Virus record (IMG/VR): IMGVR_UViG_3300023184_005048
Span: 1 to 55,259 of that record
Reading direction: 5' to 3' (one strand)
Source of the DNA: a virus
Taxonomy: Duplodnaviria; Caudoviricetes
DNA length: 55,259 bases
In this document: positions 1-55,259 of the stretch, in pieces
Layout: each line of letters opens with the position of its first letter
Numbering within the stretch: position 1 is the stretch's first letter
The notes under the pieces: generated by a model
Database searches by the model: none
Seen by the model: the letters and a program-made list of their open reading frames with translations, nothing else
What the model was told of the DNA's origin: nothing
Made by a program: the position numbers and the translations under genes

Positions 1-2
1 TC

Positions 3-563
3 TTAAAAGATGCTCAAGTTAAAAAAGTAAACTTTGTAGAACCAGGTGAAAAAGTTCATAATGGTTTTTATACAGCTTTTAGTTCTGTTAAAGAAGATTT
101 ATATAGTTCTATTAATTTTATTCTTTCTAAGAAATTAGATAAAATAAAATCAGTTGTTATTTGTGGTCATAGTTTAGGTGCTGCTCTTACAGTTATATCA
201 TCTTATATGATTTGTAAAGATTTCCCACAGATTGCTCACTTAGTTAAAAATGTAACTGTTGGTTGTCCAAGAGTTGGTAACTCAACATTCAAGGATAATT
301 ATAATAAATTAGTTCCTAAGAGTATTAGAATAGTTAATGATAAAGATTTAGTTACAAGAATACCTAAAATTGGATTCACACATATAAATGAAGGTATTAC
401 ACTTAATGAAAAAGGAGAAGTAATAACTTATTCTTCACTTAATCCTTTTAGATACTTTGTTGAAATATTCATATCAGATGTTAGTGGTGAAGCCGCTAAA
501 GATCACTTTGTTGATAACTACTTAAAGGTTATAGACAAATGGGATGGAGTAATAAAGAATTAA
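3..563 (+). CDS. Lipase class 3-like alpha/beta hydrolase, 5'-truncated by the window edge
   Basis: Frame of the 207..563 ORF is open from position 3 and reads VHNGFY...VICGHSLGAAL...VNDKDLVTRIP...H (GxSxG nucleophile elbow). Confidence 0.85.
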   Translation, partial: LKDAQVKKVNFVEPGEKVHNGFYTAFSSVKEDLYSSINFILSKKLDKIKSVVICGHSLGAALTVISSYMICKDFPQIAHLVKNVTVGCPRVGNSTFKDNYNKLVPKSIRIVNDKDLVTRIPKIGFTHINEGITLNEKGEVITYSSLNPFRYFVEIFISDVSGEAAKDHFVDNYLKVIDKWDGVIKN

Positions 564-567
564 ACAG

Positions 568-593
568 AAGAGACTTTTAAGTCTCTTTTTTTT
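568..593 (+). terminator. Intrinsic terminator
   Basis: AAGAGACTT-tt-AAGTCTCTT hairpin followed by a T-run. Confidence 0.75.
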
Positions 594-600
594 ATATATA
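593..600 (+). promoter_or_regulatory. Putative late promoter (A/T)ATATATA
   Basis: TATATATA 5 nt before the ATG at 606; the same motif recurs before many genes. Confidence 0.55.
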
Positions 601-605
601 CATTT

Positions 606-1064
606 ATGAAACACCTTAGAAAATTTAACGAGTCTGTTGAAGAACAAATCTATAAACAAGTTCTTGATTCTATAAAAGATTGTTTTCAAGAGTTTGAGGA
701 TAATGGTTGGTATTGGATATCAGATGTATCTTATCCAGGTATATCTGTTTGGCAAAATCCAAACTTTAATTGTAGAATGATGAATAAAGAAGAATCGGAT
801 CCAAGAAACTGGGGTAAAAAAGAAGATAGAAAAGATTTTATTGATTGGACAGGAAAAATAACATCAAATGGTGAAATAGTTTGGGAATCAAAAGATTTAA
901 CAGATAGTAAATTTAATAATATAACAGAAGGTGATTTGATGGAAGAAGCTGAAGATTTCTTAACAGCTGTAAAAAGATTACATGACGAAACTGGACTTGA
1001 TTTTAATTTCTCATATAATAATAGAGGCGGTGAAAGAAGAATAATAATACAAGGTAGAATATGA
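606..1064 (+). CDS. Hypothetical protein with MKHLRKFNE N-terminal tag
   Basis: ORF track; N-terminal motif shared with other genes in the window. Confidence 0.7.
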   Translation: MKHLRKFNESVEEQIYKQVLDSIKDCFQEFEDNGWYWISDVSYPGISVWQNPNFNCRMMNKEESDPRNWGKKEDRKDFIDWTGKITSNGEIVWESKDLTDSKFNNITEGDLMEEAEDFLTAVKRLHDETGLDFNFSYNNRGGERRIIIQGRI

Positions 1065-2377
1065 TAATTAAAAACTATATACAATTTATAAAAGAATCAT
1101 CTGGTTATGAATACGGATGTGTGATGGTTGAAGTTCCTGTAAGTAATTGGGATGAGATAACAAGTTACATTAATCCAGAAGATGTTTATACTGGAGGTGA
1201 TGACACTCACGGCATACAAGAGAATCCACATGTTACTATATTATACGGCTTACATGAAGGTGTAACAGAAGAAGATGTTAAATCTGTATTTGAAGGATTT
1301 ACCGAAAGTATTAACATAGAAGTTGATGGTATTGGTGTTTTTGAAAACAAAGACTATGATGTTGTTAAGTTTAATGTTAACCCTGATGGTGCTCTTCAAG
1401 ATTTACACGATAAACTTTCTGAGTTTCCTAATTCAAATAGTTTCCCAGATTACAAACCACATATAACAATCGCTTATGTTAACAAAGGAACTGGTAAGAA
1501 ATATGTTAAACCAGAATATAAATACACCGTTAAGAATGTTGATAAGATAACTTATTCAATGCCAAGTGGTGAGAAAGTAAATTTCAAATATAATCAAGGT
1601 ATAGTTGAATCATTAAATGAAAATAAGATGTGGTATAAAACTATTCCGCAAATATTAGAATGGTTAGAATCTAAATCTAAAATGCCTTGGTTGTGGATAG
1701 ATACAGAAACAACAGGTTTAGGTGGACCTAAACAACAACAATTAACTCAAGTATCTGCTTTATCAACTGATTATAACTTTCAATCAAATACTTTTAATGA
1801 ATTAGGATTGTTTGATGAGAAGATTAAATTAACAGATGAAACTAAATCTAAATTTAGTACACCAGAAGATAAAACTAAATGGGTGTTAGGATTTAATCAT
1901 TATGGTTCAGGTAAATACAAATATAAAAATGAACAAGAGATATTAGATAAATTTTTTGATTGGACTGGCAATTATGAGCCTTGTTTATTTATAGCACAAA
2001 ATGCTGGTTTTGATATGGCGATGTTGGCTGGTAGATATGGTCATAAAATTAATAATGAAGTATTTGATACTAAGATGTTAATTCAATTATATTATTTACC
2101 ACTTTTACAAGCATTAGCTGAAACAGATTCTAAATATAAAGATATAATTGACTTTATTGGAACATCATCAAGGGATGGTGGATTGATTTCATCTTCTATG
2201 TCTAAAGTAGGACCTGCTCTTGGAATTAATATGACTAACTATCACGATGCCTTAACTGATTGTAGAATTACAATTCAAATGTATCAAAAGATGGTTGACT
2301 TCTTAAAGCAACATCAAGAAGTTGATATTATGAAATATCAAACTGAAAGAATAAAAGTTATTAAGGCAAGTAAATGA
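1061..2377 (+). CDS. 2H phosphoesterase (Acb1/gp57B-like) fused to a DEDDh 3'-5' exonuclease
   Basis: Two HxT motifs (PHVTILY, DYKPHITIAY); C-terminal DTETTG...NAGFD...HDALTD. Confidence 0.8.
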   Translation: MIIKNYIQFIKESSGYEYGCVMVEVPVSNWDEITSYINPEDVYTGGDDTHGIQENPHVTILYGLHEGVTEEDVKSVFEGFTESINIEVDGIGVFENKDYDVVKFNVNPDGALQDLHDKLSEFPNSNSFPDYKPHITIAYVNKGTGKKYVKPEYKYTVKNVDKITYSMPSGEKVNFKYNQGIVESLNENKMWYKTIPQILEWLESKSKMPWLWIDTETTGLGGPKQQQLTQVSALSTDYNFQSNTFNELGLFDEKIKLTDETKSKFSTPEDKTKWVLGFNHYGSGKYKYKNEQEILDKFFDWTGNYEPCLFIAQNAGFDMAMLAGRYGHKINNEVFDTKMLIQLYYLPLLQALAETDSKYKDIIDFIGTSSRDGGLISSSMSKVGPALGINMTNYHDALTDCRITIQMYQKMVDFLKQHQEVDIMKYQTERIKVIKASK

Positions 2378-2643
2378 GATATCTAAAAACATATAAAATA
2401 TTTGAGTGGTCTGAAGTTAGTAATAAACTCCAGAAGGAATTTGAATTTAAAGATTTCTCAGAGGCTCTTAAATTTATAAATCAACTTGCTGAAGTTTGTG
2501 AAGAACAAAATCATCACCCAGAAATAAACTGGGTTTATAATAAAGTGAAACTTACTTTATCAACACACGACGCTGGTGATATTGTTACAGAAAAAGATTT
2601 AAAACTATCAAAGTCAATTGATGAAATACTTAAAAACATATAA
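2374..2643 (+). CDS. Pterin-4a-carbinolamine dehydratase-like protein
   Basis: FKDFSEAL...NHHPEI...LSTHDAG..TEKD signature. Confidence 0.85.
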   Translation: MRYLKTYKIFEWSEVSNKLQKEFEFKDFSEALKFINQLAEVCEEQNHHPEINWVYNKVKLTLSTHDAGDIVTEKDLKLSKSIDEILKNI

Positions 2644-3508
2644 AATATTTGAGTCTAATAGCCAATATGGTATTCACGATTGGATTGAAGATCTTAAATC
2701 TTGGGAGTGGAGTAGACCTCAACAACAATCAGTTAATGAAAGTTCAATGAAAAAGTGGTCTGACCATTTTATTGGTGAAGGTTATTATGATAAAGTATCA
2801 AATCATGTTAATAAAATATTTGAAGCTCTAATCAAAGTTGATGAAGAAGAAATCCATATGAGGATGTATGATGTATATGATCAAATACCTTCATCTAAAG
2901 ATAAGTGGACTATGTGTTGTGTTGCTTATGGTGATGTAGAAAACTATGATAAACCAGATAGAAACAAGTATAATGGCTTAGTCACAGTTAGAAGTAAAGA
3001 TGAAAAAGATAGATTAAGAATAACTATTCATATTCTAAAAGCAATCGTTTCTCCAACACTTTATATTGGTTCTTGGCCCAATATGATGTTAAGACAAAGT
3101 GATGAGAGTTATTATGTAACTGATAAAAAATGGCAATGTCAAAACTTTAATATTGATGATTATTCGGATATTAAAGACGGTGCTGAATTTAATACAGATG
3201 ATTACAAAGGTAGAAAAGTTAAAATCTTTCAACACGATATAGATAAGAAGAAACAATATTCTATTGATAAGATAATTAGTATGTATGTACCAGCTGTTGT
3301 TATTGAGATTGGTAATAGAGATAATTCAATTGCCTCTGGTGGTATTAATCTTAAAAAGATAGAATTAATGATAGATGATGCTTTAGAATCTGTTTTACCA
3401 ACACTTGATTATAAAGAAGTAGTATTTGACAAATCTAGATTTGATAGACAGTTTGATGATAATACAGATATCTATGATTATACTATCAAGATTTTATTAA
3501 ACTTTTAA
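2618..3508 (+). CDS. Hypothetical protein with MKYLKTYKIFE tag
   Basis: ORF track; the tag's coding sequence is nearly identical to that at 2374. Confidence 0.7.
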   Translation: MMKYLKTYKIFESNSQYGIHDWIEDLKSWEWSRPQQQSVNESSMKKWSDHFIGEGYYDKVSNHVNKIFEALIKVDEEEIHMRMYDVYDQIPSSKDKWTMCCVAYGDVENYDKPDRNKYNGLVTVRSKDEKDRLRITIHILKAIVSPTLYIGSWPNMMLRQSDESYYVTDKKWQCQNFNIDDYSDIKDGAEFNTDDYKGRKVKIFQHDIDKKKQYSIDKIISMYVPAVVIEIGNRDNSIASGGINLKKIELMIDDALESVLPTLDYKEVVFDKSRFDRQFDDNTDIYDYTIKILLNF

Positions 3509-3672
3509 TAATTTTTTTTCTATACAAGTGTGGTTTTTATTATAAATTTCACACTTTTTTTATTCTAATAAAATACTTCAAAACAACTCAACAACTTTTT
3601 CAAATCTTAGAATATAAATACTAATCAGATACACAAAGTATTTGATATAAACAAAAAAAATAAAAAGCAATT

Positions 3673-4641
3673 ATGGCAGATTTAGATGATTTATTTAATG
3701 GCGGTTTAGAAAGTAAAATGGACTTCCTTAATGACACGAAAACAAGCAACAACAACGATGGTATTTACCGCGTTGACCTTTCAAAAGTGAAAGACAAAAA
3801 AAGAGGATGGAGATCTTTAGTAAGAATCCTTCCTAATTTGACCAAAGACGGTAAAGTTGGTCAATCAGCAATTGAGAAAATTACTCACTATGTTGATATT
3901 AAACAACCTAAAGAATTAAGCGGTTGGTTTGATTCACCAAAGAACTTCAACGAGAAGTGTCCTTTGACTGATTTGTATTACACCATGCAAAATTCAAAAA
4001 ATGCGATTTTGATTGAGAAATCAAAACAATTAAAGTACTCTAAGAAATACTACTCTTATGTATTAGTTATCGAAGACGAACAACAACCAGAATTAGTTGG
4101 TAAAATTTTAATCTGGCAATATGGTAAAACTATCAAAGATAAAATCATGGCTGAAAAGAATGGTGAAATCTCTGGTGTAGGTTGTAACGTATTTGACTTA
4201 GCAGCTGGTAAAGATTTCGTATTAGTTGTTAAAGAAATCCAAACAGGTGATGAAACATATCCTGATTACAAAATGAGTATGTTCAAACCAGAAGCTACTT
4301 CACTTCCAATTTACTTCAAAGAAAAAGGTGTTTTCAAAAATGCTCCTGTTACTGATGGTAAAATTGAAGCTGGTGTTCAAAGTAAAATTAAAGATTTCTT
4401 ATTAGACCGTGAACACGATTTAGAAGAATTTGCTCCAAAGAAATTAACTGATGAGCAACAAGCTAAAATCACTGAGATTTCAAACTTCTTAACTGGTAAA
4501 GCTTCTTCTTCTTTCTCTAGTCCTAAACAAGAAGCAAAACCATCATCTGATGATTTTGAATTTGAAGACAACTTCGCAAAAACAGCGGCTACTACTGCTA
4601 GTGCTTCTGAAGATGAAGATGATTTCTTCAATGACTTATAA
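3673..4641 (+). CDS. Single-stranded DNA-binding protein, T4 gp32-like
   Basis: VRILP, YYSYVLVIED..PELVGKILIWQYGKTIKDKI, VFDL..GKDF, YPDY, acidic C-terminal tail. Confidence 0.85.
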   Translation: MADLDDLFNGGLESKMDFLNDTKTSNNNDGIYRVDLSKVKDKKRGWRSLVRILPNLTKDGKVGQSAIEKITHYVDIKQPKELSGWFDSPKNFNEKCPLTDLYYTMQNSKNAILIEKSKQLKYSKKYYSYVLVIEDEQQPELVGKILIWQYGKTIKDKIMAEKNGEISGVGCNVFDLAAGKDFVLVVKEIQTGDETYPDYKMSMFKPEATSLPIYFKEKGVFKNAPVTDGKIEAGVQSKIKDFLLDREHDLEEFAPKKLTDEQQAKITEISNFLTGKASSSFSSPKQEAKPSSDDFEFEDNFAKTAATTASASEDEDDFFNDL

Positions 4642-4662
4642 TAGTAACATATTAATATTAGA

Positions 4663-4695
4663 AATAGGAGTTCCATTGGGACTCCTATTTTTTTT
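4663..4695 (+). terminator. Intrinsic terminator
   Basis: AATAGGAGT...ACTCCTATT hairpin plus T-run. Confidence 0.8.
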
Positions 4696-4770
4696 ATACA
4701 TATCCTAACAACTTATTTGAAGTCTTTTATATAATTAAAAGGATAATAATATAAAAAATTAAAATTAAAT

Positions 4771-5703
4771 ATGAGTCTTAGTAATAAAACATTTAAAAAT
4801 AACGCAACTGGTGAAATTGTAAAAGTTATCGATTCTTTTGAAAATATAGCAATTCTTGAAAATAAAGGCAAGGCTGAAGTATCTAAACTTTTAAACCCAG
4901 ATTTATATACTGAGCAAATTGATGTTTCTAGTTTCTTTAATACACAAGGTGCTTATAACAATTTAGCTGAAAAAATTAAAAATATACCAGCTGATAAAAT
5001 CAGAGATGATGTTGCTGGTGAAGTTATGGTTAATGTAGATGGTAGTAGTCAATTTAGACCACAAACAAATGAAAGTGCTATTATTCAAGTTACTGAAGAA
5101 GATGAAAGAGCTGAATTAGCTAGAAAATACGGTGTTACTAATCCACAAAATGATTTGGCTAAACAAAGTGAGGCATTTAATAAATTATTAAATCCAGAGT
5201 CTGAAGAAGTTCAGCAAGTTCAAGTAAATAGAAATCCTGTTCAACAACCAGTTTCTCAACCTTCTTATCAACAACCGGTTCAAGTTGTTGAAGACCCGAT
5301 TATCACAATGTTTAAGAATGTTAAAAGATCTAAAGATTTTTCAATATCTCTTGAAATTAAAAATAAAATTCCTCGTCTAGACTTTATTGAAATGATGGAA
5401 GATTCTTATAATACAAGTATTATTGATTTCTTAGCAGCAGAGTTTACAGATAACTTACTTAGAAATCCTCAAATCATAGAAGATATGATTAAACAAAAGA
5501 TTAAAGAAGTTGTTTATGGCGCTGAAGTTAAAGATGTTAACCCACAAATTACTGATTCGGTTACTCAACTACATAATGAGAAAGCTGAAAAACATGAACC
5601 TCTTACTTGGGAGAAAGAGCCGGTTTTATCAAAAGACCTTGAAACTCCAAAGAAAACTACTACTACTAGAAAACCTAGAGCTAAAAAAGAAACCGCTAAA
5701 TAA
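4771..5703 (+). CDS. Hypothetical protein
   Basis: 310 aa ORF with Q/P-rich linker and basic tail. Confidence 0.7.
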   Translation: MSLSNKTFKNNATGEIVKVIDSFENIAILENKGKAEVSKLLNPDLYTEQIDVSSFFNTQGAYNNLAEKIKNIPADKIRDDVAGEVMVNVDGSSQFRPQTNESAIIQVTEEDERAELARKYGVTNPQNDLAKQSEAFNKLLNPESEEVQQVQVNRNPVQQPVSQPSYQQPVQVVEDPIITMFKNVKRSKDFSISLEIKNKIPRLDFIEMMEDSYNTSIIDFLAAEFTDNLLRNPQIIEDMIKQKIKEVVYGAEVKDVNPQITDSVTQLHNEKAEKHEPLTWEKEPVLSKDLETPKKTTTTRKPRAKKETAK

Positions 5704-6116
5704 TGGTTGATGAAAAATATTTACAAAAAGCAATTTCTATTAGAAGAACATATTTGAAGTTAATCAACAATATGGATCTTTATAGAGCCAGAGCTCTTCA
5801 AGTATCTGAGAGATTAGATGGTACTCTTAAAAAGATAGATGACTATCAAAAAGAGTTAAAAGAAAGTTCTAAAAATCAAAAATTTAACATGAGCGAAACT
5901 GAAATCTTTGAAAAATTATTAAAGATAATTGATGAAGTAGAAGATGAAGGTAAAAGATTAGAAAAGCTAATAGAGCCTATCAACTTAGAAATTGAAAAAT
6001 TAGCTAAGGAAGAAATGGAACTATATCGTCAAATTTTAGATGGACATCCAAATCTAACAGAAAATCAGATAGTAGAAAAAGTACAAGATAGATTAATAAA
6101 AGAGGGCCTTTCTTAA
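5703..6116 (+). CDS. Hypothetical coiled-coil protein
   Basis: ORF track; TAATG coupling to the upstream gene. Confidence 0.7.
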   Translation: MVDEKYLQKAISIRRTYLKLINNMDLYRARALQVSERLDGTLKKIDDYQKELKESSKNQKFNMSETEIFEKLLKIIDEVEDEGKRLEKLIEPINLEIEKLAKEEMELYRQILDGHPNLTENQIVEKVQDRLIKEGLS

Positions 6117-6165
6117 TAAGAAAGGTTTTCTTTTTTAATATATAACCAAAAGATAATCTATCTAA

Positions 6166-8082
6166 ATGGCAAAAATTTCTAAGTTTGTAAAACTAGACAA
6201 AGATGTTTTACTTGAATATATTTATGATGATGGTAACTTAATAAGTGAATCTTATGATATATTAGTTGACTCTAGAGATAGAAGACAATCATATATAGCA
6301 GGTTCTTCATCTATTACCGGCAATACAATGGGTAATCAATTATTTAAAGTTGATTCAGTAACTCAAAAGTATGCTAAAGTAAATCCATCTTATTACTCAT
6401 TTTTACAATTAAAAGAGTATGCTTCTGGTACACCTACTAGACATGATACTATTAAAATTCATGTTCCTATAAACTGGACATTTGGTGAACATTTAGGTTT
6501 TTTTATTAAAGTTTATGGATTTGATACTACAAATACTAGAATATTTGATATATCAAACTTTTACTTTGACATGACTGATGTTAGTCAACAATATTTATTA
6601 AACTTTACAAGTCCACCACTTCTTTTTCAAGAAAAACTATGGGGTAAGAATATAACTATTAATATTCCATCTTTAAGTGATTTAGCTAGTCAAAAGACTA
6701 ACAATGTTCCAAAGGAAAATAGTATTAATGCTAATCTTACAAATGGCGCAGGATTAAATATAACATCTCCTGTTTTTATTGATTTTCACTTTATAGATAA
6801 TATACAAACTGTTAATGGATTAACTGGATATATTTTATCTTCTAAAGTAACAACAACTGTTCCTCAAACTCCTGAGTTTGAAAGATTAGGTTTAGTTGTA
6901 GCCCACTCAATTAATGGTGACTTTTTTGAAATATATGGTGTTTATAATGATACTATTGCTGGTTTTAATCAGTTTATGGATGAATCATTTAATATTGGAC
7001 ACAGATATTATGTTCAATACAACATCACAATGTATGAACAAAATATTAGAGGCAAAACCACAACAGTTACTGTACATGATAACTTTAATGAAACTATTGA
7101 ATATAGACCTATTATTAAGTACTCAACTACAACAGCTATAATAGATGTTGAAATGAGATTAATAGACGCTGTAGACGACTCTTATATCATTAGAAGAGCT
7201 TCTTATGGTATGTTACAAGATGAAGTATCTAAATACTCTCTAAACTTAACTAAAATTAATTTAGCAAATGCTCATAAACCTAAAATTTATAATATTAAAT
7301 CTAATATAGATCCATCATTAGTTGGTATGTCTAACTCAATGGGTAGAATAACTAAGCCTATATCTATAAGTAAAGCAGTGACTGGTAGAGTATCTGGATC
7401 TAATAACAATAACAATAATACACCAATTATTCAAATTGAAACTGTAAAAATTCCTTTTCCTGTTTTGGTTGATAAGTTTAATATAGTTGGTAAATCAGAT
7501 AATGCTTCATTTAATAATACTTTATTTTATGGTATTGGAAAAATGATTATCAATATTTATCCTTTTGACAATATTATCACATTTACTATTGCTAATGGTA
7601 GTGATACTAAACCAGATTTTTTGAATATGACTGGATATGGTGATATTAAATTAACATTCAGAAATGATTCTAAAACTTTTGATTTTCCTCTTTACACAGA
7701 TTCTGGTTCAGTTAATTTAGATCTTGGTCAATTGGCATTTAAGATAACTCAAAATAAATTTATCGATATTAAAAAACTATATGAGTCTGGTATTAATTTA
7801 TTTTATATAACTAGTGATATACAATCGGTTAAATCTGTTGTTTATTCTGGATTATTTAAGATATACGATAGTGCTGCTAATGTCGCTGGTCTTAATCAAG
7901 GTGCGGCTTCTAGTGCTAATCCTGCTATTATTAAAGATCCTAAGTTACCACAAGAAACAGCTGTTGTAACAAGAAGACCTGTTAAACAATCGACACCGGT
8001 GGCTAAGCCAGGTATGTCAAAAAATACTCTAAGTGCTGCTATTACTAGTGTGTCAAGTAAAATAAAAAATAAAGGCTTATAA
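6166..8082 (+). CDS. Putative virion structural protein
   Basis: 638 aa beta-rich ORF after an AATATATA motif (6137-6144), coupled to a tail-tube-like gene. Confidence 0.5.
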   Translation: MAKISKFVKLDKDVLLEYIYDDGNLISESYDILVDSRDRRQSYIAGSSSITGNTMGNQLFKVDSVTQKYAKVNPSYYSFLQLKEYASGTPTRHDTIKIHVPINWTFGEHLGFFIKVYGFDTTNTRIFDISNFYFDMTDVSQQYLLNFTSPPLLFQEKLWGKNITINIPSLSDLASQKTNNVPKENSINANLTNGAGLNITSPVFIDFHFIDNIQTVNGLTGYILSSKVTTTVPQTPEFERLGLVVAHSINGDFFEIYGVYNDTIAGFNQFMDESFNIGHRYYVQYNITMYEQNIRGKTTTVTVHDNFNETIEYRPIIKYSTTTAIIDVEMRLIDAVDDSYIIRRASYGMLQDEVSKYSLNLTKINLANAHKPKIYNIKSNIDPSLVGMSNSMGRITKPISISKAVTGRVSGSNNNNNNTPIIQIETVKIPFPVLVDKFNIVGKSDNASFNNTLFYGIGKMIINIYPFDNIITFTIANGSDTKPDFLNMTGYGDIKLTFRNDSKTFDFPLYTDSGSVNLDLGQLAFKITQNKFIDIKKLYESGINLFYITSDIQSVKSVVYSGLFKIYDSAANVAGLNQGAASSANPAIIKDPKLPQETAVVTRRPVKQSTPVAKPGMSKNTLSAAITSVSSKIKNKGL

Positions 8083-8681
8083 TGAGATTAAGTAGTCAAG
8101 GCAGTCAGTTTATATTTAACCTACCTAGTGATTTCATTAAACAAGAAGTTATTAACACTTATACTCCAATTCTTGAAAAGAACTGGGTACAGTATGAGAA
8201 TGTAATTGATTATGTTAACTCAACTATTAAATCCGTAAACTTCCCAGGTGTTGGTATTGATATGCCAAAACAAGTTGGTATGAGAGGTAAAGAAAGACAA
8301 TTTAAACCAGCTAAAAACGTTCAAGATATTACTTCAACTCATGAATTAACAGTTACTTTTAGATCTGTTGACTCTGACTTAAACTATTGGTTAGTATTTG
8401 ATATTCTAACTAAACATTACTTAGATGTTGAAAATGCGTGGGTTAATCCATTTACAATCACTTGTGTTGATATTCACAGAGACGCTATATATGTAATTAG
8501 ATTCTATGAGATTATTCTTAAAGGTCTTTCTGATAATACATTTAATTACTCTCAACAAAAAGTAAATTCTAAAGAATTTACAATGACATTTCACTTTAAC
8601 TTTTACGATATTGAATTCTTATTGGATAAATCTAAAGTACTTGAATTAGGTGCTTTACCTTCTATTATTCAACGTCTTTAA
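8082..8681 (+). CDS. Tail tube/baseplate-tube-like protein (gp19/gp54 fold candidate)
   Basis: Size and pattern SVNFPG...ELTVTFRSVD..L.Y...LS...F......F.MTF.F. Confidence 0.5.
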   Translation: MRLSSQGSQFIFNLPSDFIKQEVINTYTPILEKNWVQYENVIDYVNSTIKSVNFPGVGIDMPKQVGMRGKERQFKPAKNVQDITSTHELTVTFRSVDSDLNYWLVFDILTKHYLDVENAWVNPFTITCVDIHRDAIYVIRFYEIILKGLSDNTFNYSQQKVNSKEFTMTFHFNFYDIEFLLDKSKVLELGALPSIIQRL

Positions 8682-8892
8682 ATATCTTATTAATAGAGTT
8701 CTTTCTTCTTTTATTTCTATCTGGTTCTAATCCTAAACTTCTTAATATTTCTTTATCTATACTTTTGGCTATTTCATCAGATAACATAGATTGTAATTGA
8801 TCAGCTACATCAAGACCATAATGACTACTTAATTTGTCAGCCTCTGGATTTGAGTATATCTCACCACCGGCTCCAGTTTTAACTTGATTCAT
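8665..8892 (-). CDS. Small protein resembling an internal segment of T4-type major capsid protein
   Basis: HYGLDVADQLQSMLSDEIAKSIDKEIL resembles gp23-type HGLDAE.EL..ILS.EI..EI.REI. Confidence 0.55.
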   Translation of the reverse strand: MNQVKTGAGGEIYSNPEADKLSSHYGLDVADQLQSMLSDEIAKSIDKEILRSLGLEPDRNKRRKNSINKIFKDVE

Positions 8893-9565
8893 ATAATTCT
8901 TTAGGATAATTTTGTTGGTAGTGATTTATATTTGATTGCCAAGCACAACTGTATTTACCATCCGGTATTTGACAAAGCCACATCTCAGCCATTACTCTCC
9001 ATCTCAAATAGTTACCATCTGGTAACCAATTTGACATATTAGGTAAGTTTTTAATATGAGATGACTTAGACCACCAAAAATTACCACTATAATGTAAAGG
9101 AGCTTTGCCGTAACCCCAAGTTGATGGATGATGATTTATATCATCTGGGTTTCCAAAGAAATTAACACCAGAGCAATCATTATCTTCTAAATCTTTTAAT
9201 CTATCTTGCCATTTATTTATATTAAAATAAGATAGTAAATTAGTCCAGTCAATTATTTGTTGATAGCCTGGTTTGGTAACGCCTTTAGTATGTAAGTATA
9301 AAACATTAAAATCTTCTTCTTTACAATGTTGACTTATCAAATCTAATGTTGGAAACTCACACTTTGATATATCTGGATTAGCGTCTATTATAACATATTT
9401 TTCACTAACTAAATTAAATGATAGTTGTTTTCTATCACCATTAAAAACTAAATATATTTTATTAGCAGAGTCATATAATCCACTTTGTTTAATTCTTGTC
9501 AATAAATCCCAAAGAACTTGATTAACAGAGCCAACCATTGCTATATTAATATAAATGTTTATCAT
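8879..9565 (-). CDS. Putative glycosyltransferase-like protein
   Basis: YLHTKG...YSGNFWW...AEMW motifs; lies in the glycan cluster. Confidence 0.55.
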   Translation of the reverse strand: MINIYINIAMVGSVNQVLWDLLTRIKQSGLYDSANKIYLVFNGDRKQLSFNLVSEKYVIIDANPDISKCEFPTLDLISQHCKEEDFNVLYLHTKGVTKPGYQQIIDWTNLLSYFNINKWQDRLKDLEDNDCSGVNFFGNPDDINHHPSTWGYGKAPLHYSGNFWWSKSSHIKNLPNMSNWLPDGNYLRWRVMAEMWLCQIPDGKYSCAWQSNINHYQQNYPKELYESS

Positions 9566-10362
9566 ATTCCATAAAGTTGCTTTTTGTGATCTTCAGGTAT
9601 TTGTACAACTTCACCTTGAATATCATTAAAATATTGTTCTAATACTCTTCTATCACTTGTTCTATTGTGATTACCACCACCGTCAAACTTTTGTTTCCAT
9701 TTAGATCTAATCTCATGTCTTTGGTACATTAATTCAAAGTCACATCTATGTAAATGAATTAAATTCAAACCGTAATCCAAACCTTCTTTATTTTTATAAA
9801 TCTTCTCAAGAATGTTATTTTCATCCCACATATATTTTTCCTTAATAACTCTAGCATAGTGAAATCCCCAAACCCAGTTTAGTTTTACTTTTGAAAGTAA
9901 TGTTTTACCATAAGTCCAAGACTCAAACCAATAGTTTCTATTTATCATTATCTCATCGTTAACGCTAATAGGTGTTTCTCCATTATGTTGTTTTATTTCA
10001 TAACCCTGAGCTGTTAAATATTTGATATCATCTTTTAAAAAGTCATCAATCATCTCATTCAAAGGTTTATTAATACAGTATAATAACTCATCAACCTCAG
10101 CAAAAAGAACACATTCATATTTTTCTAACAAAACTGATTGATAACTTTCAACAGTATTTAAAAGCCATTGGTGGTCAAATGCTAAATCATTAACAACCTT
10201 AGTAACATTAACATCTAAATTTGAAGTAGAACCATCATCACTCTGATGATCTAAAACATAAATATCTGATTTATCAAAATATTTATTAAAATGTTTAATC
10301 CACTTTGGAAGAAAGTAATCTTCATTTTTAACTATTGTATAAACAGCACATTTCTTTTTCAT
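9562..10362 (-). CDS. GT2-like glycosyltransferase
   Basis: TIVKNE..L.WI.H, DHQSDDGS, EVDE. Confidence 0.7.
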   Translation of the reverse strand: MKKKCAVYTIVKNEDYFLPKWIKHFNKYFDKSDIYVLDHQSDDGSTSNLDVNVTKVVNDLAFDHQWLLNTVESYQSVLLEKYECVLFAEVDELLYCINKPLNEMIDDFLKDDIKYLTAQGYEIKQHNGETPISVNDEIMINRNYWFESWTYGKTLLSKVKLNWVWGFHYARVIKEKYMWDENNILEKIYKNKEGLDYGLNLIHLHRCDFELMYQRHEIRSKWKQKFDGGGNHNRTSDRRVLEQYFNDIQGEVVQIPEDHKKQLYGI

Positions 10363-11462
10363 TTATTTAATTCTTTTTTTACTTTTGTTAGAGCCGATCC
10401 AATTATCTGATGCATGTCGTAATATTTATATTCAGATAATCTTCCGCCAAATATTATATTTGGATATTGATTAGAAAGTTCTTTATATTGACTGAATACT
10501 TTATTATTTTTTTCATCATTAATAGGATAATACGGAATATCACCTCTTTTATATTTCATTGAATACTCTTTTGATATCCAAGTTACTTTAGAATCATTTT
10601 TTTCAAAGTGTTTGTGTTCTGTTATTCTTGTATAAGGAACATTCTCATCACCATAATTAACTTGAGCACAACCTTGATAATCATCAACATCTAATCTCTC
10701 ATTAACAAATGATAAAGTTCTATATTCTAACTCACCAAATTGATAGTTAAAAAACTCATCTATTTTACCAGTGAAGACAATTTTATCAGCAATAGAATTA
10801 TAATACTCTTTATCTAAAAAGTAATTAACTCCTGTCCTAACTTCAATACCTTCTAACATTTTTTCAAACATTTTTGTATAACCACCAATTGGAATACCCT
10901 GATACTTATCAAAGTAATAGTTATCATCAAAACTTGTTCTTATAGGAAGTCTTTTAATAATAAATGTAGGAAGTTGTTTTGGTGATTTACCCCATTGTTT
11001 AGTTGTATAACCTTTAACAAATGTTTTGTAAATATCTTCACCAACTTGAGAGAGAATCCACTCTTCTAAGTTTTCAGGATTATCATTTAGTATTGAAACT
11101 GACTTTAACTTAGCCTTTGCTTGTTCAGGTGTTTTAACGCCCCAGAGTTGATTTAAGGTCATTAAATTGATTGGGAAGGAATACATCTTATCATCATAAG
11201 AAACTCTAACACAGTGTCTGTAATTGTTAAATTCAGTGAATTGATTAACCCATTCCCAAATACTTTTATCATTAGTGTGAAATATATGAGGACCATAAGT
11301 GTGTATGTTTATACCGTCTTTATTTTCAGTATAACAATTACCAGCGATATGCTCTTTACTTTCTATGATAAGACATTTTTTACCAGCCTTTGTCATTTCA
11401 TAGGCGAATGTTGATCCAAATAAACCAGCACCAACTATTAAATAATCATATTTATTATTCAT
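10359..11462 (-). CDS. glf: UDP-galactopyranose mutase
   Basis: GAGLFG, HTYGPHIFHT, YTTKQWG, GRLSEYKYYDM. Confidence 0.95.
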   Translation of the reverse strand: MNNKYDYLIVGAGLFGSTFAYEMTKAGKKCLIIESKEHIAGNCYTENKDGINIHTYGPHIFHTNDKSIWEWVNQFTEFNNYRHCVRVSYDDKMYSFPINLMTLNQLWGVKTPEQAKAKLKSVSILNDNPENLEEWILSQVGEDIYKTFVKGYTTKQWGKSPKQLPTFIIKRLPIRTSFDDNYYFDKYQGIPIGGYTKMFEKMLEGIEVRTGVNYFLDKEYYNSIADKIVFTGKIDEFFNYQFGELEYRTLSFVNERLDVDDYQGCAQVNYGDENVPYTRITEHKHFEKNDSKVTWISKEYSMKYKRGDIPYYPINDEKNNKVFSQYKELSNQYPNIIFGGRLSEYKYYDMHQIIGSALTKVKKELNK

Positions 11463-11901
11463 TTCTTTTATACTTTTCTATGTAATCACTACAAATACCT
11501 AAACATTGAAAAACATCATCATTGTGTATTTCTGGCATAACAGCAATACTATTTCTAATAGGTTGTTTTCCAGGATAAACCCAAAGATAATTATGACTTG
11601 TTAGTGTTAGTGTATCTTCTTCGTGCCAGAAATAATTAACATCATAGCCACATTCTTTGAAGTAAACAACGGCTTCTACATTTTTACAATGTACCCACAA
11701 TTTACCAATTCTATCTCTGAACCATCTGAAGTCAATACCATAGTCTGGTTTATCATGACCCAACCACAACATTTTATCTTTATACCAAACATCTACTTCA
11801 ACATCATATCCTTCTGATATGGCTTTATCTATGTATGTTGGTTCATTTTCATAAGATTCAAACTTACCATTAATGTTTCCTCTGTGTGAAATAAGTATCA
11901 T
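11455..11901 (-). CDS. GDPD-like phosphodiesterase domain protein
   Basis: ISHRGN...EN...DVEVDVW...GHD. Confidence 0.7.
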   Translation of the reverse strand: MILISHRGNINGKFESYENEPTYIDKAISEGYDVEVDVWYKDKMLWLGHDKPDYGIDFRWFRDRIGKLWVHCKNVEAVVYFKECGYDVNYFWHEEDTLTLTSHNYLWVYPGKQPIRNSIAVMPEIHNDDVFQCLGICSDYIEKYKRNE

Positions 11902-13269
11902 TTAGTTTCTATGATTTTCTAAATAAAAATTCAAATCTTCCGGTGTTCCTAATCCCCACATTTTACCAGATTCAAAAATTCTAATCTTCTTACAATCTTC
12001 TATAGCTTGATTATAAACAGGACAAACATAAAACTCATTATTAACTCTAATATCCTTTTCTATCATTTGCTCAGCATACTTAACAAAATCAGATCCATGT
12101 TTCCAGTAATAAAAACCAACTGTGGCATTATCAGATATTGGATTCTTTTCAGCCACTTCAGTAACAAAACCATTATCATCAATTTTAGCAAAAGACCATT
12201 TAGGATGAGTTGCTTTGAATGTTACAATACCACCATCACAGTTAGATTCTTGCATTTTATACATAAACTCATTTGAATCCCAATCTACAAATTGGTCAGA
12301 GTTTGCGAAAAATAAAGGACTATCACTATTGATATATTCTTTTGCTAATAGAGCTGTACAAGCAGCACCTTCAGTTAAAACATCTACCTCAACTATTTTA
12401 CAACCAGGTGTTACTAAATTTAACATAGTATCAAGGTTATATTTTTCTCGGTGAGACTTCTGAACAACATAAATATAATTAGCATCTATATTTAGATTTT
12501 CAACAACTACTTGAATCATTGGTTTATTATTAACTTCAATTAAAGGTTTTGGAAAAGTATAACCGGCTTGCTGAAATCTACTACCAGCACCAGCCATTGG
12601 TATTAGTATATTTAATTTTTCATTTTTCCACTTTGGAGTTGCTGTAGTATTTCCCATTTTTATTTCATTTATTTTTTTTATTATATTAGAATAACTGACT
12701 TCGGTTGGAGATTTTACTCTTAAAACATGAGATTTACTTCTTGATGCGGCTAAAAGTCCATAAGGTGAATCTTCTACTATTAATGTTTGCTCTGGTAAAA
12801 AACTCATCACTGATATTGCTTTCCAGTACATTTCAGGATGAGGTTTAGAATTTTTAACATCTTCATTTGATATAATCAAATCAACATACTCTATAATTCC
12901 TAATTTAGAAAGAACTGTTAAAACGGTTTTACGAATACTGTTAGAACAAACAGCTATTTTATAACCGTCATTAGTTAGTGAACTCATACATTCAATTAAT
13001 TGTTCAGATTGAGATAAACTTCTCAATTTCTCTATAGTTAGTTTTTGTTTATTCACCCAAACTTTATCATATAGTTCAACTGGTAGTCCTTTATCCTTTG
13101 TTAACATTTCAAGTTTCTGACTGGTTTTAAGACCATCATATCTACTTAAATGTTCATCCCAAGTAATCATATACTTTTCACCTAAAGCCTCATTAAGAGC
13201 CTCGTAATGTATTTCTTTGGCTTCTACAAGAACACCATCTAAATCAAATATTACAAACTTTATATTCAT
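11902..13269 (-). CDS. HAD phosphatase fused to a sugar nucleotidyltransferase-like domain
   Basis: FDLDGVL, SKPHPE, VEDS; C-terminal IPMAGAGSRF...PKPLI. Confidence 0.85.
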   Translation of the reverse strand: MNIKFVIFDLDGVLVEAKEIHYEALNEALGEKYMITWDEHLSRYDGLKTSQKLEMLTKDKGLPVELYDKVWVNKQKLTIEKLRSLSQSEQLIECMSSLTNDGYKIAVCSNSIRKTVLTVLSKLGIIEYVDLIISNEDVKNSKPHPEMYWKAISVMSFLPEQTLIVEDSPYGLLAASRSKSHVLRVKSPTEVSYSNIIKKINEIKMGNTTATPKWKNEKLNILIPMAGAGSRFQQAGYTFPKPLIEVNNKPMIQVVVENLNIDANYIYVVQKSHREKYNLDTMLNLVTPGCKIVEVDVLTEGAACTALLAKEYINSDSPLFFANSDQFVDWDSNEFMYKMQESNCDGGIVTFKATHPKWSFAKIDDNGFVTEVAEKNPISDNATVGFYYWKHGSDFVKYAEQMIEKDIRVNNEFYVCPVYNQAIEDCKKIRIFESGKMWGLGTPEDLNFYLENHRN

Positions 13270-13277
13270 TTTAATTA

Positions 13278-13595
13278 TTATATTTTATATTTGTCACCTT
13301 TAACACTTTTTGTTTTGACAACAACAGTTACTGTATCTTCTATACACTCAAAATCGGTATCTTCGTTTTCAAGAATTTCTATAATATCACCTTTGATATA
13401 CTCTATATTATTCATCTTAACTTTACCTGATACTATAACAGTATATTCTTTTGATAATTTATGAAAATGTCTTTCTTCTTTATCACCAGATTTATATTCT
13501 TTTATACCTACTTCAAAGTCGCCATTAAATAGTGTTGGTTCAAAATTACCAACAAACCAACCTTTTGTAAAATCTTCTAATTTATAAGAGTTCAT
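13278..13595 (-). CDS. Cupin-domain protein
   Basis: GWFVGNF, HFHK...EYTVIVSG. Confidence 0.7.
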   Translation of the reverse strand: MNSYKLEDFTKGWFVGNFEPTLFNGDFEVGIKEYKSGDKEERHFHKLSKEYTVIVSGKVKMNNIEYIKGDIIEILENEDTDFECIEDTVTVVVKTKSVKGDKYKI

Positions 13596-13624
13596 ATTAT
13601 ATTATATAATTTTTATTGAAATAG

Positions 13625-14284
13625 TTATAGTTCAAGTCTGATAATTTCAGATATATTGTTAGGTCTATTTTGAATTTGAAATCTATCTAGCATAGATTGT
13701 AAAAGACCGTGCGGTGGATTTAAGTGACTATTTGAGTCTATCTGATTATAAAATTCAAGCATCATATTATTAATAATATTAAAAAAGTCATCTCTTTTTG
13801 AAATTAGTATTGTATCATTTGGATCACCATTACCAGTTGATGTATAAATTAAATTATCAACATTCAGATACTGACTTAATCTACCATAATACTTTAAATC
13901 TAATCTAGTTTTAACAATTAAATCATATTTTTCATCCACTTCATATTTTTCAACATAACTTAGAATTTTTTTAATTCTATTAAACTGATGATAACAACTA
14001 TTAATATTTCTCATATTTATAGAGAAGTCATTATCATTTATAACATCATCATCGCTTATAATTAGTTCTTTATAATTTATATTGAACATATCTTTTATTT
14101 CATCATTAGATATTATTAAGTCATTGATTTCATTATAACCAAACTTATTTGAAATAAAAGGATGATAGTTATATTTTTTATTTGTTGTAGATATAAAATA
14201 ATCAACATCAACATCAACAAAATCCAGTAGATTACTTTCAGACCATGTTCTTATATTACCGGTTAATAAAACAGCTATTTTCAT
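13625..14284 (-). CDS. Hypothetical glycan-cluster protein
   Basis: MKIAVLLTGNIR...YDLIVKTRLD; paralogous to the next gene. Confidence 0.6.
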   Translation of the reverse strand: MKIAVLLTGNIRTWSESNLLDFVDVDVDYFISTTNKKYNYHPFISNKFGYNEINDLIISNDEIKDMFNINYKELIISDDDVINDNDFSINMRNINSCYHQFNRIKKILSYVEKYEVDEKYDLIVKTRLDLKYYGRLSQYLNVDNLIYTSTGNGDPNDTILISKRDDFFNIINNMMLEFYNQIDSNSHLNPPHGLLQSMLDRFQIQNRPNNISEIIRLEL

Positions 14285-14285
14285 A

Positions 14286-15032
14286 TTATTTATTTAATGG
14301 GTAATATTTTATTTTATTATCATAGGGCAATTGATAGTAAATAGACCCATTATCTTTTAATTCTTGTATTTTTTTATCAATATCAATATTATTACCAAAC
14401 TCATCTACTTCTGGATAATTAAATTGAAAATTAATCTGATATGTTTTAACATTTATATTATTAACAAAAAGATTATAACCAATTATTGATTCTGGATGAA
14501 ATATAACATCATTTTTATATTTATCTAAATTATCAAATACTGATGAATATTTATCCATTACTTCTGAATTACCTATTGCGAAAATGTCAGTTTCGGCATA
14601 CTCATAGACACACTTAAAATCCCAACCCCAAGGAACTAAAATCTCATTATTATTTAGTTCGAGTTCTTCTTTTTTGAATTTTCTTATAAAGAAAGAATCA
14701 AATCTACATCTAATAACTAAATCATACTTAAATTTGTTTTCATCTTCATATTTACATTTTAATTTATTACACTCTGTAATTTTATAAAATTGATTTAAAA
14801 GACTAATATCATTTGTAAATGAATGTCTATTTTTATAACCTAAATCACTATTTATAATAGTACTGTTAAATTCAAAGTATTTTGGTTTATATAAACTTTC
14901 TACATCAGACTCATACTTATCTGTATAAATGAATATATCAGGTGATAAATCATTAATTATAAAATTTCTAAAATATGGAAATGTTTCTTTATAATTTCTC
15001 AATTGACCTGATAGACAAATAGCTACTTTCAT
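14286..15032 (-). CDS. Hypothetical glycan-cluster protein
   Basis: MKVAICLSGQLR...YDLVIRCRFD...D.FAIG...HPE. Confidence 0.6.
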   Translation of the reverse strand: MKVAICLSGQLRNYKETFPYFRNFIINDLSPDIFIYTDKYESDVESLYKPKYFEFNSTIINSDLGYKNRHSFTNDISLLNQFYKITECNKLKCKYEDENKFKYDLVIRCRFDSFFIRKFKKEELELNNNEILVPWGWDFKCVYEYAETDIFAIGNSEVMDKYSSVFDNLDKYKNDVIFHPESIIGYNLFVNNINVKTYQINFQFNYPEVDEFGNNIDIDKKIQELKDNGSIYYQLPYDNKIKYYPLNK

Positions 15033-15673
15033 AATGATTCAAAGTATGATTTTTCTTCATTGAAACCTCTATATTTCTTTAAATGTTTCATGGTTGAAAA
15101 TTTATTAAATTTATTATTTAAGTTTCTAACTCTTAAACTCCAATCAATATCTTCACTTTGACCCCAACTCAAATCTTCGTTCAAAGGATGTTTTATCATA
15201 ACATCTCTTTTAGCAACAAAGTAACAACCTGGAAAATAACAGTTTTTAATATAACTTTGGTCATTATAATCAAATGGTCTATATCTTTCAACAGTTGGGT
15301 GATCCCAAGAAACATAATCAGAATATCTTCTATCATATAAATCAACAACCTTTGATACAGAAACATCAAAATCATTACCCATTTCTAAATAACCATCATA
15401 CCAGTCAGATAATGGATAATAATAGTCGTGTAAAAAAACTATATTTTCTTTACTTGAATTTTCAGTTATTATATTTTTTTTTCTAGTTATCCAAGCAGGT
15501 TTTATAGTTTCATCAAATTCTAGGTGAATAACATCACTACTATTATAGTTATTATTACCTCCAACAATTATTATTTCATAACTAGGTATATTAAGATTTT
15601 TAATTGACTCTATTATTTTATTAATATAAACATCACTATTATTTGATGTTATAATACCAAATGTAAATTCCAT
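15029..15673 (-). CDS. GT2-like glycosyltransferase
   Basis: YEIIIVG, KKN, VFLHDY, GQSEDIDWSLR. Confidence 0.7.
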   Translation of the reverse strand: MEFTFGIITSNNSDVYINKIIESIKNLNIPSYEIIIVGGNNNYNSSDVIHLEFDETIKPAWITRKKNIITENSSKENIVFLHDYYYPLSDWYDGYLEMGNDFDVSVSKVVDLYDRRYSDYVSWDHPTVERYRPFDYNDQSYIKNCYFPGCYFVAKRDVMIKHPLNEDLSWGQSEDIDWSLRVRNLNNKFNKFSTMKHLKKYRGFNEEKSYFESL

Positions 15674-15677
15674 AAAT

Positions 15678-16400
15678 TTATTTTTTATTTGCTACCCAAA
15701 ATCTTCTTTTATATCCATCAAAAATATCTGAGTTTTCTTCTAACCAAGAATAAATGTGAGGATTATACCGTTGGATCTTCAGCGTCCCACTCTTTACCCA
15801 TAAATCCTTTTGATGCTCTTTGAAAAGCGGTGGTTTATCAGCAGGTGGAGAAGCACCAACTCCATCTAATTCAACATAATCAAATCTCTGATATTTAAAA
15901 TTAGAATCTATAAATATATTCTCCACATATTTTGCGGAAGGAGTTCCACCAACTTCACTTAACGATTGGTCTATTCCAGATTCTTCCCTGAAATATATTT
16001 TAGAATCATTAGAATCTAAGATAACAGATTCAAAAAATAATAAGTCACAATTATTTAAGCAGTTTTTCAAATGTTCTTCGTGGTGATTTTCCAAATGATA
16101 AAATAGTCCAAAATTTATTATAATATCAAATTTTCCTAAACTCCATTGGTCTGTATCTAAGTTTAAATTTAGACTCTTTATATGTGGATATTTTTCACAT
16201 ATAACTTTATAATTACCATAGAGACCTTCAACACAAGTAACATCAGCTCCAAGTTTTGAAAAGTAATTGCCAATATCACCATGAAAAGCGCCTAGTTCTA
16301 ATATTTTTTTACCTTTAAAAAAAGATTCATCATATAAAGATAATATAAACTTTATACGATTTTCTTGCCACTCTTTATTGTAATTAGAATTTTCAATCAT
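15678..16400 (-). CDS. Class I SAM-dependent methyltransferase
   Basis: ILELGAFHG, FDIIINFGLFYHL. Confidence 0.8.
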   Translation of the reverse strand: MIENSNYNKEWQENRIKFILSLYDESFFKGKKILELGAFHGDIGNYFSKLGADVTCVEGLYGNYKVICEKYPHIKSLNLNLDTDQWSLGKFDIIINFGLFYHLENHHEEHLKNCLNNCDLLFFESVILDSNDSKIYFREESGIDQSLSEVGGTPSAKYVENIFIDSNFKYQRFDYVELDGVGASPPADKPPLFKEHQKDLWVKSGTLKIQRYNPHIYSWLEENSDIFDGYKRRFWVANKK

Positions 16401-16417
16401 TTATTTTATTTTATTTT

Positions 16418-17221
16418 TTATAGATAATAATCAAAGTGATAATACCAATCGTCATTATATATCAATTCAAACATATCTTTATTCCTAAGATAACAAACTG
16501 TATGAAGTGATTGCTCACTATCAATTAGATTATTAGAGAGTGCTTCCTCTAACACATCATTCATTTTTATGTTGAATTCTTTTATTTTATTCTTTTCACC
16601 AACTATAACACCAGCACCAAATCTATTTTTATGAGATTTGTAAAAAGACTTTATATCTAAATCTGATTCTTCTGGTTGATTTCTACATAGAATTCTTATA
16701 CCACTAACATCATTAATTTTTAATGGATTAGGATATAGTTTGAATTTATCTTCAGGTCTAAAATGGTTATGTCTTATACCAGCATCCAACCACATATAAT
16801 AATCAGTATTATAAAAATTCTTATCAATGGCATCTTCAACTAAAAACATTTTAGAAAGTATTAAAACTACATAATTGCTATTATTATATTCAGGTGGATT
16901 TGGATCAACTAATCCATTTCTATAATCACTTGAAGACATTATATCATCTATCCTTTCTTTCAAATAAAATTTAGGCAATTGATTAAATTCTTTATGAATT
17001 ATTTTTGTATAATTCATATCAGGGTCTATTTTTTTCCTTTCATTTATTACAAAATCGTATGTGGATGAATCCGCATAAATTACAAACTTACATTTAAGAG
17101 ATAATGTATTCTTAAAGTAATCTAAATATTCTTTCCAATTTCTTTTATAATCGGGCCAATCTTCTCGACCTATATTATATAAGGCAGTTACAACTGTACA
17201 GTTCAAAATCTCTTCCATCAT
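16418..17221 (-). CDS. HtrL/WlaTC-like glycosyltransferase
   Basis: TVVTALYNIGR, SKMFLV.DAI..N, MWLDAG, DSEQ. Confidence 0.7.
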   Translation of the reverse strand: MMEEILNCTVVTALYNIGREDWPDYKRNWKEYLDYFKNTLSLKCKFVIYADSSTYDFVINERKKIDPDMNYTKIIHKEFNQLPKFYLKERIDDIMSSSDYRNGLVDPNPPEYNNSNYVVLILSKMFLVEDAIDKNFYNTDYYMWLDAGIRHNHFRPEDKFKLYPNPLKINDVSGIRILCRNQPEESDLDIKSFYKSHKNRFGAGVIVGEKNKIKEFNIKMNDVLEEALSNNLIDSEQSLHTVCYLRNKDMFELIYNDDWYYHFDYYL

Positions 17222-18159
17222 ATCTCATATAATTTTATAAATTTATCCATAACAGGCTCAGGTAAATAATCTCTGTAACAATTCCAATCAGTAAATTTAC
17301 TTTTATCAAATGTTAAAAGTAAACTCATTAAGTCTTCATAGTTATTATACAATAAAGCTTTCTCACCTAAAATATCTATGTGATTTCTTTCAAATGATCC
17401 ATTCCAGGTTATAACCGGTTTATTCTTAATAGAAAATTCACCACAAGTTAATCCAAACGATTCTCCTATTTCTCTGGCATGTAAATGAGCATCACAAGTA
17501 TTAATAAACTTAACTTTAAAATTCATATCAGGAGTGGGATCAAGAAATAAAACTCTTGAGTGATTTATAAATCTTTCTGTATTTTGAAATAAAAAGTAGT
17601 AGTCACTTCTAATATTTAGAATATCTCTAATAACATCTTTTACAAATTGTAAATCAAATGTTTCATAACCACCATTTCGACCAAAAACTATAGCATCTTT
17701 TGGTATATTTAATTCATTTCTAAGATCACCATCTACTTCTGGAAGATTTATCATATGTGGTACAAAATCAATTCCAACAACTTTGCTTAAAAAAGGAGAG
17801 CAAACAAAGTACTTATCACCATGTGTATCACTTTTTGATATGTTAGATGATACAGCCATAACTAAGTTCTTACATACGTTTGATATAATACCATCGTATT
17901 TACCACCTTTAATGGTAAAAAAGTAATCACATTTTTCTTCTATCAAAATTTTATCTATCTCTGATCTATCAGAGTAACCATATATTTTAAATTCTTTTGA
18001 AAATTTATTAAAAACATTAATATCATTTTGAGGATAATTATTATCATATAAAATAATACATTCTGTATTATAGAAATATTTTAAATAATAAGCATAATCA
18101 TAAATTGCGACAGTAGTTCCTCTAACAGAGATTGAATTGTCGTGAATTGCTATTTTCAT
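17218..18159 (-). CDS. GT-B (GT4-like) glycosyltransferase
   Basis: GESFGLTCGEF, KPVITW. Confidence 0.7.
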   Translation of the reverse strand: MKIAIHDNSISVRGTTVAIYDYAYYLKYFYNTECIILYDNNYPQNDINVFNKFSKEFKIYGYSDRSEIDKILIEEKCDYFFTIKGGKYDGIISNVCKNLVMAVSSNISKSDTHGDKYFVCSPFLSKVVGIDFVPHMINLPEVDGDLRNELNIPKDAIVFGRNGGYETFDLQFVKDVIRDILNIRSDYYFLFQNTERFINHSRVLFLDPTPDMNFKVKFINTCDAHLHAREIGESFGLTCGEFSIKNKPVITWNGSFERNHIDILGEKALLYNNYEDLMSLLLTFDKSKFTDWNCYRDYLPEPVMDKFIKLYEI

Positions 18160-18704
18160 ATATTTGCTACTAGTATATCATTTTCTATCTCACCATCAAT
18201 AAATGAAATTTTATAATTTGGATTTATTTCTTTTATTTTTTCGATTAATTCCGATACAATAAGATCATGTCCCCATCCATTATTTTTGGTAAATGCTCTG
18301 ATGTCATCTACAAGTATCGTATGATCATTTCTTTTTAACAATTTAATACTTTCTAATTCTTCATATAGTGGACACTTTCTAATCTCTGGAGTTTCACCAT
18401 GAATATAGTTACCTGGATCTATATGCGCATCTAGCCAAAAAGTAATGGTTTCTTTTTCATCTAAATTAGATAGTGTTTTATCTATTATAGATGGTGAATC
18501 ACCTAGATAAAATTCTATATTTTTGTAGTTATTTGATAATAATTTTGCTTCATCATATAAATATTTTTGTAGTTCGACGGTTATTACTTTTTTAAAGCCT
18601 ATATCAGATGCCATTCTGGCAGTTGCTCCTTTATAAGTACCGGTTTCGAAAAAAATATCAGATTTGTATTCAATTAGTTGTAATTTTGGATTTTTAAAAG
18701 ACAT
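18156..18704 (-). CDS. Putative SAM-dependent methyltransferase
   Basis: FFETGTYKG, GDS, FWLDAH, LVDDIR. Confidence 0.65.
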   Translation of the reverse strand: MSFKNPKLQLIEYKSDIFFETGTYKGATARMASDIGFKKVITVELQKYLYDEAKLLSNNYKNIEFYLGDSPSIIDKTLSNLDEKETITFWLDAHIDPGNYIHGETPEIRKCPLYEELESIKLLKRNDHTILVDDIRAFTKNNGWGHDLIVSELIEKIKEINPNYKISFIDGEIENDILVANI

Positions 18705-18754
18705 TATTTTTATTTATTTTTAATTTGAGTAATTCTTGTGAATACTCAATAATT

Positions 18755-19597
18755 TTAATTTAAGTATAGTATTAATTTATTTTTTATCATATCTAAACTA
18801 GGAGTTATTTTAAATAGTGGTTCTGATATTATTTTATTATATAGATAAGTATCGTTATCGATTAATTTAATATATTCGATTAATTCGTATTCATTTTCAA
18901 AATCTATTAGATTAATACAACATTTCTTATTAAAATCTTCAGAATATGATTTATCAGAATAATAAATTGGAATACAACCGGCTATTTTAGCATGTAGTAA
19001 TTTCTCAGTAAAGTATCCAGGATATATCGAATTTTCAAAACAGATATTAAATTTATAATTAGAGATTACATCCATTTTATATTTTTCACCATCTGGTAGT
19101 TTATTATTATGAATTTTACCATAACAATCAACTTGCTTGTAGTTGTTTAATAAATTAACCATATTGAATCTATTATCATATGGTGAGCTAAATACAGTAG
19201 AACAAAATTGATTTTTATCCTTTTTTGTGAATTCATTATCACCTGATAAATATTCAACAGGTATTAGCCATTCGGGATTATTATAAGACTTAACATTAAA
19301 CCAATCTATATAAAGATACCAAAGAGGAAGCCTTATGTTTTTATTGTTGTAATCATCAAAGTCAAATGATAATGATAAGTCACAATCATTAAAATTAGGT
19401 CTTAAATTTTCACCAGTAAAGAATATTTTTTTAGTATTAAAATTTTTATGAGAATCTCCAAAGCAAGAATAAAATATAATATCAGCATTCTCTGGCGATG
19501 TTATATTAACACTTTCTTTAATTAATCTAAGAAGATGTATAAAGAAATTATTTTCAGGTTGAAAACCATGCCAAAAGTCTAAAAAGGAAACATTCAT
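18755..19597 (-). CDS. GT10 alpha-1,3-fucosyltransferase
   Basis: YKFNICFENS..PGYFTEKL..AKIAGCIPIY. Confidence 0.85.
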   Translation of the reverse strand: MNVSFLDFWHGFQPENNFFIHLLRLIKESVNITSPENADIIFYSCFGDSHKNFNTKKIFFTGENLRPNFNDCDLSLSFDFDDYNNKNIRLPLWYLYIDWFNVKSYNNPEWLIPVEYLSGDNEFTKKDKNQFCSTVFSSPYDNRFNMVNLLNNYKQVDCYGKIHNNKLPDGEKYKMDVISNYKFNICFENSIYPGYFTEKLLHAKIAGCIPIYYSDKSYSEDFNKKCCINLIDFENEYELIEYIKLIDNDTYLYNKIISEPLFKITPSLDMIKNKLILYLN

Positions 19598-20244
19598 TAA
19601 TTATAAATGTTATTTTGTATTGTAGTTTCATACATAATATTTTGAGAGGCAAGTGAAGGCTCAAACCAGTAATTATTTAAGTTAAGCTTTTCAATAAGAT
19701 TATTATAATACCAATCAGCTCCATCATTAACAAATTTAATAGATTCTATTATTTTATTAACACAAGACTTGCTTATCATATAAGCATGTGTACATCTTGA
19801 ACTGTTCTCTTTATAAACATTAACACCTGGTATTGTTCTAGAGTGTAAATTACAACAAGAACCAATCCAACAGATATCCCAATCAGATGGTAGTTGATTT
19901 TTATAATCATTAAACTTTGATATAAAATCATTTTCTAATATAACATCATCCTCTAATATTAGAACTGAATCATATCCATTATTAAATGAATCTTTTATAA
20001 TCCAACAATGTTTTAACACTAGCGATATCTCAGAGTACTTTAAGTTTCTACCTTTTGGATTTAAGTCAAATACAAAAGGATAGTCCAATTTAATATCTTC
20101 TATATTCCAATTATCTTTATCATAATTTTCAACCCAAGTATAATTATCAATATTATTTTGAGATAAATGATTAACTAACCACTCTTTTCTATTTGTCAAT
20201 TTAGACCAATGAGTTATATAAACTTTATCAACATTTAATACCAT
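19597..20244 (-). CDS. GT25 glycosyltransferase
   Basis: EISLVLKH, LILEDDV, WD, THAYMIS, ADW. Confidence 0.8.
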   Translation of the reverse strand: MVLNVDKVYITHWSKLTNRKEWLVNHLSQNNIDNYTWVENYDKDNWNIEDIKLDYPFVFDLNPKGRNLKYSEISLVLKHCWIIKDSFNNGYDSVLILEDDVILENDFISKFNDYKNQLPSDWDICWIGSCCNLHSRTIPGVNVYKENSSRCTHAYMISKSCVNKIIESIKFVNDGADWYYNNLIEKLNLNNYWFEPSLASQNIMYETTIQNNIYN

Positions 20245-20843
20245 TCTGTATATTTTATATTTTTTTCATTGATTATATTGACATAATAACTTCTATCTCT
20301 ATTATCTATATTATGCCATTCTACATAAATAGAATCAATATAATCAATTGTGCCATCTGATATTAATTTATCCATAACTTCATATTCGGCACCTTCAATA
20401 TCTAATTTTACAACAATATAATCTTCTTTATTAAAATTGTCTTTTATAAAAGAACTAAAGTCAAAACATTTGATCTTGAAAGAATTGATAATTTTTTTAT
20501 CATCTTCTATCCAATGACCCCAATTATATTTATCACCCATTATATTTGTAGAACCACCTACTTTAGGATTCATAAATTTTTCACCAACTAATTTACCATT
20601 ACCATCTTCATTTGTAATGAAATTTAAAATTTCTTGGTTTAGAAATCTATCACAAGACTCAAACCAAACACCTTCATTAACAAAATGAACATTAGGGTAT
20701 TTACTTTTGTCTATATAATTAAAAACATCTGGGTTAGCATCAAATGAGTAAACAATCCAAGTGTCATCTACTTTATTTTCATTTGATATTTGATTTAAAC
20801 CTTGACAAAGATTTGTTCCACAATCTAAAAAAACTTTTTTCAT
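20235..20843 (-). CDS. FkbM-family methyltransferase
   Basis: FLDCGTN, VKLDIEGAEY, VEWH. Confidence 0.8.
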   Translation of the reverse strand: MKKVFLDCGTNLCQGLNQISNENKVDDTWIVYSFDANPDVFNYIDKSKYPNVHFVNEGVWFESCDRFLNQEILNFITNEDGNGKLVGEKFMNPKVGGSTNIMGDKYNWGHWIEDDKKIINSFKIKCFDFSSFIKDNFNKEDYIVVKLDIEGAEYEVMDKLISDGTIDYIDSIYVEWHNIDNRDRSYYVNIINEKNIKYTEWY

Positions 20844-20852
20844 TTAAATTTA

Positions 20853-21602
20853 TTATTTTTTTAATGGTATTTGAAAATACTTTTCATTCCACATTTGACC
20901 ACCGGCCCAATGTCTTATTATAACATTTTCATAGTCATTTTTATTTATATAATATTGTTCAATCATCGAATTTATCGGATCTATATCACTAAAAACATAA
21001 GTAACATTATAATCGGAACTTCTTATTTCAATATTTGCGAGTAATTCTTCTGGTGTATAAACGGTCTCTGGTCTTATTTCTAAACCATAACCACAATTAG
21101 GTAATTCAAAAAATGGTATATCACTATGTTGCTGTATACCTGTTATATAATAGAAGGATGATTGTTCGGCCCACAATTTCCAAAAATGAGTATCACTATT
21201 TTTTAAATAGTTCTCTTCGTTTAATAGTTCATTTACAAATCTAATACTCCAGTCGCATATTTTTATAGAATAATAACCCATACAGTGAGTATTACAAGAA
21301 TCTATAGCATAGGTAAATGGTTTTTCAGATGTTAGAGTATATCTAGAATCAACTAAACACATATCAGCATCTATTACCGTAATATGATCACCTTCTTTAA
21401 GAAAGTTAGAGTCTATAAGTTTTTTAACATTATAAAGTTTTAACCAAGTACCACTATTTCTAAATGATTGTTTTTCTTTTATTTCAATATATTCATAACC
21501 TTGCTCTATCGCAAATTCTTTATTTCTAATAGAAATAAAATTCTCAAAGAATGTTTTTTTATACCCCTCAAAACTTGCTACACATAATAAGTATTTCATC
21601 AT
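20853..21602 (-). CDS. GT-A glycosyltransferase (GT34-like)
   Basis: WLKL, IDAD, WAEQ, IRHWAG. Confidence 0.6.
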   Translation of the reverse strand: MMKYLLCVASFEGYKKTFFENFISIRNKEFAIEQGYEYIEIKEKQSFRNSGTWLKLYNVKKLIDSNFLKEGDHITVIDADMCLVDSRYTLTSEKPFTYAIDSCNTHCMGYYSIKICDWSIRFVNELLNEENYLKNSDTHFWKLWAEQSSFYYITGIQQHSDIPFFELPNCGYGLEIRPETVYTPEELLANIEIRSSDYNVTYVFSDIDPINSMIEQYYINKNDYENVIIRHWAGGQMWNEKYFQIPLKK

Positions 21603-22297
21603 TTATGAATTATTTTTTTAACTAATATCCAACACTGAGCGTTTTTATCTCTTTCATTTGTTATAATACCATTTGTCATTAGTTCTCTATAATCGGGCCA
21701 GTTTCCTGTTTCAAAAATATATTTAATATAATCCACATTTCCCCAGAAACCTAGTTCAACGATTTCAAATCCAACAGATTCCATTAGCATACAAAGACCC
21801 ATAGGTGTCAAACCATTAAAATGAAAAGGAGTCATATGTGGTATATTAATAGTTGGAACGCTAGTAAATAAATATCCACCATCTTTCATGTGATTATATA
21901 AATTAGACATTGATAAAAAAGGATTATAAAGATGTTCCAATGTTTGATTAAACATTACTAAATCAAAATCTTTTTCATTTAAGTTAAGTGTGTGTAAGTC
22001 GTTATGACCAGAATAATAGGTAGCATAATGTATATTATTATATGTTATGTATTCAAGTTCTGGATCAGTATCACAAGTTGATAAAACTTTATCAAAGTGT
22101 CCAAGATTATGTTTTTTTAACCAATCTTGAAAATCTAATATACACCAAATTCTAGGGAAGTCTTTTCCTTCCCATTTCCAATTTTTATTATTAAGTTCAA
22201 ATGGTAATACCTCAAACTTTCTATAATAGGAATCATCCTTATTAACATGTTTATGATAGATATCTACTATCTCTTCTTCTTTAAAAAACTTATTCAT
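21599..22297 (-). CDS. Methyltransferase domain protein
   Basis: FDLVMFNQTLEHL..P...MKDGGYL. Confidence 0.7.
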   Translation of the reverse strand: MNKFFKEEEIVDIYHKHVNKDDSYYRKFEVLPFELNNKNWKWEGKDFPRIWCILDFQDWLKKHNLGHFDKVLSTCDTDPELEYITYNNIHYATYYSGHNDLHTLNLNEKDFDLVMFNQTLEHLYNPFLSMSNLYNHMKDGGYLFTSVPTINIPHMTPFHFNGLTPMGLCMLMESVGFEIVELGFWGNVDYIKYIFETGNWPDYRELMTNGIITNERDKNAQCWILVKKIIHK

Positions 22298-23757
22298 ATT
22301 CTTTTAGTTATTTTTTGACAAATAGATTCCATTGTGAAATTATCTACCCAGTAATTATACAAATTATCTTGTATTTGTTTGATTCTATCTGGTGTATAAC
22401 TTGATAGAATAGTGTCTATATTTTGAATATCATTAAAATTAATTAAAACACAAAACTCATTCCAATCTATTTCATCTTCAAATGGACACCACTTATGGTC
22501 ATAAATGAATACCGGTATTGAACCCAATTGAATTGCTTCATATAATCTAAAAGAACTTCTACCATAACCTCTTGGTGCTAAACAAAAAATACTTCTAGAT
22601 GTTATGTTAATAAAATTATTAAAGTCATTTTCTGAAACAGATGATGTCCAGTTTCTAGCTGATATTACATACTTTGGATTATTAACTAAAGAATGATACA
22701 TCATATTTCTAATTGGATGTGTTATCGAACCAACAAATGAACAAAATATATCTTTTTCTAACTTAGGCTTTATTTCATCTTTTATTGGCGAACAAACTAA
22801 TGGAATAGGAATACCACCACCATTACCACCAGCATTAAATGAAATTGTATCCTTTGGTAATCTTTCTCTAATAGCATCATCGTGTTGAGCTACTGTAAAG
22901 TATTTAAGATTAGGATCTAATGTATTAATTAATTCTTGTAATCCATTAAAACAGTTGTCCACATAACAAGTTGTCCAAAAAACTGGAATATAATATCTAT
23001 CAGTTTTTATATTATTTTTTGTAAAATAATCAAAGAAGTAGTCTTCTAGATATAAACCATCATGGTACGGTGGATATGTTGGGTATTTAGGATTAGGTCT
23101 AAAATTAGAGAATATATCTATTAAATGATTTTGGTAGTTATTTTTATTATCTACTTTTTTTCTAACTATATCCATTAGTTTAATTTTATTTTCAATACCC
23201 TCTACCCAATTTGAGTGATGAACTAATATAGGATAAGGAATATTAAACTCTTGACCTTTCCAAGCAGTGTATATTAAATGACCTATTGTGAAAAATTTAT
23301 TAGAAAGAAACTTTGACTTAACCATATGAATATGCCTATTAAGTGTAGTTTGGTCTTCTCCTTCATAATTTTTTTTCATTTCGGAAAACATATTAAGCGT
23401 TGATTCATTACCTCTACAAATAAAAAATCCAGAACAATAATACTGAGCAGTATCATTTTGACAAGCAATATCATAGTCACCTAACTCTTCTATCATAGTT
23501 TCTTTGATGTTTCCAAAGAATTGAATATCAACATCTGAAAAAGCAAATAATTCGCCTTGATTTTCCTCACAAGCCTTTTCATAAAGCTCTACTTTTCTAT
23601 AACATGTTTTATCCCAGCCTTCCTTATAAAACTCACCGGTTGGACATTCTTGTGGAATCTCCAATGGAATAATTTCAAACTCATTAGGAATTGTTTTTAA
23701 AAAATAATCTTCATATAACTTTCTATGTGAAGGTGTAAATATTACATATAATTTCAT
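22294..23757 (-). CDS. Nucleotide-diphospho-sugar transferase (GT77-like) fused to exostosin (GT47-like) domain
   Basis: FSDVDI, CSGFF, EDQ; C-terminal SIFCLAPRG...SFRLYEAIQLGSIPV. Confidence 0.8.
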   Translation of the reverse strand: MKLYVIFTPSHRKLYEDYFLKTIPNEFEIIPLEIPQECPTGEFYKEGWDKTCYRKVELYEKACEENQGELFAFSDVDIQFFGNIKETMIEELGDYDIACQNDTAQYYCSGFFICRGNESTLNMFSEMKKNYEGEDQTTLNRHIHMVKSKFLSNKFFTIGHLIYTAWKGQEFNIPYPILVHHSNWVEGIENKIKLMDIVRKKVDNKNNYQNHLIDIFSNFRPNPKYPTYPPYHDGLYLEDYFFDYFTKNNIKTDRYYIPVFWTTCYVDNCFNGLQELINTLDPNLKYFTVAQHDDAIRERLPKDTISFNAGGNGGGIPIPLVCSPIKDEIKPKLEKDIFCSFVGSITHPIRNMMYHSLVNNPKYVISARNWTSSVSENDFNNFINITSRSIFCLAPRGYGRSSFRLYEAIQLGSIPVFIYDHKWCPFEDEIDWNEFCVLINFNDIQNIDTILSSYTPDRIKQIQDNLYNYWVDNFTMESICQKITKRI

Positions 23758-24602
23758 TTAAAAATTATTGATTTTTTAGATTGTATTAAATAATAAAGTA
23801 ATATTGAAAATGAACTACCTTCCCATCCTATAAAGTTATTAACATTTAAATTTTTAGCTATTAAGAAATCAAGATGTGCGAAAATTTCACTACCATCTAT
23901 ACTACTATCTATATCCAACACATCTGATTTTTCAAATGTATAAACATCATAATCTTTTTTTAATTCATTTACAAAAGGATGGTCTGTTTCTTCCAAAGAC
24001 AATACAAGAGGTATTGATTTATCACAATTTAAATATATTTCTCTTCTATAATTTTCAATAAGATTAAGATAAGATGATAAACCACTGTTATGTACCATAT
24101 GATTTTTCATGTTAGTGTCTATTCTTAAATGAACTATATTAACCAACTTATCAGATAATCCTTTAGTAAATATAATACTATTGGATATATTTTCATATTT
24201 ATCATTAAATACTAGACTTCTAACTATTTTTATAAAATCTAATCTATTATGTAGATATGACATATATACATATGGATAAGTTTTAATAGTGTAACTATTA
24301 TTATAATCTAGGTCAATTATATCGTATAATTTATATCCATACTCACTTCTCATTTTTTTAAAATTAAATATTTCAGAAGATAACATAGAATCTCCTCTTT
24401 CAGTATCTTTAGCTAATAAATCTACATAAATATCATCAGTGTTATTATAAATAATTGTATTTATAAGCTTAAATATTTGATTACAAAGACCACAACCATT
24501 ACCGGGCCAATTAGTATCTTCTATGTTAATTGGGAAATTAATTTTTGATCTATCCCAAGGTGTATTTTGATCGGAATAAATTTGGACTGAAACTACATTC
24601 AT
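23754..24602 (-). CDS. O-fucosyltransferase-like protein
   Basis: GLCNQ, VHLRID, AHLDF, FIG..GSSFS. Confidence 0.65.
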   Translation of the reverse strand: MNVVSVQIYSDQNTPWDRSKINFPINIEDTNWPGNGCGLCNQIFKLINTIIYNNTDDIYVDLLAKDTERGDSMLSSEIFNFKKMRSEYGYKLYDIIDLDYNNSYTIKTYPYVYMSYLHNRLDFIKIVRSLVFNDKYENISNSIIFTKGLSDKLVNIVHLRIDTNMKNHMVHNSGLSSYLNLIENYRREIYLNCDKSIPLVLSLEETDHPFVNELKKDYDVYTFEKSDVLDIDSSIDGSEIFAHLDFLIAKNLNVNNFIGWEGSSFSILLYYLIQSKKSIIFK

Positions 24603-26104
24603 ATTGTTTTTTTAATTTTTTTAATCATACCATCAAATCTTTGTTTGTTGGTCATTTTATGTACAGGTGATACAACTCTATCAACCCATCTTTCTCTTTG
24701 ATGCCACATATGATATATTGTATTATTTAATAAGTTAGTTGTTTGAAATTCATCATCAAAAATTGGTTCTAAATAATGAAATTTAATACCGGCTTCTTTT
24801 AGAACCCACATAAAATCATAATACGGTTCAGTACAAGGTTTCCATATTAAACCAAGCGGTTTACCAGAAGTACCAAACTCCATATTATACTCATAATTAA
24901 CACCTCCTTTTTTTTCATAAGGATACTCTTCTATCCATTCTTGTTTAAATTGAGGTATAGACGTTCTATTAAACCAAGTATCAATACACTTTCTATTCAT
25001 TATCATAAAAAATGAATTAAAAGCCATATTGTTACCACCTCTATATTCAAAATATCCATCAGGTGGACCGGCAATATCTAGATTATTTTTAATCATATAT
25101 TGAATTAAATTTTCTATCTCATCTCTTGAGGTGATAAAGCAATCTTCATCAATATGAACATACCAATCAGCCACATATTTATATGACCTATTTAACCACT
25201 CATACCAAATAGTAAACCAACCAGTTCTACCATCAATTTTAATATGATCACTTTCGGGAAATAATTTTTTAATACATTCAGATTGTGTTTCTTGAATATC
25301 AGAAAATGTTGATGTGGTGAAAAATACTATCTTCATGTTTAGTTTTTCTTTTTTTTCAGATAGGTTTATATTTATCTGTTCTTTTTCTATAAATTTTTTA
25401 ATACTTGTACAAAATGAGTATATATCAGCGTAATTTTTTATATCACTAACTACTTTACCATCAGCTGTTGACCAAAATCCTTTTTTTGATACTATGTCTT
25501 TATATAAACTTTGACCAAACTCATTCCAAATATCACCATCATAATTAGTTTGATGTGTTTTGTGGTAAATTAATTTACTATTTATATGATAGATAGTAAA
25601 TGAATTTTTATTTGAAATAATTGGAATCCAATAATCCCACCAAGGCATTCCAATAACATAGTTTTTATTTGAAAATAGATTTACATTTTTTTTATTAAAT
25701 ATAAATATATCATAACCAGCGGTAAATGGATATGGCTCTTTCTCACCATCTAATTCATATCTAGTTGCTATTATTAAACCTTTATCTAAATATTTGTTTT
25801 TTAATAAATCACTTATATCTATACTAGAATTTAATATAATATCAGAGTTTACTATACAAGCATATTCTTTATCAGAACTCTTAATAGCTTCAAGTAACGC
25901 ATTTAACTTTATTAATTCTTTTCCTTTATAAGTATAAGTATCTTCTGTTTCTATAAAATTAACATATGGATATAAACTACCAATCTTATCAATATCATTT
26001 TTTGTATTAACAGAGTAAATAGAAAATTTTGAAGCCCAAGAAGACATAGCTTCATTCTGAGCTTCAAAATTTCCATTTGGATTTATAGTTGTAAAAATAT
26101 TCAT
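24599..26104 (-). CDS. Two-domain putative glycosyltransferase
   Basis: NSDI, GYDIF, G.PWWDYW; second domain HIDEDCF. Confidence 0.6.
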   Translation of the reverse strand: MNIFTTINPNGNFEAQNEAMSSWASKFSIYSVNTKNDIDKIGSLYPYVNFIETEDTYTYKGKELIKLNALLEAIKSSDKEYACIVNSDIILNSSIDISDLLKNKYLDKGLIIATRYELDGEKEPYPFTAGYDIFIFNKKNVNLFSNKNYVIGMPWWDYWIPIISNKNSFTIYHINSKLIYHKTHQTNYDGDIWNEFGQSLYKDIVSKKGFWSTADGKVVSDIKNYADIYSFCTSIKKFIEKEQININLSEKKEKLNMKIVFFTTSTFSDIQETQSECIKKLFPESDHIKIDGRTGWFTIWYEWLNRSYKYVADWYVHIDEDCFITSRDEIENLIQYMIKNNLDIAGPPDGYFEYRGGNNMAFNSFFMIMNRKCIDTWFNRTSIPQFKQEWIEEYPYEKKGGVNYEYNMEFGTSGKPLGLIWKPCTEPYYDFMWVLKEAGIKFHYLEPIFDDEFQTTNLLNNTIYHMWHQRERWVDRVVSPVHKMTNKQRFDGMIKKIKKTI

Positions 26105-26877
26105 TACTTGTTTAATAATTCTTCTCTAAATTTAATTTCATCTTCTTTTAATCCACCCCAAGACCAAGATTGTCTAATCGGAACACCATATTGACTAATA
26201 TGAACAAATTGATATTCTTCTGGATAGAAAAATTCTATAAAATTACCATACATATGGTATTCACAAGAACCCCAACCTTTGTGAGTGTCGATATGATTAG
26301 ATTGGAAATCTAAATCCATAGTCCATAATTGTCTAGCATGTGAATTTAAATAGTTCCAAATACCACCCCAATTTTCATTAACCCAGTTTTGAAATAATTC
26401 TGTAGTTTTTCTAGAAAAAAACCAAGTTGGAGCAGGCATATGATCTCTTGTAGATTCTCTTTTAATAAAGAAATCAGTAGGAACTCTATGAATCTCACCT
26501 TCACCTGATTCTGACCATTCTCTGTAAAACCATTTAATTTTTCCATCAATATAATAATAAGACATATCTATGTTATTAGTAAACATAGTATCACTATCAA
26601 TTTGAAGAATATAGTCAGCATCTGTGTACTTTGTCCAATTTAACTTCACACTTTGAGCCCAAGCATATCCAATACCAACTGGGCAAGGATGTGTTTCATT
26701 TGGTAAATCTTCATAAAAGATTTTAATCGGAAGATTAGAATCAATTTTTAATTCAGTTCCGCTATCTGTAACAATAACAATGTCTCTAAAGCCTGTTACA
26801 AATTTTTCAATACTTTTGATACAATACTCCAACCAAATAAAATCACCTGGGTATGTTTTGATAAAAATGTCTGTCAT
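26104..26877 (-). CDS. Putative GT-A glycosyltransferase
   Basis: IFIKTY, GYAWAQSVKL, IDSDT. Confidence 0.55.
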   Translation of the reverse strand: MTDIFIKTYPGDFIWLEYCIKSIEKFVTGFRDIVIVTDSGTELKIDSNLPIKIFYEDLPNETHPCPVGIGYAWAQSVKLNWTKYTDADYILQIDSDTMFTNNIDMSYYYIDGKIKWFYREWSESGEGEIHRVPTDFFIKRESTRDHMPAPTWFFSRKTTELFQNWVNENWGGIWNYLNSHARQLWTMDLDFQSNHIDTHKGWGSCEYHMYGNFIEFFYPEEYQFVHISQYGVPIRQSWSWGGLKEDEIKFREELLNK

Positions 26878-26878
26878 T

Positions 26879-27580
26879 TTATATTTCTATTCTTTTTTCT
26901 ACTGGTAATAATTTTCTTTTATTCCAAGTTACTTCATCTTCCGACCACTTAGCATTATAAGCTTGGTCCGCCTGATCGGCATTTCTTTTACCAGCAGCAT
27001 AATGTAAATGTTCAAATACTGTAGTATCATTTATTCTATCATCATATAATAAACCTAAATCTTTTAAGTTATTATATAACTCACAATCAGAAAACATATG
27101 ATTATAAGCAGGATGATAAATGGTCATATTTAACTTTTTCAAGCAACCATAAGTCATAATTGGAATTGTAATAGCCGCATGTAACATATTAGATGAATCA
27201 GGTAATTGATAACCATCTCTAACCATTAAACCAACATCTCCTTTACTATTCAACTTATTAATTAAATAAGTGTCCCAACCTTGAGGTGCCATAAAATCAT
27301 CAGAAGCAAAAATAACAATATCACCATCATTTGCTACACCCATTTTAATCCCTAAGTTAGAAGATAACTGATAAGAAGGATAACAAACACCAATCTTATT
27401 AGTATTAACTGTTATTAGATAATTTTTCTTTAAGTAATCTCTTAATTGGTCAGCGTGTTCTTTCCAATTAACAGCAACATAAGTTTGTATGTTTTCTGGA
27501 TTATCGGCTCTTTTAATCCACTCAGTATGTGCGTGTTGAAACTGAGCAGGTCTTAGTGTACACCATAAAATATGTATCAT
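26879..27580 (-). CDS. GT2-like glycosyltransferase
   Basis: ASDDF, IYHPAY.HMFSD, FEHLH. Confidence 0.65.
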   Translation of the reverse strand: MIHILWCTLRPAQFQHAHTEWIKRADNPENIQTYVAVNWKEHADQLRDYLKKNYLITVNTNKIGVCYPSYQLSSNLGIKMGVANDGDIVIFASDDFMAPQGWDTYLINKLNSKGDVGLMVRDGYQLPDSSNMLHAAITIPIMTYGCLKKLNMTIYHPAYNHMFSDCELYNNLKDLGLLYDDRINDTTVFEHLHYAAGKRNADQADQAYNAKWSEDEVTWNKRKLLPVEKRIEI

Positions 27581-28605
27581 ATACTATTTATATTTTTAAT
27601 ATCATGCTCCATCATGATTTTAACTAACTCTTCAAATTTAACTTTAGGTTCCCATCCTAAAACAGTTTTAGCTTTTGTATAATCACCAATAAGTAAATCA
27701 ACCTCAGACGGTCTCAAATACTTTTTATCTAATTCTACTATAACTAATCCATCTACTAAGCCTTTCTCATTTTCTCCTTCACCTTCCCAAGTTAAATTCC
27801 AACCACATTCTTTACAAGCCAATTCAACAAACTCTTTAATTGTATGTGTTTCATTAGTTGAAAGAACATAATCATCTGGAGTATCTTGTTGTATCATTAA
27901 CCACATACCATAAACAAAGTCTTTAGCATAACCCCAATCTCTTTTAGAGTAAAGATTACCTAATCTTAATTTAGGAAATTCTTGACCGTTATCTAAACAT
28001 CTTTTAATCTCTCCTAATGCTAAAGTGATTTTACGAGTAACAAATGTTTCACCTCTTCTTTCACCTTCGTGATTAAAAAGAATACCGTTACTAATATGTA
28101 AACCATAAGCTTCTCTGTAGTTTTTACATATCCAGAATGAATATAATTTAGCAACACCATAAGGACTTCTTGGATGAAAAGGTGTTACTTCTGTTTGAGG
28201 CACTTCTTTAACCAAACCATACATTTCTGATGTACAAGCATTATAGAATCTAGCATTAGGACAATGCTTTCTATAAGCCTCAATAAATCTAAGTGTACCC
28301 ATAGCATCAACTTGACCAGTATATTCTGGTAATTCAAATGATACTTTTACATGTGACTGTGCCGCTAGATGATAAATCTCATCTGGTTTAATTTCACTCA
28401 TAAGTCTATCAAGACAAAGTGAATCAGTCATATCACCATAGTGTAATTTAATTTTGTTATAGATATGATTAATTCTACCAGTATTGATAGTAGATGATCT
28501 TCTAACAATACCGTGTACTTCATATCCTTTCTCAAGTAATAACTCGGCTAAATAAGAACCATCTTGTCCCGTTATACCCGTTATAAAAGCTTTCTTATTT
28601 GACAT
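27577..28605 (-). CDS. gmd: GDP-mannose 4,6-dehydratase
   Basis: ITGITGQDGSYLAE, LAAQSHV, PRSPYGVAK, GETFVTRKI. Confidence 0.95.
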   Translation of the reverse strand: MSNKKAFITGITGQDGSYLAELLLEKGYEVHGIVRRSSTINTGRINHIYNKIKLHYGDMTDSLCLDRLMSEIKPDEIYHLAAQSHVKVSFELPEYTGQVDAMGTLRFIEAYRKHCPNARFYNACTSEMYGLVKEVPQTEVTPFHPRSPYGVAKLYSFWICKNYREAYGLHISNGILFNHEGERRGETFVTRKITLALGEIKRCLDNGQEFPKLRLGNLYSKRDWGYAKDFVYGMWLMIQQDTPDDYVLSTNETHTIKEFVELACKECGWNLTWEGEGENEKGLVDGLVIVELDKKYLRPSEVDLLIGDYTKAKTVLGWEPKVKFEELVKIMMEHDIKNINSI

Positions 28606-29515
28606 AATCTTTATATGTTTTTTCTATCCCCTCTCTCAAAGTGGTTTTGTATTCCCAACCTAAATCTTTTAACTTAGAAACATCTAATAATTTTCTTGGT
28701 GTACCATCTGGCATATCTGTATTAAAATAAATATCACCTCTAAAACCAACAACTTCTTTTATTGTTAGAGCTAAATCTTTTATTGTTATATCTACTCCAG
28801 TGCCAATGTTTACTACTTCACTGCTATTATAATTTTTCATAAGATAAACACAAGCATCTGCTAAATCATCTACATAAAGAAATTCTCTCATTGGTTTTCC
28901 TGTTCCCCAGATTTCAACTTTCTCTTTACCTTCTAATTTAGCTTCGTGAAATTTACGAATCATAGCTGGTAAAACATGTGAGTTATTCAAGTCATAGTTA
29001 TCATTTGGACCATAAAGATTTGTAGGCATAACAGAAATATAGTTTGTACCATATTGTTGGTTAAAGCTTTGACACATTTTAACACCAGCAATCTTAGCAA
29101 TAGCATAAGCATCATTTGTTGGTTCTAACGGACCAGTTAGAAGATACTCTTCTTTAATTGGTTGAGGTGACATCTTAGGATAAATACAAGATGAGCCTAA
29201 GAATATTAATTTCTTAACCTTAAAATCTTTTGAGCTTTTAATAATATTTGATTGAATCATAAGATTCTCATAAATAAAATCACCTTTCATTTCGTTGTTT
29301 GCTTTTATACCACCTACTTTGGCAGCGCAAACAAAAACATATTCTGGGCAATTTATATTAAAGAATGATTGTACATCTACTTGATTAAGCAAATTCAATC
29401 TATCTCTATCGAGGGTAATAATATTTGTATAACCAAGTTCTTTTAGTTTTCTAACTATTGCTGATCCAACCATTCCATTATGACCAGCAACAAAAATTCT
29501 AGCATTAAGTTCCAT
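28595..29515 (-). CDS. fcl: GDP-L-fucose synthase
   Basis: AGHNGMVGSAI, AAKVGGI, GSSCIYP, YAIAK, PTNLYGP. Confidence 0.95.
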   Translation of the reverse strand: MELNARIFVAGHNGMVGSAIVRKLKELGYTNIITLDRDRLNLLNQVDVQSFFNINCPEYVFVCAAKVGGIKANNEMKGDFIYENLMIQSNIIKSSKDFKVKKLIFLGSSCIYPKMSPQPIKEEYLLTGPLEPTNDAYAIAKIAGVKMCQSFNQQYGTNYISVMPTNLYGPNDNYDLNNSHVLPAMIRKFHEAKLEGKEKVEIWGTGKPMREFLYVDDLADACVYLMKNYNSSEVVNIGTGVDITIKDLALTIKEVVGFRGDIYFNTDMPDGTPRKLLDVSKLKDLGWEYKTTLREGIEKTYKDYVK

Positions 29516-29552
29516 TTGGTTTATATTGATTAATATAGTAATTGTTTAAAAT

Positions 29553-29582
29553 AAAAAAGAGAGTTTTTCAACTCTCTTTTTC
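29553..29582. terminator. Bidirectional-type intrinsic terminator after the clpC-like gene
   Basis: AAAAAAGAGAGTT-tttc-AACTCTCTTTTT. Confidence 0.8.
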
Positions 29583-29588
29583 AAATAC

Positions 29589-31727
29589 TTACTCAGTGTC
29601 AGTATCTTTTTTTCTTCTAGTAACTTTCTTCTTTGGTGGAGAAGTAATTACTACAACCATCTTGTCGTCTTCTTTATTGTAATCTAACAATAACTTAGAC
29701 ATCTTTTCAGGGTTTTGTTGTATGATTTCTTCTGTTAGAACATCTTCAACATACTTCTGAATAGCTCTTTTCAAAGGTCTAGCACCATATTCTGGGTCAA
29801 ATCCTTGAGAAGCGATATAATCAGTAGCACCTTCAGTAATTTCTAATTCAAAATCCATCTTTTGAACACGACTAACTAACTTCTCTAATTCAATACTAAT
29901 AATTTTATTAATATCTTCTTTTACAAGTGAGTTAAACATTACAACATCATCAATACGGTTTAAGAACTCAGGAGCGAATTTCTTCTTCAACTCTTTATCA
30001 ATAACTGAATTTGACTCTTGTTGACCTTTAGACTCTCTAGTTTTGGTATTGAAACCAACTCCAGTTCCAAATTCTTTCAACTGACGTGAACCAGTGTTAG
30101 AAGTCATAATGATAATGGTATTCTTAAAGTTAACTTTTCTACCAAGAGAATCTGTTAACTGACCATCGTCAAGAACTTGAAGTAACAAGTTGAACACTTC
30201 TGGGTGAGCTTTCTCAATCTCATCAAGAAGAACTACTGAGTAAGGCTTACGTCTAACTTTCTCAGTTAATTGTCCACCTTCATCGTGACCAACGTATCCT
30301 GGAGGCGCACCAATCAAACGAGATACAGCAAACTTCTCCATGTATTCTGACATATCAATTCTAATTAAAGAATCTTCTGAGTCAAATAGATACTTAGCCA
30401 GAACTTTAGCCAATTGTGTTTTACCAACACCTGTAGGCCCTAAGAACATAAATGAACCAATTGGTTTGTTTGGGTCTTTCAAACCAACACGACCTCTTTG
30501 AATTGCTTTAACAATTTTCTTAACAGCTTCATCTTGACCAACAACTTTACCAATAATAGAATCTGGCATTTTTGCTAGTTTATTAGTTTCATTTTCAGAT
30601 ACTTTTTGAAGAGGAATACCAGTCATCATCGAAACAACTTCTGCTACGTTGTCTTCGGTTACTGTTTGTTTGTTGTTAGAACATTCATCTTCCCATTTCT
30701 TTCTTTCTAACTCTAAAGATTCATTAAGTTGACGTTCAATGTCTCTTAACTTAGCGGCTTCTTCGTATTTTTGAGAACGAATAACTTGATTCTTTTTCTC
30801 TTTAATTTCTCCAATCTTATTCTCAATGTCAGTAATGACTTTAGGAACGACAATGTTTGAAATGTGAACACGAGACCCAGCCTCATCTAAAGCATCAATA
30901 GCTTTGTCTGGTAAGAAACGATCAGTAACATAACGATCAGTTAAATCAACACAAGCTTTGATTGCTTCTTCAGTGTAAACTACATTGTGATGTGATTCAT
31001 ACTTATCCTTAATGTTAGCAATGATTTGAATTGTTTCTTCAGCAGAAGCTGGCTCAACAATTACTTTTTGGAAACGTCTTTCCAAAGCACCATCTTTCTC
31101 AATATGCTTACGATATTCGTCCAATGTAGTAGCTCCGATGATTTGGATTTCACCACGAGCTAAAGCTGGTTTGAACATATTAGAAGCATCTAATGAACCA
31201 GAAGCACCACCAGCACCGATAATAGTGTGGATTTCATCAATGAAAAGGATTACATCTGGTTCTTTCTCCATTTCAGCCATTAGCGCTTTGATACGTTCTT
31301 CAAACTGACCACGATACTTTGTACCAGCCACCATAGAAGCTAAGTCAAGCATTACGATTCTTTTGTTAAAAAGAATACGGCTTACTTTTCTTTGAATAAT
31401 TCTTAGTGCTAATCCTTCAGCAATTGAAGATTTACCAACACCTGGTTCACCAATTAAGATTGGATTGTTTTTCTTTCTACGAGAAAGAATTTGAGAAACT
31501 CTCTCAATCTCTTTTTCACGACCGATGATAGCATCAAGTTTTCCTTCTTCAGCCATTTTAGTTAGGTCACGGCTATAAGTGTCTAGTACAGGAGTTTTAG
31601 ACTTAGAGTCTGGTTTTCTTGAACTAGAATTAAAGGAAGGACTATCATCATCATCATCGTCAATAGCGGCTTTAATGTCAGGTGACACATAATCTCTGCC
31701 TTCGATGTTGTTCTTAGTATTCTTCAT
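29589..31727 (-). CDS. clpC: ClpC-like AAA+ ATPase lacking the N-terminal Clp-repeat domain
   Basis: Two Walker A motifs ([16 protein letters not shown]), GTKYRG and GYVG pore loops, UVR-like [12 protein letters not shown] ClpP-docking loop. Confidence 0.9.
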
Positions 31728-31745
31728 ATTTTCTAATTTACTTGT

Positions 31746-32093
31746 TTATTTTATATTATTATTTTGTTCGTTGTTTAGTACAACATCAATAATTTCTTCT
31801 CTTCGTTCTGAAATGTCTTTATGATTTAATAAATCACATCTTAAAGAAGTATTCATTGTATTCTTATCTGTATCAATTGTTTTAATTATTGTTCCTTTTG
31901 CCTCGAACTCTTTACCAACTATATTAAATTTCTCTTTATTTTCATACTTATTAAAAAAGATATCTGAGTATTTTGGATATTTTTTAATATCGAATGATAA
32001 TTGTAAAGAAGCATGTGATCCAATACTTAGTTGAATCATCATTTCTTTTATAAAGAATGTTTCGTTATTAATCTTAATCCAAGATTCTTTCAT
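31746..32093 (-). CDS. Hypothetical protein
   Basis: ORF track; C-terminal RREEIIDVVL motif. Confidence 0.65.
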   Translation of the reverse strand: MKESWIKINNETFFIKEMMIQLSIGSHASLQLSFDIKKYPKYSDIFFNKYENKEKFNIVGKEFEAKGTIIKTIDTDKNTMNTSLRCDLLNHKDISERREEIIDVVLNNEQNNNIK

Positions 32094-32659
32094 TATGCCA
32101 ATCTAAAGTTTTTTAAGAAGTCTCTCAAAAAAGCGTTCTTTTCACCACCTATAAGTTTAATCCATTCTTGATAAACCTTTTGATCTTCTTTTGATTTTGA
32201 CTCTTTAATTCTTCTAGCAATTTGATAAGCACTACCATCACCTAAAATTAAATCACCATAATTATCAATAACCCAATCTTCAAAGTCAGGGTATTTCTTT
32301 TTATTAAAAACTCTTTCATCAACAATAAAAACAACAGCTGTAAGTTGGTCACCTAAGTCTGGTTCACTAAATTGAGCAAAACTAACTCCATTATCCAATA
32401 AAGTAAGCAAGTGATTGTTAAGACTACCCAATGGTAATCCATCTTCTAAAGAAGTTTTATGATTTGTTGTACCACCATTTAAGATAATAAATGTTTTCCA
32501 ATTATCAGCCCAATCATTGTATATGATTTCTTGTTGTGTTCTATCCTTTGATTTTTGACCATATTCAACAACAGCGTGTCCAAATTGAATTGCTTGTTGA
32601 ATAGGTGAGATATTATAAGGTACAAGACCGTACATTCTCAATTCTAATTTATTACTCAT
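32093..32659 (-). CDS. Peptidyl-tRNA hydrolase 2-like protein
   Basis: QAIQFGHAVVEY...W..KTFIIL...FSEPDLGDQLTAV. Confidence 0.6.
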   Translation of the reverse strand: MSNKLELRMYGLVPYNISPIQQAIQFGHAVVEYGQKSKDRTQQEIIYNDWADNWKTFIILNGGTTNHKTSLEDGLPLGSLNNHLLTLLDNGVSFAQFSEPDLGDQLTAVVFIVDERVFNKKKYPDFEDWVIDNYGDLILGDGSAYQIARRIKESKSKEDQKVYQEWIKLIGGEKNAFLRDFLKNFRLA

Positions 32660-32669
32660 ATTTTTTATA

Positions 32670-33158
32670 TTAAATTTTATTAGAAAGGTTTCTATTACTG
32701 AATTGTTTTAATCCAGTTACTTCGAGTAAAAGTTTATCTTCTATAAACTTAGGAATGTTTACTTTATGATTTTTTGTAGGAATTTCAATTTCAGCCACAA
32801 TAAGGTGGTGACCACTATTAAACATATCTACTTCCCAATATAAATCACCATCAGGATAAATCCATCTTTCTTTAGTTATGAATCTTGATTCAGTTGTAGA
32901 TAATAAACAATGTGATTTAAAATCTTGAAATTCTTTTTCGGTTAGAAACTTTTCATCTTCAAGGTTAACACCCTTTGAAACGCTTTTCTTTACAGTATGA
33001 ATATACGATTTACCATTAGTATTAGAATACCAAGACCTGGCTCTTTCCCAGACACCATTTGAATTTTTAAAGTAATACTGATCAATTTTAATAACCTCTG
33101 TAGGTTTAATATCAGGCATTGCTTTTAACAAAAATTTGCGTTCGATTTCTAATTTCAT
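32670..33158 (-). CDS. CYTH (triphosphate tunnel) domain protein
   Basis: EIERKFLL, K.R, WEVD.F, AEIE, SN..L. Confidence 0.85.
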   Translation of the reverse strand: MKLEIERKFLLKAMPDIKPTEVIKIDQYYFKNSNGVWERARSWYSNTNGKSYIHTVKKSVSKGVNLEDEKFLTEKEFQDFKSHCLLSTTESRFITKERWIYPDGDLYWEVDMFNSGHHLIVAEIEIPTKNHKVNIPKFIEDKLLLEVTGLKQFSNRNLSNKI

Positions 33159-33195
33159 TAATATAAATTGTTTTAGATTATATTTTTTATAACAG

Positions 33196-33226
33196 CAAAG
33201 ATATGATTTTTTTATTAAATATCAAA
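33196..33226 (-). promoter_or_regulatory. Bacteroidota-type sigma70 promoter
   Basis: TATCTTTG (-7) with TTTG 19 nt upstream. Confidence 0.65.
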
Positions 33227-33251
33227 AAAAAATCCTATCATTTGATAGGAT
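33224..33251 (-). terminator. Intrinsic terminator
   Basis: ATCCTATCA-aa-TGATAGGAT hairpin plus T-run on the minus strand. Confidence 0.75.
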
Positions 33252-33261
33252 CGAATTTTCT

Positions 33262-33360
33262 CTATTTTTTCATTTTTTTCTTCTCCTTGTACATTACTAT
33301 TGCTAGAGTAGACAATAGAACTACAGGTGTGGCAATAGCCGCGTAGATTTCTGAATTCAT
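33262..33360 (-). CDS. 32-aa single-TM peptide MNSEIYAAIATPVVLLSTLAIVMYKEKKKMKK
   Basis: Hand-translated; hydrophobic core plus basic tail; sits between the repeat RNA and the terminator. Confidence 0.55.
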   Translation of the reverse strand: MNSEIYAAIATPVVLLSTLAIVMYKEKKKMKK

Positions 33361-33375
33361 TAATAAGTTGGGTTA

Positions 33376-33616
33376 GTGTGGGGTTCAGTACCCACCCTAC
33401 TTCAAGGTAGACCCCTCCGTTAAGAGGAATTAAGAGTTAACCACTACGAAAACTCTTTTTAAGTAGAGTGGGTTTTGGTACCCACACTGTCTGAGACAGA
33501 CCCCCTAATTAAAGGGTAGTTAACCACTACGAAAACTTTGTGTGGAGTTGGGTATCCACCCTGTTAAAACAGACCCCTCCGTTAAGAGGATTAAGAGTTA
33601 ACCACTACGAAAACTC
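33376..33616 (-). ncRNA. Three tandem copies (33376-33455, 33466-33537, 33540-33616) of a four-hairpin structured RNA of unknown family
   Basis: Invariant 20-mer AGTTTTCGTAGTGGTTAACT; compensatory changes in three stems. Confidence 0.75.
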
Positions 33617-33668
33617 TTTAGTTTATACTTTACGATTTTTAAAAGTTGTAAAAAAATCGCAAATTTTG

Positions 33669-33755
33669 TGAGGAAGGGTAGGATTCGAACCTCCGAAGAC
33701 TTAAAAGCCAGCTGTGTTACGACACAACCACATTTGACCACTTTGTTACTTCCTC
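33669..33755 (-). tRNA. Atypical Tyr-like tRNA or pseudo-tRNA
   Basis: GAGGAAG/CTTCCTC acceptor, GGTTCGAATCC T-arm, long V-arm; irregular anticodon loop containing GTA without U33. Confidence 0.6.
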
Positions 33756-33862
33756 ATTTTTCGGACGGTGACCGCCTCCTATTTGGGCTCAAGCTTCGTG
33801 CTTTACTTTTAATTTCCCTCACCGTTTAGGTATCTTAATCTTTAATTATCTCTTTTGTTATA

Positions 33863-33893
33863 CAAAGATACAACAATTTTTTAATTCTCCAAA
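33863..33893 (-). promoter_or_regulatory. Bacteroidota-type promoter for the ncRNA unit
   Basis: TATCTTTG plus TTTG at 19 nt spacing. Confidence 0.65.
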
Positions 33894-34294
33894 CTTTTTT
33901 TCAAAATATTTTGACAAGTTTCTTTCCATTCAAAATGTTCTACATTAACAGGAAAACAATTATCACCTGTATATCTATTATTATCAAGAATATCCATTAG
34001 TTCAATATCATCATCATCTATATGAAAAATAAATTCCTTACCTGATAAAAAGTAAGACTTAGACTCCATACAAGTAAATTGGATATTTTCTTTTTTGATA
34101 CCACATTCTTTAGCAACATCAAATAGTTTTTGATTTTGTCCTTCTATCCAATGCCATTTTTTTTCTTTAGCGGCTTCATCACTAAAACGAGAGGTAACAA
34201 TCCAAACTTCGTATCCTTCATTCACCAAATATTTGGCAAACTTTTGAACATCCTTTCTAGATAAGGTACCATCAAAATCAAAACTTACTTTCAT
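33881..34294 (-). CDS. HAD-superfamily phosphatase-like protein
   Basis: SFDFDGTL, IVTSR, K, HIDDD. Confidence 0.75.
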   Translation of the reverse strand: MKVSFDFDGTLSRKDVQKFAKYLVNEGYEVWIVTSRFSDEAAKEKKWHWIEGQNQKLFDVAKECGIKKENIQFTCMESKSYFLSGKEFIFHIDDDDIELMDILDNNRYTGDNCFPVNVEHFEWKETCQNILKKSLEN

Positions 34295-34320
34295 AGTACA
34301 AAGATAATTAAAATAATCAA

Positions 34321-34641
34321 TTAAACAATAGGTTCTCCAGTAAAAAATAAATTAGTTTCTCTTAGAAGCTTTTCTAATCTCATAGAGTCTTCAGAAACAA
34401 CATCCCAACCATTACTATTTTTAGTAAATAGAAAATAGTATTTCTCTTTATCTATTTCTACATCATAGACTCTATCAATTTTTTCACTTATGTCAGATTC
34501 ATCATAATTTCTGGACCAAGATAAAATGTGATTTGATTCTTCATTTGTTTCAAAATTAACGGCTTTGAAACTGTAGTAATCTTCTAAATTTTCAACTACC
34601 CACATACCGTACTTTTCTTTGTCAAAGTAAACTTTTGCCAT
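34321..34641 (-). CDS. Hypothetical protein
   Basis: ORF track. Confidence 0.6.
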   Translation of the reverse strand: MAKVYFDKEKYGMWVVENLEDYYSFKAVNFETNEESNHILSWSRNYDESDISEKIDRVYDVEIDKEKYYFLFTKNSNGWDVVSEDSMRLEKLLRETNLFFTGEPIV

Positions 34642-34642
34642 A

Positions 34643-35005
34643 TTATAAATTTTTTTTAATCACTTCTGAAAATAACGATTTGAGTTCTTTTGTCAACTCA
34701 ATGTTATAATCATCCAATGTAACTTCAGTTACATCAATATCTTCGTAAGTGATTTCACAATCTGAATATGGTGGAGTGTAATAATCACCAGGATCGTATT
34801 CTATTCTACCGGATACTGATAAATCGTAGGTTATTACTAAATCTAAACCATCCACTTCAAATATCATAAACTCACATTCTCTGCTAAAGTGACCTTCATT
34901 TTCACATATTAATTCTTCCCATTCATCGGATTTTTTACAGTCAAAATCAACAGGTTTGTTGATTTTACTTGGGTCTAATGAATATGTAGAAATAAAGTTT
35001 GTCAT
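34643..35005 (-). CDS. Hypothetical acidic protein
   Basis: ORF track; DPGDYYTPP; TATCTTTG upstream (35025-35032). Confidence 0.65.
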   Translation of the reverse strand: MTNFISTYSLDPSKINKPVDFDCKKSDEWEELICENEGHFSRECEFMIFEVDGLDLVITYDLSVSGRIEYDPGDYYTPPYSDCEITYEDIDVTEVTLDDYNIELTKELKSLFSEVIKKNL

Positions 35006-35039
35006 ATATATTTCATTTATATCTCAAAGATATGAAAAA

Positions 35040-35915
35040 CTATTGTAAATTCAAAATTTTACAAAATTTTATATAATCTGAAAGGTCTTTTTCAGCTCTC
35101 CATTTAATTAAAGAGTATGTTTTCATCCATTCAGACTCTGTGTGCTGACCTTCATTTTTTCTTAAAGGTACAAATGTTATTTTTGATAAGTCATTATCAG
35201 TCCACATTTTAGCAACATCTAAAATAGAAATTGGATTACCACGACCTAGGTCAAAATTTTGACCTCTCCAATTACCTTCACTTATCTTAATTAAACCATT
35301 ACAAATATCTTCAACGTGAGTGAAGTCACGAGATTGTAAACCATCACCAACAACTGTTAATTGATCACCTTCTTCAAACTGTCTACCAAATTTAGCAACA
35401 ACTGTAGCCCACTCACCAATTCTTGGTTCTCTTGGACCATAAACATTATAAAATGTAGCCATTGCGCAATTCATATCAAAACAATTAGCATATGTTTTTA
35501 AGATACCTTCACCAACAACTTTATAGTAAGTATAAGGACTAATATAATCACCATGATTTTTAGAAGAAGTGGTGGCATAAACAACTATACCAGAGTTAGA
35601 TAATCTGGTAAACTCCATAACCTCAGAAGTGCCTAAAGAATTTGAACTAAAGTATTCTCTTGGATTATCAAAAGATGGTTGTATTCTTGCTTTTGCGGCT
35701 AAGTGAAATATTCTATCAAATTTATAACCAACAAAATACTTATTGATATCTTCAACTTTACCAATAATCAAATTTGCTTTTTCATTTTGGTTTTCAATAA
35801 ATGAAGACTCAGATGATAAGTCGTCTAATATAAAAACTTCATCACCTGAGTTAATTAATATATCTACCAAATTAGATCCAACAAATCCTAAACCACCAGT
35901 AACTAAAGACCTCAT
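35040..35915 (-). CDS. NAD-dependent nucleotide-sugar epimerase/dehydratase
   Basis: VTGGLGFVGS, HLAA, YxxxK, NVYGP, GDGLQSRDFTHV. Confidence 0.9.
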   Translation of the reverse strand: MRSLVTGGLGFVGSNLVDILINSGDEVFILDDLSSESSFIENQNEKANLIIGKVEDINKYFVGYKFDRIFHLAAKARIQPSFDNPREYFSSNSLGTSEVMEFTRLSNSGIVVYATTSSKNHGDYISPYTYYKVVGEGILKTYANCFDMNCAMATFYNVYGPREPRIGEWATVVAKFGRQFEEGDQLTVVGDGLQSRDFTHVEDICNGLIKISEGNWRGQNFDLGRGNPISILDVAKMWTDNDLSKITFVPLRKNEGQHTESEWMKTYSLIKWRAEKDLSDYIKFCKILNLQ

Positions 35916-36232
35916 TAACCCGCCACTTTTTTTATCTCCGAGAAAATTGATTTTCTTGGTTGTCTTACTTTTACATCATTATGCGAGTTGTCGGTATAAT
36001 CAACAACAGCTGATTTATGTGATCTATCCTCTTTTAATGAGCTTCCACCAAAACCAGATGAACTTTTCTTATTAGGATTAAACATATCACCTAATTTTTG
36101 ATAAGTTGATTCCCAAGTATTTCTTGGCTCACCTTGTCTTTCAAGAAAAGCAAGAATAGAATCTTTGCTAATCTCAGTAAATTTTTTTCCAGACGCTTGA
36201 ACAGCTTCTACTAAATCGTTAAATGTATTCAT
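35915..36232 (-). CDS. Hypothetical protein
   Basis: ORF track. Confidence 0.6.
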   Translation of the reverse strand: MNTFNDLVEAVQASGKKFTEISKDSILAFLERQGEPRNTWESTYQKLGDMFNPNKKSSSGFGGSSLKEDRSHKSAVVDYTDNSHNDVKVRQPRKSIFSEIKKVAG

Positions 36233-36237
36233 ATATT

Positions 36238-36726
36238 TTATTTTAATGTGATTACTTTGTTAAAACCTTCATCAGGTGTTATTGGTTGGTAAGAAGAAAT
36301 CATAGACTTTACAATTCTCATAGGAAGGTCTTTATTTTCTTCTTCAATTCTTTTTTGGTTACGTCTTACATATTCATCATCTGATAAAATAGGAAAAATA
36401 ACACCTAACTTATAGTAGTCGTTAGAGAAATAGTTTAGGTTTTGCTTTCTACGTTTAGAAGCCATGTGTGTCATATCAACAATCACATTCTTTTTAGCCG
36501 CATTAGCATCTAAAAACTTTTGAGTTAAAACTCTATCAACTTCTTTTTGATCTACACTGTTAAATGCTTCAGTATAGTTTCTTGAGCCATAAACTTCCAT
36601 AACAGTTTCATCACGACTAATTACTTCAGTCGTTGGAAAGTTTTCTCTAATCCAAGTTGTTTTACCAGATAAAGGTGGTCCGATAAGGATAATAACAAAT
36701 GGTTCTTTTAAGTATTTAAGATTCAT
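36238..36726 (-). CDS. P-loop kinase, polynucleotide kinase-like (AAA_33)
   Basis: GPPLSGKTTW, ISRD, VIVDMT, R...R lid, EGF. Confidence 0.8.
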   Translation of the reverse strand: MNLKYLKEPFVIILIGPPLSGKTTWIRENFPTTEVISRDETVMEVYGSRNYTEAFNSVDQKEVDRVLTQKFLDANAAKKNVIVDMTHMASKRRKQNLNYFSNDYYKLGVIFPILSDDEYVRRNQKRIEEENKDLPMRIVKSMISSYQPITPDEGFNKVITLK

Positions 36727-37328
36727 ATTAATTGAATTGATTTTTTAATTATTTCTGAGTGGTCAAATGCCATATCAACGGTTACATTACCGTCATAACT
36801 TACATCATTCCAAGTACATTCTGTAGCATCATCACCGGCTTTAACAACTGGCATTTCATCTAAAACAATAGCGAAAGCATGACTAACACAATTTTTATTT
36901 CGTGGATCACGATAAGGTTTATCAAAAGCACCTACATAGTAAAAATGACCTGGGTCAATTACTAAATTAGTTTCTTCTTCTAATTCACGAACAGCAGCAT
37001 CTAAAGGTTTTTCACCTTCATCAATGTTTCCACCTGGATTAGCCCACATACCAACAAATGGAGGTCGACCTCTTTTAATAGAAAGAACTTTATAGTTTGA
37101 ATCAGTATCAACAAGAACAACTAAGTCAACACAAGACATTCCTGTATCAACAATATCATTACCAATAACTCTTAGAATATAAGAATATCCTACTGTTAGT
37201 TTATTTTCTGATTTATTGAAGAAGTTACCAAAATTGGTATAAACTGTATTTTCTTTAATATCAAGAACTTTCAAAGGTCCTATCCACTCAGATGTATTGA
37301 ATTGATTAAACTTTTTTATAGTCGCCAT
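36723..37328 (-). CDS. NUDIX hydrolase
   Basis: PGGNIDEGE...AAVRELEEETNL, RDPR, AGDDA, AFDH. Confidence 0.9.
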   Translation of the reverse strand: MATIKKFNQFNTSEWIGPLKVLDIKENTVYTNFGNFFNKSENKLTVGYSYILRVIGNDIVDTGMSCVDLVVLVDTDSNYKVLSIKRGRPPFVGMWANPGGNIDEGEKPLDAAVRELEEETNLVIDPGHFYYVGAFDKPYRDPRNKNCVSHAFAIVLDEMPVVKAGDDATECTWNDVSYDGNVTVDMAFDHSEIIKKSIQLI

Positions 37329-37401
37329 TAATTGTGTATAATTTTTCGTCTTACAAAGATATGATTTATTTATTAATTTACCAATATAAAATTAATATAT
37401 A

Positions 37402-39282
37402 GTGTATATGATTTCAAAGTATAATAGTTTCGCATTAGATTTATTATTAGAAAAGGCTATCAACGAGTCTTTCTTATACTATTCGCCTAATGTTAGAAAA
37501 GCTTTAAGTAGAATAAAGTCTAATGATATTGCTTCTGAGTTATTAGGTTCAGAAGGAACTGATGTGAAACCAGATATGACTTTTATTGATTTAGGTAAAG
37601 AAGGTTATTTTTCTTTTATAACAATGAGAAATGCTAAACCTTTAATTGCTGCTAGATATCCTAATTTAGAGTGGGCTGATAATATTGAAACCGAATCAAT
37701 GCCTGACTTTGTAGATTATTCAAATGAGTTACATGAATTAGATATTGAAACTCAATCAAGAGGTACAGGTGTATTTACTAAATCAAGAAATGAAGTTGGT
37801 TTAGGTAGATTTGTTAATAAACTATTTCCCGGTAAATATAGTTCTAAAGAAGTTGAAGAATTTGTTAACTCATTCAAAGCTTCATTAGAAAAAGCTGGAG
37901 AACATTTTGATTTAGTTGAAGGTGATGATATTGAGTTTTGGTATAAATCTGAAAACTATAAAGAAAACTCTGGAACACTTGGTAATTCTTGTATGGCTCA
38001 AAAAAGAAATCTATTTGGAATCTATACTCAGAACCAAGATGTTTGTAAAATGTTAATTCTTAAAGAAGATGATAAGATTATAGGTAGAGCACTTGTTTGG
38101 AAATTAAATAGTATTAAAACTGGAAGAACAGATATTGAAGGTGCTCCAGAATACTTTATGGATAGACAATATACTATTAAAGAATCTGATGTTCAGAAAT
38201 TTAGAAACTATGCTATTGGTAAAGGTTGGACTTATAAATCATATAATAATCATCACAGTTTTGGAACTGTTAACATTAACGGTGAAGATAAAAATGTTCA
38301 AATGACTGTTAAAGTAAAAGATAAAGATTACAACAGATATCCTTATATGGATACTTTTAGAAGGTATGATGTTAGTAATGGTATTCTTTATAATGATGAT
38401 AATCAAGATCAAGAATATGAAGGTCAATATATTTTAGAAGATACTGGTGGTGGATATGCCGAAGTTGAAGGTGGTGTTTATTCTGAATGGTATGATAGAA
38501 GAATTGATGATGATGATGCTGTTTGGTCTGAGCCACTTAGTGATTATTTAATTAGAGATAGAGCTGTTGAAGTTCGTAGAGGTTATAGTAGAAGAAGAGG
38601 TTGGTATCCAGAAGATTATGATGATGTATTCTTTGATGAGGACCACGATGAATACTTCCACATAGATGATGGTGTTTATTCTGAAATTGAAAATAGAACT
38701 TTATGGAGCGAAACTGCTGTAAAAGTAGTTGATGAAATTTTTGGAGATGGTGATGTTCCAAGTTCAGATGATCAATATATGTATGAAGGTGATAGAGATA
38801 TTACTGAAATAGACACTGATTGGTTCTGGTTTGATAAAATTTCTGATAAATTTAAAGACTGGAGAGAATACAGTTACATTAGCCAAAAATTATTAGTTGT
38901 TGATTATAAAGGTAATTATATTCCTAAACAGTTTTCTATTACTACTTACAAAATTGAACCAAGAGATAATGCTGTTGATATAACAGGAGTTGAATATTTA
39001 AGTAAAGTAGATTCTTTAGGATTAGGATATAATATTATTGAATCCGAAATTAGAATAATTGATTGGTTTACTTACACAGAAACTATTTCTGAATATACAG
39101 ATATTCTTTTAGAAAGATTACCTAAGTTAATTAACAGATATGATGATGTTCTAAATAATAAAGGTCAGTTACAACTTCAATTCAAAGGTGATGAAGAACA
39201 AGAGTATAGAGATAAAGTTTCTATGAATAGAGCTCTTTGTCAGGATAGAGTAGAAAATTTAGAAGAAGAAACTTGGAACTAA
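37402..39282 (+). CDS. Large acidic hypothetical phage protein (probable start 37408)
   Basis: ORF; LGNSCM...GRALVW...MDRQY, YPYMDTF motifs; AATATATA at 37394-37401. Confidence 0.7.
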   Translation: MYMISKYNSFALDLLLEKAINESFLYYSPNVRKALSRIKSNDIASELLGSEGTDVKPDMTFIDLGKEGYFSFITMRNAKPLIAARYPNLEWADNIETESMPDFVDYSNELHELDIETQSRGTGVFTKSRNEVGLGRFVNKLFPGKYSSKEVEEFVNSFKASLEKAGEHFDLVEGDDIEFWYKSENYKENSGTLGNSCMAQKRNLFGIYTQNQDVCKMLILKEDDKIIGRALVWKLNSIKTGRTDIEGAPEYFMDRQYTIKESDVQKFRNYAIGKGWTYKSYNNHHSFGTVNINGEDKNVQMTVKVKDKDYNRYPYMDTFRRYDVSNGILYNDDNQDQEYEGQYILEDTGGGYAEVEGGVYSEWYDRRIDDDDAVWSEPLSDYLIRDRAVEVRRGYSRRRGWYPEDYDDVFFDEDHDEYFHIDDGVYSEIENRTLWSETAVKVVDEIFGDGDVPSSDDQYMYEGDRDITEIDTDWFWFDKISDKFKDWREYSYISQKLLVVDYKGNYIPKQFSITTYKIEPRDNAVDITGVEYLSKVDSLGLGYNIIESEIRIIDWFTYTETISEYTDILLERLPKLINRYDDVLNNKGQLQLQFKGDEEQEYRDKVSMNRALCQDRVENLEEETWN

Positions 39283-39707
39283 ATTCCAATTTGTTCTAAA
39301 GCTTTATCACGATTATATTGTTTAACTTTATCCGAAAAATTATTATCATAAGATTTCATTTTATAGAAGAGTTCTGTTTTAATAATAGCACCCCATTTAT
39401 TAACTTCAATATAATCATTAGTCCATAAATCTGTATATTTAGAATTTACTTTAACATAACACTCATAAAGATTATGTGACTTTCTATTTATAGTAATTAA
39501 ATTAATTTTACTAATGTGCCAATGTTTAGGCATTTTATTTTTTAATTGTGTAAAAACTCTTAAAGTAATAAATATCTTATGTATAAGAAATGATTTTGAA
39601 ATAGTAATGAAAGAAAACTCAATGAGTATATAAAGAAGAAGAAAAACACCGGACCATCCATTTATGGAAAATCCGATGTTACTTCCTTCTTGAAAAAAGT
39701 TAATCAT
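39279..39707 (-). CDS. Hypothetical membrane protein
   Basis: N-terminal hydrophobic stretch; C-terminal RDKALEQIGI. Confidence 0.6.
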   Translation of the reverse strand: MINFFQEGSNIGFSINGWSGVFLLLYILIEFSFITISKSFLIHKIFITLRVFTQLKNKMPKHWHISKINLITINRKSHNLYECYVKVNSKYTDLWTNDYIEVNKWGAIIKTELFYKMKSYDNNFSDKVKQYNRDKALEQIGI

Positions 39708-40417
39708 TATCTTGCGATTAAAAGTTGAATCTTTATATTCTCTGATGTTGATGAACGGTGATAACCATCAATCAATCTAAACTTACCATCTTTAACTAAA
39801 GCAATACCTCTAATACCATCATAATTCTTATCAGAATAATGGTCAAGATTTTTTGTATTCACTTTTCTATAATGCTCATCTGATCCAAAAATAATACTAT
39901 CTCTTTCAACAGTTTCTAATGAATATTGACGACCTTGTAAAGCAGGTAAAATGTTACCATACTCCAACATTAAAAGATATTCAATTCTTGATGTTAAATC
40001 AATTATTGAAAGAGCTTCATTAATTTGGTCTTCAATTTTTTGAGCAACAGAGTTTTCTAATAAAACATCATCAATTTCTTGACCATAGTATCCACCACAG
40101 ACTTGAACTTCCCAGTTTGATGGTTCGTATGCCTTATTGATTCTTAAAATTCTATCAATGGTATAAATATCAATTTCTTTTGAAACACCACCTAATATAG
40201 AATTAATAGCAGAGTTTCTTTTTGAAGATAAAGAGTTATCAAAAATAGAGTTATATATTTCGTTACCTATTGAAGGTATGTCAACTGTTACAACATGAGC
40301 ATTTTCTAAGGTCTCACAACGGCAAATACCTTCCTCATTACAACCGTGAGCTCCACAATCTCTGTGAGCGTCATAATCGTAATTAGTGTGATACTTAAAA
40401 CTTACTCCAACTATCAT
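39707..40417 (-). CDS. Hypothetical protein with a C-terminal ParB/Srx-like motif
   Basis: FRLIDGYHR; Cys cluster at the N-terminus. Confidence 0.55.
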   Translation of the reverse strand: MIVGVSFKYHTNYDYDAHRDCGAHGCNEEGICRCETLENAHVVTVDIPSIGNEIYNSIFDNSLSSKRNSAINSILGGVSKEIDIYTIDRILRINKAYEPSNWEVQVCGGYYGQEIDDVLLENSVAQKIEDQINEALSIIDLTSRIEYLLMLEYGNILPALQGRQYSLETVERDSIIFGSDEHYRKVNTKNLDHYSDKNYDGIRGIALVKDGKFRLIDGYHRSSTSENIKIQLLIAR

Positions 40418-40728
40418 TTGTTTTTAATTCTTGTTTTGTAGCTTTTACCATCATCTAATTTCTTATAGATGTAAAACTGGTTATATTTTAATTTCATATA
40501 AAGTTCTCTTAAAGAAGAACCCTCTAAGGCATACCAAGTTGTTGGTAGAATCTCATCTTTAACAAAAGGATTCCATCTATTAACTCTATCAATAGTCTTT
40601 TTCTTATCCTTTATTGGTTCATCAAAGTAATAAAAATGTTCGTGTTTAAGAGTAGCTTGTTTCTTTTTAAGTTCTTCTCCAATCTTTTCAATTAAATGTC
40701 TTGTAATGAAATTCATTTTAAATACCAT
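40414..40728 (-). CDS. Hypothetical protein
   Basis: ORF track. Confidence 0.55.
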   Translation of the reverse strand: MVFKMNFITRHLIEKIGEELKKKQATLKHEHFYYFDEPIKDKKKTIDRVNRWNPFVKDEILPTTWYALEGSSLRELYMKLKYNQFYIYKKLDDGKSYKTRIKNK

Positions 40729-41145
40729 TTATACAAATTTACCGTTAACAATTCCGTTGTGATAATATCTAAAGTCTGAAAGGTCTTTTCCTTCAATAAC
40801 TTTCAAATATCCATTAATAGCACCAATTATATTTTGACGACCAGAAGTATTATCAGTATGAGCATACCAATCTGGAAAGTGTTTTACATGGTCTAAACAA
40901 TAGTTGATTAAATAATCAGCCGCATCTTTGCCAGTCCACTCTTTACCATCTTTATCTACACAAGCCAAATCGTGGTCAAATGAAACTAATTCAATTTCAT
41001 TGAAATGTTTATTAACAATTTCAACAAATTCAAAATAGTCACGAGCAATCACCCACTTATCAGTTGGTAAATAATCCAAGCCTAAGCCCTTAACTGCGTT
41101 ATGAGCCATTCCTGGAATTCTGATATCGTCTAAAAAAAGATTCAT
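40729..41145 (-). CDS. Cyclic-phosphate-processing receiver-domain protein
   Basis: LFLDDIR.P, SFDHDL, TG.D, HTDN..G. Confidence 0.75.
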   Translation of the reverse strand: MNLFLDDIRIPGMAHNAVKGLGLDYLPTDKWVIARDYFEFVEIVNKHFNEIELVSFDHDLACVDKDGKEWTGKDAADYLINYCLDHVKHFPDWYAHTDNTSGRQNIIGAINGYLKVIEGKDLSDFRYYHNGIVNGKFV

Positions 41146-41148
41146 TTT

Positions 41149-41325
41149 TTAATTTAAGTACACTCCTTTGTTTGTACAATAAAGGTCTAAATAGAGTGCC
41201 ATATTAAACCAGGTTTCAAATTCTTGATTGTCTGCTGATGTTTCTAATCTTTGGATTAAGAAGTCAGCCATTGGTTGAGCCCAACTCATAATAAATTTAG
41301 CTCTTAATTCTTTTAATTTTTTCAT
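41149..41325 (-). CDS. Hypothetical 58-aa protein
   Basis: Hand-translated MKKLKELRAKFIMSWAQPM...GVYLN; ATGA overlap with the upstream gene. Confidence 0.55.
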   Translation of the reverse strand: MKKLKELRAKFIMSWAQPMADFLIQRLETSADNQEFETWFNMALYLDLYCTNKGVYLN

Positions 41326-41777
41326 ACGTTATAATTATTGTTAAGAAATTCTTTTTCTACTTTAGTAAGTGAGTCTAAACCCACTTGACTTATTCTATCT
41401 AATATAGTGTCAATATCTAAATTGTTGTATATCCAATCATCTAAATCATCAATAAAAAATGAAAATTTCATTGAATCAATTGGATTCACTTTAGGACCTA
41501 ATTCTAAGTTTAAATCAAAATTTGACTTTAATATATCTTTAGATAAATCAGTTAGTTCAAATTTAACTAAATTTTCTGAAAGTACACCTAAATATCTTTT
41601 AACTTCTATTGGTTCAGCTATAGTAAAAAATGTATAAACTCCATCTTCTTCATAATCAAAAAAAGAATCCGCATTCATATCAGCAATCTTCTCCTTATCT
41701 ATGTCAGAAAGTCTGTCATAGTCCTCATTTAAGTCAAATGGCGACTTAGTAAATTTAATTTTGTAAACGCAGTACAT
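41322..41777 (-). CDS. Hypothetical protein
   Basis: ORF; C-terminal IDTILDRISQVGLDSLT..EKEFL motif. Confidence 0.65.
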   Translation of the reverse strand: MYCVYKIKFTKSPFDLNEDYDRLSDIDKEKIADMNADSFFDYEEDGVYTFFTIAEPIEVKRYLGVLSENLVKFELTDLSKDILKSNFDLNLELGPKVNPIDSMKFSFFIDDLDDWIYNNLDIDTILDRISQVGLDSLTKVEKEFLNNNYNV

Positions 41778-41886
41778 AGATTATATATTCACAAATATAA
41801 TAAAATTTTTTTGATTTAGGAAATTTAAATTCATGAAACATCATGATATCCTTTATAAACATTATTAATATTATAAATATAATTGT

Positions 41887-42270
41887 ATGGAAAAAAAGAA
41901 AAGACCTGATAGTTTTGTAGAAAATCGAATGAGTAAGACTTATCCAACGGAAATTGGCGCACCAAAATTTGAGCCAGATAATATTAGTCTATTTAAAATT
42001 GAAAAAACTTCTAAGATAAAAAAATACTATTCGTCAAAATTTGAAGAAATGACGAAAGAGTATGAAAAGCTAATGTCAGAAATTAAAATGAATGAAAGAC
42101 TTTATATGGCTACGCATAACTTTACACCAATCTCTGGTGAAATTTATCACTTATATAAAAAGGAATCCAATGAAGAATTCCTTTCTTTAATATCTCCGGA
42201 ACAATGGAAAAAATTTGAGTTTATCGGCTCTTTCAAATTTTTATCTGATGGAAGATGGGAGGTAGCTTAA
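41887..42270 (+). CDS. DUF2452-like protein
   Basis: F.P..GEIYHLY...FLSLISPEQW...GSF....DGRW. Confidence 0.6.
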   Translation: MEKKKRPDSFVENRMSKTYPTEIGAPKFEPDNISLFKIEKTSKIKKYYSSKFEEMTKEYEKLMSEIKMNERLYMATHNFTPISGEIYHLYKKESNEEFLSLISPEQWKKFEFIGSFKFLSDGRWEVA

Positions 42271-43871
42271 CCTACCCACCCTTCTTTCAAACTTACCGTT
42301 TTATTGAAACTTTTACCATCAGTATCTAAAATATAATACCCTTTTCTCATCATTTGAACTGGCTCCTTGACGTTTAAAACGTGAGGCTCAAAGATTGCCT
42401 TATCATTAATTATAAGTGAACCTGGGTTAATATAATTGATAAAATCATCTTCATTTTTATCTGGTGATTCATCATTAAATAATCTTTCATATTCATTTAC
42501 TCTAACTCTAACTCCGTGTTCAGCAGATACCCAGTGAATAGTTCCTTTAATTTTTCTTTCAAAAGTCATACCCGATCTTGTTAAAGGATCATAAGTACAC
42601 CTAATCTCAATAATTTCTCCTAATTCATTCTTTATAACTTCATTAGCCTTAATAACATAAGCACCTTTTAATCTTACTTCACCACCTAATTTTAATCTGT
42701 GGAATTTGTTATTGGCTTCTTCTCTGAAATCTTCCGCCTCAATAAATAATTCACCACTAAAAGGAATCATTCTCACTCCAGCACTTTCATCACCAGGATT
42801 GTTTTCAACCTCAACCATTTCAGTTCCCATATCCCAATTTGTAATAACTAACTTAACTGGCTCCATGACTCCCATTAATCTATTAGCAACTACATTCAAA
42901 TCAGTTCTTAAACATTCTTCTAAAAGTAAGTAAGAAACAACAGACTCTTTTCTAGTAACAGAAATTCTATCACAAAAATCTTTAATAGCATTTGGTGTAA
43001 AACCTCTTCTTCTTAATCCAGAAATAGTTGGCATTCTTGGATCATCCCAACCCGTAACATAAGATTCTTCTACAAGTCTTTTTAACTTTCTCTTTGACAT
43101 AACTGTATAGTCAATGTTCAAACGAGCAAACTCAGTTTCTTCTGGTAATGAATTTTCTAAATCACAATTTTCTAACACCCACATATATAAAGGTCTATGA
43201 ACTTCAAATTCTAAAGTACAAAGTGAATCAGTGATACCTTCTTTATAATCAGATAAAGGATGAGCAAAGTCATACATTGGATAAATCTTCCAAGTATCAC
43301 CAGTTCTGTGATGTGACTTAGAGATTATTCTATAAATAACTGGATCTCTTAAAATCATATTTGGTGAAGTCATATCAATATTAGCTCTCAATATTTTAGA
43401 ACCTTCAGAGAATTCACCTAATCTCATTCTATTAAATAAGTCTAAGTTTTCTTCTACTGATCTAGACTTGTAAGGTGAGTCTTTACCAACTGAAGTTGGA
43501 GTTCCTTTCATTAAAGCAATTTCTTCAGATGTTGAATCATCAACATAAGCTAAGCCTTTTTTAATTAAAGTAACGGCACAATTATAAAGAAATTCAAAGT
43601 AATCAGATGTATAGAAAATATTAGCTGGTTTGTAGCCAAGCCATTCTATATCTTTTATAATTGACTCTACATAGTGAGTATCTTCAGTAGTTGGATTTGT
43701 ATCATCAAATCTTAGATTACAAGGTCTATTATACTTTTCAGCTAATCCGAAATTTAGTATAATGGATTTAGCGTGACCAATATGGAGATAACCATTTGGC
43801 TCTGGTGGAAATCTTAATGTTAGTTTATCAAGATTGTTTTTGTCTAATATTTTATCTTCAATGAAATTCAT
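42267..43871 (-). CDS. glnS: Glutaminyl-tRNA synthetase
   Basis: RFPPEPNGYLHIGHAK, LRFDDTNP, IYPMYDFAH, CTLEF, MSKRKL, KGTIHWVS. Confidence 0.95.
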   Translation of the reverse strand: MNFIEDKILDKNNLDKLTLRFPPEPNGYLHIGHAKSIILNFGLAEKYNRPCNLRFDDTNPTTEDTHYVESIIKDIEWLGYKPANIFYTSDYFEFLYNCAVTLIKKGLAYVDDSTSEEIALMKGTPTSVGKDSPYKSRSVEENLDLFNRMRLGEFSEGSKILRANIDMTSPNMILRDPVIYRIISKSHHRTGDTWKIYPMYDFAHPLSDYKEGITDSLCTLEFEVHRPLYMWVLENCDLENSLPEETEFARLNIDYTVMSKRKLKRLVEESYVTGWDDPRMPTISGLRRRGFTPNAIKDFCDRISVTRKESVVSYLLLEECLRTDLNVVANRLMGVMEPVKLVITNWDMGTEMVEVENNPGDESAGVRMIPFSGELFIEAEDFREEANNKFHRLKLGGEVRLKGAYVIKANEVIKNELGEIIEIRCTYDPLTRSGMTFERKIKGTIHWVSAEHGVRVRVNEYERLFNDESPDKNEDDFINYINPGSLIINDKAIFEPHVLNVKEPVQMMRKGYYILDTDGKSFNKTVSLKEGWVG

Positions 43872-43889
43872 AATTTTTATATTTTTTAG

Positions 43890-43960
43890 TTGTCTCGCTA
43901 GGATTCGAACCTAGACTAGAAGAGTCAAAATCTTCTGTGCTGCCGTTACACTACGAGACA
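43890..43960 (-). tRNA. tRNA-Gln(UUG)
   Basis: Cloverleaf; GAAGA-TTTTGAC-TCTTC. Confidence 0.9.
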
Positions 43961-43966
43961 TTTTTG

Positions 43967-44038
43967 TTGCTCCACTTGGACTCGAACCAAGCTCATCTGT
44001 TTCAAAGACAGATATGATCACCCATATACTATGGAGCA
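43967..44038 (-). tRNA. tRNA-Gln(UUG)
   Basis: Cloverleaf; TCTGT-CTTTGAA-ACAGA. Confidence 0.88.
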
Positions 44039-44046
44039 AAATGTTG

Positions 44047-44117
44047 TTGTCTTACTAGGACTCGAACCTAGAATAGAAGAGTCAAAATCTTCTGTGTTGC
44101 CATTACACTATAAGACA
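44047..44117 (-). tRNA. tRNA-Gln(UUG)
   Basis: Cloverleaf; GAAGA-TTTTGAC-TCTTC. Confidence 0.9.
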
Positions 44118-44119
44118 AT

Positions 44120-44154
44120 AAAAAAACCCTACTCAATCAGATTGAATAGGGTTT
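44120..44154 (-). terminator. Attenuator terminator before the tRNA-Gln x3/glnS unit
   Basis: AACCCTATTCAAT-ctg-ATTGAGTAGGGTT hairpin plus T-run. Confidence 0.85.
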
Positions 44155-44182
44155 GTAAAGTTTTAACAATACGATACCGTTA

Positions 44183-44236
44183 TCAATCTGTTCGATTAAT
44201 TTGTTGTTGTTGTTGGTATTGTGATGTTGTTGTCAT
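44183..44236 (-). CDS. Gln-rich leader peptide MTTTSQYQQQQQINRTD
   Basis: Hand-translated; six CAA codons; its 3' end CAGATTGA is complementary to the terminator 5' arm and loop. Confidence 0.85.
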   Translation of the reverse strand: MTTTSQYQQQQQINRTD

Positions 44237-44266
44237 AATTCTATTTATTAATATTTTGTTTCTTTG

Positions 44267-44343
44267 TCGAGATGGCAGGATTCGAACCTGCGAGTTCTCC
44301 TGCTCCCAAAGCAGGCGGGGTAACCGGACTCCCCAACATCTCG
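44267..44343 (-). tRNA. tRNA-Pro(UGG)
   Basis: CCTGC-TTTGGGA-GCAGG; C1-G72, A73. Confidence 0.9.
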
Positions 44344-44351
44344 TATTTTAG

Positions 44352-44425
44352 CGGTCCCGACGGGATTCGAACCCGCACCTCGCACCGTGACAGGGTGGTA
44401 TTGTAAACCATTCAACCACGGGACC
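44352..44425 (-). tRNA. tRNA-Asp(GUC)
   Basis: Loop CTGTCAC; G73. Confidence 0.9.
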
Positions 44426-44489
44426 GTTTTTGAGAATTCTTTTACTCTATTCTCTAAAGAGTATCTTTTGCCTCAAAGGCTACTTGTTG

Positions 44490-44561
44490 CGGTCTAGAAG
44501 GGTTTCGATCCCTCTACTTCTGCGTGACAGGCAGATATGATAGCCACTTCACCACTAGACC
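44490..44561 (-). tRNA. tRNA-Asp(GUC)
   Basis: TCTGC-CTGTCAC-GCAGA; T-loop ATCGAAA. Confidence 0.85.
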
Positions 44562-44568
44562 ATTTTTG

Positions 44569-44641
44569 TCGGGAAGGTCGGAATCGAACCGACTAACTGA
44601 AGCCTCCAGAGCCCCCGTGCTTAAACCTTAGTCACTTCCCG
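44569..44641 (-). tRNA. Atypical tRNA-Pro(UGG)
   Basis: CGGGAAG/CTTCCCG acceptor; loop TCTGGAG (C33, A37); weak D-arm. Confidence 0.65.
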
Positions 44642-44656
44642 TTTTTTATATAAAAC

Positions 44657-44689
44657 AAAAAACCCAGTTAATCTTTCGACTAACTGGGT
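44657..44689 (-). terminator. Attenuator terminator before the Pro/Asp/Gln tRNA array
   Basis: ACCCAGTTAGTC-GAAA-GATTAACTGGGT hairpin plus T-run. Confidence 0.85.
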
Positions 44690-44712
44690 AATGTTTCATA
44701 GGTAATATATTC

Positions 44713-44811
44713 TTAACCTAAAACTACATAGTTAGCCTCTTTCGAACCAGGATCCTGATCGATTACAACTTGCGGTTGCGGGTTAACGATATTTAAGTTT
44801 AAGTTTTTCAT
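44713..44811 (-). CDS. Leader peptide MKNLNLNIVNPQPQVVIDQDPGSKEANYVVLG
   Basis: Hand-translated; Pro/Gln/Asp cluster followed by GGCTAACT, complementary to the terminator 5' arm. Confidence 0.75.
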   Translation of the reverse strand: MKNLNLNIVNPQPQVVIDQDPGSKEANYVVLG

Positions 44812-44816
44812 TTCAG

Positions 44817-44889
44817 TATATATTAAAAAGGATTTCTTCCTTTTGTTCTTATTTTATACAAATATACAACAAAGTTTTAATTTGTCAAA
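44817..44889 (-). promoter_or_regulatory. Tandem promoters: AATATATA (44817-44824) and Bacteroidota-type TATATTTG/TTTG (44859-44889)
   Basis: Both recurring motifs lie directly upstream of the leader ORF. Confidence 0.6.
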
Positions 44890-44901
44890 TATTTTTTATT
44901 T

Positions 44902-45270
44902 TTATTTGAAATTTTCTTTTGATTTGAAATCTAATATTTCAATATTAAAAGGTGTTAATTTTCTACCTAGTTCTTCAACTATAGTAAGTATTTCTCTTTC
45001 ATTATAAACAGTAATGTTAAAATGAGCAACAGCATCTATTTCAACAGCACCATCTTCTAATTCAGCAACAGTTCCTTCATCAAGAATATTAACTTCAACA
45101 GACTCTTGATCGTAAAACAACTCGCTAACTTTAGATAAACCTAAGATTATTTTATCTTCAGTGATATCTTCACCTCTTAATAATATGTCAATATTATAAG
45201 ATTCTTTTGGTTCAGAATATCTGAATCCTACGGTTCTTTGATATTCATTTATTGATTGTAAATATTTCAT
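44902..45270 (-). CDS. Hypothetical protein with MKYLQSINE tag
   Basis: ORF; AATATATA 4 nt upstream. Confidence 0.65.
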   Translation of the reverse strand: MKYLQSINEYQRTVGFRYSEPKESYNIDILLRGEDITEDKIILGLSKVSELFYDQESVEVNILDEGTVAELEDGAVEIDAVAHFNITVYNEREILTIVEELGRKLTPFNIEILDFKSKENFK

Positions 45271-45294
45271 AGATTATATATTAATTTTTAAAAC

Positions 45295-45325
45295 AAAAAA
45301 CCCTCAGATAAAAATCTAAGGGCTT
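45295..45325 (-). terminator. Intrinsic terminator after the cold-shock gene
   Basis: GCCCTTAGAT...ATCTGAGGGT hairpin plus T-run. Confidence 0.75.
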
Positions 45326-45349
45326 TAATTCTTTAGTACTAAAAATATA

Positions 45350-45541
45350 TTAAGCGTTAACTGATACGTTAACTGCGTTTAATCCTTTTTTACCTTCTGT
45401 TACTTCAAAGCTAACTGAATCTTTTTCTTTAATTTCATCAATTAATCCTGTAGCGTGTACAAACACATCTGTTCCGTTCTCGTCTGTGATGAAACCAAAT
45501 CCTTTAGCTTCATTGTAGAACTTTACTGTTCCTGTTTTCAT
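45350..45541 (-). CDS. Cold-shock domain protein
   Basis: GTVKFYNEAKGFGFI, DVFVH, GKKGLNAVNV. Confidence 0.95.
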   Translation of the reverse strand: MKTGTVKFYNEAKGFGFITDENGTDVFVHATGLIDEIKEKDSVSFEVTEGKKGLNAVNVSVNA

Positions 45542-45606
45542 TCTTTTATTCTTGTTTATTTTTATTTTTTGGTATTATTACCACTTGTTATATATTGAAT
45601 ATGAAA

Positions 45607-46017
45607 TTAGTTTATACCTAAATCATTTAATATTTTATCTCTTAATTTAGGAACATCATGAATAGCATAAACTGAATTTCTTGTAATTAGAATATTATCA
45701 TCTATTATTTTATTAACAGTTGATGTGTACCAATTTACTACACCATAAGACTCACCTATCTTTGGTTCTTTATTTTGTATTCCTTTTAATGTGTTTGATG
45801 GTTTATCAAATCTAGAAAATCTATCAGGACGATCACTTGGTGTTCCAACAATAGATTGTTGAGTTTTTAGATATTTATATTCATCACCACATTTTTCTTT
45901 TAGAATTGTGACATAGTGGTCAAAAATAGGACCAGCATTATAAACAACCATAATAGTATCTCTACCTTCAGTTGGTATAATAGATCCTATCTTTAATATT
46001 TCAACTTCTTTATTCAA
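45607..46017 (-). CDS. Hypothetical protein
   Basis: ORF; WYTSTV..I...TRNSVY; C-terminal RDKILNDLGI. Confidence 0.65.
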   Translation of the reverse strand: MNKEVEILKIGSIIPTEGRDTIMVVYNAGPIFDHYVTILKEKCGDEYKYLKTQQSIVGTPSDRPDRFSRFDKPSNTLKGIQNKEPKIGESYGVVNWYTSTVNKIIDDNILITRNSVYAIHDVPKLRDKILNDLGIN

Positions 46018-46255
46018 TTATCTTATTTATTTTTTTATTTCTTATAAATGATTTTACCCAATAATCTGGTATCTCAATATATCCAATATCTTCTTTATTC
46101 GGTTCAGAAAATTCTGTTTTATAGAATCCTTCAGTTAAATGTATATTAGTTATATTAGGAATGCCATCAACAGTTTTACATCCCTTTTCTAAAAGAAAAG
46201 AATTTACAGCTTCAACTACATCAGATGATAAAAATCTTCCTTCAATATCTCTCAT
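46010..46255 (-). CDS. Hypothetical protein
   Basis: ORF; C-terminal RNKKINKII. Confidence 0.6.
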   Translation of the reverse strand: MRDIEGRFLSSDVVEAVNSFLLEKGCKTVDGIPNITNIHLTEGFYKTEFSEPNKEDIGYIEIPDYWVKSFIRNKKINKIIE

Positions 46256-46704
46256 ATTAAATATTTATCACCAGAGCCTGGTCTGAATGATTGTAGATTT
46301 CTAATAGCAGAAGAACTGATATGTTGAAATTCTTCATCACAACGAAAGAAAACAACATCAATATCTTTTTTGAAATCATTAATGAATTTTAATTGGTTAT
46401 CTTCATAAGCCAAGTCGTCACCGTTTCTTAGACCACGGACTAAAACAACTTTATAACCTTCTGATTCTTTTTTCTCAATAAGTTCGTGTAAGAAAGTAGT
46501 GTAAACTTCTACACTTCTTCCAATCTTATCTGATATTTCTAATGATCTTGATAAGGCATCACCACCATTTGCTTTCTCTGGATTAACTCCAATAGCAATT
46601 AAAACATTTCCTTCGCCAAATATCCTTTCAGCTTTCTCAACTATGTTAAGATGTCCGATGTGAAAGGGATTAAAAGAACCGGCATAAATGGCTAAAGTTT
46701 TCAT
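46252..46704 (-). CDS. coaD: Phosphopantetheine adenylyltransferase-like nucleotidyltransferase
   Basis: IYAGSFNPFHIGH, NPEK, VRGLRN..D..YE, HISSSAIR. Confidence 0.8.
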   Translation of the reverse strand: MKTLAIYAGSFNPFHIGHLNIVEKAERIFGEGNVLIAIGVNPEKANGGDALSRSLEISDKIGRSVEVYTTFLHELIEKKESEGYKVVLVRGLRNGDDLAYEDNQLKFINDFKKDIDVVFFRCDEEFQHISSSAIRNLQSFRPGSGDKYLI

Positions 46705-46868
46705 ATTATTTTAATTTTAAATATCTTTTACCTAAGATATTAATCATTTCATAATTCTTTTCTTTTTGAGCTTTTTCAAACTCATTAAATATTCTTCTTT
46801 TTAATCTTCTTCTTTTAAGAAATGTAAACATACTCTCTATATTAAAAGAGCCGGTTTCCCGGCTCATA

Positions 46869-48128
46869 TTAGTCAAACTCTAAATCAGAAGCGTATCCAT
46901 CGTATAAGTTTTCACTTCTTTTATCTTTTTGTTCTTGTTGATAAGCAACTGTGTTGTAATAGTTATCTAAACTATCAGAACCTAAGTCGTCACCTTTTGA
47001 GTAATCCAATTCTGGTAAGTACTCTAACAAGTCATTACGATTACACTCTGTTGTGTGGTTACCCGCATCTTGTTTATAATCAACTTTCAATTTGAAACCA
47101 TCCCACTCACAAGAGTCGTATTGTAAATCTAAAGATTTTAATAAGTTATTAATAATCATTGATTCATAATCAACACGTTCTTTACATAAGTCAACTGATA
47201 CAACTTTCTTAGTTAAAGAATCAATCTCTACATTAGAAACGTAGTTGTATTTTTTATCGTGGAACCAAACTTTATCAGTTCTAGGCTCATATTTTTTAGT
47301 GATGTTATTATTCCATCTTGATGCGCCTACACCACCTGAGTAGTAATCATCCCATTCATCCCATCCGTATCCATAACCACTATATGATTTGTATTCAGTT
47401 TTAGAAGGATCTCTATCAACAGGTAAGCCATTCCAATCAACTAATAAACAAGCCTCAGCCAATTTAGTTAAGTGTTCAATGTCTTGTTGTTCTGAAAATG
47501 TGTGTTCTGAACGGTAACCTACAGAGATATTAGTACACTCAGAGTAGATTTTAATAAATTGAACAGAGTCAGTTAAGATACCAGTTGGGTCATTTTTGTA
47601 TGAGAAAGAATCATCAGCCAAGTTTAATTGTTTTGATAAAGCCTCACCAAAAGTATCTGAACAACATCTTTGAGAAGATTGGAAAGTAATAACCGAATCA
47701 TTACCTCTACGGTCAAATGAAATTACTTTGTTGATACCTTCAATCTTTTGGTCTTTTTGAACATTGGCAACCTTTCTTGAACCAACACAACCAACTTCTT
47801 CACCTAAGAAAAAGTAGTAAAGTCCTGGTATTTTGTTTTCAATCATATAAAGCATAATTGTTACACCAGCTTTATCATCTGCTCCTAAAATTGATTTACC
47901 ATCAGTCTTAATAATGTTACCGTCAAAAACGTGATTAACTTGAGTAAGTGCTGAAGTGGCTGTATCTAAGTGAGAAGTAAACATTACATCACTCTCACCA
48001 ATCTTGATAAATAAGTTACCAAACTCGTCTTTTTGTAATTCTGAATTTAACAAAGGGAAAACATCTTCCTCAGTTCCGTGAGGGTATGTTCTACTTGTTA
48101 GTTCTAGAAATTTATCTTTAATGTTCAT
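46869..48128 (-). CDS. M20/M28-family zinc peptidase-like protein
   Basis: SHLDT, LGADDKAG, GEEVG, FDRRG, NISVGY..EH. Confidence 0.8.
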   Translation of the reverse strand: MNIKDKFLELTSRTYPHGTEEDVFPLLNSELQKDEFGNLFIKIGESDVMFTSHLDTATSALTQVNHVFDGNIIKTDGKSILGADDKAGVTIMLYMIENKIPGLYYFFLGEEVGCVGSRKVANVQKDQKIEGINKVISFDRRGNDSVITFQSSQRCCSDTFGEALSKQLNLADDSFSYKNDPTGILTDSVQFIKIYSECTNISVGYRSEHTFSEQQDIEHLTKLAEACLLVDWNGLPVDRDPSKTEYKSYSGYGYGWDEWDDYYSGGVGASRWNNNITKKYEPRTDKVWFHDKKYNYVSNVEIDSLTKKVVSVDLCKERVDYESMIINNLLKSLDLQYDSCEWDGFKLKVDYKQDAGNHTTECNRNDLLEYLPELDYSKGDDLGSDSLDNYYNTVAYQQEQKDKRSENLYDGYASDLEFD

Positions 48129-48244
48129 CTTGTCTATAGTTTTTTTCTACTTATATACAAATATACGGAGGTTATCCACAATATCCAAATTTATTAAGAA
48201 TTAATTTAAATAATATCTGAAATTACTTTTTTAATATATAAGTT

Positions 48245-50530
48245 ATGTCTCAACAAATAGTTTCAAATTTAGAAAATGGTACTCTTCTTATATCGGATAA
48301 GTTTGATATAAACGCATCAGCAAACGCTGTTGATGCTACTCCATATTTTAATACAGTTGGATCTGAATACATAATTAGTTTTGTAAATTTACAAAATATT
48401 AGTCAGTTAACCAATTTTAAATATGATACTTTAGGTTTAACAGATACAAGATTCTTAAAAAATTATTATCGTATTTCTAGAGACGGTAATGCTTGGACTG
48501 ACTGGTTAGACCTTAAAAGAAACATTGATAACTTTCCTACAGTTGATCCAAGAGATCCTTTATACTTAGATATTAAATGGGTTAGAGGTGGTTCTTCTCA
48601 AGTTGGTGCTATTAGAATATTAGAATATTCAATTAATGGTACTTTAGAAAGAACAATGTTTGAAAGTGCGGGCGACGGTATTAGTACTGTTAATTTAGCA
48701 CCAGGTGAAAATACAATTTGGTCAGCACCTTTTATTTATAAAGTATTTGGTATAACTGATGTAGAAGTAATAGCACCGACAAGTCTTACAGGTGTTGATA
48801 TTAAATATAGATTCTCTCAAGATAATTCAAGAACCTGGTCTAATTGGGAACCATTCACAAAAGAAAATATAACTACAACTAGAATTAACCCAATTAGATT
48901 TTTTCAAATTGAATACTCTATTACTAATAATACATCATCTACTGTAGGAATACAAGATATTAATATTATTGGTGACTTTCAAAATGTTAGTAAAGATTAC
49001 TTCAAAACTAATTTATATGGTATTAGAGAATGTTGTCAGTCTAATCTAACCGGATATACTGATGCTAGTGGTAATTTTGTACCAGCTAATAATACAAATG
49101 GTTCAGGAACTGGAGTTGGTGGTGGTATATCAAATTCAGGAGGTGCTTGTGATACAACAGGTGCTGGTTCAACTTTACCTCAAATGAATGATCAAGATAA
49201 AGCAAATTTATTTAACCCATACAAACAAAATACAGCTATGGATTTATTGAATAAATTAAGTGCTGATGCTGAACAAGTATTTGGACATAAAGTTATTTAC
49301 TTTGTTACTGATCCTGATAAAAGAGGTCAAGACCACACCATGCATGAATATCAATTATATAATGTTGTTTGTGAAGGTAATATTAAAGTATCGGTTGATG
49401 GTAATAACTTCCCAGATTCTCAAATTGTAATGAATCAATTTGATTTAAGTCTTTTTGAATCTATGAATGTTCATATAACAAAAAAACAATTTAAGGAAAT
49501 ATTTGGTCCACAAAGAAGACCAAGTAAAGAAGACTTTTTATATTTCTGTGATGTTAATAGAATGTTCCAAGTTGACCACGCTCAACAGTTTAGAAATTTT
49601 AATAACTCAGCAATTTACTACAAACTAGTTCTGAAAAAATACACTCAAAAAGCCAATGTCAAAGCTGGTACTCAAGAGATTCAAAACAAGTTACAACAAC
49701 TTACTAAGAATTCTACTATCAACGAATTATTTGGAATTGAAAATGCTCAAGATAAAGCTTCAATTGCTAACAAAGAACAATTTGCTCCTTTAACAAAGGA
49801 AACTATTAGATTAGAATATAAAGCCACAATTGATAAAGAATTAATTGAAAACTCCTCAACTATTATTAGTAAAGCTCATTATGATCTTTCATCTGTTGAT
49901 TATGGACAAGTCGCTGTTAAATATAAAAACTTTGATCCTTTATTAAGAGTATCTGATAACATTGGATATCAAATTTGGTTTAAAATTAATAACTATATTA
50001 CTAATGAGGTTTATAACTTCATGGATTACTATGATGCTACTAACTCATTAGGTTGGAAAGTTGATTTATCAAATGATGCTATTCAAGTTAAATTAAATTC
50101 AGATACTTATACTTATGATTTAATGGGTTATTCATCAGATCAAAATATGGCATTTGAAGAAGATGTTTGGTATTGCTATGTTCTTAATATAAATCAAAGA
50201 AATAGAAAATTAGAACATTATGTTTATAAGAGAAATGTTGATGATGAATCAGATGCTGCTAATTTGTCTAATACGATACTTAGAAAAGTTTATCAATATA
50301 CACAAGATATTACACCTATCACTTATCAAATTGAAAGTAATGTTACTTGTCAAATTCTTGCTTCTGATATGTCAGTTACCAACATTAGATTATTTATGGA
50401 AGATATTCCAGCTGAGCAACATAATAAAATATGTAATCAATATATTATTAGAGACGATTCTAAATATCTTGTTTTTGCTGATAACGCCACTACAAGATTA
50501 TATCTACCGAAATTTCCACTATATGAATAA
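48245..50530 (+). CDS. Virion protein with a T4 gp14-like neck domain
   Basis: FGHKVIYF...F...F.EIFG...RPSKEDFLYF...RMFQV.H...YKLVLKKY; late motif at 48233-48240. Confidence 0.6.
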   Translation: MSQQIVSNLENGTLLISDKFDINASANAVDATPYFNTVGSEYIISFVNLQNISQLTNFKYDTLGLTDTRFLKNYYRISRDGNAWTDWLDLKRNIDNFPTVDPRDPLYLDIKWVRGGSSQVGAIRILEYSINGTLERTMFESAGDGISTVNLAPGENTIWSAPFIYKVFGITDVEVIAPTSLTGVDIKYRFSQDNSRTWSNWEPFTKENITTTRINPIRFFQIEYSITNNTSSTVGIQDINIIGDFQNVSKDYFKTNLYGIRECCQSNLTGYTDASGNFVPANNTNGSGTGVGGGISNSGGACDTTGAGSTLPQMNDQDKANLFNPYKQNTAMDLLNKLSADAEQVFGHKVIYFVTDPDKRGQDHTMHEYQLYNVVCEGNIKVSVDGNNFPDSQIVMNQFDLSLFESMNVHITKKQFKEIFGPQRRPSKEDFLYFCDVNRMFQVDHAQQFRNFNNSAIYYKLVLKKYTQKANVKAGTQEIQNKLQQLTKNSTINELFGIENAQDKASIANKEQFAPLTKETIRLEYKATIDKELIENSSTIISKAHYDLSSVDYGQVAVKYKNFDPLLRVSDNIGYQIWFKINNYITNEVYNFMDYYDATNSLGWKVDLSNDAIQVKLNSDTYTYDLMGYSSDQNMAFEEDVWYCYVLNINQRNRKLEHYVYKRNVDDESDAANLSNTILRKVYQYTQDITPITYQIESNVTCQILASDMSVTNIRLFMEDIPAEQHNKICNQYIIRDDSKYLVFADNATTRLYLPKFPLYE

Positions 50531-50531
50531 T

Positions 50532-50566
50532 AAAAAAGCCTCTGATTTTTCAGAGGCTTTCTTTTT
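50532..50566. terminator. Bidirectional terminator between convergent genes
   Basis: AAAAAAGCCTCTGA-tttt-TCAGAGGCTTT. Confidence 0.8.
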
Positions 50567-52190
50567 ATAAAGTATTTTGAATTCTTATTAATGACTCATC
50601 CCTACCAAGGATTTCCATTGTTGATACCAAGTCTGGACCCGGCATACCACCTGTGATAGCAACTCTTAAAGCTGGCATTATCTTACCCATCTTAACACCC
50701 ATTTCTTGACAAAGATCGTGAATATTTTGTTTAATAGTCTCAGCATTCCAATCAATTGACTTTGTTATAAAAGCACTAAATACTTTCTTATAATCATCAG
50801 TCAATAACTTAACATCTGTTTCTTTAATCACAATTGGCTTAAAGAAGATATCAGCAACCACTTGTAAATCTTTTGTGAAGACCGCTCTCTTTTTACAGAT
50901 ATCCACAATCTTAGAAAGATTTTCTGGTGAATATTGATATTGGTCACCCATATCAATATTAGAAAGAAGTTCATCATCACTTCTATAAGTGTTCAAATGT
51001 TGAGCATTAAAGTGTTTAGCTTTTTCAACATCAAAACGAGCACCGGCTTTATGAACGTGAGATAAATCAAACTTAGAAATCATATCAGCCATTGTCATTA
51101 CTTCAGTAGTATCAGTTGGAGACCAACCTAATAGTACTAAGAAGTTTAACATAGCTTGTGGTTCATAACCTTCATCTTTGAAACCAAGATATTTAACCAT
51201 ATTACCTTTATCATCTTCTCCTTCACCACCCATCGGGAAAGCAGGAATACCCATAGAAAGAGCTTTACGTTTAGACAACTTGCCTTTACCATCTGGATTT
51301 AAAATCAATGGTAAATGAGCAAAAGTAGGAGCAGTCCAACCAAATGCTTCATATAACATTAAATGAAGCGGAGTTGAAGGTAGCCATTCTTCACCACGAA
51401 TAACGTGAGTTGTTCCCATATCATGGTCGTCACAAACATTAGCCATATGATATGTTGGAATACCATTTGATTTAACTAAAACTTTATCATCAGTTTGATT
51501 TGTATTCAAACTAACTTCACCACGAATAACATCAGTAACAGTAATTGTTCTGTTTTCTGGTGTTTTGAAACGAATTACAAATGGAGTTTTATTAGCAAGT
51601 AAAGCATCAACTTCTTCTTTTGGTAAAGAAAGTGAATTTCTCATTGACATACGAGTTTTAGCATCGTAAGCAAAGTGAGCATTTTCAGCTCTAACTTTAG
51701 CAATATCTTCTTCAGTATCAAAAGCATAATAAGCCATACCCTTATCTAAAAGAGTTTGAATATGTTCAGAGTAATCTCTTTCCGATTGACGGTAAGGACC
51801 ATTAGGACCACCTTTCCAAGGCGCATAGTCTGGTTCAATACCACACCACTCTAAAGAATCTTGGATATACTTTTCAGCATCACCAACAAATCTTTTTTGG
51901 TCAGTATCTTCAATACGAACATAAAATATACCACCGTGTTTTTTAGCAAACAGATAGTTATAAAGGGCAGTACGAACTCCACCGATGTGTAGAAATCCTG
52001 TTGGTGAAGGAGCAAAACGAGTTACTACTTTACCGGAAGGTGTAATAGTATCTAAAGCATCCAAACTTTTTTGAACATCAGGGGATTGTCCATCATCATG
52101 AGTCGCAAGTGTATGAAGAGCATCGTCACTCATTTCACTTTTTGATTCAGCGAGAAATTTATCTCTATTTTTAATGTATTTCATGTCCAT
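50565..52190 (-). CDS. gltX: Glutamyl-tRNA synthetase with a ~50 aa N-terminal extension (likely start 52184)
   Basis: RFAPSPTGFLHIGG, RIEDTD, YRQSER, HVIRGEEW, KLSKR. Confidence 0.95.
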   Translation of the reverse strand: MDMKYIKNRDKFLAESKSEMSDDALHTLATHDDGQSPDVQKSLDALDTITPSGKVVTRFAPSPTGFLHIGGVRTALYNYLFAKKHGGIFYVRIEDTDQKRFVGDAEKYIQDSLEWCGIEPDYAPWKGGPNGPYRQSERDYSEHIQTLLDKGMAYYAFDTEEDIAKVRAENAHFAYDAKTRMSMRNSLSLPKEEVDALLANKTPFVIRFKTPENRTITVTDVIRGEVSLNTNQTDDKVLVKSNGIPTYHMANVCDDHDMGTTHVIRGEEWLPSTPLHLMLYEAFGWTAPTFAHLPLILNPDGKGKLSKRKALSMGIPAFPMGGEGEDDKGNMVKYLGFKDEGYEPQAMLNFLVLLGWSPTDTTEVMTMADMISKFDLSHVHKAGARFDVEKAKHFNAQHLNTYRSDDELLSNIDMGDQYQYSPENLSKIVDICKKRAVFTKDLQVVADIFFKPIVIKETDVKLLTDDYKKVFSAFITKSIDWNAETIKQNIHDLCQEMGVKMGKIMPALRVAITGGMPGPDLVSTMEILGRDESLIRIQNTL

Positions 52191-52217
52191 ATATATTATT
52201 TTTTAATCTAAAAATTA

Positions 52218-52355
52218 TTAATCTTCAATTAAGAATCCAATTATTATATACCAAAGTAAAGCCCATCCACTATGAAAGAACCAGATTACAAAAAATAATC
52301 TAAACCAAAAACGGTCAATACCGGTTTTATTTTGTAGCCGTGTACAAGTACTCAT
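52218..52355 (-). CDS. Small PspC-like membrane protein
   Basis: Hand-translated MSTCTRLQNKTGIDRFWFRLFFVIWFFHSGWALLWYIIIGFLIED; TAAATTTG promoter motif at 52378-52385. Confidence 0.55.
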   Translation of the reverse strand: MSTCTRLQNKTGIDRFWFRLFFVIWFFHSGWALLWYIIIGFLIED

Positions 52356-52419
52356 ATATTTATATTAAATTAGATTACAAATTTAGTAAAAAGAATTCTA
52401 ATAAACAAATATATACATT

Positions 52420-52998
52420 ATGAAATACTTAAAAAGATTTAACGAAGATATTGAAGCCACTATTAAACCAAATGGTAATATTAGTGCTAATATAGATGTT
52501 AAAACTGACGATGATAATACTATCTATGATAAAAGATGGGAAAATGAACTATCTGAGTTTATTACGATAAACTATCATGGTAAATTATATAAATTCAAAA
52601 AAGATAATATAATGTTACATTCTGATATGGTTCAGATAACTTATGCCTCTACACCACTTAATAGTGATGAACAAGGTGAAATTTGGGGCACGCCAGATAC
52701 TTTAGAATTTGATATTTATTTTGTTAAAGATAATGAAACAGATAAAGTAAGATTAACAGTTGATATTACTTATGGTGATTTAATGGCTTGTGAATTTACA
52801 GCTGAAGCTCCTAATAAAATAAAAGTGGTAGAATATACATCCTACCACTCTAAATTTGATCCAAGCAATACTGTATTTGCCTTAGTAGATGAATCTCTAC
52901 AATCCTTCATAAACTTCCTAAATAGATTTGAAGGAATGAAACTTAAAAAAGAAGATTTTAAGTTTTTGGATCAATATGACAATTACTTGCCAAATTAA
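52420..52998 (+). CDS. Hypothetical protein with MKYLKRFNE tag
   Basis: ORF; AATATATA at 52408-52415. Confidence 0.7.
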   Translation: MKYLKRFNEDIEATIKPNGNISANIDVKTDDDNTIYDKRWENELSEFITINYHGKLYKFKKDNIMLHSDMVQITYASTPLNSDEQGEIWGTPDTLEFDIYFVKDNETDKVRLTVDITYGDLMACEFTAEAPNKIKVVEYTSYHSKFDPSNTVFALVDESLQSFINFLNRFEGMKLKKEDFKFLDQYDNYLPN

Positions 52999-53207
52999 GA
53001 TATCCATCTGATTAAATACTTTGAATCCATTAAGTATTCAAAATCAGCATCTCCCATATCTGAAACAGGAACCTCAAATTTAATTTCAACCGGTTCACCT
53101 TCAGATTCGATAATTGCTAAGTAATAAGATACACCTTTTCTGATAAACTTAAACTCGGCTTTTGGATTTTGCTTATACAAAGCTTTTTTAATTTCATTCT
53201 TTTCCAT
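52995..53207 (-). CDS. Hypothetical protein
   Basis: ORF; KKALYKQNP, F.VPVSDMGDADF...K.LIRW. Confidence 0.65.
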   Translation of the reverse strand: MEKNEIKKALYKQNPKAEFKFIRKGVSYYLAIIESEGEPVEIKFEVPVSDMGDADFEYLMDSKYLIRWIS

Positions 53208-53229
53208 TTTTATTGGTTTTTTTATCGAG

Positions 53230-53310
53230 TATCAGAAGAGAGACTTGAACTCTCATACCGTTAGGCGCTGGCTTTTGAAACCAGTGTGTATACCATTCCA
53301 CCATTCTGAC
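53230..53310 (-). tRNA. tRNA-Leu(CAA)
   Basis: CTGGT-TTCAAAA-GCCAG; V-arm; A73. Confidence 0.88.
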
Positions 53311-53315
53311 ATTTG

Positions 53316-53386
53316 TAGCGTGTGTGGGGTTCGAACCCACTTATCAGTCCTTATGAGAGACAGCTCTTTTCCACTAAGCCACGCCA
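53316..53386 (-). tRNA. tRNA(CAU), Met or Ile2, with atypical D-arm
   Basis: Loop CTCATAA; T-arm GTGGG-TTCGAAC-CCCAC. Confidence 0.7.
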
Positions 53387-53395
53387 TATTATTAG

Positions 53396-53478
53396 TGCCC
53401 AAAGAGAGACTCGAACTCTCACGTCCTTTCGGACACCGGCTTCTTAGACCGGCGTGTCTACCATTCCACCATCTGGGC
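53396..53478 (-). tRNA. tRNA-Leu(AAG)
   Basis: CCGGT-CTAAGAA-GCCGG; Leu-type D-loop and V-arm. Confidence 0.88.
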
Positions 53479-53483
53479 ATTTG

Positions 53484-53556
53484 AGCAGATACCCAGAGTC
53501 GAACTGGAATCTCGTCCGTACCAAGGACGTGTAATCACCGATTATACGATAACTGC
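53484..53556 (-). tRNA. tRNA-Thr(GGU)
   Basis: CGTCC-TTGGTAC-GGACG. Confidence 0.85.
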
Positions 53557-53562
53557 TTGTTG

Positions 53563-53649
53563 TAGCGGGGGCAGGATTCGAACCTGACGTGTCACTTGCG
53601 CAACCCTGGGTTATGAGCCCAGTGAGTTTGACCTCTACTCTACCCCGCG
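53563..53649 (-). tRNA. Initiator-type tRNA-fMet(CAU) with a long variable arm
   Basis: C1:U72 mismatch, GGG/CCC anticodon stem, loop CTCATAA, extra V-arm. Confidence 0.8.
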
Positions 53650-53654
53650 ATATG

Positions 53655-53739
53655 TACCTGGAGCGGGACTCGAACCCGCACGGGCATTTCTGCCCACTGG
53701 ATTTTAAGTCCAGCGTGTCTACCATTCCACCACCCAGGC
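53655..53739 (-). tRNA. tRNA-Leu(UAA)
   Basis: CTGGA-CTTAAAA-TCCAG. Confidence 0.92.
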
Positions 53740-53755
53740 AGGTGATTTTATTTTG

Positions 53756-53839
53756 AGCCGATGGAGGGACTCGAACCCCCGTTGGACTATTCGTCTCTGG
53801 TTTACAAAACCAGTGCTGTCGCCACTGAGCCACATCGGC
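53756..53839 (-). tRNA. tRNA-Thr(UGU) with a long variable arm
   Basis: CTGGT-TTTGTAA-ACCAG; V-arm GAC-GAATA-GTC. Confidence 0.82.
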
Positions 53840-53842
53840 ATA

Positions 53843-53959
53843 TAATGGAGGAAAGTCTAAAGAGTGATTTTACTGAAGGACTTGAACCTTCAAAAGTTTG
53901 TTTTTAAGACAAATGTGTATACCATTTCACGAAGTAACACTCTTAATCACCATCCATTA
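53843..53959 (-). ncRNA. tRNA-like RNA (UAA loop) with a greatly extended acceptor helix
   Basis: D-, anticodon- and T-arms enclosed by TTACT/AGTAA, AAGAGTG/CACTCTT and TAATGGA/TCCATTA. Confidence 0.6.
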
Positions 53960-53964
53960 TTTTG

Positions 53965-54036
53965 TTGCCTTGGTGGGTAACGATCCCACTACCTCTTCCA
54001 TGTCAAGGAAGTGCTCTCCCATTGAGCTACAAGGCA
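53965..54036 (-). tRNA. tRNA-Val(GAC)
   Basis: CTTCC-TTGACAT-GGAAG. Confidence 0.88.
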
Positions 54037-54043
54037 ATTTTTG

Positions 54044-54190
54044 ACAGTAGGGTGGGAATCGAACCCACCTTCCCAATCCGAACTAAATGACATTTTCTAG
54101 AATATCAAATAATCAAGTTTGGTTTTTAACCCGGACCAGTTCTTTATGTGGCTTCTCTAGGAGTTACCACCTAATATAGGGTCCTACTGA
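54044..54190 (-). ncRNA. tRNA-like RNA: acceptor stem plus T-arm around a ~110 nt insert
   Basis: CAGTAG/CTACTG termini; GGTGGG-TTCGATT-CCCACC. Confidence 0.6.
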
Positions 54191-54194
54191 TTTG

Positions 54195-54266
54195 AGCTTC
54201 TTACCGGTAACGATCCGATTTCTCTAGTTTACAAGACTAGCGCATCACCATTAATGCTTAAGAAGC
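54195..54266 (-). tRNA. tRNA-Thr(UGU)
   Basis: CTAGT-CTTGTAA-ACTAG. Confidence 0.85.
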
Positions 54267-54271
54267 GTTTG

Positions 54272-54354
54272 AGGTACTGACTGGGTTCGAACCAGTGTGA
54301 CAGATTTTGCAGATCTGTGCCTCTCGTCTTTCGACACCACTCGGCCACAGTACC
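54272..54354 (-). tRNA. tRNA-Cys(GCA) with a hairpin inserted in the D-loop
   Basis: CAGAT-CTGCAAA-ATCTG; U73; GTC-GAAA-GAC insert. Confidence 0.85.
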
Positions 54355-54359
54355 ATTTG

Positions 54360-54433
54360 TTGGAATAGTAGGACTCGAACCTACAACCTTTCGCGTATCA
54401 GGCGAATGCTCTAACCAGTTGAGCTATATTCCA
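54360..54433 (-). tRNA. tRNA-Ile(GAU)
   Basis: TTCGC-CTGATAC-GCGAA. Confidence 0.92.
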
Positions 54434-54439
54434 ATTTTG

Positions 54440-54512
54440 TAGTCCCGGTCGGTTACGATCCGACTCCCTCCACTATGTAACAGTGGCGCTCCCCCGATTG
54501 AGCTACAGGACT
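54440..54512 (-). tRNA. tRNA-Val(UAC)
   Basis: CCACT-GTTACAT-AGTGG. Confidence 0.85.
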
Positions 54513-54517
54513 ATTTG

Positions 54518-54603
54518 CTGATGAGGTGGGACTCGAACCCACGGTGGACTTTAATGTCGTCTGGTTAACAGCCAGGCCCTTTCGCCGCTCAGGACACCCA
54601 TCA
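54518..54603 (-). tRNA. tRNA-Asn(GUU) with a long variable arm
   Basis: Loop CTGTTAA; V-arm GAC-ATTAAA-GTC; G73. Confidence 0.8.
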
Positions 54604-54609
54604 ATTTTG

Positions 54610-54692
54610 TACCGAAGGTGGGACTCGAACCCACACACCCTTTCGGGTACTAGCTCCTAAGGCTAGCGTGTCTACCATTCCACCACTTCGGC
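54610..54692 (-). tRNA. tRNA-Leu(UAG)
   Basis: CTAGC-CTTAGGA-GCTAG. Confidence 0.92.
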
Positions 54693-54695
54693 ATC

Positions 54696-54801
54696 TGAGT
54701 GTGATAGGGTATTCTCCTACAGTTGTGGTGGTTGACTAGTCCCATTGTCCACTCCAGTACTTCGTCTGGTGCTGTTTTAGTTTATCAGCGTTTACACACT
54801 C
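54696..54801 (-). ncRNA. Cloverleaf-like RNA with non-consensus loops
   Basis: 7-bp GAGTGTG/CACACTC, GCTG/CAGC, CCAG/CTGG, GTGG/CCAC and GTAGG-7nt-CCTAT stems, in tRNA order. Confidence 0.55.
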
Positions 54802-54805
54802 TTTG

Positions 54806-54878
54806 TAGTCTCCACGGGATTCGAACCCGTATTCTCAGTTTAGAAGACTGATGTCCTATCCAGTTGGACGAGGAAACT
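54806..54878 (-). tRNA. tRNA-Arg(UCU)
   Basis: TCAGT-CTTCTAA-ACTGA. Confidence 0.9.
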
Positions 54879-54883
54879 ATTTG

Positions 54884-54955
54884 CTCACTGGGGGAATTAC
54901 GATATCCCGACCTGACGCTTAACAGGCGCCTGCTCTACCTCTGAGCTACCAGTGA
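54884..54955 (-). tRNA. tRNA-Asn(GUU)
   Basis: GGCGC-CTGTTAA-GCGTC; G73. Confidence 0.85.
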
Positions 54956-54961
54956 ATGTTG

Positions 54962-55046
54962 TCGGTAGGGTGGGATTTGAACCCACGTTGTGATTTCTCA
55001 CCTAGTGTATCAGACTAGTCCCTGAAGACCGCTCGGGTACCTACCG
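54962..55046 (-). tRNA. tRNA-Ile(GAU) with a long variable arm
   Basis: CTAGT-CTGATAC-ACTAG; V-arm GTGA-GAAA-TCAC. Confidence 0.8.
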
Positions 55047-55061
55047 TTGTTTTAAGAGCAT

Positions 55062-55094
55062 AAAAAAACCCTCAGATTTTGTGTCTGAGGGTTT
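55062..55094 (-). terminator. Attenuator terminator before the large tRNA array
   Basis: AAACCCTCAGA-cacaaaa-TCTGAGGGTTT hairpin plus T-run. Confidence 0.85.
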
Positions 55095-55122
55095 CGAGTA
55101 TTCTTTATTAAAATTTGTTATA

Positions 55123-55233
55123 TTAACTAACAAATCGTTTAGATATGACGAAGCCCTCAGAGCGTCTAATACATAACGTATTATTCACCACTGTCAGTGT
55201 ATTCATGTTCATATTTAAATTCATTGTTTTCAT
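55123..55233 (-). CDS. Leader peptide MKTMNLNMNMNTLTVVNNTLCIRRSEGFVISKRFVS
   Basis: Hand-translated; contains TCTGAGGG, an exact copy of the terminator 3' arm; AATATATA 5 nt upstream (55239-55246). Confidence 0.8.
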   Translation of the reverse strand: MKTMNLNMNMNTLTVVNNTLCIRRSEGFVISKRFVS

Positions 55234-55259
55234 TGTTGTATATATTAAAAAGTTTTTGT

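Follow-up and report, generated by a model that had tools for sequence, protein, structure and literature searches.

A probable glutamine-specific leader-peptide attenuator before the tRNA-Gln and glnS genes of a huge-phage relative

What does an intrinsic terminator do between a very short ORF and the tRNA-Gln and glutaminyl-tRNA synthetase genes that follow it? The tRNAs and synthetases of phages are commonly treated as constitutive extras that offset codon bias or host defences. The stretch of DNA analysed here (the window, 55,259 nt) comes from a phage related to the 634-642 kb "huge phages", and its minus strand carries, in this order, a 17-codon ORF, an intrinsic terminator, three tRNA-Gln(UUG) genes and glnS. 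The initial annotation had proposed attenuation by a run of CAA codons at this site, and all of its coordinates and strings proved correct on the minus strand, exact to the base. We found the same arrangement at 25 distinct related loci (24 beyond the window), whose GlnRS proteins share 53-93% identity.

The three tRNA-Gln(UUG) genes were located by ARAGORN at 44117-44046, 44038-43966 and 43960-43889 (minus strand), the first beginning 6 nt beyond the terminator stem. The glnS gene (42267-43871, minus strand) encodes a glutamine--tRNA ligase of 534 aa, which matched TIGR00440 with 655.3 bits over residues 19-532, above the equivalog cut-off of 425.8, and also matched PF00749, PF03950 and PF20974. 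With glnS the unit ends, and the next ORF is convergent. No minus-strand terminator-like site was found from 44124 to 42267, in line with the earlier remark that no hairpin was seen between the three tRNAs and glnS. The sole sigma-70-like match inside the element (44136-44107, 9/12) would start transcription within the first tRNA-Gln and was rejected as a promoter. An opposite-strand ORF (44031-44351, plus strand, 106 aa) was discarded as spurious; it had no Pfam match at E <= 0.1 and an equivalent in only 3 of 25 loci.

One amendment to the initial annotation is that the Gln element in the window is internal to a longer transcription unit. The upstream part of this unit (44266-44888, minus strand) begins at a promoter-like site with TATATTTG (near 44888-44861) and carries a Pro/Asp-type leader (44811-44713), the terminator of that Pro/Asp-type attenuator (44689-44662), a tRNA-like sequence, two tRNA-Asp genes and a tRNA-Pro gene, which ends at 44266, 29 nt before the ATG of the Gln leader. 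The Gln leader sits inside a tRNA precursor, which is unusual for a translated ORF and counts against the proposed attenuation, as does the absence of a Shine-Dalgarno sequence at the leader ORF; one is absent at glnS too.

The predicted leader ORF (44183-44236, minus strand) consists of 17 codons and a TGA stop and would encode MTTTSQYQQQQQINRTD. After the ATG (44236-44234) its codons are ACA ACA ACA TCA CAA TAC, CAA five times, ATT AAT CGA ACA GAT, and the TGA lies at 44185-44183; the putative regulatory codons are the CAA at 44221-44219 and the five consecutive CAA at 44215-44201. The region 44236-44120 scored 122.9 bits with covariance model R1. All 25 related leaders carry an ATG-initiated ORF of 14-28 codons, its translation being predicted, in the frame of the Gln codons, and 2 of 50 checks of the remaining frames gave an ATG ORF that spans the run. 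Gln accounts for 146 of 473 leader residues (31%), compared with 2.9% in the window ORFs. Three to seven consecutive Gln codons are present in 24 of the 25 leaders, the exception (L020) having 4 Gln within 8 codons.

The intrinsic terminator (44120-44154, minus strand) is a hairpin (44154-44124, -16.4 kcal/mol) made up of a 5' arm at 44154-44141 (region 3), a loop at 44140-44138 and a 3' arm at 44137-44124 (region 4), followed by a run of seven T, with the U-tract to 44120. Terminators of the related loci are likewise hairpins of -15.9 to -29.3 kcal/mol with a U-tract, and the helix is 97.8% paired, 9 of its 14 pairs being changed on both sides. The antiterminator strand, region 2 (span 44176-44190, minus strand), is made up of CAGAUUGA(U) (44190-44182), which takes in the TGA stop, and GGU (44178-44176). 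The pairing first described is indeed perfect over 8 bp: CAGATTGA (44190-44183) is the exact reverse complement of TCAATCTG (44145-44138), and UCAAUCUG at 44145-44138 lies within the 5' arm and loop of the terminator. The best duplex between the post-Gln segment and the terminator 5' arm reached -13.1 kcal/mol, compared with -4.3 +/- 1.4 in 500 dinucleotide shuffles (p = 0.002), and the 8-bp complementarity exceeds chance.

The earlier layout of regions 2:3 and 3:4 was confirmed, and it had overlooked region 1; with this added, the full scheme is 1:2 / 2:3 / 3:4, and the four-region trp-type layout is complete in the Gln leader RNA. Region 1, the anti-antiterminator strand (AUUAAUC, 44194-44200, minus strand), pairs with GAUUGAU of region 2 and lies directly after the Gln run, where a ribosome stalled at the end of that run would cover it. 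Across loci it is found in or just after the Gln codons, pairing with region 2, and the ribosome-free minimum free energy (MFE) structure has half or more of the region-2 nucleotides paired in or beside the Gln run at 24 of 25 loci. In an alignment that was fitted to that structure, pairing in the 1:2 helix reaches 90.5%, and 6 of its 7 pairs have changes on both sides. An outer helix extends 1:2 by pairing a conserved spacer motif with ACAAUACC upstream of the Gln run. This motif, GGUAUCGUAUUG (GG-N8-UG, containing GUAUUG; 44167-44178, minus strand), is made of invariant and nearly invariant columns, and is present in 18 of 25 leaders compared with 2.0 expected; RNA polymerase may pause there. 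What is observed directly comprises these sequence features and how far they are conserved, together with the alternative pairings and the geometry of the latter.

We compared folds of the RNA masked by a ribosome at either of two positions. When the ribosome was placed at the last Gln codon, the antiterminator formed in 21 of 21 loci; when it was placed at the stop codon, the competitors of the terminator were no better than -3.3 kcal/mol, again in 21 of 21 loci. Window region 2 begins 10 nt past the last Gln codon, and its 11 paired nucleotides are all under the footprint of a terminating ribosome. These comparative and folding results support the original proposal that a stall on the Gln codons frees CAGAUUGA, which is masked once the ribosome has reached the stop codon. 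Two observations count against the scheme. In 5 of 25 loci, which have longer ORFs, the stop-codon ribosome covers region 2 only partly, and at 10 of 21 loci, the window among them, the MFE structure of the ribosome-free nascent RNA is the antiterminator and not 1:2, which makes the default state without translation uncertain and dependent on the kinetics of folding.

Taken together, computational evidence suggests that the element is very probably a ribosome-mediated (leader-peptide), Gln-specific transcription attenuator gating the three phage tRNA-Gln genes and the GlnRS gene; leader translation, stalling and the switch itself are what we infer. RNA polymerase would arrive from upstream and transcribe the 17-codon leader. 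If charged tRNA-Gln is plentiful, the ribosome would reach the UGA inside region 2 (CAGAUUGAU) and keep region 2 covered, the 3:4 terminator (44154-44124) would fold, and transcription would end 3-6 nt before the first tRNA-Gln. If charged tRNA-Gln is scarce, the ribosome would stall in the CAA run (44215-44201) and cover region 1, leaving region 2 free because it begins 10 nt downstream of the run. Free region 2 would then pair with the emerging 5' arm of the terminator (8 bp plus GGU:ACC), the terminator would be blocked, and the three tRNA-Gln genes and glnS would be transcribed. With no ribosome on the leader, region 1 and the outer helix (ACAAUACC with GGUAU..GU) could sequester region 2. 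The outcome would be negative feedback, the phage making Gln-decoding capacity on demand.

A switch of this architecture might instead report general translation capacity, any slowing of ribosomes (host shut-off, ribosome shortage) leading to read-through and the Gln run being merely a convenient slow stretch, and architecture alone cannot separate a Gln-specific from a general stall. Codon usage agrees with such a sensor. The initial annotation had pointed out that all six Gln codons of the window leader are CAA, the codon read by UUG; the count is right, and a UUG-specific reading is not conserved, as CAG occurs in 21 of 25 leaders (27 of the 146 Gln codons in the leaders of relatives). CAA-only usage in the window leader is ordinary codon bias, the CAA:CAG ratio being 374:42 in window ORFs of at least 150 aa. 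We rejected CAA/UUG specificity, since at least one CAG was present in 10 of 11 leaders with a downstream tRNA-Gln(CUG) and in 11 of 14 without it, showing no association; the two codons are mixed in relatives whatever tRNA genes lie downstream.

A general sensor would, however, have no need for leaders that match their genes, and such matching was found. The remaining two tRNA clusters of the window, and five more in LR745206.1, a complete relative, are preceded by leaders enriched in the amino acids of their own clusters; among the seven units of one genome, the cognate assignment of leaders to clusters was the best of 5040 permutations, with column rank 1 in 7 of 7. An ORF-blind survey of 30 distinct terminator-to-tRNA junctions showed a Gln-rich leader at 22 of the 23 junctions that start with tRNA-Gln, 21 of these leaders having a run of 3-7 Gln codons and the other (L020) 4 Gln over 8 codons. 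We therefore regard a general-capacity sensor as improbable and retain the Gln-specific attenuator. The leader types seen so far are Gln, Pro/Asp(/Gln), His/Phe/Trp/Lys, Arg/Ser, Glu/Tyr, Ile/Gly/Met and a composite leader, which holds about eight amino acids and precedes an array of 16-19 tRNA genes. It is likely that the huge phages of this clade control their whole tRNA complement by modular, codon-matched leader-peptide attenuators, one per cluster, by which the phage would sense scarce charged tRNAs and transcribe exactly the matching tRNA genes and synthetase. Shortage of charged tRNAs in infection could come from codon-usage mismatch, host shut-off or tRNA-targeting defences.

The hairpin could also be an ordinary leaky terminator or a processing signal between tRNA sub-operons, next to a small ORF and a complementarity with no regulatory role. 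It is strong and placed after a tRNA cluster, a single 8-bp match is not rare in AT-rich DNA, and the antiterminator of the first window leader, of the Pro/Asp type, is not significant alone (p = 0.22). We consider this reading still less probable on comparative grounds. In a non-redundant set of 26 assessable loci that have tRNA-Gln before glnS, 23 carry both leader and terminator; the element is absent from the other three (L099, L031 and L127), which counts against the attenuator. Across GlnRS identities of 53-93%, conservation extends to the ORF with its Gln run and frame and to the place of its stop codon. In each of the 25 loci the antiterminator strand begins 6-14 nt past the final Gln codon, even though its sequence varies between lineages, and its start falls in a 5-13 nt window in 24 of 25 loci compared with 22% of shuffles. 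Against dinucleotide shuffles, the duplex gave p <= 0.05 in 19 of 21 loci and 0.066 and 0.074 in the remaining two. Seven loci (L008, L021, L023, L033, L098, L101 and L116) have unrelated region 2/3 sequences, each pairing best with its own terminator, and in a cross-pairing test of 13 representatives the cognate pair ranked first in both row and column for the divergent lineages. Column-wise support for the 2:3 helix is modest, which was weighed against the attenuator, the columns being 68.7% paired compared with 64.7 +/- 1.6% when shuffled, with 6 of 500 shuffles as high. This modest signal arises partly because stems of differing length are out of register in alignment A4; the antiterminator was judged by per-locus duplexes with shuffles and by cross-pairing, not by column covariation on this model-built alignment. 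Furthermore, the first tRNA-Gln begins 5-16 nt past the terminator in 23 of 24 loci (62 nt in L009), which leaves no space for a separate promoter before these tRNA-Gln genes.

That the Gln-rich peptide itself is the effector, either by arresting the ribosome as a nascent chain or by working in trans as a small protein, is the least credible reading and very improbable: although an N-terminal MTT/MRT and a C-terminal INxTD are conserved within the closest group, the INxTD codons coincide with RNA regions 1 and 2, the post-Gln peptides are unrelated between lineages (e.g., ...TLNKGSGIALS, ...SERSDRLAVPVRVT and ...LNLRKLKLD), and in L015 a 1-nt frame difference alters the peptide tail while the nucleotides and the stop position are retained.

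The proposed Gln attenuator resembles the trp, his, leu, thr and phe attenuators of E. coli in its short ORF with a run of regulatory codons, its mutually exclusive 1:2, 2:3 and 3:4 pairings and its intrinsic terminator, and it shares with the classical amino-acid operons a stop codon placed so that the terminating ribosome blocks region 2; the geometry of the trp attenuator served for comparison with the Gln leader. It differs in that the regulatory amino acid is Gln, that the predicted targets are tRNA genes and an aminoacyl-tRNA synthetase gene and not biosynthetic enzymes, and that the element belongs to a phage, the window copy lying midway through a tRNA operon. T-box riboswitches of Firmicutes likewise answer a shortage of charged tRNA with antitermination and more synthetase. 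They bind uncharged tRNA directly and do not need translation, in contrast to the Gln element with its conserved ORF of cognate codons, and no Rfam family of any kind, whether leader (Trp_leader and His_leader included), T-box or riboswitch, matched 44120-44236 in a scan of 40000-55259 at E <= 1. To our knowledge, no leader for Gln has been described. Attenuators before synthetase genes are described for pheST in gamma-proteobacteria and trpS and leuS in Streptomyces, along with a His leader before hisS paralogues in bacilli (PMC1262725, PMC2965389). Their regulatory codons also match the amino acid of the downstream synthetase, whereas they are cellular, govern the synthetase only and include none for GlnRS; the first products of the phage element would be three tRNAs of the same specificity. 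A literature search, mainly of abstracts, turned up neither a Gln leader nor attenuation ahead of tRNA genes in phages, and the words attenuat-, leader and terminator do not occur in the main text of the publication on these genomes (PMC7162821). The mechanism is known; the Gln specificity, the targets (tRNA genes and an aminoacyl-tRNA synthetase gene) and the viral setting are new.

A conserved attenuator upstream would mean that expression of phage tRNAs and synthetase is under feedback control by the charged-tRNA pool, and leader-peptide attenuation would extend to a new amino acid (Gln), a new gene class (tRNA genes) and viruses. Leader sequences would then be a readable record of what each tRNA cluster senses, and the expression of translation genes in huge phages, so far inaccessible without cultures, would become testable by reporters. 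If control of the whole complement is true, it would amount to a virus-borne supply-on-demand circuit for translation components.

Among the 20 listed runs, 8 were recorded as RNA, none of them with half of the sampled words, and all were kept as contigs. Two RNA-library contigs (X1 record 7, 44042-44209; X6 record 26, 44042-44216) span the terminator, although contigs cannot show transcripts, their ends or levels, and DNA carry-over is possible. The only leader match in the Rfam scan, to Phe_leader at 50529-50586, scored 31.8 bits compared with a gathering score of 55 and was rejected as a plain terminator hairpin after a gene.

The Gln element lies on the minus strand of the window (G+C content, 29.5%) and sits within a tRNA precursor. 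It is preceded by tRNA-Asp, tRNA-Asp and tRNA-Pro genes, the last ending at 44266, and an A/T-rich spacer of 29 nt separates tRNA-Pro from the leader ORF MTTTSQYQQQQQINRTD* (ATG 44236 to TGA 44183). After a second spacer of 28 nt come a 14-bp hairpin (44154-44124, -16.4 kcal/mol) followed by a 7-T run, three tRNA-Gln(UUG) genes beginning 6 nt later (44117-43889), and glnS (43871-42267), which encodes a genuine GlnRS (TIGR00440, 655 bits; cut-off, 425.8). Neither the leader nor glnS has a Shine-Dalgarno sequence, and Rfam holds no family for the Gln element. The arrangement of a poly-CAA leader and a terminator before three tRNA-Gln genes and glnS, reported in the initial annotation, was confirmed, with all coordinates and strings correct on the minus strand. 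The next ORF downstream of glnS is convergent (41887-42270, plus strand); it carries a DUF2452 domain (E = 1.3e-14) and overlaps the glnS stop codon by 4 nt.

The closest DNA matches of the window (about 76% identity) were the uncultured huge phages LR745206.1 (634,780 bp) and LR756502.1 (642,428 bp), and the Gln arrangement is common to both, with the leaders MTTTQQIQQQQINQTD* and MTTSFQQQQQQQINRTD*. The main text of PMC7162821 assigns genomes above 634 kb to the Mahaphage clade, with Bacteroidetes as predicted hosts, and treats phage tRNAs and synthetases; the words attenuat-, leader and terminator have no occurrence in that main text. Using the GlnRS protein, we fetched loci from viral and metagenome contigs (167 sources, 140 non-redundant by glnS), and found that tRNA-Gln lies upstream of glnS on the same strand in 29 non-redundant loci, 3 of them cut at the locus edge. 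A Gln-rich leader and terminator were present in 23 of the 26 assessable loci; the other three (L099, L031 and L127) have tRNA-Gln upstream of glnS and lack this pair. The element occurred in none of the 110 loci without upstream tRNA-Gln, most of which have a GlnRS of at most 57% identity on contigs of cellular appearance. One locus, L023, was merged with L021 in de-duplication, but its leader is distinct; distinct Gln leaders total 25, with GlnRS identities of 53-93%. An ORF-blind survey for a terminator followed by a tRNA gene within 18 nt gave 30 distinct places, and tRNA-Gln came first in 23 of them. The results showed a Gln-rich leader in 22 of these 23 (21 have three or more Gln codons in a row, and in L020 4 of 8 codons are Gln), and in the remaining one, L009:1414 in a Gln-Pro-Asp cluster, the leader reads ...NPQPQDQD.... 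A covariance model seeded with 18 leaders found 24 of the 25 again, 6 of them from outside the seed, and matched the window exactly once.

Some relatives are arranged differently. At L098:350-495, a Gln leader, MIIISIYKNMSQTQTHIQQLQQQFDTKG*, and a terminator stand about 460 nt upstream of glnS and no tRNA-Gln was detected between them, and therefore the element may gate glnS without tRNA genes in that lineage. In L022, L024 and L026 (glnS at 1501, GlnRS 72% identical), glnS lies directly behind a large multi-tRNA array, not tRNA-Gln genes, and the Gln leader is absent. Several ARAGORN tRNAs within clusters have irregular anticodon loops (L001:3422-3495, L017:649-722, L003:2244-2315 and L015:307-381), comprising a 4-nt 'gtag', a 4-nt 'ttga' where a tRNA-Gln would be, and 2-nt 'gt' and 'tg'; these may represent decayed copies, genes with an intron or tRNAs that decode unusually.

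Gln accounts for 146 of the 473 residues (31%) of the 25 leaders, compared with 2.9% in window ORFs of at least 150 aa. The leader ATG is always in the frame that reads CAA as Gln, and ATG ORFs of the two other frames covered the run in 2 of 50 checks. Variation within the run is between CAA and CAG, the peptides beyond it are unrelated between lineages, and L015, which differs in frame by 1 nt, has another peptide tail but keeps the nucleotides and a stop codon at the same place. It follows that the Gln codons, the position of the stop and the RNA itself are under selection, and not the peptide. Of the sensing first proposed, the response to Gln level is supported, and its specificity for CAA is not, given the CAA/CAG variation.

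At each locus, the stretch between the last Gln codon and the terminator was searched for its strongest duplex with the 5' arm (region 3) and loop of the terminator, and this duplex was compared to dinucleotide shuffles. In the window, the complementarity already pointed out between CAGAUUGA (44190-44183; region 2, which includes the stop codon) and UCAAUCUG (44145-44138) is present as stated and is lengthened by GGU:ACC, the duplex reaching -13.1 kcal/mol versus -4.3 ± 1.4 in the shuffles (p = 0.002). Over 21 loci the p-values were 0.002-0.074, at or below 0.05 in 19. In all 25 loci, pairing starts 6-14 nt past the last Gln codon, and 24 of the 25 fell within a window of 5-13 nt, versus 22% of shuffles; judged by footprint size, RNA emerges from the ribosome at about such a distance when the A site holds the last Gln codon. 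For 7 of 13 representatives, with region 2 and terminator entirely different, the own terminator paired best (rank 1 in row and column), as with GGGUUCCGG/CCUGGAACU in L008 and AGAUCGU/ACGAUCU in L116; within the GAUUGA/UCAAUC class, which has one motif in common, leaders also pair with each other's terminators, as the shared motif would predict. A column-wise count for helix 2:3 was modestly above controls (68.7% vs 64.7 ± 1.6%), and slid registers gave 22.9-52.1%.

Region 2 has another partner that the first reading had not seen. Region 1 of the window is AUUAAUC (44200-44194), the Ile-Asn-Arg codons directly after the run, which pairs with GAUUGAU (44188-44182), and an outer helix joins ACAAUACC upstream of the run with GGUAU..GU of the spacer. 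In ribosome-free lowest-energy folds, half or more of the region-2 nucleotides are bound to others in or beside the Gln run in 24 of 25 loci. A model-based alignment, itself fitted to such helices, has the 1:2 helix 90.5% paired, with both-side changes in 6 of 7 pairs, and the terminator 97.8% paired. With a ribosome mask to 9 nt beyond the last Gln codon, the antiterminator formed in 21 of 21 loci; with the mask to 10 nt beyond the stop codon, no competitor of the terminator was better than -3.3 kcal/mol in any of the 21. A terminating ribosome would cover every region-2 pair in 20 of 25 loci; in the other 5, whose ORFs are longer, it would cover only part of them. When the nascent RNA was folded with no ribosome, the lowest-energy structure was the antiterminator in 10 of 21 loci, the window among them, and whether untranslated RNA terminates would depend on kinetics. 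Contigs from RNA libraries cross the terminator, which, as contigs, is no proof of transcription.

On computational evidence alone, the element is very probably a ribosome-mediated Gln attenuator, as the initial annotation read it, with three amendments: region 1, sensing of Gln level, and its embedding in a larger unit. The mechanism is known, being the same as in classical leader-peptide attenuation, and passages of PMC1262725 place synthetase genes under such control (pheST in γ-proteobacteria, trpS and leuS in Streptomyces), as an excerpt of PMC2965389 places a His leader in front of hisS paralogues in bacilli. In a literature search at the level of abstracts, no description was found of a Gln-codon leader, of attenuators gating tRNA genes, or of either in phages.

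The larger unit begins with the best promoter-like site of the region (44888-44861, minus strand), TTGACA-16-TATATT running into TATATTTG. This site belongs to a second attenuator-like unit (44662-44888, minus strand), in which a Pro/Asp-type leader, MKNLNLNIVNPQPQVVIDQDPGSKEANYVVLG*, with Pro, Gln and Asp codons (44811-44713) and a first terminator (44689-44662) precede the Asp, Asp and Pro tRNAs. With a promoter-like site, small ORF and terminator upstream, the Gln attenuator would therefore be reached only past a first attenuator. In the Pro/Asp leader, GGCUAACU pairs with the terminator arm over 8 bp, 11 nt after the last Pro codon (p = 0.22, not significant alone), and this leader type is kept in L001, L002, L003, L005, L009 and L020. 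Directly after the first terminator, a tRNA-like sequence (44569-44641, minus strand) scored 28.6 bits in Rfam, below the 29-bit gathering score, and received no tRNA call from ARAGORN; the homologous position in L001 was called tRNA-Pro(UGG). In 7 relatives whose Gln leader has no preceding tRNAs, a TAnnTTTG motif, which we take to resemble the Bacteroidetes -7 promoter box, stands 43-55 nt upstream of the ATG. The stretch that separates regions 2 and 3 holds a GG-N8-YG motif, GGUAUCGUAUUG, containing GUAUUG (44178-44167, minus strand), found in 18 of 25 leaders versus 2.0 expected, a count inflated by kinship of the loci. It may, speculatively, be likened to the consensus elemental pause, and might serve as a pause signal for RNA polymerase or simply form the 3' strand of the outer helix.

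A third unit of the window (55065-55233, minus strand) consists of the leader MKTMNLNMNMNTLTVVNNTLCIRRSEGFVISKRFVS* and a terminator (55095-55065) before a tRNA array (55046-53229) of at least 16 tRNAs (Ile, Asn, Arg, Leu, Val, Thr and Met), mirrored by the amino acids of the leader. Within this leader, CUCUGAGGGCUUCG forms a duplex of -17.6 kcal/mol with the terminator arm (p = 0.002), and similar leaders precede the corresponding arrays in L022 and L169. A stretch at 50529-50586 was rejected as a leader; its weak Rfam matches (Phe_leader, sau-19 and BSnc120) coincide with a single terminator hairpin of the ordinary kind (AAAGCCTCTGA...TCAGAGGCTTTTTT) at a gene end. In LR745206.1, with 61 tRNA matches, we found 5 further terminator-to-tRNA units (342.5-344.3, 364.9-367.2 and 387.9-390.3 kb; L167-L169) each with a leader in which the amino acids of its own tRNA cluster abound (His/Phe/Trp/Lys, Arg/Ser, Glu/Tyr, Ile/Gly/Met and a multi-amino-acid array), with antiterminator p-values of 0.004-0.06. 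In L169, the terminator at T-run 3277 is preceded by MKTMTINNRNRLTDII, with no tRNA in the fetched stretch. Over the seven LR745206.1 units, the true leader-to-cluster assignment had the highest summed enrichment of 5040 permutations, which independently supports the sensing logic proposed for the Gln element.

Follow-up and report, generated by a model that had tools for sequence, protein, structure and literature searches.

The window, i.e., the whole stretch of DNA analyzed here, is the 55,259 nt record IMGVR_UViG_3300023184_005048 (Duplodnaviria; Caudoviricetes) of a giant freshwater phage. Its minus strand carries three units, A, B, and C, in each of which an ATG-initiated ORF is followed by an intrinsic terminator 23–28 nt past the stop codon and by tRNA genes 7–19 nt further on. 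An earlier note on this DNA had described such a layout three times, with an 8-nt element inside each ORF complementary to the 5′ arm of the terminator. All three units were found where it had placed them, and all three elements were located.

Unit A begins with a promoter of the Bacteroidota type (44889–44859), with TTTG (−33) at 44889 and TATATTTG (−7) at 44866–44859. Leader ORF A (44811–44713; 32 codons, MKNLNLNIVNPQPQVVIDQDPGSKEANYVVLG) contains a putative sensing stretch, PQPQVVIDQDP, in codons 11–21 (44781–44749), and the candidate antiterminator element GGCTAACT (44737–44730), which is complementary to 44685–44678 in the 5′ arm, with one G-U pair. Terminator A (44689–44656 including the T-run; stem 44689–44662) has 12 pairs and a GAAA loop. 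The array behind it (44641–44266) consists of a Pro-like tRNA, two Asp-GUC tRNAs, and a Pro-UGG tRNA. The Pro-like tRNA (44641–44569) scores 28.6 bits in Rfam, against a cut-off of 29; its homologue in the relative L001 is identified by ARAGORN as Pro-UGG.

Leader ORF B (44236–44183; 17 codons, MTTTSQYQQQQQINRTD) starts 29 nt past tRNA-Pro, without a separate promoter motif. Six CAA Gln codons lie at 44221–44201, and the candidate element CAGATTGA (44190–44183), which includes the TGA stop, is complementary to 44145–44138. Terminator B (44154–44118 including the T-run; stem 44154–44124) has a 14-bp stem and a 3-nt loop, and its T-run ends 1 nt before the first of three tRNA-Gln(UUG) genes (44117–43889). 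GlnRS of 534 aa is encoded 18 nt past the last tRNA-Gln (43871–42267; PF00749 with 2.4e-98, PF03950, and PF20974). Unit B apparently stands in series with unit A: it lacks its own promoter, and Gln codons are also present in leader A.

In leader ORF C (55233–55123; 36 codons), the putative sensing stretch TMNLNMNMNTLTVVNNTLCIRR occupies codons 3–24 (55227–55162), and the candidate element TCTGAGGG (55161–55154) is complementary to 55091–55084. Terminator C (55095–55058 including the T-run; stem 55095–55065) has a 12-bp stem and a 7-nt loop. Array C (55046–53229) contains 18 genes for Ile, Asn, Arg(UCU), Leu, Val, Cys, Thr, and Met tRNAs: 16 were found by ARAGORN, Cys(GCA) with a 13-nt D-loop insert (54354–54272) was found by Rfam only, and one CAU tRNA (53385–53316) is sub-threshold at 28.6 bits. 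The arrays as called are incomplete because ARAGORN overlooks some tRNAs. The promoter of unit C falls outside the contig end, a point overlooked by the earlier note.

The codons of the three leaders had also been claimed to match the tRNAs behind the terminators. With the window's own amino-acid usage as the binomial background, this claim stands for leader C, where 22 of the 23 residues after Met1 belong to the eight amino acids of the array (5e-8), and for leader B, with 6 Gln among 16 residues (4e-6). For leader A, it stands only in the stretch chosen after it had been seen (P, D, or Q in 8 of 11 residues, 1e-5), whereas over the entire length the count is 8 of 31 residues (0.05). Codons for Asn, Leu, Ile, and Val are present in leader A, without a matching tRNA behind it.

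A comparison set consisting of the window and nine related megaphage records, with 50–68 tRNAs per relative, was scanned for the same layout. A terminator was sought no more than 130 nt upstream of 71 tRNA array segments and was found for 39 of them. In 38 of these 39, an ATG ORF of 16–46 aa ends 17–36 nt before the stem; mononucleotide shuffles gave such ORFs in 3.6 of the 39 on average and in 8 at most. The layout stands ahead of 38 of the 51 multi-tRNA segments and none of the 20 single tRNAs, and two further units were spotted by eye. Because the genomes are related, the units are not independent samples, and there are only about ten leader types in the set. The leaders are kept as ORFs in relatives with 70–93% GlnRS identity: the ORF of leader A is kept in L001, L002, L003, L005, L006, L007, and L009, and leader C has homologues in L012, L022, and L015.

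Promoter motifs homologous to that of unit A were found upstream of 29 of the 38 leaders, and they resemble the Bacteroidota consensus TAnnTTTG/TTTG given in PMC7366714. The motif and the relatives of the GlnRS are both consistent with the Bacteroidota host that had been guessed. In the window, TAnnTTTG does not occur on the minus strand from 44859 to 42295 or from 55259 to 53082. The short ORFs and terminators might nevertheless be separate small genes or insulators, with tRNA transcription due to dedicated promoters or to constitutive leak-through, and this phage does place similar terminators after ordinary genes (e.g., 46865–46848 and 50563–50532). Such an arrangement is extremely unlikely. 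The promoter lies upstream of both ORF and terminator; none of the 38 units has TAnnTTTG between the ATG and the tRNA, and so none has this −7 motif after the terminator; in 27 of the 38, the gap between stem and tRNA is 5–22 nt. Judging by its sequence, the terminator–tRNA interval leaves no room for a promoter. Separate genes or insulators would also leave the codon–array and element–arm matches unexplained.

The earlier note had asked whether leader codon content covaries with array content in relatives; such covariation was seen both within and between genomes. Within each genome tested, the true pairing of leaders and arrays is the unique best of all permutations: W01 (5040), W02 (720), G001 (720), G002 (720), G003 (24), and the window (6); four of these genomes have 6–7 units each, i.e., 720–5040 permutations. 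Between genomes, the Glu/Tyr/Gly/Ile/Ala array of G002 is fused and has a single leader containing all five, whereas in W01, W02, and G001 there are two arrays, each with its leader. In G003, the Lys array stands apart behind a KKKKK leader, and the Phe/His/Asn/Ser leader has no Trp codon; the L186 leader gains RR where the array gains Arg-ACG.

These matches bear on the possibility that the attenuators report general translation stress, such as any slowing or uncoupling of ribosomes under host shut-off or antibiotics, and that shared codon usage gives rise to the codon match as a by-product. The long tRNA arrays of Anabaena, silent and induced by translation-targeting antibiotics according to PMC8421152 and PMC10272220, would fit such a role, and leaders that would sense up to 8–14 amino acids come close to a general sensor. 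However, a by-product would hardly make the true pairing the unique best of 720–5040 permutations. Leaders for a single amino acid exist (QQQQQ and KKKKK), and the match extends to the codon level: ATA goes with Ile-UAU and ATT with Ile-GAU, AGA with Arg-UCU and CGY with Arg-ACG. Additionally, the sensing codons are biased to G-ending codons seldom used by the phage genes (CCG 0.57 vs. 0.08, GTG 0.78 vs. 0.08, TCG 0.30 vs. 0.04, and GGG 0.45 vs. 0.05). All this points to specificity, and a general stress sensor is considered unlikely.

The match also depends on the reading frame. In the ORF frame, cognate codons make up 320 of 1026 (31%), against 118 and 107 of 988 (11–12%) in the other two frames. 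The leaders could in principle be untranslated RNA sensors whose codon-like runs bind anticodons directly, without ribosomes, in the manner of a T-box with numerous specifiers; pairing of such runs with anticodons is possible, and T-box control of aminoacyl-tRNA synthetase genes in Firmicutes follows the same logic. This reading is very unlikely, given that the match follows the frame that the ATG defines and that an ATG-to-stop ORF lies at a fixed distance in 38 of 39 cases, against 3.6 in shuffles. Moreover, an Rfam E-value scan of 42000–55259 found no match at the three units to the T-box, to the His, Trp, Leu, Thr, and Phe leaders, or to other leader families. Weak Phe_leader matches (31.8 and 29.1 bits, cut-off 55) were obtained at an unrelated terminator, 50456–50586.

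Translated leaders would act through pairing with the terminator, and the energy of the duplex between leader and 5′ arm was compared with that in 300 dinucleotide shuffles. It is −13.1 kcal/mol for unit B, against −4.0 in shuffles, none of the 300 being as good, and −17.6 against −7.5 kcal/mol for unit C (p 0.003). The duplex of unit A alone is not above chance (−10.2 vs. −8.6 kcal/mol, p 0.21); element A is retained in relatives, with G-U changes. Among the 38 units, the duplex is better than in shuffles (p ≤ 0.05) in 28 and fails in 10, with a mean z of −2.9. The duplex of a leader with its own arm is 4.6 kcal/mol stronger than those with unlike arms, and the own arm ranks in the top tenth for 27 of the 38 leaders. 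Relatives with differing terminator sequences (L008, L002, and L005) carry matching elements.

Folding of the full transcript gives the terminator in 38 of 38 units, complete in 37. When the sensing codons are masked by a ribosome and the 3′ arm is still to be transcribed, the 5′ arm pairs with bases of the ORF in the fold. A ribosome placed on the stop codon removes the antiterminator from the fold in only 13 of the 38 units; in the window, this happens in B, while 7 and 11 of 12 arm bases are still paired in A and C, respectively. Since the antiterminator persists in these stop-masked folds, termination under unstalled translation of the longer leaders would rest on kinetics. A trp-like 1:2 hairpin is part of the minimum-energy fold in 34 of the 38 units and is above shuffles in only three.

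Taken together, the units are quite probably ribosome-mediated leader-peptide transcription attenuators that sense the supply of specific charged tRNAs; this reading, already offered in the earlier note, is supported throughout by what sequence can test, apart from the 1:2 hairpin and, taken alone, the element of unit A. The attenuators apparently gate the tRNA arrays of the phage and the GlnRS gene of unit B as well. Transcription would begin at the Bacteroidota-type promoter, and the short ORF, with codons in its middle read by the tRNAs encoded behind it, would be translated during synthesis. If charged tRNAs are plentiful, the ribosome would reach the stop codon, 17–36 nt ahead of the terminator stem, so that the terminator folds and transcription stops. 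Scarcity of any one of the sensed tRNAs would have another outcome: the ribosome would stall on the sensing codons, freeing an element of 7–14 nt farther along the ORF to pair with the 5′ arm. The terminator would then be blocked, and RNA polymerase would go on to transcribe the tRNA genes. Since such a circuit yields the very tRNAs that it senses, it would be a negative-feedback homeostat. We infer leader translation, stalling, the direction of regulation, and the trigger, which may be starvation or anticodon nucleases such as PrrC, RloC, or PARIS; RNA contigs from four metatranscriptome runs are available, and transcript ends and levels are not readable from contigs.

A similar unit heads arrays of 5–16 tRNAs in chromosomes of the Chryseobacterium family, followed by RNase H-like, RNase T, Ro60, and RNA-ligase genes. 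The RNA-repair genes among them bear only indirectly on the trigger in the phage. We tentatively suggest, as a conjecture that is somewhat less than even, a general device of Bacteroidota: a ribosome-based bar-code sensor that turns on back-up tRNA arrays upon tRNA depletion or cleavage. In megaphages, it would serve to make up for tRNAs lost in infection through host shut-off or anticodon nucleases, and in the Chryseobacterium family the same device would turn on the array along with the repair genes just listed. If this is true, both sides of the phage–host conflict detect tRNA damage through leader stalling, with the leader co-evolving codon by codon with the array.

Long tRNA arrays, with many different tRNA genes, are described also in Bacteroidetes and phages and are linked with homing endonucleases (PMC8421152, PMC10272220); array C, with 18 tRNA genes of different types, is like the L-arrays of PMC8421152. 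As for the timing of extra-tRNA production by phages and long-array bacteria, the literature found gives either no regulator or a repressor protein, TrcR in Anabaena (PMC8421152, PMC10272220). In the main text of these two papers, "attenuat-", "leader" ("leader peptide" for PMC10272220), and "terminator" do not occur, and a literature search revealed no description of such leader-gated phage tRNA arrays. A leader mirroring the codons of its array would report the demand for each tRNA directly in cis, with self-limiting supply, and would bring tRNA genes under textbook attenuation alongside those for amino acids and synthetases. Such leaders would predict from sequence alone which tRNAs share one transcription unit and could serve as compact, codon-specific sensors in Bacteroidota; the idea that phage tRNAs are a response to tRNA depletion can be put to the test with simple reporters.

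The closest classical layout is that of pheM-pheST in E. coli, in which a leader peptide controls an aminoacyl-tRNA synthetase and a cognate-codon-rich ORF is followed by a terminator and the synthetase gene. Unit B likewise has Gln codons, a terminator, and GlnRS; unlike pheM-pheST, it concerns Gln, belongs to a phage, and has tRNA genes between terminator and synthetase as the main cargo. No relation of unit B to pheM-pheST in sequence or Rfam family was found, and none of the 77 bacterial glnS genes nearest to the phage GlnRS has such a leader. In trpL, hisL, leuL, and the multivalent ilvL and thrL, stalling on regulatory codons chooses between antiterminator and terminator, and one leader may respond to several amino acids. 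Unlike these, the phage units would regulate tRNAs rather than biosynthetic enzymes, and their 1:2 hairpin finds no support above chance. The number of amino acids represented in a leader reaches 8 in the window and 14 in Chryseobacterium, most of them with one to five codons. The T-box senses the shortage of a specific charged tRNA and relieves a terminator ahead of translation-related genes, reading the tRNA directly, independently of translation, with a conserved fold. The phage units would sense the same shortage; unlike the T-box, their frame-specific ORFs point to ribosomes. Finally, the activator RtcR reportedly switches on an operon described in a 2020 study, and the Chryseobacterium-family array, like that operon, is associated with genes for Ro60 (TROVE) and an RNA ligase, which follow the array. 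Because Ro60 and RNA ligase are common to both, both would answer to tRNA damage; unlike in the RtcR-activated operon, the predicted sensor here is a translated leader with a terminator.

Three units, each consisting of a short leader ORF, an intrinsic terminator and tRNA genes, had been claimed by the earlier note for the minus strand of the window, and all three are present as described. Unit A has a promoter (-33 at 44889 and -7 at 44866-44859, minus strand), an ORF at 44811-44713 (-), a 23-nt spacer and a terminator at 44689-44662 (-), behind which four tRNA genes are located (Pro-like, Asp, Asp, and Pro). Unit B starts 29 nt past the tRNA-Pro of unit A. Its ORF, MTTTSQYQQQQQINRTD (44236-44183, -), in which every Gln codon is CAA, is separated by a 28-nt spacer from the terminator (44154-44124, -), which is followed by three tRNA-Gln(UUG) genes and then GlnRS. 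Unit C contains an ORF at 55233-55123 (-), a 27-nt spacer, a terminator at 55095-55065 (-) and 18 tRNA genes. In leader C, 22 of the first 23 residues after Met1 are I, N, R, L, V, C, T, or M, the eight amino acids of array C, which account for 41.5% of the window's proteins (binomial probability 5e-8).

Some tRNA genes of these arrays are unusual. The tRNA-Cys(GCA) gene (54272-54354, -) carries a 13-nt insertion in the D-loop; it was missed by ARAGORN and scores 55.1 bits with Rfam, which also gives a sub-threshold CAU tRNA in array C. By eye, a gene like this tRNA-Cys stands before an Arg array in the related phage locus L018. A second group of atypical tRNAs, in which the D-arm is poor, is found in the window (44569-44641, -) and in the related loci L001 (13927-14001 and 14497-14571) and L002 (13547-13620 and about 14003-14078). 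Rfam leaves its anticodon arm unaligned (28.6 bits), and the L001 copy is a Pro(UGG) according to ARAGORN; in our reading, the copies have TGG or AGG at the anticodon, preceded by C rather than U.

The window is an entire virus record of 55,259 bases with a G+C content of 29.5%. Its nearest named relatives are the uncultured phage genomes LR745206.1 (634,780 bases) and LR756502.1 (642,428 bases), with a nucleotide identity of 75-78% over the GlnRS region. In the huge-phage paper, the largest genomes are assigned to the 'Mahaphage' clade, and Bacteroidetes hosts are predicted (PMC7162821). The DNA runs containing the window bear lake, river and freshwater metagenome labels (20 rows from 13 studies); DNA nearly identical to window positions 42267-52000 occurs in those freshwater runs, and portions of it in six metatranscriptome runs. 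Among the best 80 loci, Flavobacteriales GlnRS are closest to the phage GlnRS (54-57% identity), and the Bacteroidota promoter motifs TTTG / TAnnTTTG, a consensus taken from PMC7366714, stand upstream of the leaders. Given the freshwater runs, the GlnRS relatives and these motifs, the host is likely a freshwater bacterium of the Flavobacteriales type. The stop codons of the long frames in the window are TAA (31/48), TGA (15/48) and TAG (2/48). TAG recoding has been reported for Lak phages; the window bears no sign of stop-codon recoding, since long frames read in the standard code already fill its 55 kb with some 17,500 codons.

The finding is real and reaches well beyond the window. GlnRS loci were taken from IMG/VR and tRNA-rich regions from five related genomes (476-642 kb, with 50-68 tRNAs each), and identical rules were applied to every array segment by a single script. 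A terminator was found no more than 130 nt upstream in 39 of the 71 array segments, and in 38 of these 39 the stem is preceded, at a distance of 17-36 nt, by the end of an ATG-initiated ORF of 16-46 aa; after shuffling of the upstream sequences, such ORFs averaged 3.6 and never exceeded 8. The units precede 38 of the 51 multi-tRNA segments and none of the 20 single tRNAs. Nine of the 13 remaining multi-tRNA segments were viewed by eye: two have a unit missed by the strict rules, one has a terminator 230 nt upstream and an inserted 67-aa ORF, and six come after longer ORFs. Judging by coordinates, three of the other four are continuations of a unit-bearing array. Arrays of the relatives can be interrupted by ORFs (L027, about 2225-2550; L008, about 2700-3010; also L021 and L026). 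In the megaphage genome W02, a 67-aa ORF lies between terminator and array; other inserted ORFs contain a CxxC..H motif and, by eye, resemble HNH homing endonucleases.

About ten leader types recur, each ahead of matching tRNAs. The leader QQQQQ precedes Gln tRNAs and GlnRS, PQPQ..DQDP precedes Pro/Asp, HKHFSKSNKWF precedes His/Phe/Trp/Lys, SRSRSS precedes Arg(ACG)/Ser, YYYEGE precedes Glu/Tyr, IGNGAGAI precedes Ile(UAU)/Gly/Ala, and KKKKK precedes five Lys tRNAs. Longer arrays are headed by MNLNMNMN..TLCIR (Asn/Ile/Leu/Val/Thr/Met/Arg/Cys) and by WPVMPTTVGAICIIMAGDY, behind which there is a 17-tRNA array of exactly its amino acids. A search of IMG/VR with an 18-base leader motif gave 18 matches, 12 of which contain the HKHFSKS.KWF leader; His/Phe/Lys/Trp tRNAs follow 10 of these 12 within the sequence retrieved, and nine of the 12 contigs are additional to the earlier set.

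The agreement between leaders and arrays was evaluated by permuting the array-leader pairing within each genome and counting leader codons cognate to the array under standard wobble rules. The true pairing was the unique best among 5040 permutations for W01, 720 for each of W02, G001 and G002, 24 for G003 (all related megaphage genomes) and six for the window; these genomes are related and the tests are not independent, one genome alone giving 1 in 5040. The signal belongs to the ORF frame, with 320 cognate codons of 1026 versus 118/988 and 107/988 in the other two frames. The proposed match between leader codons and the tRNA families behind the terminator held in every permuted genome. It extends to the codon level: ATA goes with Ile(UAU) and ATT with Ile(GAU), AGA with Arg(UCU) and CGY with Arg(ACG). 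Across the 38 units, sensing codons of four-codon boxes strongly favour G-ending triplets rare in the phages' own genes (CCG, GTG, TCG, ACG, GGG, and GCG), as well as CGC; phage U34 tRNAs would decode the G-ending ones by wobble. This bias towards codons avoided by phage genes points to selection that would act on decoding and not on the peptide.

The covariation of leader codons with array content, which had been suggested for study in related phages, can indeed be noted. G002 has a fused Glu/Tyr/Gly/Ile/Ala array and a single leader with all five amino acids; in G001, W01 and W02 that array is split and the leader is split likewise. In G003, the Lys tRNAs stand in a separate array behind a separate leader, and the Phe/His/Asn/Ser leader lacks a Trp codon and has gained Asn and Ser.

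A complementary 8-nt element pairing with the 5' arm of the terminator had been claimed for all three units of the window. When the leader:5'-arm duplex was compared with 300 dinucleotide shuffles, the claim stood above chance for B and C and did not for A. The duplex was better than the shuffles (p<=0.05) in 28 of the 38 units, with a mean z of -2.9. Column-wise covariation in nine Gln units (alignment A1) was dropped, the divergent terminators being out of register, and own-arm versus other-arm pairing was used in its place. Leaders pair with their own arm 4.6 kcal/mol better on average than with arms taken from unlike terminators; when all arms are ranked, the own arm falls within the top tenth for 27/38 leaders and is strictly best for 12/38. 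Divergent terminators in relatives come with matching elements: in the Gln leader of L008, GGTTCCGG pairs with the arm CCTGGAAC, and in L002, CAGATTGA pairs with the arm TTAGTCTG through two G-U pairs.

In folds of the full transcript, the terminator forms in all 38 units and is complete in 37. When the 3' arm is absent and a ribosome masks a sensing codon, almost every 5' arm pairs into the ORF. Stop-codon occupancy and the 1:2 hairpin are weak points of the proposed mechanism. With the ribosome placed on the stop codon, the antiterminator disappears from the fold in just 13/38 units; unit B then retains no paired arm bases, A retains 7/12 and C 11/12. The narrow stop-to-stem distance (17-36 nt) suggests that the terminating ribosome would sit between element and arm. 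A trp-like 1:2 hairpin is seen in the fold of leader C and in 34/38 minimum-energy folds, and beats shuffles in only 3/38.

tRNA promoters located behind the terminators would offer a different explanation of array expression. The distance from the terminator stem to the first tRNA is 5-22 nt in 27/38 units, and the wider gaps mostly contain tRNAs overlooked by ARAGORN, as in unit A. The -7 motif TAnnTTTG does not occur between ATG and tRNA in any of the 38 units, nor was it found on the minus strand of the window at 44859-42295 and 55259-53082. This motif stands no more than 160 nt upstream of 29/38 leaders (0.14 expected). It is absent ahead of the Gln leaders in the window and in L001, L003 and L006, which directly follow a tRNA-Pro; therefore, unit B is most likely reached only through read-through of terminator A, which would account for the Gln codons in leader A. 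In a single case, L007, a promoter motif stands ahead of the Gln leader, and the A-type leader has one Gln codon versus three or four elsewhere. The motif CTTTTTAATATATA precedes numerous leader start codons by 8-12 nt (for example at 44830-44821 in the window, and in L011, L012, L020, and L022), between the -7 element and the ATG in non-homologous leaders, and AAAATATTAATAAATAGAAATT is common to leaders placed after a tRNA instead. These motifs might serve in translation initiation or represent another type of promoter. One contig of the metatranscriptome run X16 (54959-55211) extends from within leader C over the terminator into the tRNAs; it was set aside as transcription evidence given possible DNA carry-over, and the four metatranscriptome runs examined consist of contigs only, without ends, strands or levels.

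The device is not general to phage tRNA arrays, since leader-terminator units are missing before the arrays of three other Bacteroidota phages examined, Flavobacterium phage immuto 2-6A, crAss-like cr111_1 and LoVEphage. Neither a Gln-rich short ORF nor a terminator was found upstream of bacterial glnS at the 77 loci nearest to the phage GlnRS. Three 'Bacteriophage sp.' GlnRS contigs (46-62% GC, without tRNAs or leader) proved uninformative for comparison. The second synthetase of the window, GluRS (PF00749 + PF19269; 50565-52190, -), has a promoter motif and a hydrophobic ORF of 45 aa (52218-52355, -) ahead of it, and neither a terminator nor a Glu-rich leader.

A bacterial counterpart was found. 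Among 20 tRNA arrays of two Flavobacteriales genomes, 19 are ordinary and one has a unit. On the Chryseobacterium sp. KCF3-3 chromosome, a 16-tRNA array lies behind a 41-codon ORF, MKQLHNIFNRYSRLFGQEPTGFACILESGIVDKRCLYTWVS, whose stop is 23 nt before the terminator; a further 7 nt separate the end of the terminator from tRNA-His. This leader holds 14/14 amino acids of its array, and 26/40 codons are cognate. Units of this design head arrays of 5-16 tRNAs in chromosomes of the Chryseobacterium family (L115, G004:C1:2766300-2769200; L135, L136, and L157-L169); of the 151 genomes sampled from that family, at least 11 contain the unit, with 77-96% identity. In 13 bacterial units, the arrays comprise 2-16 tRNAs, the shortest being on a locus that stops where its contig does, and leaders differ in step with their arrays; in 100,000 cross-species permutations, uncorrected for kinship, the codon score was matched by 17 and the amino-acid score by none. 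The bacterial element AAGGTGCTT pairs with the arm AAGCGCCT, and element-arm pairing reaches p<=0.05 in 7/13 units, the script having picked the wrong hairpin in four. Downstream of the array lie a PF04308 RNase H-like gene (9/10 loci), RNase T and a Ro60/TROVE-vWA gene, and in KCF3-3 also DinB_2, an Rnl2-type RNA ligase and a metallo-beta-lactamase-fold gene. A MoxR-vWA-beta-propeller system stands just upstream of the KCF3-3 unit. Leaders of some phages and bacteria start alike (MKNLHNIS.. / MKQLHNIS..) and may be of common descent.

Full-text searches of the open literature gave no paper on leader-peptide attenuation of tRNA genes. Neither 'attenuat-' nor 'leader' occurs in the main text of either Lak paper, of the huge-phage paper (PMC7162821) or of the Anabaena L-array paper (PMC8421152), and neither 'attenuat-' nor 'leader peptide' in that of the TrcR paper (PMC10272220). 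Judging from sequence comparison, the units probably constitute one family of ribosome-mediated attenuators in which each leader acts as a bar-code for the tRNA array that it gates; amino-acid starvation, host shut-off and anticodon nucleases are candidate triggers. This is relevant to the question of what turns on tRNA arrays in phages and bacteria, and it would join a known mechanism to a new class of regulated genes, the tRNAs.

Follow-up and report, generated by a model that had tools for sequence, protein, structure and literature searches.

A putative ribosome-mediated attenuator with Pro, Gln and Asp codons ahead of a tRNA block in a huge-phage genome

Introduction

Phage tRNA genes are usually treated as a static answer to a mismatch in codon usage or to the loss of host tRNAs, and the control of their expression is, to our knowledge, largely unknown. 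The locus described here raises the question of whether a phage can make the transcription of its tRNA genes depend on the very decoding capacity that these genes supply. An initial annotation of the window (the whole stretch of 55,259 nt analyzed here, a contig of the Caudoviricetes, IMG/VR record IMGVR_UViG_3300023184_005048) had proposed that two attenuators stand one behind the other before tRNA genes, the outer one with a leader containing Pro, Gln and Asp codons and the inner one with Gln codons only.

In our analysis, the element at 44652-44888 (minus strand) is probably, at a probability of about 80%, a ribosome-mediated leader-peptide transcription attenuator gating a phage tRNA block. 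This reading rests on how the element is built and conserved, on signs that the leader is translated, on an antiterminator that evolves in a pair-preserving manner and on the match between leader codons and the tRNAs downstream.

Organization of the Locus

The features of the locus are collected in Table 1. All the elements that had been read from the letters alone were found again at the positions given: leader codons 11-21 do spell P Q P Q V V I D Q D P in an ORF of the minus strand; the 8-mer lying 11 nt past codon 21 is complementary to the terminator as claimed; the 12-bp hairpin capped by GAAA is present, with a T-run after it; and a second, Gln-only attenuator does lie downstream of the Pro/Asp block. 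The proposed order of Pro, Asp, Asp, Pro and Gln-only attenuator also stood, together with both tRNA-Asp genes and the last tRNA-Pro gene; the first Pro member, in turn, had to be reduced to a tRNA-like element, scoring just under the Rfam cut-off and drawing no ARAGORN call in the window. ARAGORN does call tRNA-Pro(UGG) at the corresponding position in each of the two large relatives (see below). As a side observation, the tRNA-Pro-like element of the window carries a second copy of a 9-mer of the terminator arm.

Table 1. Features of the outer and inner units and of the second tRNA block in the window (all on the minus strand).
Feature	Coordinates	Strand	Details
Promoter-like site of the outer leader	44888..44861	-	sigma-70-type pattern, 11/12 positions; best of 23 sites
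Outer leader ORF	44811..44713	-	32 codons, 32 aa; homologous ORFs in 61/72 loci
Sensor codons 11-21 (putative)	44749..44781	-	3 Pro, 3 Gln, 2 Asp, 2 Val, 1 Ile
Predicted antiterminator, 5' strand	44737..44730	-	8 nt; pairs with 44678-44685 (8 pairs)
Outer intrinsic terminator (predicted)	44689..44662	-	12 bp, 5 G-C; 4-nt GAAA loop; T-run 44652-44661; -18.0 kcal/mol
tRNA-Pro-like element	44569..44641	-	UGG at the anticodon place; Rfam 28.6 bits against a cut-off of 29
tRNA-Asp(GUC)	44489..44561	-	ARAGORN, Rfam
tRNA-Asp(GUC)	44351..44425	-	ARAGORN, Rfam
tRNA-Pro(UGG)	44266..44343	-	ARAGORN, Rfam
Inner leader ORF	44236..44183	-	17 codons, 6 Gln (all CAA); conserved in L001, L002 and 14 metagenome loci
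Inner intrinsic terminator (predicted)	44154..44124	-	14 pairs
Three tRNA-Gln(UUG) genes	43889..44117	-	ARAGORN, Rfam
GlnRS gene, last in the unit	42267..43871	-	three class-Ic Glu/Gln synthetase domains; 53% identity to an annotated phage GlnRS
Sister attenuator of the second tRNA block (putative)	55065..55233	-	leader ORF 55233..55123; terminator 55095..55065

Taken by itself, the window offers weak tests against chance, be it for leader composition, for the antiterminator or for the promoter. Most residues of the outer leader are not those of the proposed sensor, with 8 of the 31 after the start codon being Pro, Gln or Asp (P = 0.059); the 8 out of 11 in codons 11-21 correspond to P = 1.6e-5, for a stretch that was picked post hoc, and short ORFs are numerous in AT-rich DNA. 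The energy of the antiterminator duplex (-9.0 kcal/mol) is matched by 34 of 300 shuffles for the window and by 376 of 5300 for the family. Promoter-like sites are not above chance between 42000 and 46000, where a sigma-70-type scan gave 23 sites for 19.0 expected. The case for more than chance rests on the comparative data. The relatives include two phage records of 634-642 kb (L001 and L002), both keeping the layout and the leader, and the 72 loci (5 viral and 67 from metagenomes) found by a scan for the terminator hairpin. Since the record of the window itself is only a 55-kb contig, the genome-wide tests were done in relatives.

The Outer Leader as a Sensor

A homologous leader is present in 61 of the 72 scanned loci, and 53 of those have at least one tRNA gene downstream. 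Among the 239 tRNAs counted in these 53 loci, 229 (96%) are cognate to Asp, Pro or Gln (101 Asp, 65 Pro and 63 Gln). The reading frame is kept in 48 of 49 distinct outer ORFs, in which the antiterminator core stays in the same codon phase despite indels and seven different ATG offsets. Two columns of the alignment hold Asp in 49/49 ORFs, and the column between them holds Gln in 47/49. Synonymous turnover is seen at the Pro and Gln columns; each of the two main Pro columns uses three or four synonymous codons, so that CCG, CCT, CCA and CCC all occur. Codons that are rare in the window are common in the leaders: CCG makes up 44% of Pro codons in the leaders (56/127) vs. 5% in the ORFs of the window (25/479), and CAG 41% of Gln codons (69/169) vs. 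10% (42/416). Codons 1-10, for their part, resemble the first ten codons of the sister leaders and are not cognate to the Pro/Asp/Gln block.

The conservation of the Pro, Gln and Asp positions, the synonymous turnover, the frame-preserving indels, the 96% of cognate tRNAs downstream and the maintenance of antiterminator pairing together support the view that the outer ORF behaves as a translated sensor of Pro, Gln and Asp decoding. The quantity sensed would be the availability of charged tRNA at the ribosome, which may reflect the supply of tRNA rather than a shortage of amino acids.

Upstream of the leader, the promoter-like site contains the motif TAnnTTTG, 47 nt before the outer ATG, and 47 of the 49 outer leaders in relatives have the same motif in the 120 nt before them. 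At the other end, the distance from terminator to first tRNA is just 5-25 nt in most units, which leaves no room for a promoter there. RNA libraries add weak evidence: in each of two studies, one contig bridges leader, terminator and first tRNA; being contigs, they prove no transcription and give no 3' ends, and stretches of the window that such contigs do not cover carry no meaning.

Terminator and Antiterminator

The 8-mer of the antiterminator occurs once in the window, and its partner lies within the 5' arm of the terminator (44678-44686). In 53 out of 53 distinct relatives, this segment is the best partner that the terminator arm has, and it is paired in 99.0% of 296 cells of the comparison vs. 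0-51.5% when the partner is slid. The changes that it does show are solely pair-preserving, even where the encoded residue differs; one has to keep in mind that the terminator arms of the 72 loci were set by the search pattern, so that two-sided covariation could not show. In a modeled state with the ribosome stalled, the antiterminator belongs to the minimum-energy fold of the RNA in 54/54 sequences (-13.1 to -22.6 kcal/mol). Of 53 sequences, 46 have 7 or 10 nt between their last sensor codon and the segment predicted to form the duplex. The stop codon of the window's leader falls 15 nt beyond the antiterminator, inside the hairpin that the antiterminator would close. Such distances would be compatible with the usual size of a ribosome footprint.

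The helix is nonetheless short, with 8 bp and -9.0 kcal/mol against the -18.0 kcal/mol of the terminator, and would therefore have to win kinetically. The full leader of the window folds at -43.2 kcal/mol (z -4.6), and the hairpin inside the antiterminator loop barely beats shuffled sequences, 684 of 5400 of which fold equally well. RNAalifold, applied to 37 sequences, returned the terminator as the sole consensus structure, with no conserved pause or anti-antiterminator (1:2) hairpin among them; such a hairpin, which serves to keep ribosome and polymerase in step, is typical of the trp type of attenuator and is not required for attenuation. Three relatives fit less well: one with a different hairpin (L018) has no good complement to its 5' arm (-3.0 kcal/mol, reached by 272/300 shuffles), another (L019) has a weak one (-7.3 kcal/mol, 69/300 shuffles), and in W02 the Pro/Gln/Asp leader pairs at least equally well with the arms of two other units.

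Proposed Mechanism

Transcription would start at the promoter-like site, and a ribosome would translate the 32-codon leader. With charged tRNA-Pro, tRNA-Asp and tRNA-Gln in plenty, it would translate on as far as the stop codon, passing over codons 25-27, whose sequence makes up the antiterminator strand; the 5' arm of the terminator would then pair with its own 3' arm and RNA polymerase would halt before the tRNA genes. Should any of the three tRNAs be scarce, the ribosome would stall within codons 11-21, leaving free the antiterminator strand located 11 nt downstream; its pairing with the 5' arm would prevent formation of the terminator, and the tRNA-Pro/Asp block would be transcribed. Polymerases having passed the outer block would next meet the inner attenuator, which would gate the three tRNA-Gln genes and the GlnRS gene. 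Stalling, the response of termination to stalling and the dependence of the inner unit on read-through are steps that we infer. As the output is also the molecule sensed, tRNA supply would be under feedback control at the resolution of single codons.

Do the Two Units Act in Series?

The initial annotation went one step further, proposing that a shortage of Pro or Asp would open the first block only while a shortage of Gln would open both, and the comparative data are compatible with this logic. A series action of the two attenuators seems likely, as judged from inner leaders that mostly lack the promoter motif and from outer leaders that retain Gln codons: each of the 14 loci arranged in this way has two to five of them in its outer leader. 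The motif TAnnTTTG is absent from the 120 nt before the inner leader of the window; in all, 14 of 17 inner Gln leaders, this one included, lack it, vs. 47 of 49 outer leaders that have it.

The competing view, which we regard as unlikely though a serious contender, is that the units are not in series: the inner leader, the tRNA-Gln genes and the GlnRS gene would be transcribed from a promoter of their own, and the outer Gln codons would be a relic of an ancestral, merged Gln/Pro/Asp block. Indeed, in 22 of 54 loci, the Gln tRNAs follow the outer terminator directly, with no inner leader, and Gln is the first tRNA in 20/53; with so many loci of this kind, Gln codons in the outer leader are expected by descent, and those of the window may be inherited from the merged layout rather than selected for series logic. 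A phage-specific promoter is possible for the inner unit and might lie in the spacer of about 30 nt that precedes the inner ATG, which is conserved in relatives and recurs ahead of one other internal leader; 3 of the 17 inner leaders do have the motif upstream. Against this stands, besides the missing motif in the other 14, the scan of the minus strand, which lists no sigma-70-like site at 44237-44400. The A/T-rich 9-mer that the initial annotation had put forward as a promoter candidate (near 44242-44250) stops 5 nt short of the inner ATG, a distance too small for the mRNA to be leadered. Moreover, in one lineage where the Gln block does sit apart, 1.7 kb away and behind promoter-like sites of its own, the outer leader has lost two of its three Gln codons and keeps a single one.

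Alternative Explanations for the Element

Two further readings concern the outer element itself. The hairpins could be plain terminators, insulators or RNA-processing signals, with ORFs that are there by chance or not translated and tRNAs made constitutively through read-through or from unseen promoters. The window alone would hardly contradict this, given its borderline leader composition, its antiterminator energy that about one shuffle in nine equals and the abundance of short ORFs in AT-rich DNA. The comparison of relatives makes it quite improbable: the ORF keeps its frame while its codons vary synonymously, the antiterminator changes only in ways that preserve pairs, the short gap before the tRNAs of most units has no space for a promoter, and leader composition tracks the tRNA blocks. 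For this last point, seven leaders were assigned to seven blocks in each of the two large relatives, and the true match came out as the single best of 5040 permutations in both, by isotype as well as by codon; in a more distant phage of 519 kb, with blocks of different composition, it was the best of 24. Complementarity between a leader and the terminator arm of its own unit gave a similar test in the two large relatives, where 5/5040 and 14/5040 permutations, respectively, score as low as the true assignment.

Less probable still, to our mind, is that the product of the ORF is a small peptide with a function of its own, or one that arrests the ribosome through its amino-acid sequence in the way of SecM or TnaC, and that the ORF does not sense codon decoding. 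In line with such a function, the 46 distinct variants of the peptide are conserved and share an Asp-Gln-Asp core that does not vary. The cores of the sister leaders, however, differ strongly, each fitting its own tRNA block; the C-terminal third changes residues yet retains base pairs; and an arrest peptide leaves the match to the downstream tRNAs unexplained.

Relation to Known Systems

With the attenuators of the trp, his, leu and pheA type, the phage element shares a leader ORF with regulatory codons, mutually exclusive antiterminator and terminator hairpins and a T-run; it differs from them in a two-state design, in which a short antiterminator of 8 bp would close a hairpin spanning the stop codon. 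Multivalent attenuators are also known, in the ilvGMEDA, ilvBN and thr operons, which encode biosynthetic enzymes and sense the supply of amino acids. There, too, one leader contains codons for several amino acids, and a shortage of any of them relieves termination, much as the outer leader mixes Pro, Gln and Asp; the phage genes, however, encode the decoding tRNAs themselves, which would turn the arrangement into a loop on tRNA supply.

The Escherichia coli pheST operon, with its pheM leader, is an aminoacyl-tRNA synthetase operon under leader-peptide attenuation. It resembles the phage design in having a short leader ORF rich in cognate codons and an intrinsic terminator before a gene of the translation apparatus, the inner Gln unit being the closest parallel. 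The outer element departs from it in that its first regulated products would be tRNAs, that it is borne by a phage, that it lacks a conserved pause or anti-antiterminator hairpin and that it is similar to no leader family of Rfam. T-box riboswitches (RF00230) likewise read the state of a specific tRNA and, by forming either a terminator or an antiterminator, control genes for aminoacylation; a T-box, however, binds uncharged tRNA directly and needs no translation, whereas the phage element has a conserved and seemingly translated ORF. Searching Rfam over 43800-45000 (E <= 1) returned, besides tRNAs, five weak hits in unrelated families, with no leader family and no T-box among them; at gathering score, the whole window gave 23 tRNA matches and nothing else.

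A possible precedent in E. coli, a leader rich in Phe codons ahead of pheV (a tRNA-Phe gene), was not confirmed, as the 105 nt between yqgA and pheV in MG1655 contain no such ORF. In the literature, our searches turned up no paper on tRNA genes controlled by leader-peptide attenuation or on this element, and the words "attenuat" and "leader" are absent from the main text of the huge-phage paper PMC7162821.

Significance and Generality

If correct, this would be the first instance of tRNA genes under ribosome-mediated attenuation, and also the first time that a virus is found to use such a system, extending classical attenuation to non-coding genes and to viruses. An attenuator before tRNA genes would mean that the phage gauges decoding capacity codon by codon and deploys groups of tRNAs on demand, topping up exactly those that turn limiting during infection. 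Leaders of several isotypes and serial gating would offer natural examples of OR-like and hierarchical control. For the annotation of tRNA regulation in huge phages, the proposal comes with a sequence rule, namely that leader composition predicts the tRNAs downstream; the elements being short and modular, the idea is easily testable with reporter fusions.

Beyond this locus, we find it likely that the huge freshwater phages of this clade regulate the supply of their own tRNAs across the whole genome and with codon resolution. A dedicated leader-peptide attenuator would precede nearly every tRNA block found as well as the genes of at least some aminoacyl-tRNA synthetases, with leader codons mirroring the downstream isoacceptors; the modules would be paralogous, retuned by swaps of sensor codons and chainable in series. 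The same design of leader and terminator stands before nearly every tRNA block found in the relatives, and sister leaders mix up to ten isotypes. In the window, the sister attenuator is followed by 16 tRNAs (Ile, Asn, Arg, Leu, Val, Thr and Met); a fraction of 0.71 of its leader residues is cognate to its own block, and its predicted antiterminator duplex (-17.0 kcal/mol) is reached by none of 300 shuffles. In one relative, an AspRS gene also lies behind the same hairpin, and its leader contains an Asn-Asp-Asp run.

Layout of the tRNA Region

The window is AT-rich (29.5% G+C), and its phage has relatives in two uncultured-phage assemblies, 634,780 and 642,428 bp long, whose GlnRS shares 78.5% and 73.0% identity with that of the window, respectively; DNA runs containing the stretch come from lake, river, and other freshwater metagenomes. 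In the huge-phage study PMC7162821, genomes >634 kb have Bacteroidetes as predicted hosts, and our two large relatives, judged by their size, probably belong to that genome set; its main text does not list their accession numbers.

An outer unit (a Pro/Gln/Asp leader and a terminator) precedes a Pro/Asp tRNA block, followed by an inner unit (a Gln-only leader and a terminator) before the tRNA-Gln genes and GlnRS; this layout, with a homologous leader, is present in both large relatives. The initial annotation had described two attenuators in series, and its anatomy was recovered in all details, save that the first “Pro” gene is just sub-threshold in this genome. The proposed 8-nt antiterminator occurs only once in the window (44730-44737), with its complement in the 5′ arm of the outer terminator (44678-44686).

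Features of the proposed attenuator units in the window
Feature	Coordinates	Strand	Remarks
Sister attenuator leader, 36 codons	55233..55123	minus	0.71 of residues cognate to its own 16-tRNA block
Promoter-like site	44888..44861	minus	11/12 positions matched; top among 23 sites in the region
Outer leader ORF, 32 codons	44811..44713	minus	
Outer intrinsic terminator	44689..44662	minus	12 pairs, 4-nt loop, T-run
tRNA-Pro-like element	44641..44569	minus	28.6 bits, cut-off 29; no ARAGORN call
tRNA-Asp, tRNA-Asp, tRNA-Pro, in that order		minus	After the tRNA-Pro-like element
Inner leader ORF, 17 codons	44236..44183	minus	Six Gln
Inner terminator	44154..44124	minus	
Three tRNA-Gln(UUG) genes		minus	After the inner terminator
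GlnRS	43871..42267	minus	After the tRNA-Gln genes

Conservation of the Outer Leader

On the window alone, the case for more than chance is weak: the outer leader holds 8 Pro/Gln/Asp in 31 residues (P = 0.059 against a 14% background), the 8 out of 11 in codons 11-21, the putative sensor (P = 1.6e-5), concern a stretch chosen post hoc, and the antiterminator duplex (-9.0 kcal/mol) is equalled in 34 of 300 shuffles. It is the comparative data that decide the question. A scan for the terminator hairpin returned 5 viral and 67 metagenome loci; a homologous leader is found at 61 of these 72, a different ORF at 5, and no ORF at 6, in 4 of which <100 nt of contig precede the hairpin. At the 53 loci where downstream tRNAs are visible, they total 239, namely 101 Asp, 65 Pro, and 63 Gln, and the remaining 10 comprise one each of Ser, Arg, Thr, Glu, and Met, as well as five without assigned type.

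Among the 49 distinct ORFs, both Asp columns are Asp in every case and the intervening Gln column is Gln in 47. The codon phase of the antiterminator core is kept in 48, with an ATG-to-core distance that takes seven values, and three synonymous codons occur at one main Pro column and four at the other; we regard these patterns, the Asp and Gln columns included, as signs that the outer leader is translated.

Past the sensor, the constraint pattern reverses, revealing RNA-level constraint in the antiterminator. The residue preceding the core varies (Val, Lys, Glu, Gly, Gln, Arg), its codon being G-final in 47 of the 49 ORFs, as counted over the six most frequent codons given for this position; core codons switch Ala/Thr and Asn/Ser, and all such changes preserve pairing with the terminator arm. 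The pair-preserving exchanges are G-U vs. A-U (22 and 15 sequences), A-U vs. G-U (33 and 4), and C-G vs. U-G (36 and 1). Antiterminator cells are paired in 99.0% of 296 cases, against 0-51.5% with the partner slid; because the search pattern dictated the terminator arms, these data are one-sided, and two-sided covariation could not show.

Leaders also prefer codons that are rare in phage genes: CCG makes up 56 of 127 Pro codons in leaders vs. 25 of 479 in window ORFs, and CAG 69 of 169 Gln codons vs. 42 of 416. Rare codons sharpen stalling sensors in classical attenuators, and by analogy this rarity would sharpen the sensor here; alternatively, the preference may come from a nucleotide-level constraint.

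Leader Composition Follows the tRNA Block

A strong terminator with a short ORF upstream opens almost every tRNA block, be it in the window, in either large relative, or in a complete genome more distantly related. The large relatives have seven such blocks (His/Phe/Trp/Lys, Arg/Ser, Glu/Tyr, Ile/Gly/Met/Ala, Asn/Arg/Leu/Val/Ile/Thr/Met, Pro/Asp, and Gln), and in neither genome does any other of the 5040 permutations score as well as the true leader-to-block assignment, under isotype scoring as well as codon-anticodon scoring, these two genomes being homologous and their results hence not independent. For the window's three units, the true assignment ranks 1 of 6. Its sister leader is rich in Asn, Met, Thr, Leu, Val, Ile, and Arg, the very isotypes of the 16 tRNAs downstream, and its antiterminator duplex (-17.0 kcal/mol) is reached in 0 of 300 shuffles. 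This sister attenuator (55065-55233, minus strand) lies at the very end of the window, and its promoter would fall beyond it.

The more distant genome (518,809 bp, GlnRS 74% identity), with its differently composed tRNA blocks, confirms that leader composition follows the block: its Pro and Asp tRNAs sit within an eleven-isotype block with a 46-codon leader (0.71 cognate), the leader of a five-gene tRNA-Lys block contains five consecutive Lys codons, and the true assignment ranks first among 24 permutations. When leaders were matched to terminator arms in the two large relatives, 5 and 14 of 5040 permutations were as low as the true one, the own arm being the best partner in 6/7 and 4/7 rows. 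At two metagenome loci (L065 and L092), a gene for an aspartate-tRNA(Asn) ligase (477 and 469 bits, cut-off 353) lies downstream of the outer-unit hairpin (1301-1324), which is itself preceded by another short leader, this one containing Asn-Asp-Asp in a row; the module thus also serves a synthetase gene.

Between promoter and ATG (44812-44860, minus strand), the window has a small A/G-rich hairpin, then a conserved T-run and, immediately ahead of the ATG, an alternating A/T motif; most promoter-bearing leaders at loci L001-L012 show these features in their 5′ untranslated regions, and the first five to ten codons are similar among most leaders. Such common 5′ features point to paralogous modules that would share a translation-start region.

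Folding and Proposed Mechanism

With the terminator formed, the full window leader folds at -43.2 kcal/mol (z -4.6, 0 of 200 shuffles). For the stalled state (RNA past a ribosome halted at codons 11-21, terminator 3′ arm omitted), the predicted fold is a long hairpin whose base is the 8-bp antiterminator helix and whose top spans the leader stop codon; this fold reaches -15.4 kcal/mol in the window, where 12 of 200 shuffles do as well, and the helix is in the minimum-energy fold of all 54 sequences (-13.1 to -22.6 kcal/mol). From the end of codon 21 to the first paired base there are 11 nt in the window. A ribosome covers about 15 nt from its P site, and the first paired base would lie just beyond the reach of a ribosome stalled at codon 21.

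We propose that a ribosome stalled at codons 11-21 would leave the downstream RNA free to form the antiterminator hairpin; a ribosome that runs on to the stop codon would melt the top of this hairpin and come to lie between its two strands, so that the terminator could form. A conserved pause hairpin was sought and none was found, hence a two-state design. Two RNA-library studies each contain a single contig that bridges leader, terminator, and first tRNA, which is weak evidence given possible DNA carry-over. We put at roughly 0.8 the probability that the outer element is a working translation-dependent attenuator of its tRNA block.

Are the Two Units in Series?

Among 54 distinct loci, 14 have the series layout and 22 a merged one, where Gln tRNAs lie among Asp and Pro tRNAs with no inner leader detected, the downstream sequence of the other 18 being too short to assign. 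Outer leaders hold 2-5 Gln codons in both layouts alike, with the exception of one lineage that has a single outer Gln codon and a Gln block 1.7 kb off, behind a protein gene and promoter-like sites, with no terminator between the outer unit and that block. These data fit the series suggested initially, where Gln shortage would open both blocks, and the comparative evidence supports the initial interpretation; it would be equally simple for the outer Gln codons to be inherited from a merged ancestor.

The inner unit might instead have its own promoter and not be in series at all, which we consider unlikely. TAnnTTTG, which we take to be the Bacteroidetes -7 element, occurs within 120 nt upstream of 47 of the 49 distinct outer leaders (usually 44-60 nt ahead of the ATG) and upstream of 3 of 17 inner Gln leaders, the window's being without it. 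The A/T-rich 9-mer initially flagged as a possible inner promoter ends 5 nt before the inner ATG and is, thus, more likely part of the translation start region.

Relation to Known Attenuators

The proposed mechanism is classical ribosome-mediated attenuation. Its closest parallels are the pheST attenuator, with its synthetase gene under leader control, and the multivalent ilv and thr attenuators, whose leaders mix codons. Rfam leader-family and T-box models gave no match, and our literature search turned up no account of leader-peptide attenuators upstream of tRNA genes or in phages; a supposed precedent at E. coli pheV did not hold up on inspection. What would be new is the tRNA itself as regulated product, the viral setting, the modular use across a whole genome, and the chaining of units.

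Other Features of the Region

Inspected by eye, the D arm of the tRNA-Pro-like element (L001 3782-3856 and L002 3765-3838 in the two large relatives) is poor, and C replaces the expected U33. The 9-mer of the terminator 5′ arm recurs inside it (44591-44599, minus strand), making 2 copies in the window vs. 0.26 expected (at least 2 in 3 of 100 shuffles); the antiterminator could in principle pair with this copy, or the outer hairpin may derive from the element. ARAGORN reports tRNA-like genes with irregular-length anticodon loops (“???”, 4- or 2-base anticodon) inside the relatives' Asp/Pro blocks (L001 3288-3361, minus strand; L015 2744-2815; several metagenome loci). Adjoining genes (45350-45541, 46252-46704, and 46869-48128, minus strand) encode cold-shock domain, cytidylyltransferase-like, and M28-family peptidase-like proteins according to Pfam; the intervening ORFs of 122 and 136 aa have no Pfam match. 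The two tRNA-Asp genes are separated by a 63-nt spacer containing small hairpins (44426-44488, minus strand); judged by eye, it is kept at the same place in the 634-kb relative (L001 about 3642-3701), and it may act as a processing signal or represent a small RNA.

Follow-up and report, generated by a model that had tools for sequence, protein, structure and literature searches.

Probable leader-peptide attenuation of tRNA arrays in a clade of freshwater megaphages

The leader-peptide attenuators of enterobacteria include those of trp, his, leu and pheA as well as multivalent ones, such as the leaders of ilvGMEDA (Ile, Leu and Val codons) and thr (Thr and Ile codons). Classical leader attenuators of this kind respond to the charging level of tRNA, which is lowered by starvation. 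In Escherichia coli, the pheST operon, with its pheM leader, places aminoacyl-tRNA synthetase genes under leader-peptide attenuation. Leaderless short open reading frames (ORFs) that encode polycysteine are reported to act as attenuators in mycobacteria (bioRxiv 10.1101/834739). The locus analyzed here has much of this anatomy in a different genetic setting. It lies in IMG/VR virus record IMGVR_UViG_3300023184_005048 (Duplodnaviria; Caudoviricetes), whose complete 55,259 nucleotides we refer to as the window. Our analysis confirms that the leader originally noticed in front of one of its tRNA arrays (unit A) is real; the match between leader codons and tRNAs, the co-variation of leaders with arrays and the covariation of antiterminator with terminator are all direct observations.

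All features of unit A, that is leader, terminator and array, reside on the minus strand. The leader is a short start-to-stop frame in front of the tRNA genes, running from the ATG at 55233 to the TAA at 55123 (36 codons plus TAA; MKTMNLNMNMNTLTVVNNTLCIRRSEGFVISKRFVS), and its codons 2-22 represent the regulatory ones. The original prediction that these codons list the tRNA families of the array downstream stands up well, since 22 of the 23 codons at positions 2-24 encode Met, Thr, Asn, Leu, Val, Cys, Ile or Arg, the lone exception being an AAA Lys codon. Measured against the background frequency of array-family codons in 45 long ORFs taken from the window (0.411), this composition has a binomial probability of 4.5e-8, and not a single one of the 13,183 sliding 23-residue windows of these long ORFs reaches 22 array-family residues. 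Matched at the level of anticodons, 21 of the 23 codons are readable by tRNAs of the array (P=1.3e-7); those that are not are AAA and CGC, the latter read by no array A tRNA. An N-terminus rich in N, T, I, L and K is common to all leaders that we inspected, irrespective of the array that follows, and part of the match of leader A consequently reflects common ancestry or composition. Leader A is kept as an ORF in eight records, and in the six homologs that were aligned, every indel that affects codons 1-24 is a multiple of three. Enrichment for cognate codons is thus apparent from composition and, across genomes, from permutation and per-amino-acid tracking (see below).

Array A (53229..55046) comprises 18 tRNAs and two further structured stretches (54693-54804 and 54041-54190). 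Its tRNAs follow each other in the order Ile, Asn, Arg, Leu, Asn, Val, Ile, Cys, Thr, Val, Leu, Thr, Leu, Met, Thr, Leu, Met and Leu, which amounts to two Ile, two Asn, one Arg(UCU), five Leu, two Val, one Cys, three Thr and two Met. All eight families that had been attributed to the array are hence present, with five Leu tRNAs rather than the four first counted. The Cys tRNA (54271-54354) matches the Rfam tRNA model, is missed or miscalled by ARAGORN, and had its GCA anticodon read by eye; the second Met tRNA (53313-53388) is called by ARAGORN at a relaxed threshold only and, at 28.6 bits, stays just below the Rfam cut-off of 29. Homologous arrays of differing tRNA content behind the same leader would have spoken against a correspondence, and each of the eight arrays that we examined behind a leader A holds all eight families. 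Structurally aberrant tRNAs occur in the phage arrays, with long variable arms on tRNAs for Ile, Asn, Thr and Met and D-loop hairpins in tRNAs for Cys and Gly.

Between leader and first tRNA gene lies an intrinsic terminator composed of regions 3 and 4 (55062..55096), with a 12-bp stem at 55095..55065 and a run of seven T residues at 55068-55062. Its 5' arm occupies 55094-55084 and its 3' arm 55076-55066. Only 13-18 nt separate it from the first tRNA of the array, which leaves no space for a promoter in between. Among six homologs, 100% of the alignment cells of the terminator stem are paired, with four two-sided pair changes, a result reached by 0 of 500 shuffles. Region 2, the antiterminator strand, is formed by codons 25-29 of the leader (55149..55161; TCTGAGGGCTTCG). 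The proposal that TCTGAGGG at 55161-55154 duplicates the 3' arm of the terminator and can capture CCCTCAGA at 55091-55084 is borne out, and the complementarity is in fact longer: TCTGAGGGCTTCG (55161-55149) and CGAAACCCTCAGA (55096-55084) pair at 12 of 13 positions. This alternative helix on the 5' arm of the terminator (the 2:3 duplex) has a predicted energy of -19.0 kcal/mol, and none of 500 shuffles is as strong. Across the six homologs of leader A the corresponding values range from -15.8 to -20.5 kcal/mol and are reached by zero or one of 500 shuffles. Compensatory changes in the antiterminator are found in G002, LR756502 and G003; in G003, an altered terminator stem (CCCAGATTC) is mirrored by an altered antiterminator (GAATCTGGG). 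When the leader A antiterminators are aligned with MAFFT, with one distant row misaligned, only 80.6% of the cells are paired, and 23-45 of 500 shuffles do equally well.

Absent a ribosome, region 2 pairs with region 1 (codons 5-16; 55188..55220), an anti-antiterminator helix that is part of the minimum free energy structure, as is a small hairpin around the leader stop codon (55112..55136) between regions 2 and 3. The 1:2 duplex amounts to -13 to -19 kcal/mol in the six homologs and is matched by 6-66 of 300 shuffles. It had been a concern that the leader stop lies well past the antiterminator; the stop is indeed downstream of it, and the 1:2 helix answers the concern.

Folding models with a ribosome footprint reproduce the switch expected of an attenuator. 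The ribosome-free unit A transcript folds into the 1:2 helix and the terminator; placing the A-site at codons 4-15 or 20-21 yields the antiterminator, and with the ribosome at codon 22 or beyond, the terminator is obtained again. The antiterminator remains free when the ribosome stalls anywhere up to Cys21, a stall at Ile22 is borderline, and ribosomes at Arg23 or Arg24 mask region 2, as had been feared for Arg codons that abut the antiterminator. Ile22, Arg23 and Arg24 are hence located outside the permissive zone of the modeled geometry, and since the Ile and Arg codons lie too near to region 2, six or seven of the eight families would be the most that could be sensed well. In nascent transcripts cut before the 3' arm of the terminator, the 5' arm stays sequestered until the last matching codon; its release follows 0-2 codons further on in all 31 units, a set that excludes one unit (L029 of G002) for which the wrong reading frame had been picked. 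At equilibrium and with the full terminator present, 22 of 32 units hold the terminator at a probability above 0.8 wherever the modeled ribosome is placed, so that in most units the choice would have to be kinetic and made during transcription. An upstream strand complementary to the 5' arm of the terminator is matched by no more than 2 of 200 shuffles in 16 of the 32 units and by no more than 10 of 200 in 21 of them; in 11 units, including the Gln leader of the window and the Glu/Tyr leaders, the best antiterminator duplex does not stand out from those of shuffled sequences.

A scan of the window for combinations of leader and terminator revealed that solely unit A and two further units, B and C, stand before tRNAs. 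Terminator-like hairpins are also found at the ends of ordinary genes of the window. Unit B, like unit C on the minus strand, possesses a promoter-like site (TTTGACA..N16..TATATTTG; 44859..44890) that we take to fit the -33/-7 pattern of Bacteroidota. It is followed by a leader ORF with Pro, Gln and Asp codons (44713..44811; MKNLNLNIVNPQPQVVIDQDPGSKEANYVVLG), a terminator (44662..44689; T-run at about 44655) and an array (44266..44641) of a Pro(UGG)-like tRNA, two Asp tRNAs and a Pro tRNA, of which the Pro(UGG)-like one (44565-44641) is called at a relaxed threshold only. The CCG/CCT, GAT and CAA/CAG codons of leader B have their counterparts in the Pro(UGG) and Asp(GUC) tRNAs downstream and in the Gln genes that come later in the operon. 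Leader C (44183..44236; MTTTSQYQQQQQINRTD) contains six CAA codons and lacks a promoter of its own, which makes unit C a tandem attenuator inside operon B. Behind its terminator (44124..44154; T-run at about 44120) stand three tRNA-Gln(UUG) genes (43889..44117) and, beginning 17 nt past the last of them with no intervening terminator, the gene for glutamine--tRNA ligase (GlnRS; 42267..43871; TIGR00440, 655 bits at a cut-off of 425.8), so that leader and products of unit C match at the codon level. As antiterminator of unit C we propose AGATTGA, which includes the leader stop codon and pairs with TCAATCT of the terminator 5' arm and loop; this pairing was read by eye, and the duplex is weak when taken alone, as 27 of 200 shuffles reach it. 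RNAalifold found no consensus among eight Gln leaders because these align poorly. The GluRS gene of the window (50565-52190) has no Glu leader upstream, where only a hydrophobic ORF of 45 codons is present.

The design extends well beyond the window. Our comparative set consists of 40 leader-plus-terminator units from 11 records, these being the window and ten related records, namely four IMG/VR genomes of 385-519 kb, four shorter contigs, and GenBank LR756502.1 and LR745206.1. Every array class in the ten related records shows the leader-plus-terminator design: HKHFSKSNKWF precedes a His/Lys/Phe/Trp array, SKSSSSRSS a Ser/Arg array, YYYEGE a Tyr/Glu array, GGGAGA a Gly/Ala array, KKKKK an array of five Lys tRNAs and QQQQQQQ an array of four Gln tRNAs. 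Where arrays have been joined or divided in one genome relative to another, the leaders have altered accordingly. G003 has its Glu/Tyr and Gly/Ala/Ile(UAU) arrays fused, and the corresponding leader reads IYIGYIAEGGYEAG; in G004, the Trp, Tyr, Pro, Asp, Ala and Gly tRNAs have been relocated to one large array whose leader contains W, Y, P, D, A and G. A leader reading MKTMTINNRNRLTDII (NNRNR) and a terminator stand before asnS (NF003037, 414.1 bits at a cut-off of 414) and an ArgRS-like ORF in LR745206.1. Distant leaders conserve composition, not residue order. A set of 5-7 leaders partitions all 20 amino acids, with up to 8-12 codon families per leader. The clade appears to be small in IMG/VR, as pattern scans returned merely three loci for the Gln leader, one of them new, and five for leader A, one of which is a new contig.

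We permuted the pairing of leaders with arrays within each genome, using whole ORFs chosen by rule (stop nearest to the terminator and no overlap with a tRNA, as a longest-ORF rule gave tRNA-overlapping picks in three Gln units) and counting the permutations whose score equals or exceeds that of the true pairing. These numbered 1 of 5040 in G001, 1 of 720 in G003, 1 of 120 in G004 and 1 of 6 in the window; in G002 they numbered 2 of 5040 at the amino-acid level and 1 of 5040 at the codon level, with the wrong-frame pick for L029 (1392-1460 instead of 1358-1438) retained. The true pairing is thereby the best in three near-complete genomes and among the top two in the fourth; as the units are homologous across genomes, these P values are not independent of each other. 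Counted by amino acid and genome, the leader richest in a given residue precedes the array with the cognate tRNA in 62.5 of 79 cases, against 14.8 by chance.

We consider it likely that unit A is a four-region, ribosome-mediated attenuator in control of a phage tRNA operon and belongs to a genome-wide set that exerts negative feedback on decoding capacity. As part of this reading, the set would, with similar likelihood, govern virtually every tRNA array, together with some aminoacyl-tRNA synthetase genes, of this clade of freshwater megaphages, the hosts of which are probably Bacteroidota. Transcription would begin at a promoter about 40-60 nt before the leader, and a ribosome would then translate the leader, whose early codons are those read by the tRNAs encoded downstream. 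When the cognate charged tRNAs are ample, the ribosome should cross region 2, the terminator should form, and the polymerase should halt 13-18 nt before the first tRNA. Slow decoding of any listed codon would instead stall the ribosome on region 1, allow region 2 to pair with the 5' arm of the terminator and permit transcription of the array; as any one listed codon would suffice, the leader would operate as an OR gate. The output would be the very tRNAs and synthetases that are in short supply, so that during infection the capacity to decode particular codons would be under negative feedback. From the sequence data we infer that the leader is translated, that ribosomes stall on it in vivo and which physiological signal it reads; coupling of transcription and translation in the presumed Bacteroidota host is assumed. 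The original prediction of an OR gate that senses eight amino acids needs amendment in this light. A codon-listing leader with a terminator/antiterminator switch is supported by the further units, the homologs, the permutations and the covariation; the gate would cover six or seven families at most, and the products, tRNAs and aminoacyl-tRNA synthetases, make the supply of cognate aminoacyl-tRNA more plausible as the sensed quantity than amino acids themselves.

The nature of this signal is where the strongest of the competing explanations differs. With the attenuator hardware unchanged, the units might respond to host amino-acid starvation and raise tRNA output when amino acids are low; the leader and terminator anatomy would suit either signal, and the charging level does drop on starvation. 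Extra tRNA, however, gives no relief from a shortage of amino acids, the products of the units (tRNAs, GlnRS, AsnRS/ArgRS-like) raise the level of charged tRNA only if tRNA or synthetase is limiting, and none of the 40 units precedes a gene for amino-acid biosynthesis. We regard a starvation signal as unlikely.

Data on promoters bear on a second explanation, according to which the small ORFs arose by chance or specify peptides with an unrelated function, the hairpins are plain terminators or insulators, and the arrays are transcribed from undetected promoters or by constitutive read-through. The promoter of unit A would be located beyond the end of the window; in G001, G002, LR756502.1 and LR745206.1, a promoter-like TAnnTTTG motif is found 54-66 nt upstream of leader A. 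This motif precedes 22 of 34 leaders, which presumably have promoters of the Bacteroidota TTTG/TAnnTTTG type, and a scan for sigma-70 promoters gave no enrichment (2 found versus 4.0 expected, and 94 versus 99.2 in a second scan). A 424-nt metatranscriptome contig (run X16) aligns to 54959-55211 with one mismatch and covers leader, terminator and first tRNA; as assembled contigs show neither ends nor strand nor level and may stem from DNA carry-over, we do not count it as evidence, and no meaning attaches to stretches that the contigs leave uncovered. Short ORFs are common in an AT-rich genome, hairpins end ordinary genes too, and 12 of the 34 leaders have no recognizable TAnnTTTG motif within 110 nt. 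Chance or an unrelated role nevertheless leaves it hard to see why the true pairing ranks at or near the top in all four genomes, why leaders follow the merging and splitting of arrays, why composition persists in distant leaders whose order does not, why no control window matches leader A, and how a promoter could fit into the short gap ahead of the first tRNA. This explanation appears very improbable to us.

Even less credible is a ribosome-free switch akin to a T-box, in which the anticodons of uncharged tRNAs would pair with the codon runs of the leader and stabilize the antiterminator. Direct pairing likewise predicts a correspondence of codons and anticodons. It sits poorly with codon runs that are kept in a conserved ATG-to-stop frame with indels in multiples of three, with a modeled switch point that fits a ribosome footprint, and with up to 12 specificities per leader, implausible for a folded specifier. 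Searches with Rfam point in the same direction: neither T-box (RF00230) nor any other riboswitch family has a match in the window at gathering score, and none of them matches 53150-55259 even at E<=1; no leader family reaches its gathering score anywhere in the window either, the profiles His_leader (RF00514; 23.0 bits, cut-off 49) and Phe_leader (RF01859; 22.7 bits, cut-off 55) scoring below threshold at 55060-55151. Scarcely credible as well is that leader translation governs a step other than termination (RNase processing or stability of the tRNA precursor, or a 5' handle for maturation), for while tRNA precursors require 5' processing and equilibrium folding does not favor the antiterminator in 22 of 32 units, such a role would account neither for the way in which the strand inside the ORF covaries with, and stays complementary to, the 5' arm of the terminator, nor for the T-run terminators immediately before the arrays.

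If ribosome-mediated attenuation is taken as the starting point, a wider reading suggests itself, for and against which we see about equal odds: the 5-7 leaders of a genome would serve as codon test-strips that jointly cover 20 amino acids, each gating the tRNAs that read its codons, and would constitute a homeostat of decoding capacity through which host tRNAs are replaced on demand. Were this true, the trigger could be AT-rich late genes that outrun the host pool, or the depletion of host tRNAs by defenses or by the phage itself, and the aberrant phage tRNAs would be replacements shaped to escape whatever removes those of the host. Two open questions are addressed by our findings, namely how phage tRNA genes are regulated and why giant phages hold near-complete tRNA sets, and a testable answer would be that the arrays are regulated by demand through leader-peptide attenuation, the oldest known RNA switch. 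Attenuation would thereby be extended to tRNA genes, to phages and to a new scale, with as many as twelve specificities in a single leader and all 20 amino acids covered in a genome. A rule for annotation would follow, as the tRNA content of an operon could be predicted from its leader peptide, and synthetic biology might gain compact multi-input sensors of tRNA supply. Our literature search found no published account of leader-attenuated phage tRNA arrays, and the paper in which two of the related genomes were published nowhere uses "attenuat", "leader" or "terminator" in its main text.

Set against known systems, the phage units resemble T-boxes (RF00230) in that tRNA charging would be monitored, a choice between terminator and antiterminator made, and aminoacyl-tRNA synthetase and related genes placed under control. 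T-boxes, however, bind tRNA directly and independently of ribosomes and carry Stem I and the T-box motif as conserved features, whereas the codon reader of the phage units would be the ribosome. With the mycobacterial polycysteine ORFs they share the use of single-codon runs as sensors for operon expression; these ORFs, as reported, differ from the phage leaders in belonging to another host and to cysteine metabolism, in sensing a single amino acid and in regulating no tRNA genes (bioRxiv 10.1101/834739).

The likeness to pheST is direct, in that there too the product raises the supply of the charged tRNA that is sensed as scarce, as would be the case for the Gln leader with the three tRNA-Gln genes and GlnRS and the NNRNR leader with asnS and the ArgRS-like ORF of LR745206.1. 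Unlike in pheST, tRNA genes are the first and usually the sole products of the phage units, and attenuators may be arranged in tandem, as in B followed by C. Leader-peptide attenuation in its classical scope regulates biosynthesis or aminoacyl-tRNA synthetase genes; the phage units precede tRNA arrays, to which in the window only unit C adds a synthetase gene, that for GlnRS. Unit A also differs from the leader families of Rfam in lacking membership in any of these sequence families, His_leader and Phe_leader included. What it has in common with the enterobacterial leaders is the short, cognate-rich leader, the mutually exclusive 1:2, 2:3 and 3:4 helices, the terminator before the first gene and the combination of multiple amino acids in one leader. 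In contrast to these leaders, the phage units would regulate tRNA arrays rather than biosynthetic enzymes; they list up to 8-12 codon families per leader, are encoded by a phage, and as a set of 5-7 leaders cover all 20 amino acids.

On the minus strand of the window, leader ORF A runs from an ATG at 55233 to a TAA at 55123 and reads MKTMNLNMNMNTLTVVNNTLCIRRSEGFVISKRFVS. It is followed by terminator A (55095..55065, minus; 12-bp stem and T7 run), and since the first tRNA of array A starts at 55046 (minus), there is no promoter space between the terminator and the array. The 18 tRNAs of the array (Ile x2, Asn x2, Arg(UCU), Leu x5, Val x2, Cys(GCA), Thr x3 and Met x2) belong to the same eight families that were named in the original prediction, with five Leu tRNAs in place of the four counted there. 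That the leader codons list these families was borne out: 22 of the 23 codons at positions 2-24 fall into them, where the background frequency is 0.411 (P=4.5e-8), 21 of the 23 are readable by the anticodons of the array, and 22/23 was not reached in any of 13,183 control windows taken from long ORFs of the window. The proposed duplication of TCTGAGGG is likewise present, and the strand that pairs with the terminator 5' arm proved to be longer, at 13 nt, forming an antiterminator duplex of -19.0 kcal/mol that was equalled by 0 of 500 shuffles.

A similarity match between the 5' end of leader A and 44789-44830 pointed to a second array in the window. Leader ORF B (44811..44713, minus; MKNLNLNIVNPQPQVVIDQDPGSKEANYVVLG), with a promoter-like site upstream, precedes terminator B (44689..44662, minus) and a Pro-like tRNA, two tRNAs for Asp and one for Pro. 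Directly after this array, leader ORF C (44236..44183, minus; MTTTSQYQQQQQINRTD) with its six CAA codons is followed by terminator C (44154..44124, minus), three tRNA-Gln(UUG) genes and, starting 17 nt past them, a glutamine--tRNA ligase gene. As C follows B without a promoter of its own, the two units form tandem attenuators in one operon, which accounts for the Gln codons also present in leader B. A scan of the whole window revealed no leader and terminator unit ahead of tRNAs beyond A, B and C. A glutamate--tRNA ligase gene lies at 50565-52190 (minus; TIGR00464, 440 bits); a Glu-codon leader sought upstream of it was not found, and the upstream stretch (52191-52420, minus) holds a 45-codon hydrophobic ORF.

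The window is a complete, linear IMG/VR virus record of 55,259 bases (GC about 29%; CheckV completeness estimate 17%), and the DNA runs holding it originate from freshwater metagenomes (lake, river, other). Its closest relatives are IMG/VR megaphage genomes of 385-519 kb and the GenBank entries LR756502.1 (642 kb) and LR745206.1 (635 kb); huge phages >634 kb are placed in the Mahaphage clade, with Bacteroidetes as predicted hosts, by the paper publishing huge-phage genomes of that size. Across the tRNA regions of four near-complete megaphage genomes (G001-G004), four shorter contigs and the two GenBank entries, 40 leader and terminator units were found in 11 records, the window included, and each array class has a leader of its own. 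HKHFSKSNKWF stands ahead of His/Lys/Phe/Trp arrays, SKSSSSRSS ahead of Ser/Arg, YYYEGE ahead of Tyr/Glu, GGGAGA with ATA codons ahead of Gly/Ala (plus Ile(UAU) in G002 and G003), Gln-run leaders ahead of tRNA-Gln arrays, and M/N/L/T/V/C/I/R leaders ahead of the array A homologues. Where the arrangement of the arrays differs, the leader differs correspondingly: G003 has Glu/Tyr/Gly/Ile/Ala merged in a single array behind IYIGYIAEGGYEAG, and G004 carries KKKKK ahead of Lys only, TNTSHNHFNKSTFSNKS ahead of Phe/Ser/Asn/His/Thr, and a 46-codon leader with T, Y, W, P, V, M, G, A, I, C, D and R ahead of 21 tRNAs. Leader-led arrays cover all 20 amino acids in G001, G002 and G004, and by automatic calls all but Cys in G003, whose Cys tRNA was then located by eye in array A. 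An identical leader ahead of different tRNAs was not encountered, as all eight families are present in 8/8 leader-A arrays examined when the aberrant Cys tRNA, miscalled by ARAGORN, is counted. The codon-listing rule extends to synthetase genes, as leader MKTMTINNRNRLTDII (L047 5201-5251) and a terminator precede asnS, scoring just at the NCBIfam equivalog cut-off, and an ArgRS-like ORF, which scores below the NCBIfam ArgRS cut-off and extends past the fetched stretch (LR745206.1 390300-392800, L051).

For a permutation test, a fixed rule chose the leaders, the full length of each ORF was scored, and leader-array pairings were shuffled within each genome. The score of the true pairing was reached or exceeded by 1/5040 permutations in G001, 2/5040 (amino-acid level) and 1/5040 (codon level) in G002, 1/720 in G003, 1/120 in G004 and 1/6 in the window; the G002 result stands although the rule picked one wrong frame. 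The leader richest in a given amino acid stood ahead of the array with the matching tRNA in 62.5 of 79 cases (expected 14.8). Both the permutation and the per-amino-acid tests control for composition. Homology of the units across genomes means that the genomes do not count as independent trials; what is independent is the information from the re-assortments of arrays and leaders in G003 and G004.

In the minimum free energy fold of unit A without a ribosome, codons 5-16 (region 1) form a long helix with the surroundings of the antiterminator strand (region 2); the stop codon lies in a small hairpin, and the terminator is also formed. When a 28-nt ribosome footprint was masked, an A-site at codons 4-15 or 20-21 favoured a 12-bp antiterminator in place of the terminator, which returned from codon 22 onward. 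Modelled in this way, the folds follow the classical logic of a 1:2 anti-antiterminator, a 2:3 antiterminator and a 3:4 terminator. The predicted sensing of eight families is retained in the footprint model for the Met, Thr, Asn, Leu, Val and Cys codons, is borderline for Ile22 and is lost for Arg23/24, in support of the caveat first raised on the nearness of the Arg codons to the antiterminator. Six leader-A homologs possess strong antiterminators (-15.8 to -20.5 kcal/mol) with compensatory changes, the stem pair of G003 being wholly different, and their terminators show 100% pairing with four double-sided changes; the count for the antiterminator on the alignment, in which one row is misaligned, is weaker, with 80.6% of cells paired and values as high in 23-45 of 500 shuffles. 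Among 32 rule-picked units, the antiterminator duplex was matched by at most 2 of 200 shuffles in 16 and was no better than shuffles in 11. Equilibrium folding with the full terminator favoured termination throughout in 22/32 units, and the choice must therefore be kinetic in these. In a nascent-transcript model, with transcripts ended before the terminator 3' arm, the terminator 5' arm was sequestered at every ribosome position as far as the last array-matching codon and freed 0-2 codons later in 31/31 units; this modelled switch point is the geometry expected of attenuators.

A TTTTTAATATATA-like motif is conserved 4-10 nt 5' of the leader ATG (55237-55250 and 44815-44828, minus, in the window; likewise in most related leaders), and a Shine-Dalgarno sequence is absent at this site. 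The opening codons (MK/T-T/N-x-N-L/I-N) are common to leaders of different array classes. The motif and these codons may reflect common descent, belong to region 1, or act as a signal for initiating translation.

The arrays also hold unusual tRNAs. Four in array A, of 85-87 nt with class-II-like long variable arms (54961-55046, 54517-54603, 53755-53839 and 53564-53648, minus), have the anticodons GAU (Ile), GUU (Asn), UGU (Thr) and CAU (Met), and for each of them array A also contains a tRNA of normal length with that anticodon; relatives have such forms also for Lys, Glu, Gln, His and Trp. The tRNA-Cys(GCA) at 54271-54354 (minus) has a GNRA-capped hairpin inserted in its D-loop, is conserved in all leader-A arrays (fetched stretches L024 2763-2847, L030 1752-1835, L034 2264-2347, L046 2561-2644, L047 3481-3564 and L040 4304-4387), and is missed by ARAGORN or miscalled as Leu, Ala, Val, Thr, Ser or Pro; Gly(UCC) tRNAs of G002 and G003 have a similar hairpin in the D-loop. 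A 74-nt tRNA at 53866-53939 (minus; 31% GC), with a Leu-type D-arm and UAA anticodon and lacking a long variable arm, adjoins a normal 86-nt Leu(UAA). A 112-nt structured RNA (54693-54804, minus) separates Arg(UCU) from Leu(UAG), with a closed multi-branch fold (-28.3 kcal/mol, z=-2.9; shuffles as stable 0/200), no Rfam family match, and a counterpart at the equivalent place in one related contig. A 150-nt tRNA-like element (54041-54190, minus) combines an acceptor stem and T-arm with a large internal insertion; it may be optional between strains, because an RNA-library contig runs from 54040 straight on to 54194 and bypasses it. CUA-anticodon tRNAs (amber-suppressor-like; labelled 'Pyl' by ARAGORN) occur in G002 and G003, a UUA anticodon once in G003, and 8-nt anticodon loops in several tRNAs (sites of these kinds: L032 933-1005 in G002; L033 1231-1303 and L036 1321-1392 in G003; L024 3418-3490; L030 2451-2523; L036 1399-1473). 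The three leaders of the window stop at TAA or TGA.

The observation on unit A is thus confirmed, and its interpretation as a codon-listing attenuator is supported and generalised by units B and C and the relatives. The sensor would read the decoding speed of the listed codons, with OR logic inside each leader, and the products are tRNAs, and in two cases synthetases, for the very codons listed. In the simplest and most likely reading, the circuit would regulate charged-tRNA supply by negative feedback in the course of infection. Amino-acid starvation is possible as the primary signal, as in the OR-gate over amino acids first proposed, and makes less sense for tRNA and synthetase products than does such feedback on charged-tRNA supply.

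A full-text literature search found no description of such tRNA-array attenuators, and the terms 'attenuat', 'leader' and 'terminator' are absent from the main text of the huge-phage paper. In Rfam, unit A is not a sequence member of the leader families (the best scores, 23 and 22.7 bits, fall short of the respective cut-offs, 49 and 55) and gave no T-box match. Judged by its sequence and modelled folds, unit A is a variant of leader-peptide attenuation. The ilv and thr attenuators are multivalent, and the pheST operon has an attenuator; by analogy, the phage design would work alike. What would set the phage units apart from known attenuators is the tRNA-array target, the phage carrier, how many specificities one leader holds, and the way all 20 amino acids are partitioned across the genome.
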